Source: Candidatus Latescibacterota bacterium (lineage in GTDB: Bacteria; Latescibacterota; UBA2968; UBA8231). From it: 64,000 nucleotides of DNA. Made by a program: the position numbers and the translations under genes. The stretch lies in NCBI GenBank assembly GCA_965197905.1, contig CBDAOB010000005.1:928001-992000 (forward strand). Direction: 5' to 3'. How positions within the stretch are numbered: position 1 is the stretch's first letter; each line of letters begins with the position of its first letter. A model generated the notes under the pieces. It saw only the letters and a list, made by a program, of their open reading frames with translations. It did not search any database and was not told the DNA's origin. Positions 1 through 64,000 of this stretch are shown here, piece by piece.

Positions 1-859
1 GTACGATGGTCATGTGGGGCATCGCCGCGATCTCGGCCGCCTGTTGGGGAGTGGCGTTAGAACCCAGGTCCAGCTCAAAGTTGCTTGAGGACAGCGCGAT
101 CTCTTTGTCGTGAATGATAACCTCGTCGATCAATGGCGTCCCAAAGTGGTAGTCATCGTATTTCTCCAGACGAACGAACTGGAACGGAGCCGTCTCAACC
201 AGCTTGAACGGTCCGGTGCCAGCCGCACCGGGGTCTCGCCATGTCTTGAGACCCTCCACCTTGCTGCTCTCGCCGGCGATCTCCAGCTGGTGTTTGGGCA
301 GTATGGTGAGGTTGCCGATTGCCCACATGAAGAAGGGGGCCGGATGTGCCAGATAGAATTTGATGGTGTGATCGTCGATCACCTTCAGGCCACTGATTCC
401 CTTCGCCTTGTGCGTCCGGTAATCGGGGGTGCCCTCAACGGCGAGGAACTGGGCCCTGTACCCGGCGGCCGGTAGATAGCGATCCATGCCGTAGAGAAAC
501 GTGGTTTCTACATCATATGCGGTAAACCGCTTGCCATCGTGCCAGCGGACGTCGTCGCGCAGATGGAAGGTATACTGAAGACGATCCTCGGAGATATCCC
601 AACTGTGAGCCAGGTTCGGATACTCAGCTTCGAAGTCGAGGTTGTTCTCGACCAACCGGTCGTAGACGAACCACCACGTGGGCCAGTGACCGTCGTTGCG
701 ATGGTGCCATGGCGGAGGGGTCCAAACCTCGTTGAGCAGCGCGCAGCGGATGTAGATCCTCTTCTTGGGTGGGTCCTGATCTTCCTCGGAAGAACCGCAT
801 CCCAAGGTGGTCGCCCAAAGTGCTAAGCCTGAAACGAGTGTTAGTAGGGTTTTGTCCAT
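1..859 (-). CDS. ABC transporter substrate-binding lipoprotein, family 5 (peptide/nickel type); runs off the window start
   Basis: Manual minus-strand translation from ATG at 859 gives MDKTLLTLVSGLALWATTLGC (lipobox), then YDRLVE, LAHSWDISED, YTFHLRDDVRWHDGKRFTAYDV, GTGPFKL and EKYDDYHFGTP, typical SBP_bac_5 motifs. Confidence 0.85.
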   Translation of the reverse strand, partial: MDKTLLTLVSGLALWATTLGCGSSEEDQDPPKKRIYIRCALLNEVWTPPPWHHRNDGHWPTWWFVYDRLVENNLDFEAEYPNLAHSWDISEDRLQYTFHLRDDVRWHDGKRFTAYDVETTFLYGMDRYLPAAGYRAQFLAVEGTPDYRTHKAKGISGLKVIDDHTIKFYLAHPAPFFMWAIGNLTILPKHQLEIAGESSKVEGLKTWRDPGAAGTGPFKLVETAPFQFVRLEKYDDYHFGTPLIDEVIIHDKEIALSSSNFELDLGSNATPQQAAEIAAMPHMTIV

Positions 860-1029
860 TTCTCAAGCCGTCTTCAAACAGCCCCATAGTCTGCTATAGT
901 TGTCGCAGAAAGACAACGGTCACGCTATTTGTGCGTCGGTAGCGGTTTGCAAGCTTGTCAGAGTCTGCGGCCAGTGTATAGATTTCCCCAGTTTGTCGAT
1001 TAGAGATCTACAGCCCACAAGGGGAAGGA

Positions 1030-3815
1030 ATGCGGATCATGTATCACACAGACAGCAGTAAGCAACGCCAGGGCAGTCTCCTAGCGGTTTTGTTTACCGT
1101 CGCACTGCTCTTCGCCGCCACCTCGCCGGCATTCTCGGAGGTGGTCATAAAAGGGGTGGTAACTGACGCCAAAGCCGGCATTCCCCTTCCGGGTGCCAAC
1201 GTCGCTTTGAAAAACGGTCTCAGCGGCACTATCACTGATGTTGACGGAACCTTCCGTTTGGCGGTCAAGAACCTTCCGGTAACCCTTCTGGTGAGCTACA
1301 TCGGGTACGAACGACAGGAGGTCGAGGTCGGCGAGAATCAGTATTTGAAGGTCGGTCTCGGAGAGATCGAGCTGACGACCGAAGATCTCGTGGTTGTCGG
1401 TTCGCGGTTCGAGCCGCGCACGGTGATTACCTCCCCGGTTCCCGTGGACAACGTCAAGACCAGTGAGCTCGCAGCGACGGGACAGCTCACCTTCGACAAG
1501 ATGCTGACCTACGCGGTGCCTGCCTTCAATTCGACGCAGCAGACTGTTTCCGATGCCACCGCCCATTTCGATCCCGCGGACCTTCGCCGGACACGTCAAG
1601 ACCAGTGAGCTCGCAGCGACGGGACAGCTCACCTTCGACAAGATGCTGACCTACGCGGTGCCTGCCTTCAATTCGACGCAGCAGACTGTTTCCGGCCACC
1701 GCCCATTTCGATCCCGCGGACCTTCGCGGTCTGGGACCCAGCCGGACATTGGTACTCGTCAACGGCAAGCGTAAAAATCCAAGCTCTCTGGTCTACATCA
1801 ACGATACCCCCGGAAAGGGGGAAGTCGGCGTCGACATGAAGAGCCTGCCCACTGCCGCCATCGAGCGCATCGAGGTGTTGCGGGACGGTGCCTCAGCGCA
1901 GTACGGTTCGGACGCTATCGCCGGGGTCATCAACGTGGTGCTGAAGGACGCCGATTCCGGCACCGATGTTCAGGTCTTCACCGGCTCCATGGACGAAGGG
2001 GACGGCGACTTTCGCGGGTACAGCGTCGCCTCCGGATTCAAGCTGGGCAGCAAGGGGTTCCTGCACCTGACCCACAGTTTTTCGGATCACGACGAGACCA
2101 ATCGCGCTGCCAGCCCGGGCGAGGACGTCCTGTTTGGCGTCGGCGCCGACGATCCCTGGATTCAAGAAAATCCCGATCTGGGAATGAGGATCGGGCTTCC
2201 CAACCTTACTACCTCGGATATCTCCTTCAATTCGAAACTGCCCATGGAAAACAACGTCGAGTTGTACGGGTTCGGCGGCTTACAGTACCGCAACGGCCGG
2301 AGCTACGCGATGTACCGGACACCGTACTGGATACCCGATCCGCACAACATCTACCACGACGAGGGCGAGCCGTATAGCGGTTTCCATCCCACCTTCGACA
2401 CGGACGTGTTCGACCGCAACCTGGCGGCGGGCGCCCGCGGTCAAAAGCGGGGTTGGGACTTCGACATCAGTCAGGTATTTGGCAGTAACACGGTAGGTTA
2501 CACGGTGCGCGAATCGCTCAACACGGACATGGGTGCGGATACGCCGACCACATTTCGGGCCGGCGGTTACCGTTTCTCCCACAACGTCACGGATTTGGAT
2601 TTGGCGCGTCGCTTTTACAACGCCAACGTTGCGATCGGCGCCGAATTCCGCACCGAGAGCTTCCGCGCCAAGGCGGGAGAGGAGGCGTCTTACCTGGGCA
2701 GCGGCACCCAGTCCTTCCCCGGATTACAACCGCAGAACGCGATCGATGCCCATCGCTACAACGCGGGCATCTACGCCGAAGTGGCTGTCGATCTGAGCGA
2801 ATCTCTGCTCGTTGGGGGGGCCGCCCGCTTCGAGAACTACAGCGACTTCGGCGACAACACTACCTGGAAACTGAACGGGCGCTACAAGCTCTCAGAAGAT
2901 AAGATTTCGTTCCGCGCCGCCGCTTCCACAGGGTTTCGCGCCCCTTCGTTGCACCAGATCTATCTGAGCAACATTCAAACCCTGGTTTCCGGTGGTTCTG
3001 TATCCAATCAGGGAACCTTCAACAACGAAAGCACCGTACTGCGACTGCTAAAGGTACCTCAGCTTAAGGAAGAGAACGCCTTCAATATCACCGCCGGCGT
3101 CGCTTTGCAACCCTCTTCGTCGTTGTTTGTGTCTCTCGATCTCTACCAGGTGGATGTGGATGACCGCATCGTGTATTCGAGCAGCATCGCGTCGACGGAT
3201 ACCTCGACCGTTCTGGGCCGTATCCTCGAGCAGTCCAACATTACAAGCCTGAAGTTCTTCACCAACGCGGTCGACACGCGCACCCGAGGCGTCGATTTCG
3301 TCACCTCTTACTCGCGGCCAATGGGTCGCGGGCTCATGGAGTTGGACCTGGCGGCAAATCTCACCGATACGGAGATCCAGGGACAGGTCTCCACGCCCGC
3401 TCCCATTGCCGCAACCGACACGGACATCTTTGATCGCAAGGAACAATCGCGCCTGTTGTCTGCCAGGCCCGACAGCAAGGTGCTAGTTGGTCTCGCATAC
3501 GAGCGCGGTCCGCTGAGGGCGAACCTGAACAACACTCGTTTCGGCGAGGTAACCTGGAAACATGCCACCGACTCTGATAAGGATCAGACCTTCGCGGCCA
3601 AGATCATCACCGATCTAAATCTGAACTATCAGATCAACACCGTATTGGGCATCGGCGTTGCGGTAAACAACCTGCTGAACGTCTATCCGGACAAGATAAA
3701 AAGCAAAGGCGACGTGTTGACCGATCTCGGCGGAAGGTTCCAGTACCCTTGGGAGGTCAATCAGTTCGGTTTCAACGGTGTTACCGGAAGTGGCCGACTG
3801 CATGTGAGGTTTTAG
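1030..3815 (+). CDS. TonB-dependent receptor with N-terminal carboxypeptidase-regulatory-like domain; split by a 140-bp duplication (881 aa if removed)
   Basis: Signal peptide, GVVTDAKAGIPLPGANV/GTITDVDGTF, plug motif LVLVNGKR...IERIEVLRDGASAQYGSDAIAGVINVVLK, STGFRAPSLHQ and a C-terminal Phe. ORFs 1030-1608 and 1749-3815 join in frame after deleting 1588-1727. Confidence 0.9.
1451..1727. repeat. Near-perfect tandem duplication: copy 1 at 1451-1587, 5-nt junction, copy 2 at 1593-1727 lacking 2 nt
   Basis: ACGTCAAGACCAGTGAGCTC...GATCCCGCGGACCTTCGC occurs twice with period 142; copy 1 reads TCCGATGCCACC where copy 2 reads TCCGGCCACC. Confidence 0.95.
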
Positions 3816-3838
3816 ATTCCCCTCACGACACACGCATG

Positions 3839-4270
3839 TTAGGGCTCCGCCGGTGACCAGTTCTGCGTCGACCCCGTCGAGTCGGTCAAGAGCAATGAAC
3901 CGCTGGCGGTAAGCGCCCAGCTCACCTCGCTCACCGCGCCGGCAAAGAAAGCCCCTCGCAGCACCAGCGACTCATCCTCGACTTCCCAAGAGCCGGGAAA
4001 ACTCACGCTTCCCCCGCTGGAAAGCTCGACTACCATGCGCAGGGTGCCGTCTGCCTCCAATGTCATCACGATCTCCACCTCACCCAAGCGCTCGTGAGTG
4101 CCGGAGGTCTGCCAGGTTCCGACCAGGGGATGAGCGGCTACAACCGGCTCCGGGTTGTTTCCCAAATCCAGCTCGGGCTCTTTTGAGCTGGAATCACAGC
4201 CAGATGCCGCGAGCGAAACCAGCAGCATGACGGCCAAGCCCAACGAAGTCGACGGTTTTCGCATGGTCAC
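3839..4270 (-). CDS. Small lipoprotein, lipocalin-like beta-rich hypothetical
   Basis: Hydrophobic leader ending LAASGC (lipobox); HPLVGTWQ and GSWEV motifs; 4-nt overlap with the upstream gene. Confidence 0.6.
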   Translation of the reverse strand: MTMRKPSTSLGLAVMLLVSLAASGCDSSSKEPELDLGNNPEPVVAAHPLVGTWQTSGTHERLGEVEIVMTLEADGTLRMVVELSSGGSVSFPGSWEVEDESLVLRGAFFAGAVSEVSWALTASGSLLLTDSTGSTQNWSPAEP

Positions 4271-6822
4271 CTGGCCCGAAGCCTGCGGGCGAGTGCCTCG
4301 GCCATCTGGGCGCTCTTGGGATCGCCAAGTTCGGAAAATTCTCGGCTCAGGTGAGCGAGGACGTCCGCTCCTGTTCCGGGCAGGCGGGTCTCGAGGAGCT
4401 GTCTATAAACCTTGAGTGCGCTAGATGGGTCATCGAATTCTCTATGGAGTCGCGCCAACGAGAGGTAGGCGTCGACCTGGTCGACGCCCAGGTCGAGGGC
4501 GCGGGAGAATGACTGGAGCGCCTGACTCTCCAAACCGCCGTCGAGGTAGACGCCGCCGAGGTAGACGCCGCCGAGGTTGTGGTGCAGGATCGGATTCACC
4601 GGATCCTGTTGCAAAGCGTGCAAATAAGCGCGTTCAGCTCCCGAAAGGTCTCCAAGGCCTCTGAGGGCCGTGCCCAGGTTGGCATGGGCTCGTGGATCAT
4701 CGGGAGCAAGATGAATCGATTTTTCGTAGAGGGGCACCGCTTTCTTCAGCTCTCCGACGGCGTAAAAGAGATTACCTGCGGTGTAGAACAGCTGGGGGTC
4801 AGGATGTCGCTGTGCCGCCTCCCGGATCATCTCATCAACCCGCTGCCAATTTCCTTCCAAAACCAGCAGCTCCAGCAGCCCCACGCGGATCTCGGTCCGG
4901 TCGGGAAAAGCGAGCACGCCCCTTTGCAGCGAGGCGATACGCAGCTCGCGCTCCTCGGTCAGCCGATATAGGTCGGCAAGCAGCAGATACAGGAAGGGGG
5001 TAGGGAGCACGACCAACGCCCGTTGGCACATCTCGATTGCGGCAACGACATCGCCGGCGGCACGCAACGCCAGGGCAGCCTGATGCAGTGGTCTGCTGTC
5101 GAACGGCGAATCCGCCGACCTTCGGACGGCGATGTCCGCGGCTTCTCGATACCTTTTCAGACCCATGAGGGTCTTATACTTACCCTCCAAGCTGTTGGCG
5201 CGGTCCGGATCGAGCTGCAGTGAACTCTGGAAGGCTTTTAATGCCCTGGCAAGTTTGCCCTCCGACAGAAAGCGGTTGCCCAGATAGTCGAACGCAACGG
5301 TCATGACATGCTTGTAGGTATCCGTTTGCCCCGAGGCCTCAGCGTATCGTTCAAGGCCGGTGATGATCTGAAGGCCCTGACCTCGAACCGCCGAATCCCC
5401 GTCCAGACTCAGAGCGGCGCCAAAAACCGAGTTGAGCTGGGGGTCGTCCGGGAAGACGGCGAGTCCCTCGCTAAGCGGGGTTTGGTAGTCGCCGCCCGAG
5501 ATCAGCGTCGATATCACCAGGGACAGGTAGGAGGCGTTGAGGGGAATGACGTCGGGCCCCCGATCGATGGCCCTGCGAAACTGCTCGCGTGCGGTATTGG
5601 TTTCCTTGATGGAGAAGTAATAGCGCGCTGACGCGTAATATCCTAGGGCTTCCGCCTTCTTGATCCCCACGTAGCTCGAGGCCAGCAGTGCGACACACCC
5701 GACGACGAAGGTCGCCCTGCCTGCTACCGCGTAGCGTGCGCCCACCAAGAAGCAAGCCCTTTGCAGGGCCAGAGCAGTCAAAGCGCAGCTTCCGACGCTG
5801 CCGAAATAGAGATAGCGGGCGATGCCTTCGTGCACCAGAGCCAGCGGCAGGAACGGAGCGAGGAAGAGGAAGGTCCAAAGCGACCAGCGAGAAGCGTGTT
5901 CGACATGTTTCCAGATCGTCCAGGCCAACAGCAGCGCCGCCACCGCTCCCACCATCTTCTCCCACGCCGGTTGCTCGTGAAACGGAAAATTCAGCCAGTG
6001 CGCGGAGGCAGCCAGGCGGCCAAGCAGCCAGAAAAGCGCCCCCGCAAGCTCCTGGGTCAGGGAACCCACATCCTTGGACAAATTGCCCTCGATGGCGATC
6101 CAGGTAGTCGTTCGCACCGACGTCATGGTCGGAACCGCCACGGCGACGGCGGCGCAGATGGCTCCAAGCGGAATTAGCCTGCGCGCGGCTGCCATCAGGG
6201 TTTCTCCTTGGCGCCAGGAGAGGTATACGCAAAACGGTAACAGCATCACCAAGGCTATGTGGGCGAATAGGCTAACGAGGATGGCCAGATGAAAACCGGC
6301 CAACCAGGAGCGGGTGCGGGTGTCGACGAATCGGAGATAGCACAGGACACATGCGAAGGCGAATATCAATGCCAGAGGGTAGTCAAGCGCAGTTATCCAG
6401 CCCACGGTAGCCACGTGGGCCACATTGACCAGGAAGAGCACCCCTCCGAGCAAGCTCAACTCGAGATTCATGCCAAGCTTCCGGCAAGCCAACGCCATCG
6501 AAAGGCTGGCAAGGGTGTGCAGCACCACCACTACCATGTGGTATACGCCCGGATCGTTGCCCCAGATCACGGATGGAAACCATTTAACGAATTCGGGTAT
6601 CGGTCGTCCGGAACCGACCCCTTTTTCTTCGGGTGGGGCGAACAGATACCAGAAGTTCTCACTGGTCTTGATGTTGTCACGGAAGTGATTCTGATCGTCT
6701 ATCTGGAGTAGATGCTCCCGGAGGCTGCCGAAGTTGACTGCCGCCAGGAGAACCACGAAAGAGATGTAGAACACCCACGTGAGGGTTCTGTCTGGTACGC
6801 GGAAATGGCACGAGCTGGACAA
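4267..6822 (-). CDS. Multi-TM GT-C-like (TMTC-like) membrane protein with C-terminal TPR repeats
   Basis: N-terminal TM then QIDD and GRPI, about 10 hydrophobic segments, RYLY motif, then TPRs (AHANLGTALRGLGDLSGAERAYLHALQQDP). Confidence 0.75.
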   Translation of the reverse strand: MSSSCHFRVPDRTLTWVFYISFVVLLAAVNFGSLREHLLQIDDQNHFRDNIKTSENFWYLFAPPEEKGVGSGRPIPEFVKWFPSVIWGNDPGVYHMVVVVLHTLASLSMALACRKLGMNLELSLLGGVLFLVNVAHVATVGWITALDYPLALIFAFACVLCYLRFVDTRTRSWLAGFHLAILVSLFAHIALVMLLPFCVYLSWRQGETLMAAARRLIPLGAICAAVAVAVPTMTSVRTTTWIAIEGNLSKDVGSLTQELAGALFWLLGRLAASAHWLNFPFHEQPAWEKMVGAVAALLLAWTIWKHVEHASRWSLWTFLFLAPFLPLALVHEGIARYLYFGSVGSCALTALALQRACFLVGARYAVAGRATFVVGCVALLASSYVGIKKAEALGYYASARYYFSIKETNTAREQFRRAIDRGPDVIPLNASYLSLVISTLISGGDYQTPLSEGLAVFPDDPQLNSVFGAALSLDGDSAVRGQGLQIITGLERYAEASGQTDTYKHVMTVAFDYLGNRFLSEGKLARALKAFQSSLQLDPDRANSLEGKYKTLMGLKRYREAADIAVRRSADSPFDSRPLHQAALALRAAGDVVAAIEMCQRALVVLPTPFLYLLLADLYRLTEERELRIASLQRGVLAFPDRTEIRVGLLELLVLEGNWQRVDEMIREAAQRHPDPQLFYTAGNLFYAVGELKKAVPLYEKSIHLAPDDPRAHANLGTALRGLGDLSGAERAYLHALQQDPVNPILHHNLGGVYLGGVYLDGGLESQALQSFSRALDLGVDQVDAYLSLARLHREFDDPSSALKVYRQLLETRLPGTGADVLAHLSREFSELGDPKSAQMAEALARRLRAR
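4542..4577. repeat. 15-bp perfect tandem repeat (2.4 copies), in frame (LGGVY LGGVY)
   Basis: CGAGGTAGACGCCGC x2 followed by CGAGGT. Confidence 0.9.
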
Positions 6823-6896
6823 AAAAGTTCAGGTGCAGCTAGGAGGGGACAGGCAAAGTTCCGTTTGCTGGCTCATTGAATGGCGTCGTGCTCTCA

Positions 6897-8237
6897 TCAA
6901 CACAGCTCGCTCAAAGCGTCCCGCAAGCTCTTGTCGATCAGGTCAGCGAGCTCGTCGATGTCCGCTTCGCGGGCGACGAGCGCTGGACCGACAGCAAACC
7001 AGGTCGGATCTATACGCATAATCAGGCCGTTGCGCAGGGCCGTTCGCTTCAAGGTCGAACCCAATTCTGGAAAGGGTTGCGACGGATCCCCGTCCTTAAT
7101 GAGGTCGACGCCGAGCAACATGCCGCGTCCGCGCACTTCGCCGACTACGCCCAGGTGTCGCAATGCCTCGAGCTTGCCAACCAGATAGTCGCCCAGCCCG
7201 CGCGTTTTTTGCGGCAAACGGTTCTCCACCAGTTCGTCGACGACCGCGACGCCGACCGCACAGCCCATCGGATTGTTGGCGTAGGTGTGCCCATGAGCGA
7301 AATTCAAGCTGTCTTCGGCCCCCCCCTCGAACGCCTTCGCCATACGCTCGTGAGCGATCATGGCGGCCAACGGGATAGCTCCATTGGAGATCGCCTTGCC
7401 GCAACAGATGATGTCGGGGATAATCTCGAAGGTCTGGGCGGCGAACATCGACCCGGTGCGCCCGAAACCGTTGATGATCTCGTCGAAGATCAGGACGACA
7501 TTGTGGCGGTCGCAGATCTCCCGCAGCAACTTGAAATACTCCGATGTAGGGGTGATTACACCGCCGGTCAGTCCGATCGGCTCGAGAATCACGCCCGCCA
7601 CCGTATTCGGGTCTTCGCCGATTATTACATCTTCGACGATCTCGGCGGCAAAACGGTTGCACTCCTCCCAGCTGTCGAAGCGATCCCGGTAATGGGTCGG
7701 GGGAAATACCTTCAAGAACCCACTCATCTGGGGCTCAAAGGGGGCTTTGCGCGCTCCCGTGCCGCTGGCGGCCATGGCGCCCATGGTGCCTCCGTGATAT
7801 CCCTGGTAGCGGCTAATGAATTTGTACTTGCCGGGACATCCGGTCTGCTTGCAATACTGTCGGGTGAATTTCAACGCCGATTCCATCGCCTCCGAGCCGC
7901 CGCTATAGGTCTTCACAAAGTTGAGGCCGGCAGGTGTTACCGATCCAAGCTTCTCGATGAAATCCAGGGCGACGTCCGCGACTCCGTGCATGGGTGGTGC
8001 AAAACTGAGCCTCGACGCCTGTTGTTTCAGGGCGTCAATGACCCGGGGGTGACCGTGTCCGAGGATGGCGACAAAGATGCCACCGATACCGTCGAAGTAC
8101 CGTTTCTGCTCGACGTCCCAGTAGTACAACCCTTCGGCCTTGTCGATGATCAGGGGTTGCTGCAGGAATCGTTCGGTGGGCTGGTAGTCGAGAAAGGTGT
8201 TTCGCAGCAACGAAATCCGGCGAGCGTCTATGCTCAT
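6897..8237 (-). CDS. Class III PLP aminotransferase (omega-transaminase/BioA-like family)
   Basis: GHGHP, SGGSEAMESALK, YQGYHGGT, LIFDEIINGFGRTG and DIICCGKAI (PLP Lys). Confidence 0.9.
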   Translation of the reverse strand: MSIDARRISLLRNTFLDYQPTERFLQQPLIIDKAEGLYYWDVEQKRYFDGIGGIFVAILGHGHPRVIDALKQQASRLSFAPPMHGVADVALDFIEKLGSVTPAGLNFVKTYSGGSEAMESALKFTRQYCKQTGCPGKYKFISRYQGYHGGTMGAMAASGTGARKAPFEPQMSGFLKVFPPTHYRDRFDSWEECNRFAAEIVEDVIIGEDPNTVAGVILEPIGLTGGVITPTSEYFKLLREICDRHNVVLIFDEIINGFGRTGSMFAAQTFEIIPDIICCGKAISNGAIPLAAMIAHERMAKAFEGGAEDSLNFAHGHTYANNPMGCAVGVAVVDELVENRLPQKTRGLGDYLVGKLEALRHLGVVGEVRGRGMLLGVDLIKDGDPSQPFPELGSTLKRTALRNGLIMRIDPTWFAVGPALVAREADIDELADLIDKSLRDALSELC

Positions 8238-8250
8238 CTCCTGGGAGCTC

Positions 8251-9456
8251 CTACGTTTCGTCGGGAGTGCAAAAGCCTACCGCCGTCAACGCAAATACCT
8301 GCGCCGCGCGCGCGAGTTCAGCGATCGGTACGCATTCGTAAACGGTGTGAGCGCCGGTGCTGCCTGGGCCGTGGGTCAATACGGGGACTCCGGCGAGTTC
8401 GGCATACGTGTTGCCGTCGTCTACAAACGGCTTGCCCGCAAGGGGGAGTGCCTGGCCGCAAACCGTACGGTGAGCATCCTGAAAGGCATGAATGAAAGGG
8501 TTCTCCGGGTTCACGTGGAAGGCGTCGCCGCGAGTGCCGAAATCCACCTCCATACGGGTTTTGGTGCTGGCAGCGACCTCGCGGAGAATTTCATCGATCT
8601 CAGCTTTTGCCATAACCTCGGCTCCGGGCTCGACCCAGCGGCGCGTGCCCTTGAGGTAGCACTCGGTGGCGGCTTGATTGTAGATCTCGCCGCAGCTGAA
8701 CGATCCCAGAAACAGGGAGTCAAGACCGGAATATGGGTGCGAGCGCTTCGCCACTACCGCTCCCAGTTCTCTTAGTCTCCGGGCCAGTTCCACACCGGCT
8801 CCGAGCACGTCGGGCAAACCATCCGGCCGCAGGACCTCGTGTACCGGATCGCCATCGCGGCTAACCGTGAACTCGAGGATTGCCATACCGCGCCCGGCGA
8901 TCGGCAGATGTGTCGACAGGTATTCGGGAAACAGAACGGCGTCTCCGGTGTAGCCCTCCTCGATCAGCGCGACGACCTGGCGGCGATCGCCCCACGGACC
9001 TTCGTGATGATCGTGGGCGGTCAGCAACACGCTTCCCGCCGGCAGGCAGTCGAGGTCGCGCAGCACCCGCATCGCTTCCACGCACGCGGCGAGGCCACCC
9101 TTCATGTCGGCCGCTCCCGAGCCGTAGAGATTCCCTCCATCTTCCCGGGGAGGCACAAACGGCAGATGTACCGTGTCCAGATGGCCGTCGAACTGCATCA
9201 CCTTCCCCGGTTTCCCCGATTTCAGGCGCGCAACTACGGCGGGCGACTCGGGCCAGTTCGCCACCGGACGTTCCACCTGGAAGCCGTCCTGCCGCAGGAT
9301 CGACTCGAGGCGATCGGCGGCCGCCCCGGCACTCAAGGTCGGGCTGGGGATCTCAATTAGAGATGTGGCCGTCTCAACCAGCCGAGCAACATCAATGGCC
9401 TTACCAACATCCTGGGTGGGAAGCCGGTTACTCACAGCGGGACTGCTCATTTGCAA
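8251..9456 (-). CDS. M20 family metallopeptidase/deacylase (ArgE-like)
   Basis: DGHLDTV, YGSGAADMKGG and HGPG...AHTVYECV. Confidence 0.85.
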   Translation of the reverse strand: MQMSSPAVSNRLPTQDVGKAIDVARLVETATSLIEIPSPTLSAGAAADRLESILRQDGFQVERPVANWPESPAVVARLKSGKPGKVMQFDGHLDTVHLPFVPPREDGGNLYGSGAADMKGGLAACVEAMRVLRDLDCLPAGSVLLTAHDHHEGPWGDRRQVVALIEEGYTGDAVLFPEYLSTHLPIAGRGMAILEFTVSRDGDPVHEVLRPDGLPDVLGAGVELARRLRELGAVVAKRSHPYSGLDSLFLGSFSCGEIYNQAATECYLKGTRRWVEPGAEVMAKAEIDEILREVAASTKTRMEVDFGTRGDAFHVNPENPFIHAFQDAHRTVCGQALPLAGKPFVDDGNTYAELAGVPVLTHGPGSTGAHTVYECVPIAELARAAQVFALTAVGFCTPDET

Positions 9457-9574
9457 ATTGCCACAGGATGGGCAAGTTTATTGGCTCGGTACGTGAATGG
9501 CCGAAAAACGCACTGCAACGGTGCGAATACGAAGCCCTTTTCCGATTATACAGTCAAGTTTTCAGGAGTATTCA

Positions 9575-10633
9575 ATGCCCCAGTTTTCCGCAGAAGAGTT
9601 GGTAGACGCCGCGGCCACCGCGTTGCAAGCCGCGGGTGCTTCACCAGAGAATGCCAGCGTCGTCGCTCGGCTACTGACCGAGGCCAATCAGACCGGTCAC
9701 GATTCCCACGGAGTGATTCGTCTCCCTCAGTACCTGCAGGCGGTTGACGATGGAGATATGATACCAGACGCCGAAATAACCATTCCGCATGAAAATCCGA
9801 TTACCGCCGTGGTCGACGGGAACTGGGGATTCGGACAGGTGACGATGACGCGCGCTGTGGAAATGGGGTTGGAAAAAGCGGCAAAGAGCGGGCTTGCTGC
9901 TGTTGCCGTGCGCGGAGCCAACCACATCGGCCGCGTTGGCAGCTATGCGGACCACTGCGCCCGCGAGGGCATGGTGGCACTGCTGTTCGTCAACGCAGTG
10001 GGGATTCCGGCGTACCGCATGGCACCCTGGGGCGGCACCGAATCGCGTCTGGCCACAGATCCTATGGCTTTCGGCATACCCGCGCCTGGAGGTGATCCGG
10101 TGGTAATCGACATGACCACCACCGTAGTCGCCGAAGGCAAGGTGCGCCTCAAGCGGAATCGTGGCGAGCAAACTCCAGACGGTTGGCTCCAGGATGCCGA
10201 GGGCAATCCCACCACAGACCCGACTGTGCTCTACGAGGCGCCGTACGGCAGCATCCTTCCGCTTGGGGGAACGACCGCCGGCCACAAAGGGTACGGGCTG
10301 AACGTGGCGTTAGAGTTGCTCGGGGGTGCTCTCAGCGGGACCGGCTGTGTCAGTGTCGAGGGTCGCCTGGCCAATGGGGTCTTGCTGGTCCTGCTCGACG
10401 TCGAGCAGTTCATGCCGCTGGACGATTATTTCCGGAGTGCCACTACCTTCATTGAACATGTGAAATCCTCGCCGCCGGCCACCGGAGTGGACGAGATTCT
10501 CCTTCCCGGCGAGATCGAGCAGAAGGTGAAGCGGCAACGGGAAGCCGACGGCATCTACATAGAGGAAGAGACCTGCCGGCAGGTGGCGGAATGGGGGAAG
10601 AAGCTCGGAGTCGAGCTCGGTATGAAGGTCTGA
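9575..10633 (+). CDS. Ldh_2 family NAD(P)-dependent oxidoreductase (malate/L-lactate/ureidoglycolate dehydrogenase type, YbiC-like)
   Basis: GHDSHGVIRLPQY, VDGNWGFGQ, NHIGRVG, DMTT, GHKGYGL and LPGE; AGGAG RBS before ATG 9575. Confidence 0.9.
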   Translation: MPQFSAEELVDAAATALQAAGASPENASVVARLLTEANQTGHDSHGVIRLPQYLQAVDDGDMIPDAEITIPHENPITAVVDGNWGFGQVTMTRAVEMGLEKAAKSGLAAVAVRGANHIGRVGSYADHCAREGMVALLFVNAVGIPAYRMAPWGGTESRLATDPMAFGIPAPGGDPVVIDMTTTVVAEGKVRLKRNRGEQTPDGWLQDAEGNPTTDPTVLYEAPYGSILPLGGTTAGHKGYGLNVALELLGGALSGTGCVSVEGRLANGVLLVLLDVEQFMPLDDYFRSATTFIEHVKSSPPATGVDEILLPGEIEQKVKRQREADGIYIEEETCRQVAEWGKKLGVELGMKV

Positions 10634-10681
10634 CAGGCGGGGCGCCCGAATCGAAATGCTAAAAGGCGGAAAAGTTGAATT

Positions 10682-11584
10682 ATGAGCACCACGATCATGA
10701 GCAACATCTCGGATTACATCGATTGCACCGATCTGCTGGGCCGACCGGAAGTGCTGCGCGAGGCTGCCGGGGAGCGCGGGTACCTCTGCTTTCGGGCGCT
10801 GCTTCCCGCCGAGGACATTCAGCTGGTGCGCCGGGAGGTATTGCAGGTGGCCGAGCGTCACGAGTTCCTGGCACCGGGAACGAAGGCGGAGGAGGGGGTC
10901 GCTCGCCCGGGAGTTTTCATGTCCGAAAACGACCCGAGTCCGGAATTCAGGCTATTCTACAACGACGTGCAGAAACTCAGAAGCTTTCACGAATTCGGGC
11001 AGCACCCGATCATCCTGCAAGTCCTGGATCAACTCTTCGGTGAGACGATTCTGGTTCACCCACGACATATCTGCCACACCGTTTTTCCCGGTGATCGCAA
11101 GCTCACGACACCCCCGCACCAGGATTTCTTTCCGGTCCGCGGCAGCGAGAATACGTGGACGGTGTGGACCCCCATCGGGGACTGCGGTGCAGAGCTTGGG
11201 GGCGGATTGGGATTTGTCGTGGGCTCCAACCGGGCCGAGTTACTGGACCACGAGATGACGATGATGACGTGCGAGGTCGATGAGAAAGCCGAATGGGCCT
11301 GGAGCCCGATGGAATGCGGTGACGTCATCATGTTCAACAGCCTCACGATCCACCAGGCGCGCGACAACGAAACCGATGATCGCATCCGCGTCGCCACCAG
11401 CTTCCGCAATCAAGCGGCCAGTCAACCGGTGGATGAACACACCTTCATACCCCACATGCGCTGGATCGATTGGGAGGAGGTCTACGCTGATTGGCCCGCG
11501 GACGACCCGCTCAGATATTACTGGAAGAAACTGGATCTGGACATTCGTCCGCATTGGCGCGGCCAGGAAGCCGCAAAACCGTAG
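10682..11584 (+). CDS. Phytanoyl-CoA dioxygenase (PhyH) family Fe(II)/2OG oxygenase
   Basis: TPPHQD, TVWTPIGD, GDVIMFNSLTIH and the RVA Arg. Confidence 0.85.
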   Translation: MSTTIMSNISDYIDCTDLLGRPEVLREAAGERGYLCFRALLPAEDIQLVRREVLQVAERHEFLAPGTKAEEGVARPGVFMSENDPSPEFRLFYNDVQKLRSFHEFGQHPIILQVLDQLFGETILVHPRHICHTVFPGDRKLTTPPHQDFFPVRGSENTWTVWTPIGDCGAELGGGLGFVVGSNRAELLDHEMTMMTCEVDEKAEWAWSPMECGDVIMFNSLTIHQARDNETDDRIRVATSFRNQAASQPVDEHTFIPHMRWIDWEEVYADWPADDPLRYYWKKLDLDIRPHWRGQEAAKP

Positions 11585-11586
11585 TC

Positions 11587-12594
11587 CTATTCAGGCCACA
11601 CCTTCTCAAAGAGCCGCAACCAATTTCCACCCAACAGCTTCTTGGTATCTTCCGCAGAATAACCCCTTTTCAGGAGGGCAGCAGTGAGGTTCGGCCACTC
11701 GGCCGGTGTCTCCATCCCTTTGGGCTGAAAGGATTCCTCGGTGTAGCGCATGGACGGGTCGGAGAAGGTGGAGGGAAATTTCGTTCCCTGCTGGCCAGCA
11801 ATGAAGTGCCAGAAAGGGAGCTCCTGGTCCTGAGTCGCATCCGTGCCGACGCCCACCTGATCGATCCCCATTCGCTGCACGAGGTCGTCGATGGAGTCGA
11901 CAAAATCGTCCACCGTGGACGCCGATTTCCGCGGTAGGAACGAAGTGAATGCGCAGGCGCCGATAACTCCGTCGCGCTCGGCCAGCAGCTTCAGCGCGTC
12001 ATCTGTCTTGTTTCGCGGGTGATCGCAGAAGCTGCGAGCGTTTGCATGGGTGATCGCCACCGGCTTTTCCGAACGTTCGATCGTCTCCAGGGTCGTGCGG
12101 TCGCCACAGTGGGACAGATCGATCAGGATACCGAGCTGGTTCATCTCCCGCACCGCGTCTACCCCGAAGTTGCTCAACCCCTCATCCTGTCGTTCCATGC
12201 AGCCGTTGCCCAGCAGGTTGCGTTCGTGGTAGGTTACCTGAATCACGCCCACGCCGAGGGCGCGGAAGAGGCCGAGCCGATCCAGGTCGTTCTCGATGGG
12301 TGATGCGTTCTGAAAGCCGAGGATGATTCCGGTCCTGCCCAGTTCCTTGGCGCGGCGAATATCGCCTGCGTTGAGCACGCGATGGATATCGGAGCGTTCT
12401 CGAAAACGACGAATCCAGGCGGTGACGTCGGCCATGGTTTGATGAAAATTCTCCCAAGTGGCGAGGGTGGCGTTTATGGCCGAAATCCCGCCCGCCTGCA
12501 GGCATTGGAAAACGCGATCACTGTCCCAGTTGCTTACGTTCAGGGCGTCGATGACGATGGCCTCTTGGTGAACAGAGCGGCTGTCCGGGTTCAT
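11587..12594 (-). CDS. Membrane/renal dipeptidase family (M19) amidohydrolase
   Basis: IILGFQN, GLSNFG, MNQLGILIDLSH, ITHAN, HPRNKTD, GVGTD and KLLGGNWLR. The start at 12594 is inferred. Confidence 0.85.
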   Translation of the reverse strand: MNPDSRSVHQEAIVIDALNVSNWDSDRVFQCLQAGGISAINATLATWENFHQTMADVTAWIRRFRERSDIHRVLNAGDIRRAKELGRTGIILGFQNASPIENDLDRLGLFRALGVGVIQVTYHERNLLGNGCMERQDEGLSNFGVDAVREMNQLGILIDLSHCGDRTTLETIERSEKPVAITHANARSFCDHPRNKTDDALKLLAERDGVIGACAFTSFLPRKSASTVDDFVDSIDDLVQRMGIDQVGVGTDATQDQELPFWHFIAGQQGTKFPSTFSDPSMRYTEESFQPKGMETPAEWPNLTAALLKRGYSAEDTKKLLGGNWLRLFEKVWPE

Positions 12595-12746
12595 GGTCTT
12601 ATCCGTGTTGAGGTGATCTTGAATAGGCAGATGGGGATGGAGTACGGTGGCCTGGGCAGACGGACCCAATGTCCTCGGGGCGTATTACCAGCACTACAGC
12701 GATTTATTCAGAGAACGGAATCACACTGACTGTCTTCGGCCGGCGC

Positions 12747-13658
12747 TCAATCCTCGTAGTTGATCGGCGTCGTCCAGCGCTCTTCTTCGTGGGCGTCCCA
12801 GTAGCTCTGTCGCAACCTCAAGGTAAGCTCTCCTGGCTTACCCGTGCCGACCGGTTTGCCGTCCAGCTTGGTGACCGGCATCACGCCTCCGGCCGTGCTG
12901 GTGATGAATACCTCCTCGGCGTCTAAGAGCTGGTCCCGCTGGATGTCCGTCGTTGCCGTATCCAGGTCTTGTTCCGCGGCCAGCTCCAAGACGGTTCTCC
13001 GCGTAATTCCGTGAAGAACCCCGGATGCCGGTGTTCGGAGCTTACCCTGGTCCCAGACGAAGAGATTGAACCCTGGGCCCTCGGTCACGATTCCCTGCGG
13101 ATCGGTGAGCAGCACCGACTCGCCGCCCCGCTCGTACGCCTCGAACAGACCCCGAACCATATCCCCCCAGTGAAAGTTCTTGACCGTCGGGTCGACCGAA
13201 GACGGAGGAATGCGAAAGGACTCATTGGAGATCACCAGATGTATCCCGGTCGTCTCCTGCGCATCCGGCTTTACCAGCCATACATACGGCACGGCGTAAG
13301 CGTAATACCGATTCTCCATGAGACGGGGATCCCGCACTCCGGGAAGCGCGATCCCCCGGGTTAGAATCATAGCTACATAAGCGTCGCGAATGCCGGTGTT
13401 GCGCACGCACTGAAAGAGAATATCCTGCATCTCGTCAGGGGACATCTTGGGATTCATGTGCAGCGACTTCCAGCTCGCCTCGAAGCGGGCGAAATGGTCG
13501 TCCAGACGGAAGAATTTGCCTTTCCAGACGGCGACCACGTCGTAGGTGACGTCAGATCGGAGGAAACCCATGTCGATGATGGGCACCGTGGCTTCGGTAA
13601 ATGGCATGTAGCTGCCGTCCACCCATGCACATCCGTTTTCGAATCGTTCCTCTCTCAT
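12747..13658 (-). CDS. Class IV PLP aminotransferase, probable (R)-selective amine transaminase
   Basis: GFLRSDVTYDVVAVW, RDAYVAMILTRG, PYVW, DPTVKNFHWGD, TEGPGFN, LHGITR and STAGG. Confidence 0.85.
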   Translation of the reverse strand: MREERFENGCAWVDGSYMPFTEATVPIIDMGFLRSDVTYDVVAVWKGKFFRLDDHFARFEASWKSLHMNPKMSPDEMQDILFQCVRNTGIRDAYVAMILTRGIALPGVRDPRLMENRYYAYAVPYVWLVKPDAQETTGIHLVISNESFRIPPSSVDPTVKNFHWGDMVRGLFEAYERGGESVLLTDPQGIVTEGPGFNLFVWDQGKLRTPASGVLHGITRRTVLELAAEQDLDTATTDIQRDQLLDAEEVFITSTAGGVMPVTKLDGKPVGTGKPGELTLRLRQSYWDAHEEERWTTPINYED

Positions 13659-13919
13659 ACCTCAACTCTTAGCAGGATAGGCGTATGCGCCGTGGTTGAC
13701 TGGTTGCCCGATCTACATGTGATCGCACCAATCAAACAAATTGCCGCTGTTTCGTCGATGTCGGAGGAGGTCGGTAGACGGGTGGGAGTCAGATGTGTAG
13801 AATTGGGCACAAAAAACGCCGACACGCGAAGCGGGATATGATAGAGTGGTCTTCGGGTCGGCGTATTTTGCGACGTATGATCGTCTACTATTAGTTATCG
13901 GCCGATCCGCGAAATCCTT

Positions 13920-13935
13920 TGTGACCCCGATCACA
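13920..13935. promoter_or_regulatory. CRP-family binding box TGTGA-N6-TCACA
   Basis: TGTGA CCCCGA TCACA in the divergent intergenic region, about 92 nt upstream of ATG 14028. Confidence 0.6.
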
Positions 13936-14027
13936 CACGGAATCCAGTTTTGCTTCGCGCCGAAACGCCGGCGGTTTCTCAACAGGCATGGACCTCGCCG
14001 CGGCGATTCTTGGGGAATGGGGCACGT

Positions 14028-15386
14028 ATGAATCTCTACACCATGCTGGCCGCTCGAGCAGAAGAGGGCAACCCGGTTCGGGTCGGGCTCATTGGCGCCG
14101 GTAAATTTGGCACCATGTTTATCGCTCAGGCGCGCCTGATGACGGGGATACACTTGGTGGGGATCGCCGATCTCGATGTGGAACGAGCGAAAGCCAGCTG
14201 CCTGCGCACCGGTTGGTCGGAGGAGCAGATTAAACCCGCATCTATCACAGCGGCCGTCGATTCGGGCGGCACCTGCATTACCGACGATTCAGGCGCGCTT
14301 TTAGATGCGCCGGGTTTGGAGGTGGTGATCGAGGCGACCGGAAATCCAGCTGTCGGCATCGACCACTGCCTCGGTGCGATCGACGCCGGCTGTCACATCG
14401 TCATGGTGAACGTGGAAGCAGATGTGCTGGCCGGACCTGTACTGGCGGCAAGAGCGCAACAGGCAGGCCTCGTGTACAGCCTCGCCTGGGGAGATCAACC
14501 AGCGCTGATCTGCGAACATGTGGACTGGGCGCGCAGCTGTGGCTTTCAGGTTGTATGTGCCGGAAAAGGCACACGCTACCATCCCACCTTTCATCAGTCC
14601 ACCCCCGACACTGTGTGGGACAACTTCCACTTCGACCGCGCTACCGCCGAACGGGGCGGCATGAATCCGAAGATGTTCAACAGCTTTATCGACGGCAGCA
14701 AGTCGGCCATCGAGATGAGCGCGGTCTGCAACGCCACAGGGTTGACGCCACAGCCGGACGGACTGGCATTTCCGCCCTCATCCTGCACTGCCCTGGCGGA
14801 GGTCTGCAAACCCAGAGATGCTGGCGGTACTCTCACTCATTGCGGCACGACGGAAGTGGTATCGTCGTTGAACCGAGATATGACACCGGTGGAGAATGAC
14901 CTGATGATGGGCACCTACGTCGTGGTGGAGGCGGAGAACGAGTACGTGCGCAACTGTTTCGAGGAATACCGGATGTTCCCGGACAGCTCTCGACAATACG
15001 CGGCTCTATATCGCCCCACCCACATGATCGGTTTGGAGCTGGGAATATCGGTGGCGTCCGCGGCGTTGCGCGGCGAACCTACAGGTGCCCCGCGTGGATT
15101 CAAATCCGATATCGTGGCTACGGCCAAGCGCGATCTCCAATCGAGTGAGACGCTTGATGGAGAAGGGGGCTACTGCGTCTGGGGAAAACAGGTGCCAGCC
15201 GAGGTATCACTGAAGGAAGGGTGGTTGCCGCTCGGGCTTTCCCATGATGTCCGTTTGAGGCGGGATCTCGGCGCCGGCGAGCAGGTCGCCTGGAAGGATG
15301 TGGAAATCGACGCCTCAACCACGGCGGTGAAGCTGCGTCGGGAGATGGAGAGCAACTTTGGCACGAGCGCCTCGAAACCTCCTTGA
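14028..15386 (+). CDS. NAD(P)-dependent oxidoreductase, homoserine-dehydrogenase-like with C-terminal SAF domain
   Basis: VGLIGAGKFG, IEATG, MVNVEAD, GDQP, MFNSFIDGSK and AKRDL..LDGEGGY..LPLGL. Confidence 0.85.
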   Translation: MNLYTMLAARAEEGNPVRVGLIGAGKFGTMFIAQARLMTGIHLVGIADLDVERAKASCLRTGWSEEQIKPASITAAVDSGGTCITDDSGALLDAPGLEVVIEATGNPAVGIDHCLGAIDAGCHIVMVNVEADVLAGPVLAARAQQAGLVYSLAWGDQPALICEHVDWARSCGFQVVCAGKGTRYHPTFHQSTPDTVWDNFHFDRATAERGGMNPKMFNSFIDGSKSAIEMSAVCNATGLTPQPDGLAFPPSSCTALAEVCKPRDAGGTLTHCGTTEVVSSLNRDMTPVENDLMMGTYVVVEAENEYVRNCFEEYRMFPDSSRQYAALYRPTHMIGLELGISVASAALRGEPTGAPRGFKSDIVATAKRDLQSSETLDGEGGYCVWGKQVPAEVSLKEGWLPLGLSHDVRLRRDLGAGEQVAWKDVEIDASTTAVKLRREMESNFGTSASKPP

Positions 15387-15408
15387 TTACTCACTGAAGG
15401 AGTAGGCG

Positions 15409-16260
15409 ATGCGAATCCCGATCACCATGTGTCACGGCACACGAGAAGGAGGAAACTATCCGTTGTCGGCGGATTATCTGGATGGTTTGATGTCTATTGC
15501 GGCGGAGCTTGGCTTCGAGTCCATCAACTACGATCAGCTGGATCTCTGGCGCAGCGGAAAGGGCGAACTGCCACCGCGACCGTTCATGTTCGACGTGGAC
15601 CACCCGGAGAGATCGGTGTTTACAGATGTGCAGAAAGTGCTCGACCGCTATGGTTTCAAGGGCAATCTGTTTGTCAATACCGGTCCCATGGATGAGCTCT
15701 ACTCTCGTCCGATGCCCGCCGACGCAGAGCGCACCACCATGACGTGGGACGAAGTCCGAGCATTGATGGCCAACGGGTGGCATCTCGGAGCCCACACCGT
15801 CACCCATCCAAATCTATCGGAGCTCCATGTCGAGGATCCCACCGGCGAGAAGATCGCCGCCGAATTGGACCAGTGTAACGAGACGCTTCAACGGGAGTTG
15901 GGGAACCCTATGCGAGATTTCGCCTTTACCGGCACTTCTTGCAGTAGCTCGGCGGAGCGGGAGGTGATGAAGCGCTACCGGTTCGGCCGCCTCTGGGTTC
16001 GTCAGCTAGATACGCCAGAGCGCCAATCACCTAGCGACTATGAGGTCGACGGCCGGACGATTCGTTACGCCGAGTACGTCGGTTCCGATGAGCCGAACGA
16101 CGCGGATGGTGGACCGCCCATGTCGGTGCGCTACATCACGGAGGAGTCAAATCCGTACCGGTTGCCGGGGATGGAGCTTCAGAGCTCGCTGATGCACGAA
16201 CTCGAGAGTTTCCGCCGCTACTTCGAAGAAGCCCTAGATCCGACACCTCACAGGAGCTGA
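15409..16260 (+). CDS. Polysaccharide deacetylase (CE4/NodB-like) family protein
   Basis: MFDVDH (atypical version of TFDD), MTWDEVRAL and GAHTVTHPNL. Confidence 0.7.
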   Translation: MRIPITMCHGTREGGNYPLSADYLDGLMSIAAELGFESINYDQLDLWRSGKGELPPRPFMFDVDHPERSVFTDVQKVLDRYGFKGNLFVNTGPMDELYSRPMPADAERTTMTWDEVRALMANGWHLGAHTVTHPNLSELHVEDPTGEKIAAELDQCNETLQRELGNPMRDFAFTGTSCSSSAEREVMKRYRFGRLWVRQLDTPERQSPSDYEVDGRTIRYAEYVGSDEPNDADGGPPMSVRYITEESNPYRLPGMELQSSLMHELESFRRYFEEALDPTPHRS

Positions 16261-16262
16261 AA

Positions 16263-18377
16263 TTGAGTATCCAACGCAAGCTTACCGACCTCTCTCGCGG
16301 TGCAATTAGCACCATCGCCGGTGTCTCGATTCGCGATGGCATCCCGGCACGCGATGCCGATGCCGGTTGGCCCCTCGGCGTCGTGCGCCGACCTGACGGA
16401 GAGCTCATTGTCATTGACTACTACGCCCACAGTATCTGGCGCATCGATGCAGACGGCATCCTGCACCGCTTCGCCGGGGACGGGGTGCCTGGAAATTCCG
16501 GAGACGGCGGGCCGGCTCTGGAGGCCCGATTCTACCACCCCCACGATCTCAACCAGGATGCCAAGGGCAACCTGTATCTCTCCGATCTGGGCAACGACAC
16601 CATCCGCCGCATCGACGTGGAGACCGGCATTATCACCCGCGTCGCTGGCAGCGGCCGGCGGGGGCGCGGTGGCGATGGGGGACCGGCCGTGGAGGCGGAG
16701 CTGGACTGTACCTGCGGCGTAGCAATCGACAAGGCGGGGAACCTTTTCCTGTCCAGCGAGTGGATGAACAACATCCGCCGGGTGGACGCCAACACCGGCA
16801 TCATCGAGACCGTCTACGGACTGAGCGCCCGCCACTATCCTTCGGAGGAGGGGGAGAGCCGGCCTTTCTCCGGACCTGACCTGAGCCTAATGGGTTACCA
16901 TGGAGATGGAGGACCGGCGGCCGAAGCTGGCTTCCGTCATCCCGAACATCTGGCGTTCGACTCGAAGGGCGATCTCCATGTATGCGACAACTCCAACGAC
17001 CGCATCCGCAAGATCGAGGTAGAGACCGGGATGATGTCGACGGTGCTGGGAAATGGCCAGCGCGCCTCCAATGGCGACGGTGGCCCAGCGGTTGAAGCCA
17101 GCACGCTGATGCCGGATGCCCTTTGTTTCGATACCCACGACAATCTGTATGTGGGTGAGAAGTACGGATTCCGGGTGCGAAGGGTGGATGCCGCGTCCGG
17201 GATCGTGACCACTCTGGTGGGAACCGGTGTCCCCGGATTCGGTGAGGAAGGACTGCCCGGTTCGGAGACTCATTGCAACTCTTGCGAGGCCGGCATCTGG
17301 GCCGATCCCGATGGCACCGTGTTCTGGGGTGACTGCTCCGGCCGCCTGCGGCGCTGCGACGGCGAGACCGGCATCGTGACCACGGCCCTGGGGGGCACCG
17401 GCGTGCACGACGGCGAAACGGCCGACCACGCCTTTCTGTGCGGGCCAGGGGGGTTGAGCGTAGCGCCCGACGGCAAGATCTACATCGCCGACACCTGGAA
17501 CCAGCGGATACGCTGCATCGATCCGGAGACCGGGATCATCGAGACCGTGGCAGGCAACGGCGCTCGCGCGTACGGTGGGGACGGTGGTCCCGCCACCGAG
17601 GCTTACCTGGGCAATCCGTACGACGTATCGGTCGATTCACGTGGCCGGGTGGTCATCGCCGACACTCGCCACGGGCACGTGCGGCGCATCGAAGAGGACG
17701 GCACCATTCGCGGCATCGCCGGTGCCGTCTTCCTGTGGGACAAAGGGGACGGCGGTCCCGCCAACTGCGCCTGCCTCATGGCGGTGGAGTCTGTCGCCCA
17801 CGACGCCAACGACAACATCTATATAGGTGATGCGGGCGTCGGGCGCATTCGCCGGGTGGACCATGCCACCGGTCTGATCGAAACCGTCGCCGGCAATGGC
17901 ACGGTGGGCTACAGTGGCGACGGAGGGGACGCCCGAGCGGCGCGTATCGGCGGCCCGCAATCGATCTGCTTCGACGAAGCGGGCAGCATGTATTTCGCCG
18001 ACGCCAAATACCATGTAGTGCGCAAGGTGGATACCAACGGGATCATCAGTACGATGGCGGGTACCGGTGAATTGGGACACTCTGCTGACGGCACTGCTGC
18101 CACAGCGGCGCGTTTGGAGGTGCCGTACGGAGTGGCTGTATCGGCCGAAGGACAGGTCTACTTCTCCGATACGGGTAACAACTGCGTGCGGCGGATTCGC
18201 AGCGATGGAACTCTAGAGACCGTTGCGGGCGGCCGCGAAGGAGGCGACACCGGGGATGGCAATGCTCGCGCCTGCCGATTGAATGCGCCCCAGGGAATCT
18301 GCTTCTACGGTCCCGATATTCTGCTGATCAGCGATCGTTACAACAACAAGATCAAAGCGGTGAAGCTCGAGAAGTGA
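16263..18377 (+). CDS. NHL-repeat beta-propeller protein (GDGGPA-type repeats), no obvious signal peptide
   Basis: About 11-12 repeats of AGxG..GDGGPA..A....P..V..D..G..YIAD..N.RIR.ID..TG.I.TV. Confidence 0.9.
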   Translation: MSIQRKLTDLSRGAISTIAGVSIRDGIPARDADAGWPLGVVRRPDGELIVIDYYAHSIWRIDADGILHRFAGDGVPGNSGDGGPALEARFYHPHDLNQDAKGNLYLSDLGNDTIRRIDVETGIITRVAGSGRRGRGGDGGPAVEAELDCTCGVAIDKAGNLFLSSEWMNNIRRVDANTGIIETVYGLSARHYPSEEGESRPFSGPDLSLMGYHGDGGPAAEAGFRHPEHLAFDSKGDLHVCDNSNDRIRKIEVETGMMSTVLGNGQRASNGDGGPAVEASTLMPDALCFDTHDNLYVGEKYGFRVRRVDAASGIVTTLVGTGVPGFGEEGLPGSETHCNSCEAGIWADPDGTVFWGDCSGRLRRCDGETGIVTTALGGTGVHDGETADHAFLCGPGGLSVAPDGKIYIADTWNQRIRCIDPETGIIETVAGNGARAYGGDGGPATEAYLGNPYDVSVDSRGRVVIADTRHGHVRRIEEDGTIRGIAGAVFLWDKGDGGPANCACLMAVESVAHDANDNIYIGDAGVGRIRRVDHATGLIETVAGNGTVGYSGDGGDARAARIGGPQSICFDEAGSMYFADAKYHVVRKVDTNGIISTMAGTGELGHSADGTAATAARLEVPYGVAVSAEGQVYFSDTGNNCVRRIRSDGTLETVAGGREGGDTGDGNARACRLNAPQGICFYGPDILLISDRYNNKIKAVKLEK

Positions 18378-18442
18378 GCACGTTCCGCATGACCTGGCTG
18401 TACTAGTGCCGGTGTCGGTCAGCAATTAGAACGGAGCAAGAT

Positions 18443-19987
18443 TTGACAACATTCTCAGCCCCATATGGCCAGCGGCAGCTTTTTGTAGACGACGTCGGCA
18501 TCGCCCGGATAGAGAACCTCGAACGTTCGATGCACCGCCCGGTGAAGCGTGGCCCGGTGCTGACCGCCGACCGGCCCTGGGACGGTCAGGGCGTACACTC
18601 AGCCTCCGCGCCCATGTGGATCGATGCGGAGAATCAGTACAAGCTTCTCTACGAGATCCGCGACAAGAAAGTAAAACGATACGCTCTCGCTGTTTCCGGG
18701 GACGGCCTGGTTTGGGAGAAACCTGCTCTTGGACAGGTGGAGTTTGGTGGTTCGACCGACAACAATCTTTTCCCGACCCCGGACAACAAACGGATTTGGC
18801 ACGTCGTGTACGATCCGGACGACGCCGACGAGACCCGACGTTTCAAGGGATTCCTTACCGTGAAGAAAGGCCGGATCCCGGTGGTGAGCCCCGACTGCGC
18901 CCACTGGCGCAAGCTGGATGTGGATCCGCTGGCGTTGCGTTCGGGCGATGCCGGCACTCTTACCTACGATCGTTCCCGTCGCCGTTTTCTTGGGCTGCTC
19001 AAACGGCCACGTTCGATCCCCAATCAGACGGCTGTTGGCCGTGCCTACGATGTCACGATCAGCGAAGACTTCGAGCATTGGTCGGAGCCGGCTTTCATAT
19101 TCGGCATGGATACCGAGCGAGACCAGGAGATGGCCCTCGACGTGATTCGACGCCGGCTGGGCGATCAGGCGTTAGCCAAGCCGATGTATGTGGACCCTGA
19201 TCCGGCTATCGGGTGGACACCGCCGGAAGGCAAGAACCACATCGCCACGTGGCAGGCCGAGTGTTACAATTTCGGTGTGTTCCCGTACGAGGGGATCTAC
19301 ATCGGTTTGGCGACGGTGTTCTACCCCACCGGGCAGGGGCTGCCGGACCGGGTCAATACCGACGGTTTCAACACCATCCAGCTGGCGGCCAGTCGCGATT
19401 TAAGACATTGGGAAAGGCTGGGAGATCGGCAGCCGTTCCTGGAAACCTCGCGCCTCGACGCGGGAATGGTAGGGAATTACGACAGACTCCAGCTCGGGTT
19501 CTTTAATCAGGGGGTCGTGCACGGCGATGAGGTTCGGTTCTATTACAACGGCATGAAACGACGGGTGCCGTTTCACGACCGTTACAGCGACGGCACCCCA
19601 CGGGACCCATCAACCCTGTCCGCCGAGGAGCGCGCCGACTGGCTGGAGGATGGTGACTCCGCCATTATGCTGGCGGTGCTGCGCCGCGACGGGTTCGTTT
19701 CCCTCGATGCCGGCGAGAAGGAGGGGCTCGTTTGGACCAACCCGTTTGTTTTGCAGGGGGACAAGATCCTAGCGAACACCGAACTCAGTCCGGGGGGGGA
19801 GTTGCGCTGCGAGCTGCTAGACGCAACGGGCGATGTCCTGGCCGTATCGCTGCCCCAGCGGGGTGATCAGCTGCGCGCCGCGTTGGAGTGGGAAAGCGAT
19901 TGTTTGAACGAACATCGAGGGGAAGAGGTGACCCTTCGCTTCAACCTCTCAAACGGCTCTCTATATTCCTACTGGCTCGAAGATTGA
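18443..19987 (+). CDS. Hypothetical beta-propeller glycoside-hydrolase-like protein
   Basis: RQLFVDD, SGDGLVWEKPALG..GSTDNN, QLAASRDLRHW and LRRDGFVSLDA; resembles 30338-31855. Confidence 0.6.
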   Translation: MTTFSAPYGQRQLFVDDVGIARIENLERSMHRPVKRGPVLTADRPWDGQGVHSASAPMWIDAENQYKLLYEIRDKKVKRYALAVSGDGLVWEKPALGQVEFGGSTDNNLFPTPDNKRIWHVVYDPDDADETRRFKGFLTVKKGRIPVVSPDCAHWRKLDVDPLALRSGDAGTLTYDRSRRRFLGLLKRPRSIPNQTAVGRAYDVTISEDFEHWSEPAFIFGMDTERDQEMALDVIRRRLGDQALAKPMYVDPDPAIGWTPPEGKNHIATWQAECYNFGVFPYEGIYIGLATVFYPTGQGLPDRVNTDGFNTIQLAASRDLRHWERLGDRQPFLETSRLDAGMVGNYDRLQLGFFNQGVVHGDEVRFYYNGMKRRVPFHDRYSDGTPRDPSTLSAEERADWLEDGDSAIMLAVLRRDGFVSLDAGEKEGLVWTNPFVLQGDKILANTELSPGGELRCELLDATGDVLAVSLPQRGDQLRAALEWESDCLNEHRGEEVTLRFNLSNGSLYSYWLED

Positions 19988-20817
19988 CGCAAATCCAGAT
20001 AGCCTACAGCACCTATGGGTTGCGGTCGGTGGATCCGTTCGAAGCGGTCGAGCGGGTCAGCGCCATCGGGTACGAAGGACTCGAGATCAACTGCGGCCAT
20101 GACTGGCCTACCGCGCCGGATCGGTTCAGTGCAGACCACCGCAAGCGATTGAAGGATTCCTTTCAGACGGCCGGCTTTCCGCCGCCAGTCGTTATGAATC
20201 TCATCCATCTTTGCGCTCACGACGAAAACCCCGCCGAGAAGAGGGCGCTACTGGAAGCGACGTGTCGGCTCGCCCGCGATCTCTGTTGGGTCGATCAACC
20301 GTCGATCGTAACCACCACGCTCGGAAAACAGATGGAGATCTGGGAGATCTCTCGCGCGGCGGTTGTGTCCAAGCTCCGGCAGTACGTCGAGATCGCTGCC
20401 GCGCACAACGTGATTCTGGCCGCCGAAGCGCATGTGGGTCAGGAGCTGGATACCCCTGAAAAAGCGAGGTGGCTGGTGGAAACCATCGACCATCCCAACC
20501 TGAGACTCAACTTCGACTACAGCCATTTTCTGGTTCGCGACATCGATCTGCAGCACGCCCTGGACCTGAACGCAGAATACGCCGTCCACGCTCACATCAA
20601 GGATGGGCGTATGGTCGACGGCCAGGTGGTCTTCGCGCTACCCGGCGATGACCAGCTCCAGCTCGAGGATTATCTGCGACAGATGTATGCCTCGGGGCTA
20701 CGAATTCCCATTACCGTGGAGGTCAGCGCCCAGATCTGGAATGCGGAAGGGTACGATCCGTGGCGGACGGCCGAGCATTGCTTCGCGCGAATGGATGCGG
20801 CGAGGCGGGCAACTTGA
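19984..20817 (+). CDS. Sugar phosphate isomerase/epimerase (xylose-isomerase-like TIM barrel)
   Basis: GYEGLEI, AEAH, NFDYSH, HAHIKD and ITVEVS; TTG start overlaps the upstream stop. Confidence 0.8.
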   Translation: MTQIQIAYSTYGLRSVDPFEAVERVSAIGYEGLEINCGHDWPTAPDRFSADHRKRLKDSFQTAGFPPPVVMNLIHLCAHDENPAEKRALLEATCRLARDLCWVDQPSIVTTTLGKQMEIWEISRAAVVSKLRQYVEIAAAHNVILAAEAHVGQELDTPEKARWLVETIDHPNLRLNFDYSHFLVRDIDLQHALDLNAEYAVHAHIKDGRMVDGQVVFALPGDDQLQLEDYLRQMYASGLRIPITVEVSAQIWNAEGYDPWRTAEHCFARMDAARRAT

Positions 20818-22454
20818 TGTTTCAGTCAGAAGATCAAAACTTCCACCGGTTCTTTCAGGAGGTTTGCGAACTCGCCCCGCGCGCGCTGGCGTTATCAGCC
20901 GACGGGAAACCTTACACCTACCAGGAGCTTTGGGAAACGAGCGGCTGCCTCGCGAGGTCATTGCTCAAAGCCGGCCTCGATCCCGGTGACCGAGTCGGTC
21001 TCTGGCTTCCCAACAGCGTCGAATACATCCTTGGTCTCTTGGCGGTCTCCCGTGTCGGTGCCATAGCGATCCCCCTCAACACCCGCTTCAGGCAAGACGA
21101 TCTCAGCTTCCTGCTGCAACATTCCAAGATGGCCATGCTGGTGTGCCCCGCGACCTTCCTGCAGACCGATTACCCAGAACTGCTGCGGCGGTTAGCTCCC
21201 GACTTGAAGCCCCGCCCAAATGGGGAATGCAGCACCTCCTATATTCCCTCCCTGAAGCGTATTCTTACTGTCGCCGACACGCCGGCCAAGCCTTTCTGCT
21301 CCTTTTGGTCATTCCTAGAGGACGGCAAAGACGTCCCCGCAGGGCCCACCGAGCAGGCGGAGCAATCGGTTCAACCCGACGATATCTGCATCCTCATGTA
21401 TACCAGCGGAAGCATCGCCACGCCGAAAGGGGTGCTCCTCAAACACGCCTCCTGCGCCCGCAAACCAATCGTACTCGCGGAACGTCTGAAACTGAGAGCC
21501 GACGATCGTTTCTACACGGCCATGCCGCTCTCGCATGCTGCAGGACTGTTCAGCGGGTGGTGGCTCGCCGTTGCCGTCGGCGGCCCGCTCTTCACCCACT
21601 CCCGGTTCGACGCCCGGGAGACCTTGCGAACCCTGTCCGAGGAGGGGATTACGGTTGAGCGCTCATTTCCCACTCTGGTGATGGATCAGCTCGCCGTTGC
21701 CGAGGAGCGGAGGAACGAGTACGACCTCTCCAAACTGCGGACCGGACTTTCCTCGAGCCTCAACACCGAGGTGTTTGAGAAGCTCGAACGGGTCATAGGT
21801 CCTCACGAATACGTCAACAACTACGGCTTCACCGAAGCAACTGGCGTCGTGAGCCTTTCCTATCCTGAAGATCCCCCGGAGCTACGCTGGGAGAAGATGG
21901 GTAAGCCAATAGAAGGCATGGAGGTCCAGATCGTCGATCCCGATAGCGGCCTTGGCTTACATGCCGGAGAAGAGGGTGAAATCCTCGTTCGCGGGTGGGC
22001 AATGATGAAAGGGTACCATGATCCAGGACCTGAAGTCCCTCCCGCTTTCGATGGCAATGGCTGGTACCACACAGGCGATCTTGGGCGAATGGACCGCGAG
22101 GGTTATCTCACCTACCTGGGGCGCGTGGAGGAACGGTTGCGGGTAGGAGGAGAAAACGTAGTGCCCGAAGAGGTCAGCCTGTTTTTGCGCCGGCATCCCG
22201 AGGTCGAGGCAGCCGAGGTGTTTGGAATCCCGGACGAACGCCTGGGTGAGGTCCCGGCTGCCGTGATCCAGCTCAAGCCAGGGGCACGCTTCTCGGCCTC
22301 GGAGGTCCATGCCTATTGCCGGGACCGCATCGCCAGCTTCAAGATTCCCCAGCACATCCGTTTCGTTGACCAGATGCCCATCAGTGCCAGTCACAAGGTG
22401 GATCGCCGCAGGTTGCGGCAGGAGATACTCGAAGGGCTCGGCATCGAGATGTAG
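20817..22454 (+). CDS. AMP-dependent acyl-CoA synthetase/ligase
   Basis: YTSGSIATPKG, YGFTE, WYHTGDLG, VGGENV and SHKVDR. Confidence 0.9.
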   Translation: MFQSEDQNFHRFFQEVCELAPRALALSADGKPYTYQELWETSGCLARSLLKAGLDPGDRVGLWLPNSVEYILGLLAVSRVGAIAIPLNTRFRQDDLSFLLQHSKMAMLVCPATFLQTDYPELLRRLAPDLKPRPNGECSTSYIPSLKRILTVADTPAKPFCSFWSFLEDGKDVPAGPTEQAEQSVQPDDICILMYTSGSIATPKGVLLKHASCARKPIVLAERLKLRADDRFYTAMPLSHAAGLFSGWWLAVAVGGPLFTHSRFDARETLRTLSEEGITVERSFPTLVMDQLAVAEERRNEYDLSKLRTGLSSSLNTEVFEKLERVIGPHEYVNNYGFTEATGVVSLSYPEDPPELRWEKMGKPIEGMEVQIVDPDSGLGLHAGEEGEILVRGWAMMKGYHDPGPEVPPAFDGNGWYHTGDLGRMDREGYLTYLGRVEERLRVGGENVVPEEVSLFLRRHPEVEAAEVFGIPDERLGEVPAAVIQLKPGARFSASEVHAYCRDRIASFKIPQHIRFVDQMPISASHKVDRRRLRQEILEGLGIEM

Positions 22455-22605
22455 TCCATCGGCTGGATCCTAGGGGAAACACTGGTCCTGTCTTGCATAC
22501 CGGTGTTTATTTGAGGTGAGAGGACTTCAATGCTCCTGGTGAGCAACCCGCAGCTGCACGTTACCTACGAGACGAGATTCCCCTAAATAGACAGGTGTAG
22601 CAAGC

Positions 22606-23622
22606 ATGGCTGCCGACCACACAGTTTTATTCGTCGACGACGACGAAGCGATAGTTCAACAGTTTGCCGATTTGTTGCAGCGGGAGGACTTCGATGTTGC
22701 CACTGCCACGGGAGCGGAAGCCGGGTTCAACCTGCTCCGCGAGCGATCGATTTCCCTGGCCATCGTCGACGAAAGTATGCCGGAGATACTGGGCGCGGAC
22801 TTCCTCGAGAGAGCGGCCTCCATTTCGCCGGACACGATCCGAATCCTGCTGACCAGTTCCACCGACGAAGAGGAGGCCATCGCCGCTCTCGGGGCCGGCA
22901 AAATCAATCGCTATCTTTCGAAGCCGTGGGATGATCAACAGCTCAAAATGACGATCCGTGAGGCGCTGACCAGGTTTGATCTGGAGGAAAAGAATCGCCA
23001 GCTGACGAGCGAACTGCAGCAAAAAAACGATGAGCTTGAGCGGAAGATTGTAGAAAGAACGAGCGAGTTGCGGGAGCGTTTGAAGGAGCTGGAAGCGAGG
23101 GACCGGATCGCCCAGCACGTTTTGACGATCCACACCTTGAGCGAGACCCTCGATGTCCTTCTGGATATTATGGTGGAGGTGCTGAGATTCGACCGCGCCC
23201 TAATCCTCCTCCTGGAGGACGGTGAAATGCAGCCGGTTGCCGCCATAGGCGTGACTGCACCGCGGATCAGGGTGCCTGCCCGGGAGGTGGGTCAACTGCG
23301 ATTCTCTGGTGCGCTGAAAAACGCTGTAAGTCTCGTACCGAAATCTATGGTTGAGTCGCGCATCGACGACGAAGAGGAAGGTTTCCAGTTCGGTATGGTC
23401 CCCATGCTACGTGGGGGCGAACTGATTGGTGTGATCGAATTCGACAATCACCGCACGGGTGGCGCCATTTCGGACGACGAATTGCAGACCATGACGCGGC
23501 TCGCGCTCCCCGCGGCGGTCGCTATCCATGACGCCCTTATTCATCAGGATGTGGACGACTGGAAGGGGCACCTGGATAAGGTGTTTCTAGAAATGTCAGA
23601 ACTGCGTGATCGGGCCGATTGA
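22606..23622 (+). CDS. Response regulator: REC domain, coiled coil and GAF-like domain
   Basis: LFVDDD, IVDESMP, YLSKPW, then LERKIVERTSEL and VPMLRGGELIGVIEFDN. Confidence 0.8.
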   Translation: MAADHTVLFVDDDEAIVQQFADLLQREDFDVATATGAEAGFNLLRERSISLAIVDESMPEILGADFLERAASISPDTIRILLTSSTDEEEAIAALGAGKINRYLSKPWDDQQLKMTIREALTRFDLEEKNRQLTSELQQKNDELERKIVERTSELRERLKELEARDRIAQHVLTIHTLSETLDVLLDIMVEVLRFDRALILLLEDGEMQPVAAIGVTAPRIRVPAREVGQLRFSGALKNAVSLVPKSMVESRIDDEEEGFQFGMVPMLRGGELIGVIEFDNHRTGGAISDDELQTMTRLALPAAVAIHDALIHQDVDDWKGHLDKVFLEMSELRDRAD

Positions 23623-23675
23623 TCGAGAGGCGCGGCGAAGCAGGCGAATCGAAACTACGGACTAGATAGGCGCGA

Positions 23676-25874
23676 ATGCCGAGAAGGGATCGCAGTTCCA
23701 GGAAGCCGCGGCGGCATCCTTCCAGTTCAGTGTCGATAGATGAAGCGTATCTGGATGCGGTGGAGAAGGACGCTGGTGCGACGGCGGAAGCGCCAGCGGA
23801 ATCTCAGTCCGCTGCCCCGGCAGATGGGCCGGTCGAGGGTAGCCAACGACAAACCTTCGGCAGCGCAGGCGCCGCCTGGATCGATCTCGAGATATCCAGC
23901 GACGGAAACCGAGCCACGCTAAAAGCGGTATCCTTCGCCGGTGACAAGGAAATCGGCTTCGACGATCTGAAAGAGGCACTGGCGCAGCAGTACCACATCA
24001 AGTACGGATTAAACGACAAGCTCGTTCAGCAGTTGGCCGCCCGCGCCGCCAAGGCACCTTACGGAGTCATACGGGGGGATTTCCCCATCGCCGAAGGAAA
24101 ACCGCCGAACCCGGGGGAGGATGGTCGCATCGAGTACCCGTGTCTCGACAAGCTTCCCCAAGATGCGTCGTTGTCCCACACTGAGTTACCGGCCGCGATC
24201 GCCGGATCAGACGAGGCGCCGCCAGACAATCTGCTCACCTTGCTCGTCGCACCGGGAACGGAGGTGGCCAAGCTGTTCCCACCAGGGAATGGGGAACCTG
24301 GCTCGGACATTTTTGGCCAGGCGACCATGCTCGAAGGTGTTAAAGCAGAATTGAAACCCGGCGTAAACGTCTCCGAGTCCGAAGGAGTTATCACTTCCGA
24401 GACCCTCGGCTATCTGCGAATATTGAAAGACGAGATTTCCGTCTTGTCGCCGCTGCGAATCTCGGAAGACAAGATGGAGGCGTGCCTCGTTTTCCTCCCA
24501 GAAGCGCAAGCGCCGCCGCCGCTTGAGACCGACTGGCTGATGCAGATGCTGGAGGCCGCGAACGTCAAGGCGGGGATCCTCGACGCGGCTCTCGAAGGGA
24601 TTTGTCACACCCTTCCCGAAACTCCGTCCATCGTACTGGTGGCGAAAGGAACGCCGCCGCGACCCGGGAAAGATACCCACATCGATTTCGTAGTCGACCT
24701 GGAGAAGAGGTCGGGCAAATTCCGGAAAGACGGATCAGTCGACCTGAGGGAGCGCAACTCCGCTATCGGCGTTACCACCGGTCAATCTCTGGGTCAGGTT
24801 GTGCCAGCGACTGCAGGAAGCCCGGGTACGGATGTCACTGGCACGGAAATATCTACCACCGACGGGACCACGAAAGAGTTTGTCGCCGGTGAGAACGTGA
24901 GATTGGAATCCAAAGGCGACGTTTCGGAGTTCCTCGCCGAATGTGACGGCAATCTCTCCTTCGATGGCTCGACGATAACGGTCAGTCAGATTTTTGCGGT
25001 AAAGGGAGACGTGGACTACGAGGTGGGTAACATTCACGCTCCCGAGGAAGTCCAGATCAGCGGTTCCGTTTGTTCGGGTTTCACGGTAGAGGCCGGCGGA
25101 AGTGTAACCATTGGCGGCGCAATCGAAGCAGGGGCCTACGTAAACGCCCAGGGGGACGTACTGGTTGCTCAGAGCATCGTCGGTGAAACCACCAGGGTGA
25201 TTTCGCTCGGAGACGTTGTCACCAAGTTCATCCAAAACAGCTCGGTTGTCGCCAGACGGGACGTCCTTGTAGGCAGTTACATCTTCAACGCTCATGTTCA
25301 GTCCGGACGCAGGATCGTGGTGGAACAGGGGGGTGGAGCGAGGGGAGGCAGCATCATTGGGGGCGATGTTCAAGCAGCCCAGGAGATCGAAGCGCGGCAT
25401 CTGGGGTCCACTTCAACAGATCAGACAGTGGTCGGGATTTGTCTAGATCCCCAAATCTCGGCGAAGATGAGGAGATTCCGCGAAACCATTGATGCCTGTA
25501 ACGGCCACATCCTGCGGATACTCCGCACGCTCGGTTTGCAGAAGGTCGATGCTGGGCAGATCAAGGAACTGATCAGGAAGACCCCGAAGAGTCGGCGGAA
25601 ACCGGTCGTCGAGATGGTCGAAAAACTGAACGAGCTCTTGATGTCACGGCGCGAACCCCTGAGGATGTTCGACGAACTGGAGAAGCAGAACACCCAAGGC
25701 TTCGAGAAATGCCGCGTGAAGGTGACCGAGAAGGTATTCGCCAATGTCGAAGTCGTCATCGGCGAGCAGAGCAATCTCGTTGCAGACGATCTGGGCGCCT
25801 CCGTGTTCTACAGGACCCCCGAGGGAATTCGGTATCGGCCGCTGCTGGAGGAGGACTCAGCGGAGCTGGAATAG
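23676..25874 (+). CDS. FapA (DUF342) family protein with repeated N-terminal module
   Basis: IAEGKPPNPGEDG, DGSVDLRE, GDVDYEVGNI, V.ISGSV.SGF.VEAGG, GSIIGG and a C-terminal coiled coil. Confidence 0.8.
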   Translation: MPRRDRSSRKPRRHPSSSVSIDEAYLDAVEKDAGATAEAPAESQSAAPADGPVEGSQRQTFGSAGAAWIDLEISSDGNRATLKAVSFAGDKEIGFDDLKEALAQQYHIKYGLNDKLVQQLAARAAKAPYGVIRGDFPIAEGKPPNPGEDGRIEYPCLDKLPQDASLSHTELPAAIAGSDEAPPDNLLTLLVAPGTEVAKLFPPGNGEPGSDIFGQATMLEGVKAELKPGVNVSESEGVITSETLGYLRILKDEISVLSPLRISEDKMEACLVFLPEAQAPPPLETDWLMQMLEAANVKAGILDAALEGICHTLPETPSIVLVAKGTPPRPGKDTHIDFVVDLEKRSGKFRKDGSVDLRERNSAIGVTTGQSLGQVVPATAGSPGTDVTGTEISTTDGTTKEFVAGENVRLESKGDVSEFLAECDGNLSFDGSTITVSQIFAVKGDVDYEVGNIHAPEEVQISGSVCSGFTVEAGGSVTIGGAIEAGAYVNAQGDVLVAQSIVGETTRVISLGDVVTKFIQNSSVVARRDVLVGSYIFNAHVQSGRRIVVEQGGGARGGSIIGGDVQAAQEIEARHLGSTSTDQTVVGICLDPQISAKMRRFRETIDACNGHILRILRTLGLQKVDAGQIKELIRKTPKSRRKPVVEMVEKLNELLMSRREPLRMFDELEKQNTQGFEKCRVKVTEKVFANVEVVIGEQSNLVADDLGASVFYRTPEGIRYRPLLEEDSAELE

Positions 25875-25976
25875 CTCCACTTGATGCGATCCGCTCGATT
25901 TGCCACGCATGGAACCAATCGGATTTGGATGGCCCCTAGTTAGTAGATCGATACTCCAACGTCAGGGAGTGATAGT

Positions 25977-27301
25977 ATGCCGAAGGTCGTCTTCATAGGG
26001 GCAGGTAGCTTCGGGTTTACCCGAAACCTGGTCCGCGACCTGCTTACCTATAAGTCTTTGCGAAGCTCCGAGATCGCCCTGGTCGACATCAATAGGCGAC
26101 GGCTCGATTTCGCTCGTCGCGCGTGCCAAAAGCTGATCGATCAGGGGGGTACGGCGCCACCGTTACAGCGACCACCGAACGTCGCGAGGTTTTGCCAAGA
26201 GCTGACGCCGTGTGTGTGACCATCCGGCGCGGGGCCACAAGTGTCTGGCAACACGACATCCTGATTCCGAAGAAGTACGGCATCGACACCAACGTGGGCG
26301 ATACCCGCGGACCCAGCGGAATCTTCCGTGCCCTGCGCACCATACCGGAGATGTTGGCCATAGCGCACGACATGGAGAAGCTTTGCCCGCGGGCCATCAT
26401 GCTCAATTATACCAATCCGATGGCAATGCTCTGCCACGCCATGCAGCGAGAGACCGATGTCCAGCTGACCGGCCTCTGCCACTCGATGCAGGGAACAGCG
26501 ACGATGATCGAAGGCTGGCTCGGTCTCAAGCCCGGGCAGATGGACTACCAATGCGCCGGCATCAACCACATGGCCTGGTACCTTAAGCTGGAACACCGTG
26601 GCCGCGACCTCTACCCGAAGCTGAAGAGGGTCGTATCAACGAACAAGGAGGTGTACAACCACGAACAGGTCCGCAACGAGATGTTTTTGGCCCTGGGAAG
26701 TTACGTCACCGAGTCCAGCGGCCACAATTCCGAGTACAACTGGTGGTTCCGCAAGCGACCGGATCTGATCCGCCAGTACTGCACCCAAGGGACCGGATGG
26801 AATCCCGGCCGCTACGCTTACATCCTGAACGAATACCGCAAACGAGAGAAGACCTGGCAGGGCTCAGTGAAGGATTGGTTGGCGCAGAGCGAGGTGTCGC
26901 TGGAACGTGGCCATGAATACGCCGCATCGATCGTAAACGCTTTCCTCGGTGGCGAGATCTTCGAATTCAATGGCAACGTGGTCAACGATGGCCTCGTCGA
27001 CAACCTTCCCGAGGGAGCCTGCGTCGAGGTGCCTGTGGTCGCCAGCCGCAAGGGGTTCGAGCCGATTCGCGTTGGCCGTCTACCACCTGCGTGCGCCATG
27101 CTGACGGGCCTGAGTGCCCAGATAGAGATGATGGCAGTGGAAGGGTATTTGCAGGGCGATGCAGACCTCGTGTACCAGGCGATCGCTCACGATCCGTTGA
27201 CGGCAGCGAAGCTCTCGCTGGCAGAAATCCGCAAGATGGTGAAGGAGATGTTCCGCAAGAATCGGAAGTGGCTGCCCCAATTCAAAAACGTGGATTTGTA
27301 G
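25977..27301 (+). CDS. melA: GH4 family alpha-galactosidase, 1-nt frameshift in G6 run at about 26144-26149 (441 aa if corrected)
   Basis: [55 protein letters not shown] and HDPLT; ORFs 25977 and 26123 join at CAGGGGGGTAC. Confidence 0.85.
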
Positions 27302-27329
27302 CGCCACCTCCAATCGCGAAACGAAAATT

Positions 27330-28358
27330 TTGAGGTACGATTCGGTCCGACACTTCACGGCTTCCTATGGTGCATTTGAGCCGGAATTCGAATTCAGCGC
27401 GCGGACGCGCCCCGAGTTGGAGGAATGGCAGCAGGCCTTCAGGCCGCGGCAGGTTCTGGGCCTGGACAATCTTGCTGCAGACCTCGAGGACCACCAGCCA
27501 ACCGCACAGCGACAGTCGACGGAGGATGTGGGAGATCATATCCGGGACGTTTGGCACATACAGGTCGAACCCACGGTTCCACTGCCGTTCTACCTGCTGC
27601 GTCCCAAAACGATCTCGAATCCGGTGCCGCTTGTTCTAACCCCCCACGGACACAACCACCCCCATCTCTACGCCGGGATTGCGAAGGACGACAAGGAGGC
27701 GGCCGAGATCGAGGAAGGAGAGCGCGATATTGCCGTGCAGGCGGTGCGGGAGGGGTACATCGCGATTGCGCCCACGACGCGCGCCTTCGGGAAAACGCGC
27801 ACCGAAAAGGACAAAGCGGAGAATAGCGGGAACTCCTGTCGTAGCCAGCTCATGCACGGATTGCTGGCCGGCCGCACGCCGATCGGCGAGCGGGTATACG
27901 ATATGGGATGCCTGATCGACTGGGCGGTGGCAAATCTGCCAGTGGACGCGCGGCGCATCGCCATGACCGGCAATTCCGGCGGCGGCACCGTAACCCTGTT
28001 TACCTCCGCCTGTGATACTCGCATCGCCGTGGCGATGCCAGGGTGTTATTTCTGCACGTTCCAAGGCAGCATCGGTCTCATCGCACACTGTGACTGCAAT
28101 TACGTGCCCGGAATTTTACGGTTGGGAGAGATGTATGATGTTGCGGGACTGATCGCGCCGCGGCCATTTTCCGCCATTGCCGGCAAGGAGGATGGGATAT
28201 TTCCGCTCGAGCAGGTGGAATTTGCTTACGAACGGTTGCAGAGGGTCTACACCGTGGCCGGTGCGGCTGATCGCTGCCAGCTATATGTGGGCGAGGGTGG
28301 ACATCGATACTACAAGGATGGCGCCTGGCCCTTTCTGAGAGGGTATTTCTGCCAATAG
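27330..28358 (+). CDS. Alpha/beta hydrolase (dienelactone hydrolase/esterase-like)
   Basis: PHGH, GNSGGG nucleophile elbow, DGIFP and GGHRY. Confidence 0.85.
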   Translation: MRYDSVRHFTASYGAFEPEFEFSARTRPELEEWQQAFRPRQVLGLDNLAADLEDHQPTAQRQSTEDVGDHIRDVWHIQVEPTVPLPFYLLRPKTISNPVPLVLTPHGHNHPHLYAGIAKDDKEAAEIEEGERDIAVQAVREGYIAIAPTTRAFGKTRTEKDKAENSGNSCRSQLMHGLLAGRTPIGERVYDMGCLIDWAVANLPVDARRIAMTGNSGGGTVTLFTSACDTRIAVAMPGCYFCTFQGSIGLIAHCDCNYVPGILRLGEMYDVAGLIAPRPFSAIAGKEDGIFPLEQVEFAYERLQRVYTVAGAADRCQLYVGEGGHRYYKDGAWPFLRGYFCQ

Positions 28359-28361
28359 GAT

Positions 28362-29099
28362 ATGGCTATCAAAACCTCCGACATCCAACGCCCGCCGCGA
28401 GAGTTGATCGACGCCTTTGCCGCCGTCGGCAGTGCGACCGCCAGCGGCGAGCTCCATAAACTGGGCATCCGCGACCCTCAGCTTCACGGCCTTTCGTCGC
28501 GCATCCCGGGAAAGACGGTCGTTGGTCCCGCCCTGACTCTCCAGTTCCTGCCCAAGCGCGAAGATCTCTACAACGTCGACGAGTACGCCGATCCGGAGCA
28601 GCAGATGCACCGCCACGCGCTCTATCACACCCAGCCGGGAGACGTCGTGGTGGTCGACGCGCGGTCCGACTTGAGCAGTGGTGTCTTCGGCGACATGATG
28701 CTCACCTACTTCAAGGGCCGCGGTGGGATCGGCGTATTCGTGGACGGCTGTATCAGGGATTTCCCCAAGGTTCAGGAGCTTGGTCTCGGGCTTTGGCTGC
28801 GCGGTGTTACCCCGAATTATCATACCCAGACCAACATTTTTCCCAACGCCGTCAACGTTCCGATCGCCTGTGGCGGTACGGTGGTAGTGCCAGGCGATAT
28901 CATCATCGCCGACGACGACGGGGCCGTGGTTGTGCCCATCGACCTCGCGCCAGAGTTGGCGCGCGTCGCCAACGAGCACGCCGAATGGGAGGATTTCAGC
29001 CGTATGAAACTGGCGGAGGGAGGCGATCTGCGCCGCTACTATCCGTTGTCGGAAGAGGCACGGAAAGAGTACGAGGAGTGGAAGAAGGGACAGGCGTAG
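28362..29099 (+). CDS. RraA-like/HMG aldolase family protein
   Basis: VGPALTLQF, GVFGD, DGCIRD and VVPGDIIIADDDGAVVVP. Confidence 0.85.
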   Translation: MAIKTSDIQRPPRELIDAFAAVGSATASGELHKLGIRDPQLHGLSSRIPGKTVVGPALTLQFLPKREDLYNVDEYADPEQQMHRHALYHTQPGDVVVVDARSDLSSGVFGDMMLTYFKGRGGIGVFVDGCIRDFPKVQELGLGLWLRGVTPNYHTQTNIFPNAVNVPIACGGTVVVPGDIIIADDDGAVVVPIDLAPELARVANEHAEWEDFSRMKLAEGGDLRRYYPLSEEARKEYEEWKKGQA

Positions 29100-29876
29100 A
29101 TGCTGGACTTCGATCGTTCCTTCGTCTTCTTCGAATCGGATTTCGAAGCGCATCCTCCCAAGATGGTCTCCGATTTGCGGCAGAATGTGCACAACCGTGC
29201 CCGGATATGCATCGACTGCCACCTGCGCCTCACGGACCAGAGCGGCACCACGACCGATTATTACCTGTCGGAGGCGTGCAAGACGGAAAGGGTGGGGGCC
29301 GACATGGCACTGGGTATTTTTACGCAGCCCAATGCCGATTTCCGCATCATCATGTCAGATGCGGACTCGATCATCATCAAGAGCTGGGACAAAAACGAGC
29401 GGGGCGTCATGCTCGATCCGCCGTCGCTGGGGCCACAGCCAGAGCGGCAGGTCATCCCGACTTCCTCGTTCTGGAAGTACCACTTTCTGTTGAATCGAAG
29501 GAACGTCGACGAGCTCGCAACCCCGGATGCGGTTGTTCAGGCGGTAGACGAGGGATTGCCTGTGGTCGCGCGAACCGAGTACACCTCCAACGGGTATGGA
29601 ATTGTCATCGATTACCCGGTGACAACCATCAACGTCAGCGAGCGGCACAACTTCTACCAGACCGATACAGGCCCGGTCGTTTATGCCGACTTCGCAGCGC
29701 CCGTGGAGTGCTCCGCCGAAGCATTCTGGCTCGCTTTTGCGGCGTTCAACACGACGGACTGGGTCGAGTTCGTCGTCAACCGGCCAACCCCAATCGTTGC
29801 CGGGATCTCGGTGAACCATTACTCCGAGACCGTTCAGATAACAGGCTGCAGAAACACACTCTTCGCCGCAGCGTGA
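29100..29876 (+). CDS. Hypothetical protein
   Basis: 258-aa ORF abutting the RraA stop; no recognised motif. Confidence 0.65.
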   Translation: MLDFDRSFVFFESDFEAHPPKMVSDLRQNVHNRARICIDCHLRLTDQSGTTTDYYLSEACKTERVGADMALGIFTQPNADFRIIMSDADSIIIKSWDKNERGVMLDPPSLGPQPERQVIPTSSFWKYHFLLNRRNVDELATPDAVVQAVDEGLPVVARTEYTSNGYGIVIDYPVTTINVSERHNFYQTDTGPVVYADFAAPVECSAEAFWLAFAAFNTTDWVEFVVNRPTPIVAGISVNHYSETVQITGCRNTLFAAA

Positions 29877-29937
29877 CGCGCGCCTAAATCACCGACTCCA
29901 GCAGACGTTCCTCATCGATTTCAATATTGATTTCTGC

Positions 29938-29967
29938 TTGACCTCCGCCTCACAAATGACCTATATC
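29938..29967 (+). promoter_or_regulatory. Possible sigma70-type promoter for the parvulin gene
   Basis: TTGACC, 18-nt spacer, TATATC, about 65 nt upstream of ATG 30033. Confidence 0.3.
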
Positions 29968-30032
29968 ACCTCTCCATGGTCGCACGCCTCACGGCGTCTA
30001 TTCTCAGACAACCTCCCTGAAAGGAACTATCG

Positions 30033-30314
30033 ATGCCCACAGCCGCAGCTCGCCACATCCTGGTCAAAACTGAAGAGGAATGCAGTCAGCTCAAGGAAGA
30101 GATTGAAGGGGGTGCCGATTTCGCTGCGCTCGCTGCCGAACACTCCCAGTGCCCTTCCGGTAAGGAAGGCGGTGATCTCGGTGAGTTCGGACCTGGACAG
30201 ATGGTGCCGGAGTTCGACAAAGTCGTTTTCAGCGCCGCGGTGGGCACCGTTCAAGGGCCGGTGCAGACGCAGTTCGGTTACCATTTGCTGAAAGTGACCT
30301 CGCGAACCGAGTAG
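30033..30314 (+). CDS. ppiC: Parvulin-type peptidyl-prolyl isomerase
   Basis: [30 protein letters not shown] and TQFGYHL; 93 aa. Confidence 0.92.
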
Positions 30315-30337
30315 CGCGGCTACGGAGGATACCTGAA

Positions 30338-31855
30338 ATGGAAAATACCTACCTCTTTGTTGACTGGGTTCACGTGGATAAAGGTCGGATGGAGGTGACT
30401 CTGGACGCCGACCGATTGTCGGAGGACGGCAAAGCGTTCATAGAGCAGTACGAGCGCGAGTGGGGCATCTGTCGCGACTTATCCGGACACGGGATGAAAC
30501 GGCTAAGGATTCCGTTCGGCGTCCGGATAACCGTGGAGAAAGGGGAAAAATCGGCGCCCTGGCTCGAGCCCGACCAACCCTGGGAGGATGACCTCCACTG
30601 GGTCACTGTGATTCCGGAGGACGGAAAGTTTCGATGTTGGTACACGGCTCCGCTGCCCAAGGAACATGTGGAAGCGACACAAGTGATGGACGGCGAACGG
30701 GGGATGGACCTGGGCGGCACCGCTCTGTGTTATTGTGAGAGCAGGGACGGCACTCTTTGGGAGAAACCCTCCCTCGGCCTTTTCACCTTTGGAGGATCGA
30801 AGGAAAACAACATCGTCTCTTTCTATGGTGATTCATCCAACGTCTTCCGCGACGACGCGTGTCCACCTGAAGAGCGCTACAAGATGTTCGATTGGGATCG
30901 CCTGCACGACGTTCCAGACGATGCCGAACCCCATCTGAAGTATGGCTTGTATGGTTGCGTCTCTCCCGACGGGTACAACTGGAAGCGCCTGCCGGATCCG
31001 CTGCTGCGCTATTTCCACGACACCCACAACATCGGCTGTTGGGATCCCACGCTGAAGAAGTATGTCGCCTTTGTTCGACGCCATCTGAACGGCCGCGCCA
31101 TCGGCCGCGCCGAGACCGATGATTTTCGACAGTGGCCGGATTCCGAAGTGGTCATATGTCCCACGCCGATGGATTCCTCCGCGGATGACTATTACACCAA
31201 TGGTTTTACCTGGTACCCGGACGATCCTTCCGTCAAATTCCTCTTCTCTACGATCTATCACCACGACAGCGATCTGGTGGACACGAGGTTGGCTACCAGT
31301 CCGGACGGCCGCCTGTTCAACTGGGTCTCGCATGAGCCGATCGTCGACAGTGGCAAACCCGGGGACTGGGACGACGGCGGTATGTACTTGTGCCCCAATC
31401 TTGTGCGTTTGCCGAACGGCTCTCTGGGGATGCCCTACCGAGGAATGGGGAAGAGCCACAACGAGAGTTTCAACCGGTTCTACGACGACGTAGAGCCCGG
31501 AACTAAGTTCGCATGGGCGAAGTGGCAGGAGGGAAGACTGGCCGGCATCGAGTCCTCGGACCAGGGGGAGTTCTTCACCCAACGGGTCACACACGACGGC
31601 AGCCAGATCGAGATCAACGCGCGCACGACACGCGCGGGAAGCATAGAGGTGGAGGTCTGGGAAGCGGTAGACCGCTACGTCAGCAAACCAGTCGACGGGT
31701 TCACCTTCGACGAAAACATTCCGTTTCGCGGCGATGAGATCTGGGCCCGGTGTCGGTGGAAAGGCAAGGAGAATCTCGAAGAATTACGTGGAAAAGAGAT
31801 TCAACTCCGGTTTCGTCTGTGCAGTGCCAAGATCTTCGGCTACCGTTTCGTCTGA
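30338..31855 (+). CDS. Hypothetical beta-propeller glycoside-hydrolase-like protein
   Basis: ESRDGTLWEKPSLG..GSKENN, SPDGYNW, DTHN and GDWDDG; resembles 18443-19987. Confidence 0.6.
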   Translation: MENTYLFVDWVHVDKGRMEVTLDADRLSEDGKAFIEQYEREWGICRDLSGHGMKRLRIPFGVRITVEKGEKSAPWLEPDQPWEDDLHWVTVIPEDGKFRCWYTAPLPKEHVEATQVMDGERGMDLGGTALCYCESRDGTLWEKPSLGLFTFGGSKENNIVSFYGDSSNVFRDDACPPEERYKMFDWDRLHDVPDDAEPHLKYGLYGCVSPDGYNWKRLPDPLLRYFHDTHNIGCWDPTLKKYVAFVRRHLNGRAIGRAETDDFRQWPDSEVVICPTPMDSSADDYYTNGFTWYPDDPSVKFLFSTIYHHDSDLVDTRLATSPDGRLFNWVSHEPIVDSGKPGDWDDGGMYLCPNLVRLPNGSLGMPYRGMGKSHNESFNRFYDDVEPGTKFAWAKWQEGRLAGIESSDQGEFFTQRVTHDGSQIEINARTTRAGSIEVEVWEAVDRYVSKPVDGFTFDENIPFRGDEIWARCRWKGKENLEELRGKEIQLRFRLCSAKIFGYRFV

Positions 31856-31865
31856 GGATAATCAG

Positions 31866-32651
31866 ATGGATTTTGCGGCATACAAACCCGGTTTTGACCG
31901 CGATGGTTTCGTCGTGGTTCCGAAGTTCGTGACCGGCGATGACATGGCGGAGTTGACCGGCTATCTCGACCGCTACATTCGCGAGGTCGTGCCGACCCTG
32001 CCGGATTCCGATGCCTTCTATGACGACAGAAGCCGGCCAGAAACCCTGAAGCAGATGCAGAACACGGGAAAGGACCCTTTCTTTGACGGTTACCGCCAGA
32101 ATCCACGCTGGATCGCACTGGCGGAGGCGCTGCTCAACGAGCCGCTCGACCCCCAGTCGCCGGAGTGGTTCAACAAGCCGCCGGGCACCGTGCATCCGAC
32201 GCCACCCCATCAAGACAACTATTACTTCAATCTGAAACCGCCCAACACCGTCTCCATCTGGCTCGCACTGGATCCGGTGGACGAGGAAAACGGCTGCCTG
32301 CGTTACGTCGCGGGATCCCACCGTCGCGGCCGGCGGCCTCACGCAGTCACCAGCGTCCTCGGTTTCTCGCAGGGCATCACCGACTACGGTCCCGAAGACG
32401 GGTCACACGAAGTGGCGATCAAACTGGAGCCGGGGGATGTCGTTGCACATCACTGCGAGGTCATCCACCGGGCGGATCCCAACGGTTCGCCGACCCGATC
32501 CCGCCGTGCCTTTGCGATGGTGATTCACGGCGAGAGCTGCCGCCTAGACGAGGAAGCCCACCGGCGACATGTAGAGGTGGCGCGCAAGCAACACGAATCG
32601 ATGGGCTTGGAACCCGGCACCGTTGGGGGCGTGCCGGCGGACGAGGCCTGA
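31866..32651 (+). CDS. Phytanoyl-CoA dioxygenase (PhyH) family protein
   Basis: RDGFVVV, FNKPP..TPPHQD, WLALD..NGCL..GSH, GDVVAHH..IHRA and RRA. Confidence 0.88.
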   Translation: MDFAAYKPGFDRDGFVVVPKFVTGDDMAELTGYLDRYIREVVPTLPDSDAFYDDRSRPETLKQMQNTGKDPFFDGYRQNPRWIALAEALLNEPLDPQSPEWFNKPPGTVHPTPPHQDNYYFNLKPPNTVSIWLALDPVDEENGCLRYVAGSHRRGRRPHAVTSVLGFSQGITDYGPEDGSHEVAIKLEPGDVVAHHCEVIHRADPNGSPTRSRRAFAMVIHGESCRLDEEAHRRHVEVARKQHESMGLEPGTVGGVPADEA

Positions 32652-32709
32652 GCATGCGCTCATCGCGGTACAGCTGGGCCAGCACCAAATTCCCAGGAGT
32701 GACCACGCC

Positions 32710-34923
32710 GTGAGCACCGGAAACGGGAACATCAAACGCGTCGGCTCGACCGCCCAGCGCCTCGCCGAAAAGCCGTACGAAGAGCGGATGTGCCGCATTG
32801 AAACCTACCCCAGCTGCGTGTCGTGGAGAGCGACCTATGAAGGCCCTTCCGTTGAGGAGTGGGTCGACCTCATCGACGAGATGGGCATGGAGGTGCAGAT
32901 CGTTGACGGAGAGATTAATCGCGGAACGCCGCGCTTTCCTTCGGAGATGATTGAACCGCACGCCGGCGTTGCTAACGAACGGTTGCCCCGCTTCCTCGAG
33001 CTGGCTCACGAGCGTGGCATCATCGTGCTCTCCTATTACCCGATCATCTACACCAAACCGTTAAAGCCGCTGCATCCCGAGTGGCTGATGAAGTTTCTCG
33101 ACGACGGTCGACCCGAGCCCGAGAACCTGGGTTGGTTCTGCTTCAACTCGCCGTACCGGGATTGGCTGCCTCAATACCTGATCGAGTGGATGGATAACCT
33201 GGACATCGACGGGCTCTACTTCGACGACACCAATTACGGTACCCACGAGGATCGACCGTGGACGCCGTCCTGCTGCTGCAGCTTCTGCGAAGAGCTTTTT
33301 CGTCAAGAAACCGGAGAAGAGATACCACGGAAGGTGGACTTCGATTCTATGACCTTCCGTCGTTTCATCAACTGGCGCTACGAAAAGATGATCGATTTCA
33401 TGCATCATCTCTTCAGCACGATCAGAGCGAAACATCCCGACGCCATCCTCGACCTGAATTCTTACATCCGCCCACAGAACGACTGGTCCGATGGCCATCC
33501 GTTAGGCTCGCTGCGACTGGAGGAGGTGGGTGGTTATTTCTTCGTGGAGACCTTTCACTCCCTGCGCGAACCAGGTTTTGTGGCCAAGGCATTACGCGCC
33601 ACCGGCACGCCATTCGGCATCTTCCGTAACGTGGCACAAAACTTGAAGGGTTTTGGCTGTCCTCCGTATCCGGAGCCTTATGCGGCTGCGATCTCCGGCC
33701 TCGGGGCGATGATCAACGGGGGTGCTCCGTGTGGCGGCCCCCTAGGTCAATGTACGCTGCTGCAGAAGGAGGCGACGACGCAGGTTTTCTCCGACTACAA
33801 GAAACGCGCTCCATACGTTGCGGGGGAGACGCTGAAACATGTCGCACTGCACTATTCTCAGATGAACCGGGACTTCCGCCCTTCGGAGATCCCTAAAAAC
33901 ACCAACCAGGTCCATTTCCATCAGATAGGACAGGTCGATCAGTACGGGGCTTATGAGATGCTCAATCGGTCCCATGTGGTCTTCGACATGGTGCTGGATG
34001 AGCATCTCGCATTTGAGAACCTTGCGGAGTACGGCATCCTCTTTCTGTCCAACAGCGCCTGTCTCAGCGATGCCCACTGCGACGCCATACGCCGCTTCGT
34101 CGAAGAGGGAGGCACCCTGATCGCCACCCACCAGACCTCGCTCCTGGACGAGTGGGGCCAGTCGCGGGGGCAGTTTGCACTCGCGGACGTTCTCGGTGTG
34201 GAATATCGCGGTCCCCGTGGGGCGGAGGAGAAACACCCGGTCATCTACGTGCCCCACGACGACGGGATCGCCAGTCGTTTTGGCCATGTCATCTGTTTCT
34301 ACGCCGGAGAATCATCGATTGCGGTGGACGCAGAGTCCGAAGTCTTGTGCACTGGCAGCAAGGTGCACGAACCCGAATTCTGCATCGGCCATTTTGACTC
34401 CTCTACCGAGTTCCTCGGCAATTTTCACCCCTCTATGGATTACGATTCTTCCGAACCGGCGGTTACCGTCCACAGCTACGGCAAGGGGCAAGCGATCTAC
34501 ATCGCCGGCGATGTGGGGAGCGCCTACATGAACAGTCCGTATCCGGTCCTGCGCCGGTTTGTCGCCCATCTCGTTGGCCGCACTCCGGCACCGATCGCGG
34601 TGGAGGCGCCGGAAGTGATCGAGATGACCGCTGCCTATCGGCCATCCGGAGAATTGATGATCCACCTGCTGAATAACCCGGTTGGGGTTGTTCCATGGAA
34701 GATCGAGGGTACGCGGGAGGACTATGATGAAACCCAGGGGTTGTTCCACGCTCCGTTCGAGGTAAACCCCATCCACGACATACTGATCCGTTTCAACGAG
34801 CTGAAACCGTTGTCGGCTCGCCTGCCGCTGCAGGATGTCGATCTGGAGATCTCTGGCGACGCCGCCATCGTTGTGCCGAGGGTGGACCTCCACGAAGTCG
34901 TGTGTGTGGGTGTGACGAGTTAA
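32710..34923 (+). CDS. Glycoside-hydrolase-like TIM barrel with beta-galactosidase trimerisation (GATase-like) domain
   Basis: HPEW, CFNSPY, DGLYFD, CCCSFC, LSNSACLSD..IRRFVEEGG and YGKGQAIY; GTG start after AGGAG is inferred. Confidence 0.7.
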   Translation: MSTGNGNIKRVGSTAQRLAEKPYEERMCRIETYPSCVSWRATYEGPSVEEWVDLIDEMGMEVQIVDGEINRGTPRFPSEMIEPHAGVANERLPRFLELAHERGIIVLSYYPIIYTKPLKPLHPEWLMKFLDDGRPEPENLGWFCFNSPYRDWLPQYLIEWMDNLDIDGLYFDDTNYGTHEDRPWTPSCCCSFCEELFRQETGEEIPRKVDFDSMTFRRFINWRYEKMIDFMHHLFSTIRAKHPDAILDLNSYIRPQNDWSDGHPLGSLRLEEVGGYFFVETFHSLREPGFVAKALRATGTPFGIFRNVAQNLKGFGCPPYPEPYAAAISGLGAMINGGAPCGGPLGQCTLLQKEATTQVFSDYKKRAPYVAGETLKHVALHYSQMNRDFRPSEIPKNTNQVHFHQIGQVDQYGAYEMLNRSHVVFDMVLDEHLAFENLAEYGILFLSNSACLSDAHCDAIRRFVEEGGTLIATHQTSLLDEWGQSRGQFALADVLGVEYRGPRGAEEKHPVIYVPHDDGIASRFGHVICFYAGESSIAVDAESEVLCTGSKVHEPEFCIGHFDSSTEFLGNFHPSMDYDSSEPAVTVHSYGKGQAIYIAGDVGSAYMNSPYPVLRRFVAHLVGRTPAPIAVEAPEVIEMTAAYRPSGELMIHLLNNPVGVVPWKIEGTREDYDETQGLFHAPFEVNPIHDILIRFNELKPLSARLPLQDVDLEISGDAAIVVPRVDLHEVVCVGVTS

Positions 34924-35006
34924 ATGCTCGCCGCTGTCGAAACCAGAATGGCCGGCTTCTCTTGATCGTGCACGAACGACCATCATAAGGGGAGACAAAC
35001 ATCCGC

Positions 35007-36164
35007 ATGCCTTCAATCGCCGGCGTTGAGTTCCGTCGGTTCTCCGCCCGTCACCACAACGCTACACGCAACTGGCTCGTTGTGAAATTGAACACCGACG
35101 ATTCAGCACTCTTTGGCCTGGGTGACGCGAGCGCCATGGAGGACGACGACAAGGTTCTGCAACTGGTGCAGCGCTTTGTCGAAGAGTATCTGGTGGGGCA
35201 GGACCCGCTGGACCACGAACGGCACTGGACCACCCTCTATCACGACCCCCATTCACGCGGCGGCCGGCTGGCCGCCAGCGCCCTGTCGGGCATCGACATC
35301 GCCCTGTGGGATCTCAAGGGCAAGATTCACGGAAGCCCGGTCTACCAGCTTCTGGGCGGGGCTCAACGGCAGCAGATCCGGGTCTATGCCAACGGCTGGT
35401 ACACCAACCCTGGCACGCCAGAGCAGAACGCCGAGGAGGCCCGCACGGTTGTGGAGATGGGCTACACGGCGATGAAGTTCGATCCGTTCGGCCAGGAGAA
35501 CTATTACAAGATCTCGCTGGGCGAGGCACAGCTCGCCGAAGACCGGGTGGCGGCCGTGCGCGCTGCAGTGGGTCCCGAGGTCGACATCCTCGTCGAAGCC
35601 CACGCCAAGTTCAACGTTATGACGGCGATTCAGCTGGGCAAACGTCTTGAGTCATACCGCCCCCTATGGTACGAGGAGCCGGTGTCCGAGGAGAATCTGT
35701 CCGAGCTGCTGGAGGTGCGGCGGAAGGTGGACATACCGATCGCCACGGGGGAGCGACTCTACAGCAAATTCCCGTTTGCTCAGATAGTCGAGGCGCATGC
35801 GGCTGACGTGCTGCAGCCGGACGTTGCCAACGCTGGCGGCGTGACCGAACTCAAGAAGATCGCCGCCATCGCGGAGGCCAAACATATAACCGTGGCGCCA
35901 CACAATGTCTGCTCACCGGTGGGAGCCATGGCCGAGATGCACCTGTGCGCATCTATTGTCAACTTCGAGATTCTGGAGTACCACGCGGAGTTCTACGACA
36001 GCCACTACTTCGATGTTTTCCAGGGGTTCCCGCGCCAGCGGGATGGCCACGTCGAACTGAGCCCCGCCCCGGGATTGGGTCTAACCCTGGACGAGGATGT
36101 GATCGTCGCCCATCCGCCCATGGCCAGCACCACGGCCCGCGGAGGCACGACTCGAGGGATCTAG
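35007..36164 (+). CDS. Mandelate racemase/enolase superfamily, galactonate-dehydratase-like
   Basis: SGIDIALWDLKGK, YANGW, AMKFDP, EAH, EEP, ATGER, QPD, PHN and PGLG. Confidence 0.85.
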   Translation: MPSIAGVEFRRFSARHHNATRNWLVVKLNTDDSALFGLGDASAMEDDDKVLQLVQRFVEEYLVGQDPLDHERHWTTLYHDPHSRGGRLAASALSGIDIALWDLKGKIHGSPVYQLLGGAQRQQIRVYANGWYTNPGTPEQNAEEARTVVEMGYTAMKFDPFGQENYYKISLGEAQLAEDRVAAVRAAVGPEVDILVEAHAKFNVMTAIQLGKRLESYRPLWYEEPVSEENLSELLEVRRKVDIPIATGERLYSKFPFAQIVEAHAADVLQPDVANAGGVTELKKIAAIAEAKHITVAPHNVCSPVGAMAEMHLCASIVNFEILEYHAEFYDSHYFDVFQGFPRQRDGHVELSPAPGLGLTLDEDVIVAHPPMASTTARGGTTRGI

Positions 36165-36313
36165 CCGACGCTGGCGAGCCGCCGACCAGATCGGCGACGA
36201 CCGTCGCACGAGCGGATCCTTCACCCACAATTTCCTGTGCCTGCAGGATACCGCATTCTATGAGGTGGATCGGTAGCCAGTGCCGATCGCCCGCTGCTTT
36301 CCCAGCCCAATTA

Positions 36314-37540
36314 CTAGCGCGAGCGGCTTTCGATCTCGATCGTTATGCCTGCTCGGCGCAGTCGTTCGACCAATGGCATGCCCAGTGCGGTTGCAGGCGT
36401 GAGAATGCCACCACGGTCTGGACCGCCCGGGAGATCGTCGCGTTGGCCAGCAAGGGCCAGGGCTGCTTCGCATACCATCTTGACGGTGCCGCGGTTTCCA
36501 GGATCGCCACGGTCTTCAATAAGGGCCCAAACCTTCGATCCGTCGGTTCCGGTCCCGACGAACCGACAACGGAAGAATCCCGCGTCCATTTCGCGCTCGG
36601 AAGGGCCCGACCCCGGCTTCGGGGCCAACACTTCTGTCAGTTCTACAGCACCTGGGACCTGGGAGTAGACCTGGTAGAATGCTATGCTCGAGGCCAGCAC
36701 GGAGGCGGAGAGCCAGGGGACAGGGCCACCTACCTCTGCATATTCTTGATAGCAAAAATTCGGACCGTAACCCTCGTGCCACTGTTGAAAGAGGGCAGCG
36801 CTACGCCGGACAACGCGCGTATTGACGGGCCCCATTACGAACGGACCAACCCAGGATCCGAGGTCGCTGTCGTATGCCGGTGCCACGGGGTCGCGTTGGT
36901 CCCCAGATTTTGTACCGGTATGGTCAGGATTGAGCAGAAAGGGGTCTCGCATACGGGATCCCTGCCCGGAGCGTTGAATATTCAGTACCGAGGCTGCGGT
37001 CCCACCGTTCAGTCCTCCCGACGTCGCGATGAAGGCTTTAACCTGCTGGCAGGCTTGCCCGAGACGCTTGGATTCGTCCGCAATCATGAGCGTTCCAAGA
37101 TCCGACGGTACGGAATCGAAACCGCAGAAGTGTACGATTTTTGTAGCCGATGAAACGGCCGTCTCGTGATAGCGGTCGATCATATCTCGCGCCCAGGTTG
37201 TCTCACCCGTGATATCAACATAATCGGTCTGGTTTCTGACGCATGCGCTGACAACCGGTTCACCGTGCAGAGCGAAAGGTCCTGCCGTAGTGAGAATTAC
37301 GCGAGTTCGCTCTGCCATGCGATCGATGGCAGGGCCGTCCTGGCTTGCAGCGACTGCGACTTCGACATCCGTGGGAAGCTGGAGGTCCGTCTTGAGCGCG
37401 GCGAGCTTCTTTTCGTCGCGCCCCGCTAGCGCCCAACGCAGGTCAGGAGTAGCGTGGTCCCGCAGGTAGGCTGCCGCTTGTCGGCCAGTGAAGCCGGTGG
37501 CGCCGTACAGCGTCAGGTCGAGGTTACGAATTTTGGGCAC
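36314..37540 (-). CDS. Saccharopine-dehydrogenase-like NADP oxidoreductase (trans-acting enoyl reductase family)
   Basis: YGATGFTG, LAGR, AGPF, YVDITGE, CGFDSVPSDLG, SGG..GGT, DPG and GGILTPA. Confidence 0.88.
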   Translation of the reverse strand: MPKIRNLDLTLYGATGFTGRQAAAYLRDHATPDLRWALAGRDEKKLAALKTDLQLPTDVEVAVAASQDGPAIDRMAERTRVILTTAGPFALHGEPVVSACVRNQTDYVDITGETTWARDMIDRYHETAVSSATKIVHFCGFDSVPSDLGTLMIADESKRLGQACQQVKAFIATSGGLNGGTAASVLNIQRSGQGSRMRDPFLLNPDHTGTKSGDQRDPVAPAYDSDLGSWVGPFVMGPVNTRVVRRSAALFQQWHEGYGPNFCYQEYAEVGGPVPWLSASVLASSIAFYQVYSQVPGAVELTEVLAPKPGSGPSEREMDAGFFRCRFVGTGTDGSKVWALIEDRGDPGNRGTVKMVCEAALALAGQRDDLPGGPDRGGILTPATALGMPLVERLRRAGITIEIESRSR

Positions 37541-37577
37541 TTAGCAGATATCTCCGACACAAGCCCCGAAGCGACTT

Positions 37578-38390
37578 TCAGTGTTCGATCGCCATGCCAG
37601 GCTTTGGTTTCCTGGCGCACACAAGCAAGCATTTGCGGATTGCCCAGCTCAAGTTGATGTTGGCCGCAAGCAGGTCGCGCATAGCGAACGGGTTCCACCA
37701 CCGCGACGGATCCTGTTGCACAAATCTGTTGAAACGATCGCGGTATGCGTGCCAGGTCTCTGTGGTTGCGTCGCTGAGATCGGGGTTTCCGAATCCCGCA
37801 TCTCTCAGTAAGTCTCCGTAGCGGCCGGCATTGGGCACGTAGTTTTGCGCAGGGACCAGCGGTGTTCCCCATGCCATCAGAAGATCGGACAGGACTAAAC
37901 AGCCGCCGGGCCTTAACACGCGAAAGGTTTCTTCTAAGAAACGCTTCCGAGTGGAGAAATGAAAGGCAGCTTCGATGCACAGAACCGTGTCGAAGGTTTC
38001 GTCGTCGAAGTCGAGCTTGGTAGCGTCCATTCGCTTGAAAGTGCATCCCGGTGCACGCTTCCGCGCCTCCACCAATTGTGATTCCGAAAGACCAATCCCG
38101 GTGATAGCCGCCGGTTGGAAGTAGTTCATCAATCGCCTGGTGCTGGCTCCCTGACCACACGCGACGTCCAGGATCGTTCCCCTGAGGGGCTCAATCGGTT
38201 CGAGAAGCATGTCCACGAGTCGATCGCCAGCTTCTCTGGCACAACGCGTGGCGCCGTCCCAATATCCGAAATTGGCGTATCCGCTGTCACCGCAAAACTC
38301 GCGGAGAATCGGGTCGGAAAAGACCGCATCGTAGTACAGTGACAGTGCAGTCGAAGTTGCCGGAGAATCGTTTTCAGTTGTAGTGGACAT
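37578..38390 (-). CDS. Class I SAM-dependent methyltransferase (sterol/tocopherol/RebM-like subtype)
   Basis: YYD, ANFGYW, LDVACGQG, GLSESQ, MDA..L.F.D..FD, IEAAFHF and RVLRPGG. Confidence 0.88.
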   Translation of the reverse strand: MSTTTENDSPATSTALSLYYDAVFSDPILREFCGDSGYANFGYWDGATRCAREAGDRLVDMLLEPIEPLRGTILDVACGQGASTRRLMNYFQPAAITGIGLSESQLVEARKRAPGCTFKRMDATKLDFDDETFDTVLCIEAAFHFSTRKRFLEETFRVLRPGGCLVLSDLLMAWGTPLVPAQNYVPNAGRYGDLLRDAGFGNPDLSDATTETWHAYRDRFNRFVQQDPSRWWNPFAMRDLLAANINLSWAIRKCLLVCARKPKPGMAIEH

Positions 38391-38444
38391 CGGCGGTATC
38401 TCTAGCAGGTGGCCCAGATTATAAAGAACTAAGATTGGGCAAGG

Positions 38445-39892
38445 TCACCGCATTGGTGTTCTCAATTCGGATCGCCACAGTTCGGCTGCAACCCGAGTCT
38501 GTTTGCTGTTAACCTCGGACCACCATCCAAGCAGCCATTCACGGTCACGTGCGAATCCGTTCAGCGTTGAAAGCTGCCAGAATCCGTAGTCGAGGGCCCG
38601 ACCGAAGAGGTCGGGAAACGTTCGAGTCGACGAGATATCGAAGAGATCCATCCAGAACTGCGGTGGATGTGACAGCGACTTCACCAGGACATCTGGAGTG
38701 AAGCTCTGACGGAACGGGACCAGATCGCTAACACTCCACCGACGCGCCAGGCGTAGTTGGGATCCTTATCGGCCGTCTTGCAGACTACCTTGAGGGCGTC
38801 CATCCAAACACGCAGCAGGTGGCGATTTCGGGCAAAGGACACAAGCAGATCTGCGACCCCGAAGTCCGGATCGAATTTCTGCCTCCATCTGCCTTCGTAA
38901 GCTCGGAGTGTCCTGCGACTGAAATCTCCTCGGTCGAAGGCATCGCTGATCGTCTCCCTAGCCAGCGTCGCGTTCTCCAATGCAGGAGCAATTCCTTCTC
39001 CTGAGAGGGGATCGACAAAGCAGCCTGCTTCGCCGACGAGCAGACCGCGTTCAAAGTAGTTGGTTCGCGCTCCGCCGTAGGTCTTGATCGGCCAACCAAC
39101 CGGTTTCTCGATTTCGCAACGCCAGCCTTGTTCAGCGGCCCAGTTTTGGAGCCGCTTTGAAAGTCTTCCGAAAAAGTCGTGGAGCTTCAGATCGAATCTC
39201 TTGACCGATTCAGCCACCATACCCACACCGATATTGGCTAGCCCGTCCGAGATCGGGTAGACCCAGCCGAAGCCGGGAAAAAAATCTTCCTCAAACCAGA
39301 GCATCGACTCGCGCAACGGTAGTCCGTGGCAGTACGCCCGCATCGCGAACTCAACGAATCGCTCATCAGTCATCGCCAGACCGGCTCTTCTGGCAACGAC
39401 AGAATGAGCGCCATCAGCGCCGACGACCAGACGGGCGGAGTACTGGCGTTGTGTGCCAGATTCCAGGGCGGTCAGAGTCGCCGAATCGCTGTCTATCTCC
39501 AGATCGCGGACAGTGCAGTTCTCGACAGTGGTGGCACCGGCTTCCTGCGCCCGCCGAAAAATGATCTCGTCGAGTACGACGCGCGGTACAGCATGATAGT
39601 AGTCGATAGTATTAGCACGAGGAGGAATGCCGCCTTTGGCGAGCCATTTCCCGTTTAGGGCAGTACGGGCACGCCTCAATGGTAGAAGCTTACGCCGAGC
39701 GATTGCTTCAAAGCACCCGAGTTCGTCGAGTAGCATGAGGCCTTTAGCGCTAACAATGTCACCGCAAACTTTGTCTCTAGGGAAGGATTTCTTCTCCAAA
39801 AGCAACACGTTTTGCCCAATCGCAGCGAGACGGATAGCAAGGCTGCTACCCGCAGGACCGGCACCTACAATCGCTACATCGAACGTCGTCAT
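38445..39892 (-). CDS. Geranylgeranyl-reductase-family FAD oxidoreductase; 1-nt frameshift near 38725 (482 aa if corrected)
   Basis: DVAIVGAGPAG, FPRDKVCGD, VGADGAHS, GFGWVYP..ANIGVG and GEAGCFVDPLSGEGI; the alternate frame continues LVPFRQSFTPDVLVKSLSHPP into ORF 38445-38684. Confidence 0.85.
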
Positions 39893-39974
39893 TCTGTTGT
39901 TTCGCAACAAAGCCGCATCGCCGCCGGGAACCGACTTCGGAGATACCGAAAGGGACGCGGTGCAGTGGACATCA

Positions 39975-41909
39975 TCATGGATTCCGTACACGAACGACAA
40001 CACAAGTCATGTCGTCGGCCTGATCTACCCCACCCGCAAACTCCCGCACGCTGTGTAACAAGCGGTCACAGATGTCGCCAGCGGAAATCCCTGCCAGATG
40101 ACCTTCGGAGATCGTCCCCCACGTCCGCTTCTCGCCGAAGAACTCGCCGCTCTTGTTCAGCGCTTCCGAGATTCCGTCGGAGTACAGCACCAGACAGTTT
40201 CCAGGCTCTATTGAAATCTCTACGAGATCGTAAGTAACACTAGCCTTAACTCCCAGAGGGTAGAGCTCATTGCCCAGTTCGGTAATGTTGCCGTCTGCTC
40301 TCACCAATAATGGGAAGGGGCAGCCACAGGTAATCAGCTGAAGGCGATTGCTGTCGGTAATGCGTATCATAACGAAACAGACGAAGCGTCGTTTCTCCAG
40401 AGCGCGAAAAAGCGAGTCGTTGAGATTGGCGAACAACCGGGGCAACTGCGGGTTGGTTTGCATTTGGCTGTCGAGCAATCCGGTGAACATTACTGCCGGA
40501 ATTGCCGCTTCCATGGAGTGCCCGGTCACATCGGCCATTCCGACAGCAATCCCATTAGGCGATTCGAAGTATCGGTACATGTCACCACCGACATCCCCAG
40601 CCGGGTGGCAGCGGCCGGCAATGTCGAGCCCCTCTACCGATGGCGCCCTATCCGGCAGGAGTTCAAGTTGCAGGCGTCGGGCGGTGTCCAGTTCGCGATC
40701 CTGAGCCTCTTTAGCGCGTCGCAGGGTGCTAATGCGATTGCCAAGGGCAAGCGACAGCAGAAGGATCTCAAACGCGTGACCGATCTGAAAGGCGTTCCAG
40801 GAGTAAACGCCAAATGGCAGCATACCGAACACGACGGATAACGTGATCAGTGGGCCCAGCACATAGCCGGACCATGCCACGAGGAAATACCGTGCCGGCA
40901 CAAATCCCCGCTTCAGCGTCAAAACGGCAGCAACAATGATGATCAGCCATAATGACCAATTGTAGACCGTGATGTATGCCGGAAAGAACTCCTCATGCAG
41001 CCCCGCCAGAGATGCCACCGGAAAAGCAAAGCTGACGCCGATAAACCATGACATGACCCGGTGGACTCCCGGCGCATGTGCGTGCGTCAGGAGGAATACT
41101 TGCACGAACCTGAGGACAAAGACCAAATATATGGACCCAGTCACAAGTACGTAGCGGTCCCACCCGAATGCTGTTCCTGGCCATAGAAACTCCTGGGCAA
41201 CCCCGTTAAACTGGAGAAAATAGAGGGCTCCTGTGGCGACCATCAGCACATAATAGAGATACACGTTGTCGCGAAGGTACAGAAACAAGACCAGGTTGTA
41301 GATCGCCATTCCAACAATCAAACCATAGTAGGCGCCAAGCGAGATACTTTCCCTGCGAACGTGGGCGGCAAACGCAGACTCGGAATAAAGGCGCTGATGG
41401 ACAAAGAAAACATCCGGGGTGGCGCGGACCATGTATTCCCTCTTCTGTCCGAGCTCTAGCTCCAAACGGACAGCGAAGTGGCGATGTTCTATCTCCAGCT
41501 CGTTGAACGGGACATGCTCGCCGACCTGAACTATCATCCACTCCGATGTGGAATCGTCGCGCCAGTAGACCTCGATACCGAAATGGATACCGGGTCGCAC
41601 TTCGAAGATCCAGTGGCGTTGTTCAGACTCGTTCTGCAATGTGAATCGGGACCACACTGCGCGACGGGTTTGTCCGAGGTGTGGTGACTCCGCCTCGCTG
41701 TCAACGAAACGACGACGAACCTTCTGCGAGTTGACGTCGTCAATGCTCCAAACTCCAGCCGAATCAGGAAGAACTGCCAGGTACTTCCCAAGAATCACTT
41801 CTTCGGTGTCGTCAGTCAGGATCAAAGTGGCCGGCTCCCCTGCAACTGACGCAGCCACGGAAAGGGCAGCGAGTCCGCAGCAGATCGCGAGGCAGTGCCG
41901 GTGTTTCAT
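39975..41909 (-). CDS. 7TM-DISM receptor (7TMR-DISMED2 plus 7TM) fused to PP2C/SpoIIE phosphatase
   Basis: Signal peptide, AVWSRFTLQN, GAYYGLIVGMAIYNL..YLYY, ARYFLVAW, LLSLALGNRI, VGGD, ADVTGH, YSDGISEA and QADDMT. Confidence 0.9.
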   Translation of the reverse strand: MKHRHCLAICCGLAALSVAASVAGEPATLILTDDTEEVILGKYLAVLPDSAGVWSIDDVNSQKVRRRFVDSEAESPHLGQTRRAVWSRFTLQNESEQRHWIFEVRPGIHFGIEVYWRDDSTSEWMIVQVGEHVPFNELEIEHRHFAVRLELELGQKREYMVRATPDVFFVHQRLYSESAFAAHVRRESISLGAYYGLIVGMAIYNLVLFLYLRDNVYLYYVLMVATGALYFLQFNGVAQEFLWPGTAFGWDRYVLVTGSIYLVFVLRFVQVFLLTHAHAPGVHRVMSWFIGVSFAFPVASLAGLHEEFFPAYITVYNWSLWLIIIVAAVLTLKRGFVPARYFLVAWSGYVLGPLITLSVVFGMLPFGVYSWNAFQIGHAFEILLLSLALGNRISTLRRAKEAQDRELDTARRLQLELLPDRAPSVEGLDIAGRCHPAGDVGGDMYRYFESPNGIAVGMADVTGHSMEAAIPAVMFTGLLDSQMQTNPQLPRLFANLNDSLFRALEKRRFVCFVMIRITDSNRLQLITCGCPFPLLVRADGNITELGNELYPLGVKASVTYDLVEISIEPGNCLVLYSDGISEALNKSGEFFGEKRTWGTISEGHLAGISAGDICDRLLHSVREFAGGVDQADDMTCVVVRVRNP

Positions 41910-44572
41910 TAAAATGTGTACGAGAGACGGATGAGGCCGAGGCGGCCGATGCGGGGTGCGAAGATGTACTCGCTGTGGCGGTTGTTAAGCAGGTTCTGTA
42001 TTGAGAGATCGACTCGAAGCTGCCAGGTGGGGAGGTCGGCTCCCGCAATCAGGTCGACCAGGGTGTAGGACTTCACACGTCCGCTGCCGATCACGTCCTG
42101 TATACGGAAGCCACCGGTATAGTGCGCGCGTAAACCGCCATCGAATCCGCGGATGTGATCGCGGTAGTGAAGCCTGATAGTGCCTCTATGACTTGGTGCG
42201 TTCATGGCGATGTCGTCGGGCCACGACGATTTGCGCTTGAACAGGGTCTCACTCAAGTGAGAGTAGTTGCCCGAAAACGTCCAACTCTCGGATGGGTAGT
42301 ATGCGAGACCCAAACCCATGCCCACATGAGAGATGTTGCCGAACTGTCGTGATGACAACAACAATGCTACCGGGTCTCCCTCTCGAGGAGAAACGGTACC
42401 GACAGGTATCGCGGTTATTGCTCCGGCAAGGGCTGCAGCCGCCTCCTCGGACATGAACTGTGCCAGATGGGTCGCCAAATGCGTTGGTTCGAAGAACACA
42501 TTCGGGGTGATAACGTTGAAGACGGAAAAGCGCCTGTTGCGCTCGTAGTAGAGGTTTCCCGAGAGCAGCCAACGACCGGAGAGAACGCCTTTGTACCCGA
42601 TCTCGTAGGTCGTCGTGCGGCGGGAGCGCAGTGGTTCGATATTTTCAACGTCAGAAGGCTTGATTTCTTCGTAGGCGAAGGACTGGATGTTGAATTCCCT
42701 AAGGATCGTCGCACCGTCCGAGTTCGGAGCCGACACCTGTGAGAGATCCACCCCGGAAGCGCCCATGATGGCTACGATAGCTCCCCAGGCCGCACCGGCG
42801 TCGGCTGGGAGTGGGGTTGCCGGCCCTCCTGCGGCAGGAGGTGTAAAAGGGGACGTCATATACAGTCCATCCACGCCTCCTTGTTCATCGCGGCGGTAGT
42901 TGAAGCCATCGTCGGCAGGAACTCCAAGGATGCGTGTTGCGTAGGGATTTGTTATCGACGCTGGCAACAGGACAAAATCTGAGAAGATTTCCGCTACCGG
43001 CGGCGTTTCAAAGGCGCGGTTAAAAGTAACCCTCAGCGTATGATTGACGGCCGGACGGTAGACGAAAGCTGCCCTTGGGGACAGCACGGGATCCGGAAGA
43101 TGGCTGTTGTGATCGAGTCGAGCTGTCGCCAGCAGTCTCACTTGAGATGTGATGTCCGTGACCGACTGAAGGTAGATACCGCCTTCGTCCAGCCGATCGT
43201 CTTTCTCATTGCGGCCGTACAACGTGCCGTCAGAATCAGGTTCGGTGCGCAGTAGGTCGAGACCGTAGTCAAAACGCTGACGCCCGTCGATAAATGTAGA
43301 GCTATGCTGGACTTGAGCTACGACCTGCGTCGAGTTGTCAATGATCACGTTGCCAGTGCGCAAGAGACGAGAGTCGCCAGCATCCCCCTTATTGACGAAT
43401 ATCTGCGCGAACCAGTCACGATAGTACAGGCGGCCCTGCAAATATGCCGTTCGCCATCCGTCCAGCTGGGCGGCTCCAGTAGGGTTAAGGGCAACTTGGT
43501 CACTACTAACCAGGCCACCAGACATGACAGCCGTGATGTCAGCTGTCGGTTTGAAATCGACCCGGGCATCGACGTTCAACCGGCGCGTGTCATAGTCACG
43601 GCTGTTGTCGACAGATTCCGTCAGCTGCTTGCGTCCATCAGGTGTATCTTTGCCGATGGTTAGCGAGTCTGGTTCATTGGGATCATCAAACGGCCAGTCA
43701 GTGCCCTCGTGGAGGCGGGCAGAAATCTTGTAACCCAAGGTCTTGTTGCGTACTCCTGCGTGACGAATACCCAGCACGTGCTGGTCACGTTCTCCCAGGC
43801 CGACGTTGACGGTTGTCCCCTGAGAATCGTACGGTGATCGGGTTATGTAATGAACAATTCCCCCGGCCGCGTTGGGACCATAAAGAGCCGACCCTGGGCC
43901 CTCCAGGACCTCAATGCGCTCGAGATCGCCATCGTTGAATGAGACCAATTCTGGGTTGTTGAGACGTAAGCCAGGCAGGTTGGCAATGCGTCTGTCGGCC
44001 AGCGTCATCAATCTCGCCGAAAACAGCTGATTGAAACCTCGGACACCCCAGCGCGAACCGCTGATGCCGGTGCGAATAATATCGACGGCCGGTAAACCCT
44101 GCAGATGCTCGATCGGGCTCATCGCCGGTCGCGTGCTGATCTCGCTACGCCCAACTGTGCTGATTGCCGCCGGGGCATCGATCACCCGCTCCGTACGCCG
44201 GGATGCGGACACTGTGATCGGGTTGAGGGGAATCGAGCCAGGAGTCAACGTGAAATCGATCTTGTGCGACGATGATTCCAGAGGGTCTAAGTCTGGCTTC
44301 ACGGCCGGGTCGAAGCCGACATACGATACGCGCAGGGTGCAGCCGCCCGCGGGCAGGTCGACCAGTATGTAGCTGCCGTCCAGGGAGCTAGTCGTACCGT
44401 GTATCTCCGAACCGCACGAGGCAGCGATGTTGGCGCCGGGAAGCACCTCACCGGAGGCAGCATCTCGTACGGTGCCCCGAAGTTCGACGCCTTCTGCGGC
44501 GGATACAGAGAGTAGCCAGGCGAACGACGCCAGGGCCTTAACACACAATTTCCTGATTTTGGTACTTAGCAT
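41909..44572 (-). CDS. TonB-dependent receptor with carboxypeptidase-regulatory-like N-domain
   Basis: GTVRDAASGEVLPGANI, TVSASR, LERIEVLEGPGSALYGPNAAGGIVHYIT, SPR, QNLLN and C-terminal YTF; stop overlaps the next start (TAATG). Confidence 0.92.
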   Translation of the reverse strand: MLSTKIRKLCVKALASFAWLLSVSAAEGVELRGTVRDAASGEVLPGANIAASCGSEIHGTTSSLDGSYILVDLPAGGCTLRVSYVGFDPAVKPDLDPLESSSHKIDFTLTPGSIPLNPITVSASRRTERVIDAPAAISTVGRSEISTRPAMSPIEHLQGLPAVDIIRTGISGSRWGVRGFNQLFSARLMTLADRRIANLPGLRLNNPELVSFNDGDLERIEVLEGPGSALYGPNAAGGIVHYITRSPYDSQGTTVNVGLGERDQHVLGIRHAGVRNKTLGYKISARLHEGTDWPFDDPNEPDSLTIGKDTPDGRKQLTESVDNSRDYDTRRLNVDARVDFKPTADITAVMSGGLVSSDQVALNPTGAAQLDGWRTAYLQGRLYYRDWFAQIFVNKGDAGDSRLLRTGNVIIDNSTQVVAQVQHSSTFIDGRQRFDYGLDLLRTEPDSDGTLYGRNEKDDRLDEGGIYLQSVTDITSQVRLLATARLDHNSHLPDPVLSPRAAFVYRPAVNHTLRVTFNRAFETPPVAEIFSDFVLLPASITNPYATRILGVPADDGFNYRRDEQGGVDGLYMTSPFTPPAAGGPATPLPADAGAAWGAIVAIMGASGVDLSQVSAPNSDGATILREFNIQSFAYEEIKPSDVENIEPLRSRRTTTYEIGYKGVLSGRWLLSGNLYYERNRRFSVFNVITPNVFFEPTHLATHLAQFMSEEAAAALAGAITAIPVGTVSPREGDPVALLLSSRQFGNISHVGMGLGLAYYPSESWTFSGNYSHLSETLFKRKSSWPDDIAMNAPSHRGTIRLHYRDHIRGFDGGLRAHYTGGFRIQDVIGSGRVKSYTLVDLIAGADLPTWQLRVDLSIQNLLNNRHSEYIFAPRIGRLGLIRLSYTF

Positions 44573-44582
44573 AGTTACGTCC

Positions 44583-44604
44583 TTTTGTGATCCAGATCAC
44601 ATTT
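44583..44604. promoter_or_regulatory. Near-consensus CRP-family binding site
   Basis: Minus strand AAATGTGATCTGGATCACAAAA versus the classical CRP consensus AAATGTGATCTAGATCACATTT; core at 44586-44601, adjoining the RBS of the TonB receptor. Confidence 0.75.
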
Positions 44605-44721
44605 TGCAGATTTCATGTATATGGAATGTGACGGAACTATGCAACTGTGAATCCTGTATCGGCATTGCCTGAACGCTTTGCAGAACGGCATTGTACCCGG
44701 CGGCCAGCTGTGGAAAATGGG

Positions 44722-44773
44722 TTCCCCGGCAAAAAAACGGGCATCGGCCAAGACCGCCTGGGGGGCCGGGGAA
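44722..44773 (-). terminator. Possible terminator hairpin after the FAD oxidoreductase
   Basis: TTCCCCGGC/GCCGGGGAA inverted repeat enclosing a GC-rich segment and a T7 run on the minus strand, about 20 nt after the stop at 44795. Confidence 0.4.
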
Positions 44774-44794
44774 TGACCGCGGAATCATCCGCCA

Positions 44795-46924
44795 TCAAGG
44801 ATGATCGTAGCCGATGATCTCTTCGAGGGGCGGGCTGCCGCTCAACGCATGGGCTGCGAGACGACCGGACATGACTGCCGATTCCACGCAGCCCATGTTG
44901 TGCCCGCAGTCTGTCCAATCACCACATATAGTCAAATTGTCATAGGTGTTGTCGAGAGGCGAGATGCGGTGTTGGGGACTGCCAGGTACCGACAAGACAT
45001 AGCGATCAGTTGGATTCACGTTGGCGGTGAAAAACTGACCGTCCACGCACTCACTGCCGACAGTTCTGTCCAATGCCGCGCCGTCGGGGGGTACCAATAG
45101 ATCCCAACGAAAACCTTCCTTGTCTACCGACTTGGGCAAAAGGCGGCCCAAATCGCGTTCCAGGAACTGGACGGCATTCTGGCGCACGACCTCTCGCCAA
45201 TGCTGTTGTGGGGATGAAGCTTCCTGGTCGGTGGGAGGGGTCGCGAGGCTACTGCAGAAATATGCGATTGCTCGCGGCTCATCCGGCCAGCTCTCTTCGG
45301 GGATCAGCTGGGACATGTCGGCCCAGGTGTCGAACGGTTTGACATACGCGGAAAGATTGATCGGTGCCTGTGCGAACCCCAGTTCCTTCGTGCTCTCGCG
45401 CAGCCACAATTGCATGGCCTGGGTCGCCACGGTCTTAACGTTTCGGACCATGGCTCGCCAGCGACGATCGTGGGCGACGATTTCACTGCACACGTGGGGG
45501 ACGGCGCCCAGGCTGACACCGAGAACAGCGAAGTCGAAGTCCTCCATGACTCTCAGGCGTAGTGTGCCGCACCGATGGCTGTCCCAGTGTGACTCGAAAT
45601 CGATCTCGGACCCGTGCAGTCGATCCCCGTCCTCCAGCTGGTCGTAGCGAGGTGCTGCCGGCCAACAGGGGAGACCGCGTACCTCCACCAGGGGCTGGTA
45701 ATCACCCCCACCGGAAACTCGGGCTTGAACGTCGAACTCAAGGGTTTCCACATAGGTTTTTTCGCCGGGTGCGAGCTGCTCTTCGGGAACGAGACCCACA
45801 TTTCGCAGGCGATGGAAGAATTTGAAGTGGACGCCACGCTTCTTCAGCACTTCATAGAGGGGAGCGAAAATGACATCGCCCATTCCGGCCCGCATTTTCC
45901 AAAACGGGGAACCTCTATAGGTATAGAACATGCGTACGGCCCCACGAAGCCCCACACGGGCGGCGATAGCCGGTCGTTGCGGGTCGCCGTCCACATAGGC
46001 AAAACCAAGGTCGTGGAGGCCGCGGACAAAGGCTGATTCCAGAGTAGACTCGGAGGCGCCGTTCAACCGCAACCACTCGCGCATCTCGTAGTCGTTTATC
46101 GCATCGAAACCTCGCGGGTCGGTGGCCAATCCAAAGCGAACCGAACCGCGAAGAGCGGCCAACATGAGATCCAGGACCTCCCAGACTCTCCGACTAGCGG
46201 CGTCCTTGCGACGCAGCGTCTCCAGCTGGCTCTGGGCGGCTGTGCCGATGGCGTCGATTAGGCGTAGCGCGAGACTTTCTGGGAAGCCGGGAAGCATTTC
46301 GAGCAACGCCGGCAGTAAGCGCGTAGCCTCGATGAGTGCCGCCCAGGTCGCGAGTTGGCCGTAACGCAGAACGCGACCCACCGTTGCGGCTAGATCGCTC
46401 AGCGATGCTGGTTCGTCAGTGTTCTCCGGCGTGTGTCCGTCAGAGGACACGGAGGCCAACAGTGATGCCGCCAGTTGGGCGGTGCGGACCATGTAGGATC
46501 GTACGGTGTAAAGACCGTCGGGAAGGGGATCGCCAGGCAAGCCCGGAACGGGTGGAAAGTGGGCCACCCAACTCGACCAGCTGCCATCGGGGTTGCGATC
46601 GGCCAGGCCGACGAGGCGGTCGGGGTAGATGGCATCCTGCCAATCGACGAAGCGACAGGTCGCCGGATTGCGGTCCAACTCCGAGTAACATTCGCGAAGT
46701 TGACGGAAAGCGTTTTCGTAATAACCCAGCCAGAGGTGCAGACCGTGCTCTTCGACGCGATCTGCAGGACCGCGGCCGGAGGCCCCTTTGCCTCCAAGGC
46801 GCCAACCCTGTTGGAAGAGGGTTACCTCGAAACGTCCGTTGTGTTCGGGGCGAGTCAGCTCAAACGCGGTCGTCGTGGCGGCGCAGCCACCGCCGATTAT
46901 GGCGACGCGGACGGGTCGGGCCAC
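44795..46924 (-). CDS. Large FAD/NAD(P)-binding oxidoreductase (amine oxidase/carotenoid desaturase/HpnE superfamily)
   Basis: VAIIGGG, QGWRLGGKGASGR, EEHGLHLWLGYYENAF, GMGDVIFAPL and NLTICGDWT..GCVESAVMSG..AA. Confidence 0.85.
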   Translation of the reverse strand: MARPVRVAIIGGGCAATTTAFELTRPEHNGRFEVTLFQQGWRLGGKGASGRGPADRVEEHGLHLWLGYYENAFRQLRECYSELDRNPATCRFVDWQDAIYPDRLVGLADRNPDGSWSSWVAHFPPVPGLPGDPLPDGLYTVRSYMVRTAQLAASLLASVSSDGHTPENTDEPASLSDLAATVGRVLRYGQLATWAALIEATRLLPALLEMLPGFPESLALRLIDAIGTAAQSQLETLRRKDAASRRVWEVLDLMLAALRGSVRFGLATDPRGFDAINDYEMREWLRLNGASESTLESAFVRGLHDLGFAYVDGDPQRPAIAARVGLRGAVRMFYTYRGSPFWKMRAGMGDVIFAPLYEVLKKRGVHFKFFHRLRNVGLVPEEQLAPGEKTYVETLEFDVQARVSGGGDYQPLVEVRGLPCWPAAPRYDQLEDGDRLHGSEIDFESHWDSHRCGTLRLRVMEDFDFAVLGVSLGAVPHVCSEIVAHDRRWRAMVRNVKTVATQAMQLWLRESTKELGFAQAPINLSAYVKPFDTWADMSQLIPEESWPDEPRAIAYFCSSLATPPTDQEASSPQQHWREVVRQNAVQFLERDLGRLLPKSVDKEGFRWDLLVPPDGAALDRTVGSECVDGQFFTANVNPTDRYVLSVPGSPQHRISPLDNTYDNLTICGDWTDCGHNMGCVESAVMSGRLAAHALSGSPPLEEIIGYDHP

Positions 46925-46974
46925 TCAGGATGGTCTTCCTGCGGGCGGCGGTGTTGCCTCTTCCATGTGAAGGG

Positions 46975-49776
46975 TCAAGCATCCTTTTTAGGAAAGAACA
47001 GCAACTGGGCTTTGTTTTCCACGTCCAACATGCCGCGGAACACCCTCATCTCTTCAGGGATCGAGTCAAAGGAGTCTCCCCTTAGGTGGAACGGCGGGGG
47101 CATCACGCGGAAACGGGGACGATGCCGAGTCTCCCGGTCGGTCCAGTTCAGCCACCTGTTACTTAGCAAGTACTCGATCGCAAGCTGAGGTTCTAATTCT
47201 TCATTCTTGAGGCGATCGATAAGCCTGACAACCGACGGTCTCTGACCCTCGGCGAGCCAATCCTTTACCCAAACAGAAAGGTTTCGGGGGATCCTCAAAT
47301 CAGTACGGGCGTTTTTCATTTTTTTGTCGATGTGCTCGAGGAGGTCTAGATTCGTCTTGATATCAGCGAAAAAATCGGGAGGGTCTTGGTCGCACGGTTG
47401 CACGTCGTCAACTGACATATCAAACTGGCCCGTAGTGACCCCCGATTGTTGTACTATCAGATTTTCACTGTCCAAGTCGGTCTCGTCGATAACGCTCGAC
47501 TCGGTGTTGCCCACATTGCTCCAGATCTCACAGCCTCGCTCCAGGTCTAGCCGTAGCTGCATGGAAAAAGGACGCACCGGTTCCAGGATGGCCAGGTCGT
47601 CTTCTTCGTGGCGGGTGAGCAGCCCAAGCGTATCGAGGATCGGTTGTCCCTTTGTGCGACGGATATCAATGCGAACGGGTTCGCTATCGAATTCCCATAT
47701 GCGACGCACATGCTTGATCAGCATGGGAGTACGGATAATTGCCTGGTAACAAGCCCGCTCCGGCTGTTCGGCATCGCGGAACTGCTTAACGGAGAATTCG
47801 GGCACTGATTTTCCATTGGCCAATGGTTCCATTCCGAGCGCTACAAGTGCCTTGACCTTACCCTTGCAGTTCTTATATAACCCGACCTTACGTTTAAGTT
47901 CGGTTCTAAGAGTGTCCTCCCATTTAAATGCTTCTGGCTGACCACGCTTCGAATTCTTTACGGTGGTGATTTCCAGGAGGCGTTGAGGGCGCCGCTCTTG
48001 GCTCTGCCCAATAGCATCTAGCATGGGAACGTCCACCCGAAGTAGCCTTTCTGGATTTTGGTCAGTCTCGCTGTCAAGCAACCAGTTCCGACGATCTGAC
48101 TTGATCGCGCACTGTATGGTTGGCCAGCCGAATATCTCGCGACCGATCGCAGTGCCGATCTCAGTGTCACTATACGTAAAGGGTGAAACCAACCCAATGG
48201 TCTCTAGTGTGTTGTTTGATTTGCGATAACACTTCACAGGAATCGAAAAACGTACCTCGTGTTGTGCCCACTGTCCTATGTTCACTGTTCGGGACCGAAC
48301 CTCAGTGAAATTGATAGCTAGAAGGTAAACGTATCGTCCGAATGGCTTGAAAACGTATTTGTCTTGACCGTCCAATCCGACTGGTAGCAATGGCTCATCT
48401 TGCTTGTGTGCCTCATTTAAATACTTGTCGACGAACTTCCTCAGCTTCTTCGGATCTGCCTGCAGCGGCATGACTCGGACGAGAGCGTTTGGGAATCGAA
48501 AGGGCGGTAGTATGCTCAGAACTGCGGCACCGCGGGCTGTATTGAAGGGATTCCCAATTTTCCGCCGCTTATTGTGAACGCTCTCTATTAGACGTTTACC
48601 TGATTTTTCCACGAAGTGATGCCAATTGCTGCGTCGCGTTCGCCAGGCGAGATTTTCTCCTCGTGTGTATCGCATGTCCACCTCGGCCCAAAAGGGGAAC
48701 TCAGGAGTAATCACTTGGACACGGTCATCGCCCGAGCGCTTGTCCTGGGATTCGATTCCGAGTTCCTGGACGATCGGGATGTTCGGGTACCGATGCAGAA
48801 GGACCCTGAAGCCTCCACTCCGATCGCCCGTAAGGAGGTTCTCTCCTCCTAGGAGGCCGCCCCTGTGAAAGCATTTGAGTTCCATCCGCGAACGGATCAA
48901 CGCCTGGTAGCAAACTGCGTTCGGGTTCTCCGCGTCGCGGAACTGCTTGAGGTTGACGGTATCGGCGGTAGGCGCCGCCAATTGCTGCATCTGTTGCATC
49001 ATGGCCTGGAGACGAACGGGCATGCGCAGCAAATCCAGTGGTTCAAAACCTCTAGCAGGCAATGCTGCCGCAATCTCCGTCAACCGAGCCCAACTTTCCA
49101 TTGCAGAAAGCATTATCTCGCTGATGCCGGAAATGGGGTTGAAGGGAGAGCGCAGATCGGGCGGAATACGAAATGGCATGCTTGGCTGCTCGTAGTCGAT
49201 TTCAAGGACGATGCGGCGTTCGCGTGTCTGGCCCCCAAAAGCCTCTGGAAAGACGTAAGATTCGAGCTTTATTAGCGGATGTTGGCGCACGTCGGGTGCC
49301 CTTGCATACGGATCGAACTTGGCGTGCCAACCCTGCACCTTGGGCCAACCGTATACCTCGCGACCGGTTGCCTGTGAAGCGTCGTCGTCAACGAAGATGA
49401 AAGGTGATACGGAAGCGGGGCCGATGTACACTTCGCGGCCATCTTCAACACGGAACCAGTCGAGTAAAACGGAGAAAACGACCTCGTTCTGAGATACCCA
49501 GCCGGCTGTGCGCATCTCCGGCGTCATCTCTGGATAATGGATGGCGCTCAGCAATACGTAGGGGATCGCTGGGCGGAAACAGGCGATTTCGGGTGGTACT
49601 AGGTTGAGGTAATCGTCGCAGAAATCGCGAAGCCTGTTCATGGATGCGCGCAAAGGGTAGAAGCGCAGCATGGCACCTCGAAATTCGTACGGTGGCGTTG
49701 ATACGAGTGACGCCCATCTGCGGGCCATGTTGTAGTGGGGTTGATCTGGGACTTCGACGATTCGACGGCGATTCAA
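46975..49776 (-). CDS. Tandem two-domain acetoacetate-decarboxylase-fold (ADC-like) protein
   Basis: Domain 1 has SQNEVVF..PFIFVD..GREVYGWPK..LKQFRDA; domain 2 has AQHEVRF..GREIFGWPT..VKQFRDA. Confidence 0.7.
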   Translation of the reverse strand: MNRRRIVEVPDQPHYNMARRWASLVSTPPYEFRGAMLRFYPLRASMNRLRDFCDDYLNLVPPEIACFRPAIPYVLLSAIHYPEMTPEMRTAGWVSQNEVVFSVLLDWFRVEDGREVYIGPASVSPFIFVDDDASQATGREVYGWPKVQGWHAKFDPYARAPDVRQHPLIKLESYVFPEAFGGQTRERRIVLEIDYEQPSMPFRIPPDLRSPFNPISGISEIMLSAMESWARLTEIAAALPARGFEPLDLLRMPVRLQAMMQQMQQLAAPTADTVNLKQFRDAENPNAVCYQALIRSRMELKCFHRGGLLGGENLLTGDRSGGFRVLLHRYPNIPIVQELGIESQDKRSGDDRVQVITPEFPFWAEVDMRYTRGENLAWRTRRSNWHHFVEKSGKRLIESVHNKRRKIGNPFNTARGAAVLSILPPFRFPNALVRVMPLQADPKKLRKFVDKYLNEAHKQDEPLLPVGLDGQDKYVFKPFGRYVYLLAINFTEVRSRTVNIGQWAQHEVRFSIPVKCYRKSNNTLETIGLVSPFTYSDTEIGTAIGREIFGWPTIQCAIKSDRRNWLLDSETDQNPERLLRVDVPMLDAIGQSQERRPQRLLEITTVKNSKRGQPEAFKWEDTLRTELKRKVGLYKNCKGKVKALVALGMEPLANGKSVPEFSVKQFRDAEQPERACYQAIIRTPMLIKHVRRIWEFDSEPVRIDIRRTKGQPILDTLGLLTRHEEDDLAILEPVRPFSMQLRLDLERGCEIWSNVGNTESSVIDETDLDSENLIVQQSGVTTGQFDMSVDDVQPCDQDPPDFFADIKTNLDLLEHIDKKMKNARTDLRIPRNLSVWVKDWLAEGQRPSVVRLIDRLKNEELEPQLAIEYLLSNRWLNWTDRETRHRPRFRVMPPPFHLRGDSFDSIPEEMRVFRGMLDVENKAQLLFFPKKDA

Positions 49777-52413
49777 ATTCCGTTCTCTCCGCTTACCGGC
49801 TTGTTTGGGGAGACGCCGCTCGGGATCACCCAGTTGGTGCCAAGAAGCGCCTGAATCGCCGAATGCGGATCACACTCTACGGCATCGATGGCATCTCTAG
49901 GCTTCATGCAGTGATTTGGCTCATTCTCGTGCCAATCCCTGCAGTATTGCTCTCGGCGTTCGTCATCCTGCCAGAAATCGGCGCCACCTTCAGACTCGCG
50001 TCGCGTTAGCATGTCACCACCAACGTGAATGTTTTCTGAGTCGGTGAAGTAGCCTTTCCATTCATTCTCCGCAGGGGTACCTGGGTGATTCGCCAACAAC
50101 CGCGGTCCACAGATTCTGCGCCGTGTCAATTCGCACATTGGCACGGAACCAGAAAGGAGTTTCTGCCTGGAGAATATAGTAGCTGCCTTCGGAAGAAGTC
50201 TCCTCCAGCTTAGCCCGAAGACCCAGCATCTCCACGATGGGTTGCCCCGCAATCTTGTGAATCCGCAAGTGCAAATCCTCCTTGATTTTGTGTAGCGAAA
50301 ACAAGCGCTCGAAAACTTGTGGAACGCGCACAATGCACTGATAGCAGGCGCCAGTTGGTTCGGCAGCATCACGGAATTGTTTGAGCGTGAATTCGTTCAA
50401 ACATTTCTGGTTTACCAGAGTCTCCAAGCCAAGGGCCATCAAATTCTTGAGCGGGGTTTTGGCATCAGCGGGTGCGTTATCGGGACAAGGCACCGCACTT
50501 TTGTCCCAATATCCGGCTTCGGTTTCGGTCTTGGGAAAGGGTGCAGGGCAATTGTCCCCCCAATATTTGGCTTCGGTCTCCATCTTAGGCGGTCCGACCG
50601 AATCAACTATCTTCCCCTCATAGATCTCGAGCAGGCGAAGGTGACGCTCTTCCTGTCCCATGAACAGCGCAGACATAGCCGGAGCGTCAAGCTTGAGTAG
50701 ACCCTGGCCTTTGTCTGGGTCAGGACCTCCGCGTTCCAGCCATTTATTTGCCGGCGCGTAGATCTGGCTCCTTAGAACTGGCAAGCCGTAGAGTTCACGT
50801 GCCGTTACTGCAGTGATTTCGTTGTCCGAGAATACGAAGGGCGAGATTACCCCCGCCGAAACGGGCTTCTTATCTGAGTGCATATGATCGAATAGCTTAA
50901 CGGGGACCGAAAAACGAACCTGGAGGCCGGAATAATGACCAATGTCGTCTCTCCGCGAATGTGCCTGTTGGGTACTCCAGACTATCAGATAGACGAATTT
51001 GCCAAAAGCACGAAATTGGTACCTCTCCTGATTCTCCAGATGATTGAAACGGCGGTCGACGAAATCTTGCAGTTGGCCAGGGTGTGCCAGCAGTGGCAAC
51101 ACTCGGATCGTCGTATCTGGCAGGTGGAATGGACCCGGGAGTGATATAATGGCGGCGCCCCTGGCGGTGTCGTACAAGTGCCCGTAGTGCTCCACCGCAT
51201 AGGCGGCGGTATCATTCTTCTTAAGTTTGGGCAAAGCACCCTTGGGTTGGGCAGGCACCAACCAGCCATCTGTGGCTTTGGATCGCCAGCACAGGTTCTC
51301 TCCTTTGGAATAGGTGAGATCGACATCTACCCAGAACGGGTAGTCTGGCCGCATCAAAGCGACGGGCACCCCGTCGCCTGCTTCTTCATGGCCAACCTCG
51401 ATGCCCAAGCTATCAATGATCGGGAGGTTTGGGTACTTGTGGATGCGTACGAAGTAACCGCCGGTTGAATCACCTCGCATCAAATTCGTGTCGCCGAGCA
51501 TCCCCCCTTGGTTGAAGCGCGATAGAGAAATCTGCGAGTTGACAAGGGCCTGGTAGCAAACCTCCTCCGGGTTTTCTGCGTCACGGAACTGTTTGAGATT
51601 GATCGAATTTCCAGAGGCCGGCTTGAGGGTGGCAAACCCCCGCATCGTGCGTAGTAGCTCGATCGGAATTTGAGGCCATCCTTGGGTTTCATATCCGCGA
51701 CCCGGGAAGGACATCAACATGTCGAGAACATGTGCGTTCCACGCTAGCATGCTGGACGCGGCTTTCGTGCATGCGCCAAAGGGATTGCTCGGTGACTCCC
51801 AGTTAGGAGGAATCTGGGTAAGGGTCACGTCGGGATCCTTCTCGATCTCGAGAAACGTCGCCGTTTCCATAGGTACACCGGTGTATACCTCAGAGAATAC
51901 ACGGGTGCCGACGCTGGTGATCTTGTGGGGAGTGAGTGGTTTTCCTGGCCAGGAATCGATGTGAACCGGCCAACCCTGCATTTTTGGCCAACCGTAAACC
52001 TCGCGGCCGGTCATTTGAGACGAATCTTGATCGACGAAGATGAAGGGAGAAAAGGAGGCAGAACCTTGGTAGACGTACTTGCCATGGATCTTGCGGTACC
52101 GGTCAAGGAAAACGGAGAAGACGATCTCGTGCTGGGACAGCCAGCCGGCGTTACGCGCATCCATCGCAATGCGGTCGTAATGCACGAGCTGCAGGAAGAC
52201 GTATGGTAGGGAAGGCCTGAACTGGGCAATTTCAGGAGGGATAATGTTGAGGTATGCATCGCAGAATCGCCGCAACTGGTCGAGGCGGGCGCGAAGCGGC
52301 AGAAACCAGATGGTGACACCACTGAAGGTGTATGGCGGCGCCGAAGTCTGTGTTGCCGCGCCGCGCGCCATGTTGTACTTAGGCAGATTGATGATGCGAC
52401 CTTGCACGTTCAT
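49773..52413 (-). CDS. Tandem two-domain ADC-like protein, paralogue of 46975-49776; frameshift near 50083 (879 aa if corrected)
   Basis: SQHEIVF..GREVYGWPK..LKQFRDA and ARELYGLPV..LKQFRDA. The alternate-frame tail DPHSAIQALLGTNW matches the paralogue EPQLAIEYLLSNRW and ends in a TTGA overlap with the next gene. Confidence 0.7.
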
Positions 52414-53447
52414 TGGCGCCGATCCAGCATCCAGGTGGTCAGCTCGCGAATGAACTCGAGATCTCGCGATTCGGGCAGGGAACCGAACATGCGTTGGAAT
52501 TCGTGTTGTGCAGCCCCCGCCATGCCGCGGGCTATCTGACGCGCGTATTCGATGCAACCATAATCTTCCATCCGTTGGCGGATCCAGCGGACGTCATCCT
52601 CCGTCCGATCTCCTTGATCGTCCCCAAGTATGGAATCGAGCCGGTCGATTTCCCTGGGGGTGGATAGTGAGAAGAGGCGAATCAGCATCAACGTTCGTTT
52701 GCCTTCGCGAATGTCTCCATCAATTTCCTTCCCGTAGGCTTCATCACCAACTAGATTCAGAATGTCGTCCTGTATCTGGAATGCAGCACCTAGGAAAAAT
52801 CCGAAGTGGATGAAACCGTCCAGATCAACCCGGTCCCTGGTTCCGATGAGGGCGCCAACACGGGTGGGGTATATAGACAACAGCCAGCACGTCTTTTTGA
52901 GGACCATCTCGAGGTACTGAGCATCATCCAACACGACCGTGTTGTCGCGGCGCCAGCCCAGTTCCATGGCTTGGCCTTCCGCTGATTCACGTGCCATGCG
53001 TTCGGTTTCTTCGAGGATGCGCATTGACAGGAACGGTCCCAACTGAGATCGGTTTTCTATCAACGGGCGGAGGCTCATCAGCGCTAACCCGTCGCCAACA
53101 TTGATTGCCATCGGAACGCCGGCAAGGCGATGAAGCGTAGGTTTCCCGCGGCGTTCCTCGCTACCGTCTTGGATGTCATCGTGGATTAGGAGCGCGTTAT
53201 GGAGCAACTCGATGGAAACGGCGGACCGCAGCGCGTCATTGAGGGTAGCGCCAAAGGCGCGAGCGGTTGCGATGCAGAGGGAGGGACGCAGCATCTTGCC
53301 GCCCCGCCCAGGGTAGTCAGCGAGCAGGTCGTAGAGGTGGCGCCGTGGTTCTTTGCGTGGCAGATATTCCGAAAGTGCTGTGCGTGTGGCCTCGCCGTAC
53401 TCCTCCAAGATCTCGGCGATCAGAGGTCGCGACGAGGTTGCAGTCAT
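52410..53447 (-). CDS. Polyprenyl diphosphate synthase (trans-IDS, GGPP-synthase-like)
   Basis: GGKMLRP, HDDIQDGSEERRGKPT, AINVGD, GQAMEL, KKT, FQIQDDILN and DIREGKRT. Confidence 0.93.
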   Translation of the reverse strand: MTATSSRPLIAEILEEYGEATRTALSEYLPRKEPRRHLYDLLADYPGRGGKMLRPSLCIATARAFGATLNDALRSAVSIELLHNALLIHDDIQDGSEERRGKPTLHRLAGVPMAINVGDGLALMSLRPLIENRSQLGPFLSMRILEETERMARESAEGQAMELGWRRDNTVVLDDAQYLEMVLKKTCWLLSIYPTRVGALIGTRDRVDLDGFIHFGFFLGAAFQIQDDILNLVGDEAYGKEIDGDIREGKRTLMLIRLFSLSTPREIDRLDSILGDDQGDRTEDDVRWIRQRMEDYGCIEYARQIARGMAGAAQHEFQRMFGSLPESRDLEFIRELTTWMLDRRQ

Positions 53448-54150
53448 GCGGAGGGCTCGGTCTCGGGCTCCTCGGAATCGGGGATTTCAACGTCAAGCGT
53501 CCCCGAAGCTGCCGATTGGCGCGATCGTAAATGAGCGCCGAGTAAAAACCGGCAGGTTGATCGTTGGGCACCTCGATGCGGACCGCTGCGGGGCGCCCAC
53601 GTTCAGGCGGGAAGCAGGTGACGTCAAGTGCTAACTTATCTGAATCTTTATCACACAAAGGTGGAACGAACAATTCTTCGGATCCGCTGGTGCCTTCTTC
53701 GAAATCCAACGAGAGGCGGACGTGAACCTCCGAGGCAACCTCGACGTTGAGCGGAACCGTTCCTGACGCGACATCTCCATTTTGGCCGTTGGCAGGCCAC
53801 CCGCTGTCGAATGGCTTTCCAGCCATCGCTCCACTCATAGCTTCGAACCAGCGGGTCGTCAGGTCGACGAAGGAGCGCGCCATACCATCTGCGGTCGAGC
53901 GCATGTTATCGGTGCCCGTGTTCGCGCCCGTCCCGAAAAAGGAACCGCCAAATTGCTCTGCCATTCGACGTCCTTCGCGGATTTGCGAATCGATAAGTTC
54001 GTACCCCAGGCGTACACTGTTCTCGATCGCCTGTTGCCAGTCATTGCCTGCGCCGGAACCGCCGTCCCAGGCGGGGCCATGGCCATCAGTCCAGTTGCGG
54101 CGCGGTGCAGAACGCTCCGGGTCTTCGCGATGTATTCGATCGTCTTCCAT
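53444..54150 (-). CDS. Hypothetical protein (helical N-terminus, beta-rich C-terminus); probable 1-nt frameshift in G4 near 53502 (235 aa if corrected)
   Basis: Adding one G gives ...LRGTLDVEIPDSEEPETEPSA* ending in an ATGA overlap with the prenyltransferase, instead of a 131-nt overlap. Confidence 0.65.
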
Positions 54151-54166
54151 CGGAGTCGCTTGTCCT

Positions 54167-54469
54167 CTAACTCTTATCCAGCGCAGACATCATTTCTTCC
54201 ACAAGCTCATCGTTGTTCGCGATCTCTTTCAGCTGCTTTAGTTGCTGCGACAGATCTTCCTTGAGGTTCGCCCGTCGAGTTCTCTTCTTCACCTCCCTCA
54301 ACAATAACGACAAAGCATCGGTCTCAATCGAGCCGCTCTCGTACGAGTTGGTTTGATCTACATCGCTACCACTATCCCGACTGGGCGAGGCCATCTCATA
54401 AGGCAGGCGCCACCAGCGGTCCATCATTTCAGCCCACACCATCCAGGGACTTCCGCTTCTCTGACCCAT
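54167..54469 (-). CDS. Small hypothetical helical protein, first gene of the isoprenoid operon
   Basis: 100-aa ORF with a GAGG RBS, 16 nt upstream of the next gene. Confidence 0.6.
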   Translation of the reverse strand: MGQRSGSPWMVWAEMMDRWWRLPYEMASPSRDSGSDVDQTNSYESGSIETDALSLLLREVKKRTRRANLKEDLSQQLKQLKEIANNDELVEEMMSALDKS

Positions 54470-54743
54470 GTTCTCGACCTCTCGGCTTAAGGTTGGTTAT
54501 GCGTTCGCCTCGCAGGGTACCGAAGCCGTGCTTAAGATAATGCGCGACTCCTCTGAACCCAAGACGTTTTAGTGTCTAATATGCAACATAGGAACCTGAC
54601 TGCTCGGTTGCAATCAGACACGCAAGAGAGGGCAGTTTCACGGCAAACAGGTGGCGGATGCGCGATCGGACATGCGCTACGGTGTCTTCGGCGACATGAA
54701 GCCCCGGGGCATGTCCCTGAGGGGGAGGGGCGATCGACAGCTG

Positions 54744-55400
54744 CTACTTAAGGAACAGCATCTTGCTGAATTCGTCCTCGTTTCCGACGCGCAGGCGGGT
54801 AAAATAGGCGCCGCTAGAAACGCGCCTACCCTGGTCATCGGCCCCGTCCCAGACCACCCGGTAGCTTCCATCTCTCTGATGATTCAGCTCAAACGAACGT
54901 ATGAGCTGGCCGGTAACATCGTAGATCTCGAGGGTCACCTGTCCCGGCTCCAAGAGCACGAACGGAATGGTTGTGCTGGTGTTGAAGGGATTCGGGTAGT
55001 TCGGCTGCAGGTGTGCGGTCAAGGGAAGACCGATCATATCCCGCGCCATGGCGAGGATCTTGGCTTGCGCTTCGAGGCCAAACTGGTTGCCGAGAACAAA
55101 GAAGTCGCTAAAGTCGACTTCGCCGTTGCCGCTCAGGTCGTACCTCGCATCCCAGCCGGCGTCGGCACGGGTAAGATCGAAGTGATCGGCGAAGAGGAAG
55201 AAGTCCAGGGCGTCCACCACGAAATCGGCATTGCCTGCCCGATACTCGATCGGTACAAGCTAGGCGCTGATTGTTGTATTTCAGGGCCGGCGATCGTGGA
55301 GGAGATAGACTCCACGACGCTGCTAAAGCCGGCGTACACCGCACATATCGATCGGTTCGGAAATCTCCTTATCGAATTGTAGAATTACCCCACATCGCAA
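54744..55400 (-). pseudogene. Remnant of a secreted protein with an EF-hand/dockerin-like pair and C-terminal FlgD-Ig/T9SS-like sorting domain
   Basis: DFFLFADHF, YDLSGNGEVDFSDFFVLGNQFG, LQPNYPNPFN, WDGADDQGRRVSSGAYF; the upstream part is broken by stops and the first loop (ADF-VVD) lacks its NGDG-type core. The upstream boundary is approximate. Confidence 0.7.
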
Positions 55401-55595
55401 CTCGTTTCATCTCCAGGCACCCGCCAGATTACCTTAAGTGCAGATTCACCACGTATGCCCCCATCGCTCATCGACAGAGGACCAACAATCTCCTACGGAA
55501 AATAGGACTTGACAATCAGCAAGGGTAATTCACATAATATGCACTTAAGGGCCATTAGTGCAATATATACCCATTTATGCAGGGAGAAATCAGAT

Positions 55596-56870
55596 ATGGA
55601 TGATTGGCGAGATCTACTCGATGGAATGCTTGGGGATCTGACGAATTGGCCACCAGATGATGAAGATATAACTACCGCCGTACACGCATTAATAGAACGT
55701 CTAGTCGGAGGCGATTATAGCGAATTGGCTATCGGTGTTTTTGAGGCACTGAGGGACGGAGATATTTCGAAGTCCGAAATTATCCAATTGGCTATAGCAG
55801 TTATTGATACCCTTCCCGATAACGAATTGACCAACGGCTTACGCGATGCATTAGAAGATGGCGAGCTTGAACTCATTGAAGTGGGACAAGTCGCCGCAGC
55901 TTGGATAGCAAGCAATAGCCCCAATGCCGCTGTTCGAGAAGCGATCAAAGAACTGATCGTAAGCATCAAAAACGACAGCCTATCGACAGATGCGATCAAG
56001 ACGGCACTTATAGAGTTCGTCAGGAGAAGCAATGCGGATATAGGAGCCGCGCTAGAACAAGCCCTAAACACCCAGTTGCCACTCAGGTCTACCCTGCTGA
56101 CCCTCGTACCTCTGCTGATCAAGCAAGGCTGGATTGACAACATCGGATCGACGACGGAAGAAAAGGCGGCTAACCTATTAGCCGTTTTCAATAATGAAGC
56201 CAATAATATTCCCGAATCCTGGAATGACCTCGTAACGCGACTTACCAATTTTGACAGTGACAATATCCACGAGCTGCTTAAAACAGTCCTAGGATTATTG
56301 GGTTCTGACTCCGAGGCTATAATTGGAGCCGTTCTACAAGGGAATATTGGCAAAATAATAACCGATAGACTGACAACGGAATTAACTCAGAGAATATCCG
56401 ATCTCATTGATGGAATTGACGAACAAGACTCCCAAGCCCTGGCGACTACGATCATTTCAATAATCAAGGGGGAAAAAGAGCTAGTCCCCACGCAGTCCGA
56501 ACAAGACGAGCTCAATATGAACGATAAGGGTTATGATATGTTTAAACGGACGCGCAAGGTGGTATACGCAACTATTTTGGCAGTTGAGGGAGGGGCCATA
56601 GTTCCGACCGTAGCAATGGCGAAACCACATGTTTTTGCCGCTGCCGCCATACGTTCCGATACAACACTTAATGAGCTTGTAGAAGAAGACGAACGAGCGA
56701 AATTTCTCGAACTATTACCGAGATTTGCGAAGAAAGAATTTCAAGACCATCCCAATATCGTCAATCTGACGCGTAACGAACTCTTAAGTTTGCGCGAATT
56801 GAGCGAACTCAGTCTTGAGCTTTTTGATCTATTTTTACGTGTGAATTTTCGCTTATCTCGGGGGGCATAA
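55596..56870 (+). CDS. Hypothetical acidic all-alpha protein, AT-rich, with internal ALxDG repeats
   Basis: Long ORF; GGAG RBS before ATG 55596; repeats EALRDGDISKSE and DALEDGELELIE. Confidence 0.7.
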   Translation: MDDWRDLLDGMLGDLTNWPPDDEDITTAVHALIERLVGGDYSELAIGVFEALRDGDISKSEIIQLAIAVIDTLPDNELTNGLRDALEDGELELIEVGQVAAAWIASNSPNAAVREAIKELIVSIKNDSLSTDAIKTALIEFVRRSNADIGAALEQALNTQLPLRSTLLTLVPLLIKQGWIDNIGSTTEEKAANLLAVFNNEANNIPESWNDLVTRLTNFDSDNIHELLKTVLGLLGSDSEAIIGAVLQGNIGKIITDRLTTELTQRISDLIDGIDEQDSQALATTIISIIKGEKELVPTQSEQDELNMNDKGYDMFKRTRKVVYATILAVEGGAIVPTVAMAKPHVFAAAAIRSDTTLNELVEEDERAKFLELLPRFAKKEFQDHPNIVNLTRNELLSLRELSELSLELFDLFLRVNFRLSRGA

Positions 56871-57384
56871 CAATGTTATCTCTTAAAATTGGCATTTCAA
56901 TTCTGTTTTTTCTACTAGCTCATGCTCAAGCCCAAAAAACAATTGAATTCCGGCAAATTGCCGCAGTTGATCAATCTGAATTGAGTTTTGTCTCAATTTT
57001 CATTCAAAAGAGTACCGGATTCCCGAATTTCTCAGATGAGATTGAGGAAAAACAGGCAATTCGCATAATTAACAGATGAGAGTTTGTACTTTTTTCATAC
57101 TGATTGGACTGGGCCCAATACTGATACTGCCAAACGGGAACCAGGTTGCCAAGCTAAACGGGTAGATTCAAGATACGACGAGGAAATAGGTGCGTACTAC
57201 TTCTCGATTTACCCCGATCCTGCTGCTTGTCCAGTTAGAAATACCGGAACCCTTATCATCGAACAACCCCCTGATGGAGCTATAATCAAAAGGTGTGGAA
57301 ATACACAGAAGGCGATCCTACCCTTCCTTTGTAATTAGACATTACACGCGCCGGGGCTGTCCCGGCAGGAAGAGGAGAATCGCC

Positions 57385-60300
57385 ATGCCACAACCTAAGC
57401 TGAGCACCGCGGAAATGTCCATGCCCACGTTCGAAACGTTGGAAGCGTGGACGCGGTCGCAGATTCAGTCTTTGATGCAGTCGGTTTTGGATGAAGAAGT
57501 GACGCAGGTGCTGGGGCGGTCGCGCTACCAGCGTCAGGCCCCGTTGGACGCACCCGGCGGCTATCGAAATGGCTACGGGAAGCGGCGGCGACTGTCCTGT
57601 ACCTCGGGCACGATCGAGGTAAAACGTCCACGCGTGCGAGGTCTGGAAGAGCGCTTCGAGAGCGCCATTCTGCCGCTGTTTGCGCGGCGTACGAAGGAGG
57701 TGGGTCAGCTGTTGCCGGAACTGTATCTGCACGGTCTGTCCCAAGGCGACTTCGAGCTGGCGCTGCGCGGCCTGCTGGGAGCGGGAGCGCCGCTGTCGCC
57801 GTCCTCAATCGCGCGTTTGCGGGATAAGTGGATCGTCGAATACCACGCCTGGCGCAGCCGACGGCTGGATGACCGCGAGCTGGTGTACGCCTGGGCCGAC
57901 GGGATCGTGCGCCACGAGGCGCCAGAGAACCGGGTGGGATGCAAGGACCCACCAACGGGCTGTCGCAGCAGCCCGTTGAAGCTGGAGGCAGCCTGACCCT
58001 GGGAGCGCAGGGGAAGGTGGAAGCAGCCTCGACAACGACAGAGTGGAGTGGCACCTCCAGACACTCCACGTCTGGCAAGCAAGACGGAATGGTGTAACCC
58101 GAAGTGAACCAGTGATGGAACCCCCTTTAGCGGCCCGCCAACCCAAACCTGGTGGATAAGGGTTGGTACGCAACGCACGTGGTCGGATATATGACCGACT
58201 GCGACTCTGGGGAGGTGTGATACCCACCGAAGCAGAGGCCTTGGAGAATGCCTGCGGCGTACCCAAGGCGAAGTTGCAGGGGAAAAGCTGGGCACCTCCC
58301 CCGTCAAACGGTTCATGGTGAACGTGGGAACCGAGCCGAGTCCGACCGTTATCGGGGCAGCGCGCTGTCCGCTGTGGGGCTTGGCAAGGGACGGAGCCTC
58401 TGTAGTAGTCCGCGAGCGGGAAAGCCGCTTACATGGCGAAGGGAGGCAGCAAGTTGCGCAGTGGGGTACTGGAAAAACAGGAGGACGCCGGTGAATGCCA
58501 GCGCTTCGTGGCCCGAGGCAGAACAAGCCCGTAATCGAGTACTGGAAATCCAGACCAAACTGCACCGTTGGGCTGTAGAGGATCGAAGCAAGTGCTTCGA
58601 CGACCTGTTCAACCTGGTGTGTGACCCGGCGTTTTTGAGTGTAGCCTGGCGTCGGGTGCGCAGCAACAAGGGTGCTCGTTCGGCCGGAGTGGACGGACAA
58701 ACGGCCTACTCTGTGGAGACGGAACGCGGCGAGGAGGCCTTTCTCGCCGAGGTGCGGGTTGATCTGAAGACCCGCAGTTTCCGGCCTCTGCCCGTACGCG
58801 AGCGGTTGATTCCGAAACCTGGCACAACGAAGAAGCGCCGGCTCGGCATCCCAACCGCTCGGGACCGAGTGGTCCAAGCCGCACTCAAGCTGGTGCTCGA
58901 ACCGATCTTCGAAGCGGACTTCAAGCCGTGCTCCTACGGCTTCCGCCCGAATCGGCGGGCTCAGGACGCCATCGCCGAGATTCATCAATTCTGCTCCCGC
59001 TCTTATGAGTGGGTGGTGGAGGGCGATATCCGTGCTTGTTTCGATGAGATTGATCACGCAGCCCTCTTGGACCGCGTGCGTCGACGTATCGGTGATAAGC
59101 ATGTTCTGAGGCTTGTAAAAGCGTTCTGCAAGGCCGGTGTCCTCACGGAACAATCGGTGTTGCAAGAAAGCACTTCGGGCACTCCGCAAGGCGGTATTCT
59201 CTCACCGCTGGTGGCAAATATCGCCTTATCCGTCCTCGACGATTATTTCACTGAGGTCTGGAGAAAGGTGGGCGCTACCTCCAGTGCGCGACAAGCGCAT
59301 CGGCGAAAGGGGCTACCGACTTGTCGGCTTGTCCGTTACGCTGACGATTTCGTGCTGCTGGTGGCGGGCACCGAAGCTGCAGCGTATGACCTGCGCGACC
59401 AAGCGGGGGTGACTCTCACCCCCATGGGTCTGCACCTGTCGGAGACGAAGACCGCCATCACGCACATCAGCCGTGGCTTCGATTTCCTGGGTTTTCGCAT
59501 TCAGAAGCGACGGAAACCGGGCCCGGTTGGCGCACGCATCTATACGTGGCCAAGAAAGGAATCTCTGGCCCGGTTGAAGAGCACGGTGCGCGCAGTCACG
59601 AGAACGGGTCGGCAGAGGCCGTTGAAGAGCCTTCTGCGCCAACTCAATCCGGTGTTGCGGGGGTGGGCCAACTACTTTCAGTACGGGGTGTCGAAGGCCA
59701 CTTTCAACTACGTGCGGGGCTTCACTTGGCGCCGCGTAGTGCATTGGCTGCGCCGCAAGCACCCGCGCTTTAATTGGAGGAAGCTGAAACGCCGCTACCT
59801 GCCAGGATGGTGGCCCACCGAGGACGGGATTGCTCTTTACAACGTCGGCGAAGTAGCAGTGACTCGTTACCGCTATCGATCGGCGCGGATCCCTTCTCCC
59901 TGGCCTGCGACAACCGGATGAGACTCTGCGGTCACACGGCACCTTGTGGAGAGCCGGATGCGTGGTAACGCGCACGTCCGGTTCGGAGGGCGGGCCGGAG
60001 AAACCCACATCACGCGTGTGGCGCAGGGCGCTCCGGTCCGACCCTACTACGTCAAAGCCGGGCTCGAGAAAGAAAAGGCCGCTCTCCTGGTGGTCATCGG
60101 CGCCATGAGCGATGGGCGCAAGGAAGTCTTGACGATTGTCCCAGGCTATCGCGAATCGAAGGAGTCGTGGACGAGCGTGCTGCGCGATTTGCGTGACCGC
60201 GGACTGAGCGCGGCGAAGTTGTTGGTGGCGGATGGGCACCTGGGTATTTGGGCCGCCCTGGCGCAGGTCTGGCCGGAGACGGCGGAACAGCGGTGCTGGA

Positions 60301-60764
60301 ATCACCGCCTCCTGAACGTGTTGGATAAGCTGCCTAAACGCGTGCAGGCCGAAGCGCGGCAACTGCTGACACAGATCCCCTACGCGCCGACCCGTCAAGA
60401 CGCGACCAAACGCCGCGATCAATTCGCCAAACGATTCCACCGCGAATGCCCAGACGCCGTAGATATCCTCGAGCGCGATTGGGACCGTATGGTGGCATTC
60501 TACGACTTTCCCGAGGCCCACTGGCAACACCTGCGCACTACCAACGTCGTTGAAAGTCCCTTCGCTTCGGTACGGCTGCGAACCAATGCGGCCAAGCGCT
60601 ACAAGAAGGTGGCCAATGCCACCGCCCTCATATGGCGGGTACTGATGGTGGCCGAGAAACGATTTCGCCGACTCCGTGCACCGCATCTTATGGCTGACGT
60701 GTACGCCAATGTGCGCTACGAAAATGGATCACACATCGCGCAAAGGAAGAAGATTGCCGCCTGA
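57385..60764 (+). CDS. IS256-family DDE transposase; exons 57385-57906 and 60048-60764 (412 aa spliced)
   Basis: YRNGY, PRVR, LYLHGLS, WADGI|YVKAG, GYRES, LVADG, QRCWNH and RTTNVVES. Confidence 0.92.
57907..60047 (+). ncRNA. Group II intron (2141 nt) with intron-encoded RT
   Basis: 5' GTGCG; domain V GAGCCGGATGCGTGGTAACGCGCACGTCCGGTTC at 59951-59984; domain VI stem ending CCGACCCTAC; removal restores the transposase frame. Confidence 0.95.
58491..59921 (+). CDS. ltrA: Group II intron reverse transcriptase/maturase, no endonuclease domain
   Basis: AGGAGG RBS and GTG start; GVDG, RLGIPT..DRVVQ, SYGFRP, EGDI..CFD, GTPQGGILSP, RYADDF, FDFLGF and RGWANYF; no HNH tail. Confidence 0.93.
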   Translation: MNASASWPEAEQARNRVLEIQTKLHRWAVEDRSKCFDDLFNLVCDPAFLSVAWRRVRSNKGARSAGVDGQTAYSVETERGEEAFLAEVRVDLKTRSFRPLPVRERLIPKPGTTKKRRLGIPTARDRVVQAALKLVLEPIFEADFKPCSYGFRPNRRAQDAIAEIHQFCSRSYEWVVEGDIRACFDEIDHAALLDRVRRRIGDKHVLRLVKAFCKAGVLTEQSVLQESTSGTPQGGILSPLVANIALSVLDDYFTEVWRKVGATSSARQAHRRKGLPTCRLVRYADDFVLLVAGTEAAAYDLRDQAGVTLTPMGLHLSETKTAITHISRGFDFLGFRIQKRRKPGPVGARIYTWPRKESLARLKSTVRAVTRTGRQRPLKSLLRQLNPVLRGWANYFQYGVSKATFNYVRGFTWRRVVHWLRRKHPRFNWRKLKRRYLPGWWPTEDGIALYNVGEVAVTRYRYRSARIPSPWPATTG

Positions 60765-61787
60765 GTCGTTTACACACCATTTGACCCAAGCTCCCCTGAT
60801 GTAGACTGGGCTATCAAAGTTCACAATCAGAATAATACAACTATAAGCTGGCAGATAAGCAAAGACTGGAAAGTTCCAGCCTTCAAAGGAGATTGAATAT
60901 AGGTTCGGGGCAAGGTGGCCCATCTTTTGAATTCAATGCCTCAGGTGCTTTAACCAATATTCCATGGATCACAAAAGAATGGTTCCCAACACTCTCGATT
61001 TCCGTTAAAACTCCTTTAGGTGTCCCCCCAGATGTTCAAAAGATCCTCAATCAATCATTGTTACGAAATTCCCAAGCACCATCTGAGCCGGATGCTTCAG
61101 AAGAGAACGTCAAAGCAACCGCCAAGCCTGATGCCTCAGAAGAGAATACCGATGCAATTCACATAAATTTTGATATTAATACCTTCGGACTACTCGATCA
61201 CATAGGATTGCGCCTGAGAGCAACTGGTGAATTCAACGGAGTAGAAACTTCAGGATATATCCAGCCCCCATCCATCAACGGGTCGTGGTACTTTTTAGGC
61301 GCCGAATTAGAAGCTGGATACCGCAAAGGGGATGCCGAATTTAAAGATGTACGAACCAAAGCGCCGGACAGAGGCAACATCCTGGGACGACTCGGTGGCG
61401 TCTTAGAACTTGCCCCCCCCTTGTTATTTATCAATCGCCAGCATTCTAGGGGTTTGCGCTTTTTTATTCGAGGTCGAGGGTGGGCAGATCATTTCGACGA
61501 TTCTAAGGATCCAGATGAAAGTGACTTTTCCAGTTTCAGGCTAAGTGGATTTGCCGACAGTGAACTCTTCTACAATTTCAGTGCAGATAAACGCGTTTTT
61601 GTTCGAGGCGAGTATGGTTCCTTGCCTCCAGATCTGACTCTAGTAGTGAATCGAGTATATGTGGGCGTAGGCAGTGCTTTTTAAGCTTTGACTCATATGT
61701 GGATAACATGTCGCTCGGTTAAATCCGCTGCCAGAGTCCAGATCTAGGGGCAAGGTCAAGCCGCAAGCGGCGGAATTGCTAACGTAG

Positions 61788-61935
61788 TGATGTTGCCCCG
61801 GTTTAGTGGACACACGTTAAGCTGCATGTTGACGCTCGAATTCAACGGGGCTGAGATAACCCAATGTTGAGTGTCGACGTTGTCGGTTGTACTCGGTTTC
61901 GATGTACTCGAAGATGGCGCGCCGGGCTTGGTCTC
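61788..61935 (-). mobile_element. IS3-family remnant (integrase C-terminus plus right end)
   Basis: [31 protein letters not shown] followed by GTGTCCACTAAACCGGGGCAACATCA, ending in CA. Confidence 0.8.
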
Positions 61936-62581
61936 TTTCGATAGACGCAGCATATCCAACGAGGCCCAACGAGGCGAAGCACGGTCCCTGATCCAGCGGT
62001 TTTCCCACCGTGAAGATGCTAAATGCGTATGGTGTACACCATCTGGCTGCGGGACAGCGCTTTCTGAAAGACCAGACTGAGCACATCGCAAGCCGCCAAA
62101 CGGTCGGGGTACTCCTTGAGCAGTTTGGAGCGCCGGGTTCAGGCTAGGTGAATGGTTGTCCTCCCGGTTGACGATCGGGTTTTGCAGCCCCTACAGCTCG
62201 AACGAATACTTCCTCACCACATCCTCATCTCCGGTAACTCCCACTCCAGGCACGTCGCGTACTCAAGATAGCTACTCTCCTGCACCCACGGATCGCTGAC
62301 CGGCCGTGCTGCATCGGTGACTCGCGCGGCTTGAAATCCATACACCAGCCGGCCGGCGACGCCGCAGCAAATGAACACTCGCTGCCGAGTTCAGCGCACT
62401 GGGTGTGGGTCTGTGCTGGCACATCCCATGCACCTCAAAGGATACGCATGGGCATGCAGGTCGCGGTGTGTGATCGCGTCGACACGAAGTGGCTTCCGAA
62501 GTCGACTCTTGCAGCCGGTACAAAGAAAGCTGACTTCTGAGCTTCTCGTCGCAATGATGTACTGTTCGCGAGGTAGGGGAT

Positions 62582-64000
62582 ATGGCAGAAGACAAGAAGT
62601 TCGAGAGAATCGGTCTGGCTCTGTCTGGTGGCGGTTACCGCGCGGCGGCCTTTCATCTGGGAACCCTCGGTTATCTCAATCGAGTCGGCCTTCTGGACAG
62701 AGTGAACGCCATATCTACCGTCTCAGGAGGGACCTTCACCGGAGAGCGATTCGTGCTCTCACAAGCCGAAGGGATCGCATTCGAAGATTTTTACAAGGCG
62801 TTCTACAGCGACCTGGCAAACATCGATCTCGTGAAGTTGGCGATGAAGAACCTCGGCAAGGGCGTGTCGAAGGCCCCTTCCAAACGGAAGGGCCTGATCA
62901 TCGCCATTGCTCAGGTGTATGCTGAAACCTTCATGCGCAAGGGAAACGAGGACACCTATCTGCTTGGTGATGTGCTCGGAGCCGAGGATATCGCTGTCAA
63001 AGAGGCGGCCTTCAATGCCACCGATTTCAGAAGTGGATCGACTTTTCGTTTCCAGAAAACGGAATCAGGGTTGATCGCCAATTTCTATGTCGATCTTCCC
63101 GAAGATGAAGTCGGTAAGATCCGGCTGGCGGATGTCATGGCAGCACCTTCCTGCTTCCCTGGCGGATTCGAGCCGCTTGAGTCCCCAGACGATTTCGTAT
63201 GGTCCAATGGAAGGGTTCCCGAAGGAATCAGGAAGGCGGTTGACGAACCGGAAGAAGGGAGGATTGCACTGAAAAGGGGGACGATCGCTCTGATGGATGG
63301 TGGCGTCTACGACAATCAGGGGGTGGAAAGCTTGCTGCTGGCAGATGAACGCGAAAAGATGAAACTGGATCTCTTCGTTATTTCCGACACAGATCAACTG
63401 AAGAGCACGCACTACGAGCGGCCTGCGCAACACGGTTAATTCAAACTTGGAACGGCGCGATGGTTGGTTTCACTGCTCACGTGGGGGGGATTGTTTCCGC
63501 ACTAATGCTCGGTGCTCGTCTGGTCGCCGGCTATATGAACGAGACCCTTGGGCTCTTCGATTGGCTGATGGCCGCACCGATTCTGGTCACCGTCGCTACC
63601 GTGTATTTCCTGTTCGTGGGGCATAGCAGGATCGTTGGTGCGGTATCGATCAGTTCGCCGACCTGGTGATTCTGCGCGGCACGTCGTTGGTGTCGATGGC
63701 CACAAACGTCTTCATGTATCGCATACGTTCCCTCTATCGGCTCATCTACAAAATGACCAATACGAGGGAGAACGCGTATCGAACCTAATCTATCACCTGA
63801 CATCGAATTATAGACGGGACAAGTATGAGCTTGTCCAAGCTCCTTCCACGCGGTTGCAAGCTGTAGCCGATGAAGCGGCTTCCATGAGGACGATCTTGTG
63901 GTTTGAGAAGGAAAAGCCCGGCCAACAACGAAAGGTAGTAGTGGCGGGTCAGGCGACTATCTGCTACAACCTTATGAAATACATTCTTATGAAATACATT
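62582..64000 (+). pseudogene. Patatin-like phospholipase with internal TM hairpin, disrupted in its 3' half; runs off the window
   Basis: LALSGGGYRAAAFHLG, STVSGG and DGGVYDNQG; in-frame TAA at 63437, then frame-hopping coding-like sequence (FMYRIRSL, NLIYHL, MRTILWF, GQATICYNLMKYI). Confidence 0.8.
63971..64000. repeat. 15-bp perfect tandem repeat
   Basis: CTTATGAAATACATT x2 at the window end. Confidence 0.85.

Follow-up and report, generated by a model that had tools for sequence, protein, structure and literature searches.

A movable eleven-gene island of a Latescibacterota bacterium built around a prenyl synthase and a phytoene-desaturase-fold flavoprotein

Introduction

A run of 11 minus-strand genes at 36314-54469 of the window, the 64,000-nucleotide stretch of Candidatus Latescibacterota DNA that was analysed here, combines a prenyl synthase with flavoproteins, ADC-fold proteins, a receptor and a sensor. 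The question raised by this locus is whether these genes form one system and, if so, what kind of compound it could make. A reading made from the sequence alone had proposed a novel reduced and methylated isoprenoid formed by non-canonical coupling or cyclising enzymes. We examined this proposal by comparison of loci, motifs, profiles and fold models across genomes.

Results

The 11 genes form one movable unit. All 11 co-oriented genes (Table 1) were judged to be real, and profile matches confirmed the families originally named. The description of many of them as overlapping holds for four junctions (hyp2/IDS, IDS/ADC1, ADC1 tail frame/ADC2 and TonB receptor/7TM-DISM sensor), whereas the remaining ones are separated by gaps of 16-222 nt. 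Contigs of relatives with ~90% identity, obtained from two runs of two studies, carry an empty site: position 36162 is joined to 54740 in run X1 with 30 other letters in between, and 36163 to 54743 in run X4 with 33 other letters in between. These contigs independently support the island boundaries, and because they skip the whole 18.6 kb, the 11 genes represent a single unit that is gained or lost whole. The GC content of the island is 0.567 compared to 0.596 in the left 20 kb. The empty site was not seen in the 1.5-kb flanks of genomes G001 and G002, no terminal repeats marking the island were found, and promoter and terminator counts across it were at the level of shuffled sequence. An interrupted IS256 element lies 2.5 kb from the island.

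Table 1. Features of the island (positions in the window)
Feature	Position	Strand	Remarks
hyp1	54167..54469	-	100-aa hypothetical protein; unconserved
hyp2	53317..54150	-	conserved core hypothetical protein; two long helices and a small beta domain
IDS	52410..53447	-	trans-isoprenyl diphosphate synthase, Thermus/archaeal-type clade; PF00348 E 3e-55, 187.5 bits
ADC1	50062..52413	-	783 aa; two ADC-type domains in tandem, the N-terminal one with and the C-terminal one without Lys
ADC1 continuation	49773..50090	-	out of frame, variable C-terminal tail; stop overlaps ADC2 start
ADC2	46975..49776	-	933 aa, tandem ADC-type domains; PF06314 45.3 bits, cut-off 29.8; 38% identical to ADC1
Core flavoprotein	44795..46924	-	709 aa; phytoene-desaturase-like fold with large helical insertion; model pLDDT 90
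TonB-dependent receptor	41909..44572	-	accessory; profile match
7TM-DISM sensor fused to PP2C/SpoIIE phosphatase	39975..41909	-	common only to G015
GGR-family flavoprotein	38445..39892	-	assembled frame ends at 38681, with a homologous tail out of frame down to 38445
SAM methyltransferase, MitM-like	37578..38390	-	PDB relatives
Saccharopine-dehydrogenase-like NAD(P) reductase	36314..37540	-	PF03435
Whole island	36163..54740	.	18.6 kb; empty site in related contigs

Three frameshifts were located near 53491 (in hyp2, as assembled), 50075 (ADC1) and 38720 (GGR). At 53491 an extra base was present in two of the three covering runs, and no indel was found at 50075 in any of four runs or at 38720 in any run; one of the three frameshifts is thus probably an assembly error, and hyp2 probably ends in an overlap with the start of IDS, near 53444. 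From four frameshifts in 109 control genes, 0.66 would be expected in the 17.5 kb, where three were seen (P for three or more, 0.03); without the one that two of the three covering runs lack, the probability is 0.14 for two or more. The part of ADC1 lost by its break is just a tail that is missing from six relatives as well.

A core of flavoprotein, hyp2 and IDS recurs in many phyla. Among the best 80 flavoprotein-anchored loci, 42 spanned at least 20 kb, and these contained IDS in 42, hyp2 in 39, STAND ATPases in 36 and ADC proteins in 31 cases. Of the best 80 loci anchored on IDS, 28 reached 10 kb or more, and these had hyp2 in 28, the flavoprotein in 26, ADC in 24 and STAND in 19; across all 80, hyp2 was present in 77. 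Drawn as the top 80 of 302 matches and the top 80 of at least 504, the two sets contain kin, and their counts and P values therefore overstate independence. Pairwise identities correlated with those of the flavoprotein for IDS (rho 0.42), hyp2 (0.33), ADC (0.48) and the STAND cyclase (0.32), values that 0 of 499 permutations reached in each case. Since the co-occurrence appears from both anchors, the reading of the core as chance neighbours was rejected, and the gene set is indeed conserved elsewhere: a phytoene-desaturase-fold flavoprotein, hyp2 and an intact IDS occur together in unrelated bacteria. Fusions join the flavoprotein to ADC, the flavoprotein to a methyltransferase, and a reductase to an aminotransferase.

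Cultured carriers with ADC include Rhodopila globiformis DSM 161, Methylotetracoccus oryzae C50C1 and Minicystis rosea DSM 24000, and Archangium violaceum Cb vi76 is a cultured carrier without ADC nearby. According to annotation or scan, plasmids of Azospirillum, Catenovulum and Qingshengfaniella carry flavoprotein and ADC without IDS, and a Rufibacter plasmid carries the flavoprotein without IDS and without detected ADC. IDS was also found with other flavoproteins, and two of the 168 phylum genomes were found to carry it.

Conservation of all 11 genes as one system was not supported, as TonB receptors were found in three, the methyltransferase in three, GGR in one and the 7TM-DISM phosphatase in none of the best 80 genome loci. 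Hyp1 had no match in 84 loci and did not align with the ORF that takes its position in G015, another genome, which carries the same GGR, 7TM-DISM and reductase orthologues beside the core.

IDS has intact catalytic motifs and a small residue at the -5 position. Residues D90, D91, D94, R99, R100, K51, R54, K185, T186, D227 and D228 are invariant in all 41 aligned proteins, and with two Asp-rich motifs, RR, GKxxR and KT the protein is predicted to be a trans-isoprenyl diphosphate synthase. The closest solved relative is 1WMW, and 1WY0 and 5JFQ are further GGPP synthases of this kind. In short-chain type I GGPP synthases the fifth residue ahead of the first Asp-rich motif is bulky, and a small one there allows longer products. 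This position is Ala in 41 of 41 proteins, compared to W, Y and F in 1WMW, 1WY0 and 5JFQ, respectively, so that by this rule IDS would not be a short-chain type I GGPP synthase, and its product is probably C25 or longer. IDS stayed below every NCBIfam equivalog cut-off (NF041169, 164.7 bits versus 450), and the host has two other, housekeeping prenyl synthases. For hyp2, the fold search gave no match (best Z of 5.1 on a single helix, best E of 0.3), and Atlas matches were to unnamed clusters only.

The core flavoprotein resembles phytoene desaturase (PDS) in fold. The best match of its model was 5MOG (Foldseek E of 1.5e-18; second search, Z of 26.0, rmsd of 2.9, 443 residues aligned), at an identity of 12-16% and with protoporphyrinogen oxidases close behind (Z of 24.3 and 24.1). 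With 5MOG first in both searches, the model assigns the protein to the PDS fold, an assignment of fold only. A search of the PDB with its profile gave no sequence at E of 0.01 or below, and TIGR02731 (PDS/CrtP) gave 20.9 bits against a cut-off of 569.4. The best NCBIfam match was HpnE (TIGR03467) with 48 bits, confined to residues 7-80, against a cut-off of 283. All 79 proteins compared keep R331, in a local context that resembles that of Arg300 at the quinone site of rice PDS, a likeness of context. At least 5,049 relatives belong to the family, and the names of the best 120 are all generic.

The ADC proteins combine lysine-bearing and lysine-less domains. The sequence-only reading was right about the family of the "two tandem ADC-fold proteins", but each of them contains two ADC-type domains, four in all, which are homologous to each other with a probability of 100. 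ADC1 reached 25.3 bits with PF06314, below the cut-off of 29.8. The Schiff-base lysine was found in the N-terminal domain of 42 of 42 aligned ADC proteins and in the C-terminal domain of none. The PF06314 match and the N-domain lysine place the proteins, at the level of sequence, in the ADC-like superfamily; the match in the PDB was weak (E of 0.078), and residues 114 and 118 of 4ZBO, which we take to be pyruvate-binding, are not kept in the alignment. A role of the ADC proteins as the coupling or cyclising enzymes is weakened by their lack in 11 of the 42 full loci among the best 80, as ADC cannot then be obligatory; a genome-wide search of five such genomes gave no match anywhere in two. A 418-aa myxobacterial neighbour was considered as a hidden ADC protein and rejected.

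Reductases recur, whereas methyltransferase and GGR are occasional tailoring genes. Two NAD(P) reductase types were present in 23 and 14 of the 42 full loci, either of them in 36 and both together in 1, with 7.7 expected; the island reductase, which found no PDB sequence at 0.001, is one of several interchangeable module reductases. The methyltransferase had been called sterol/tocopherol-type; it is a methyltransferase, but its six PDB matches with E of 1e-12 or below are led by MitM and other natural-product O-methyltransferases, with no named sterol enzymes among its best solved relatives. In three loci its orthologues lie directly behind the flavoprotein gene, and one locus (L165) has the two fused. 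GGR exceeded the TIGR02032 cut-off (190.6 versus 158.8 bits) and stayed below those of the next-best models, MenJ (122 versus 700) and BchP/ChlP (114 versus 343).

Most loci are linked to STAND sensors. The STAND ATPases in 36 of 42 full loci (among the best 80) mostly come with a nucleotide cyclase and include STAND-TPR sensors; the background, taken in this host alone, was three matches in 6.7 Mb. The link is kept in plasmid loci without the synthase, and in one of the plasmid loci a Crp regulator gene follows directly behind the cyclase gene, as in ordinary cAMP control. The island itself has the 7TM-DISM phosphatase and no STAND gene. Its TonB receptor is no orthologue of those in other loci, and a host paralogue (41%) is closer to it than they are.

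Discussion

We favour, with a probability of roughly 55%, the view that the genes belong to a horizontally spread, sensor-linked biosynthetic module for a polyprenyl-derived lipid or lipophilic signal. The product would probably be an oxidised or reduced polyprenyl-derived lipid longer than C20. Gene content, conservation, boundaries, synthase motifs, the modelled flavoprotein fold and the ADC lysine pattern are the direct findings from which we infer the chemical steps. The extra IDS, perhaps with hyp2 as a partner, would provide the module with its own prenyl diphosphate, probably of C25 or more, whose chain the PDS-fold flavoprotein would oxidise or desaturate, possibly to a carbonyl. Where ADC is present, its lysine could form a Schiff base with this carbonyl, with a C-C bond being made or broken, and the NAD(P)H reductase would reduce a carbonyl or enone. 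In this island, methyltransferase and GGR-type reductase might then tailor the product. In most hosts the STAND ATPase with its cyclase or kinase may control the module or sense its product; here the 7TM-DISM phosphatase and the TonB receptor may have been recruited in its place. A more far-reaching version is tentative and on balance doubtful: a finished isoprenoid would arise from prenyl diphosphate without terpene synthase, squalene/phytoene synthase or UbiA, the flavoprotein providing a carbonyl and the active/inactive tandem ADC protein forming the C-C bond, and across many phyla the product would cross membranes as a signal that is detected by NLR-like STAND cyclases, or here by the 7TM-DISM phosphatase.

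As had been claimed, none of the 11 island proteins matches the squalene/phytoene synthase, terpene cyclase or UbiA families. Known enzymes could act in trans, since the host has five UbiA-family genes and all 10 other carriers tested have a PF00494 (squalene/phytoene synthase) gene elsewhere in the genome. The module would then only customise side chains: IDS would feed an odd chain length to UbiA/MenA or squalene/phytoene synthase of the host, and the resulting quinone, carotenoid-like hydrocarbon or membrane lipid would be desaturated, saturated and methylated with no new coupling chemistry. Such a route would account for the absent diphosphate-removing step and is in agreement with the phytoene desaturase as best fold match and with MenJ and BchP as next-best GGR models. 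However, PF00494 was found neither in the host genome (91% complete; 8 of 14 controls found) nor in G002, a genus mate assembled as a single contig, and its presence in 49 of 76 family genomes does not depend on the module. Neither it nor UbiA is among the 30 recurring-neighbour representatives scanned, and the invariant ADC lysine and the fusions are left unaccounted for. We consider this explanation rather improbable. It is less likely still that the module serves salvage or catabolism, importing an isoprenoid or other lipophile through the outer membrane, oxidising or hydrating it with the flavoprotein, cleaving it by a retro-aldol reaction at the ADC lysine and detecting it with the sensor. 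FadL-type importers (7) and TonB receptors (3) among the best 80 loci, the flavoprotein-ADC sets without IDS, the oleate hydratase clusters among the feature neighbours of the flavoprotein, and a host rich in catabolic enzymes suggest import; IDS with intact motifs in all 42 full loci, methyltransferase and GGR as typical building enzymes, and the lower scores of oleate hydratases (Z of 17.4 and 17.0 versus 26.0 for PDS) argue for synthesis.

The core could also be real elsewhere and decaying here, with receptor, sensor and tailoring genes as passengers of a partly broken pathway. The excess of frameshifts, the absent STAND partner, the nearby IS256 and the receptor's closeness to a host paralogue are consistent with decay, but the corrected frameshift count, the dispensable ADC1 tail, the orthologues in G015 and the methyltransferase-flavoprotein fusion make it quite unlikely. 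An anti-phage or stress system, in which infection would be detected by a STAND cyclase and the effector would be a membrane isoprenoid made or modified by the enzymes, appears very unlikely. Most loci do have STAND-TPR sensors with cyclase domains, which would suit it, as would the patchy spread on islands and plasmids; yet PADLOC left nine of the ten island proteins scanned unmatched and gave only partial generic matches for the methyltransferase (mad2) and for three cyclases (PycC), the island lacks STAND, and the Crp gene behind a cyclase points to ordinary regulation.

The flavoprotein family stands beside a dedicated prenyl synthase in many phyla, without any of the usual types of enzymes consuming prenyl diphosphates. 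Solving this system would reveal a new chemistry of isoprenoids or, alternatively, a new route of lipid tailoring in trans, and could provide the widespread STAND-cyclase sensors of bacteria with a first ligand or target. In the literature searched, which mostly excluded subscription journals, a frequent venue for natural products, we found no description of this gene set or of a route to its product.

The statement that the locus fits no known carotenoid or squalene/hopanoid route held up. With the carotenoid route of plants and cyanobacteria (GGPP synthase, phytoene synthase, PDS) it shares a prenyl synthase beside a PDS-fold flavoprotein, but this flavoprotein is about 240 residues longer, and by the profile searches a phytoene synthase, which this pathway would require, was found neither in the island nor in the genome (91% complete). 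The bacterial squalene/hopanoid route consists of HpnC, HpnD and HpnE. HpnE is the best NCBIfam match of the flavoprotein and its family is among the feature neighbours, whereas the score lies below the TIGR03467 cut-off, HpnC and HpnD are missing from the island, and neither a PF00494 gene nor a squalene-hopene cyclase above cut-off was found in the genome; judged by sequence, it would not be this route. Polyprenyl-transferase operons of Family 2 encapsulins likewise combine a prenyl synthase with tailoring genes of the epimerase and dehydrogenase types and have no proven product (PMC8346489); the island differs in its NF041169 score below cut-off, it contains no encapsulin gene, and the portion of that report considered here mentions no PDS-like, ADC or STAND genes. 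Compared to the Thermus/archaeal-type GGPP synthases 1WMW, 1WY0 and 5JFQ, the island IDS keeps the catalytic and IPP-binding motifs but has Ala in place of the bulky -5 residue and is an extra copy beside housekeeping synthases. With the ADC-like superfamily (ADC, MppR, Sbi00515) the module proteins share PF06314 and a lysine aligned to the 4ZBO motif, and they differ from it in their length of 730-1470 aa and in the tandem arrangement of an active and a lysine-less domain.

Gene content and boundaries of the island

The genome of the Candidatus Latescibacterota bacterium (G000) comprises 6.69 Mb on five contigs and is 91% complete; the window is part of contig C5. Gene calls and family searches agreed with the sequence-only reading, since the 11 co-oriented genes, their families, and the overlapping junctions (four) were all recovered, and searches of the 11 proteins gave no match to the squalene/phytoene synthase, terpene cyclase, or UbiA families. 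In the order of transcription, the genes encode the hypothetical proteins hyp1 and hyp2, a trans-isoprenyl diphosphate synthase (IDS), the large proteins ADC1 and ADC2 (weak matches to ADC), a flavoprotein of 709 aa, a TonB receptor, a 7TM-DISM/PP2C phosphatase, a geranylgeranyl-reductase (GGR)-family flavoprotein, a methyltransferase, and a saccharopine-dehydrogenase-like reductase.

Contigs of four public sequencing runs (X1 to X4; two samples, two studies) were compared with positions 36000-55000 and covered the island near-identically. Contigs of X1 and X4 that were ~90% identical to the flanks joined 36162/36163 directly to 54740/54743, with 30 and 33 extra letters in between; each joint is represented by one contig (depth 2 and 7). 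We interpret these contigs as coming from relatives that have an empty site, which fits a gain here as well as a loss there. The 11-gene block is one unit. Its GC content is 0.567 compared to 0.596 in the left flank. Searches for IDS in 168 genomes of the phylum and for the flavoprotein in 61 relatives gave two positive genomes each, the second being G015 in both cases. Mandelate-racemase-family matches numbered 42 in G000 and 39 to 64 in three relatives.

Coordinates of the island, its surroundings in the window, and features of related loci
Feature	Position	Strand	Remark
Island	36163-54740		18.6 kb
11 island genes	36314-54469	minus
Region right of island with an open frame	54651-55382	plus	possibly a gene remnant; last 50 residues weakly match the caprolactamase/hydantoinase alpha C-terminus
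FlgD-Ig/Por-tail ORF	54744-55220	minus	overlaps the plus-strand frame
Two ORFs without Pfam match and a patatin-like phospholipase	55509-56870, 60893-61684, 62582-63439		lower-GC stretch
IS256-family transposase	57295-57996, 59946-60764		cut in two by the group II intron gene
Group II intron reverse transcriptase/maturase	58248-59921		TIGR04416, above cut-off
KAP-family NTPase	L004 (G015):6153-9110		after the DISM phosphatase, at the cluster edge
418-aa protein without Pfam match	L027:5958-7214		beside an ADC-less module
Reductase-aminotransferase fusion	L053:17694-20054		module reductase with class III aminotransferase
Ruegeria sp. THAF33 plasmid operon	L098:4856-13020		STAND cyclase, family 1 encapsulin, DUF3237, different 717-aa flavoprotein, same-clade synthase
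Streptomyces globisporus plasmid locus	L102:8088-13527		distant polyprenyl synthase, flavoprotein, DUF2236 gene; another synthase-flavoprotein pairing
ADC-rich locus	L158:2828-21019		around the core, a TonB receptor, one single-domain and three tandem ADC genes

Co-occurrence of the core in other genomes

A scan of species genomes yielded 302 relatives of the flavoprotein, of which the best 80 were retained. By their record titles, these belong to Myxococcota, alpha-, beta-, and gammaproteobacteria, Acidobacteriota, Nitrospirota, Binatia, Gemmatimonadota, Chloroflexota, and Margulisiibacteriota; plasmid carriers add Mycobacterium and Rufibacter. These best 80 of 302 loci, many of them incomplete, contained IDS in 74, hyp2 in 69, ADC in 53, and a STAND ATPase in 47 cases. 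Of these loci, 42 span 20 kb or more; in this subset the flavoprotein was accompanied by IDS in 42, hyp2 in 39, ADC in 30 (31 with one protein found by profile), STAND in 36 (in 29 of them the same frame also encodes a cyclase domain), and FadL in 5. A saccharopine-dehydrogenase-type reductase was present in 23 of the 42 and an epimerase-type reductase in 14, with both in one locus versus 7.7 expected.

When metagenome loci were anchored on the synthase instead, the best 80 of at least 504 matches contained hyp2 in 77, the flavoprotein in 58, and ADC in 57 cases, both locus sets being closest matches that include kin. The flavoprotein was present in 49 of the 52 loci with 1.5 kb of upstream sequence, and the 28 loci that span 10 kb or more contained hyp2 (28), flavoprotein (26), ADC (24), and STAND (19). 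For IDS, hyp2, ADC, and the STAND cyclase, identities between pairs of loci follow the flavoprotein identities, a correlation to which shared ancestry contributes.

The STAND partner was retained in IDS-less loci of Qingshengfaniella (a flavoprotein-ADC fusion with cyclase and Crp), Rufibacter, and Azospirillum, and also in the Ruegeria operon, a sister module and perhaps an encapsulated one. No STAND gene was among the genes listed for the Catenovulum locus. Against the background of this host alone, G000 had three STAND-type hits in 6.7 Mb, none of them inside the island. A 7TM-DISM phosphatase adjoins the core here and in G015 but in none of 160 other loci.

Proteins of the island

Judged from its sequence, IDS is a chain-elongating enzyme, because all catalytic and IPP-binding motifs are intact and its nearest relatives are Thermus and archaeal GGPP synthases. 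An alanine is found in 41 of 41 sequences where the structures of these GGPP synthases carry W, Y, or F. The residue at this position governs product length, a rule that points to a predicted product of C25 or longer. The hyp2 model, two long helices and a small beta domain, had no match in structure searches, and hyp1 was not conserved in comparison with related loci.

The flavoprotein model (pLDDT 90) best matched rice phytoene desaturase (PDS; E 1.5e-18, Z 26.0, rmsd 2.9, 443 aligned), followed by protoporphyrinogen oxidases (Z 24.3 and 24.1) and oleate hydratases (17.4 and 17.0), and its sequence scored well under the PDS and HpnE cut-offs. The invariant R331 is a candidate counterpart of PDS Arg300. 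PDS uses a "flavin only" mechanism with quinone as acceptor, according to published work (PMC5703498; PMC4492965).

Each ADC protein consists of two homologous domains. The ADC lysine was present in the first domain in 42 of 42 sequences and in the second in 0 of 42, though Glu and Gly are kept there. The same lysine can serve non-decarboxylation chemistry in MppR, as its published description states (10.1101/2023.03.21.533663). ADC was absent from 11 of the 42 full loci, mostly myxobacterial; among five genomes with ADC-less loci that were searched, three had a distant single domain elsewhere and two had no match. Among named carriers, Rhodopila globiformis and Methylotetracoccus oryzae have ADC, and Archangium violaceum lacks it beside the module. 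The 418-aa protein conserved beside the ADC-less module in L027 and eight other myxobacterial loci was considered as a hidden ADC and rejected, as it is not ADC-like.

Methyltransferase orthologues (46-54%) lie immediately behind the flavoprotein in L007, L076, and L080, and one contig (L165) carries a methyltransferase-flavoprotein fusion. GGR orthologues (44-51%) occur in G015, L005, and L159; more distant relatives (33-39%) are neighbours of the synthase in L177, L181, and L182, loci whose available DNA lacks a core flavoprotein. Of 80 genome loci, 3 have a TonB receptor, and 5 of 80 metagenome loci gave a strong hit to one. Since these receptors match a host paralogue roughly as well as the island receptor, or better, the latter is at most their functional analogue.

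The hyp2, ADC1, and GGR genes each run on in another frame. The break in hyp2 (position 53491) is probably an assembly error, because X1 and X3 carry an extra base there; X2 has none. Around the GGR break, position 38725 is substituted in three runs, none of which has an indel, and the fourth run is interrupted at this position; none of the runs departs from the assembly at the ADC1 break. As the library type is not on record, systematic long-read errors may account for both. From four frameshifts in 109 control genes, the expectation for the island is 0.66 (P 0.03 for three, 0.14 for two). The two domains of ADC1 are preserved; its frameshift removes only the tail, and six relatives have no such tail either.

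A predicted pathway and its alternatives

Our favored reading (probability about 0.55) is that the module makes a lipid or signal derived from a polyprenyl chain and is linked to a sensor. The predicted route starts from a long prenyl diphosphate, which would be oxidized or desaturated by a flavin-dependent enzyme, optionally subjected to a lysine-dependent C-C reaction, and reduced with NAD(P)H; in this island, methylation and chain saturation would be added. The interchangeable reductases and the one reductase-aminotransferase fusion suggest a carbonyl intermediate. This route has a gap where the diphosphate would be removed or transferred.

The strongest rival, which we consider rather unlikely, is that host enzymes acting in trans supply the diphosphate-consuming step. 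G000 has five UbiA-family genes, and a PF00494 gene was present in 10 of 10 other carriers; however, PF00494 was not found in G000 or in its single-contig genus mate G002, and 49 of 76 family genomes contain it irrespective of the module. Uptake and remodelling appears still less probable than such supply by the host, a decaying composite is improbable, and phage defence very improbable.

Relation to known systems

We conclude that the island is a real, undescribed isoprenoid module whose product is predicted only. New from this window are the empty-site boundaries, the substitution of DISM for STAND, the fusion of the methyltransferase, and the finding that ADC is dispensable. No description of the gene combination was found in the literature searched, which covered few subscription journals. 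The earlier claim that no recognised carotenoid or hopanoid pathway is encoded holds, as the combination falls outside the carotenoid and HpnCDE routes by their membership tests; all of its parts belong to known superfamilies.
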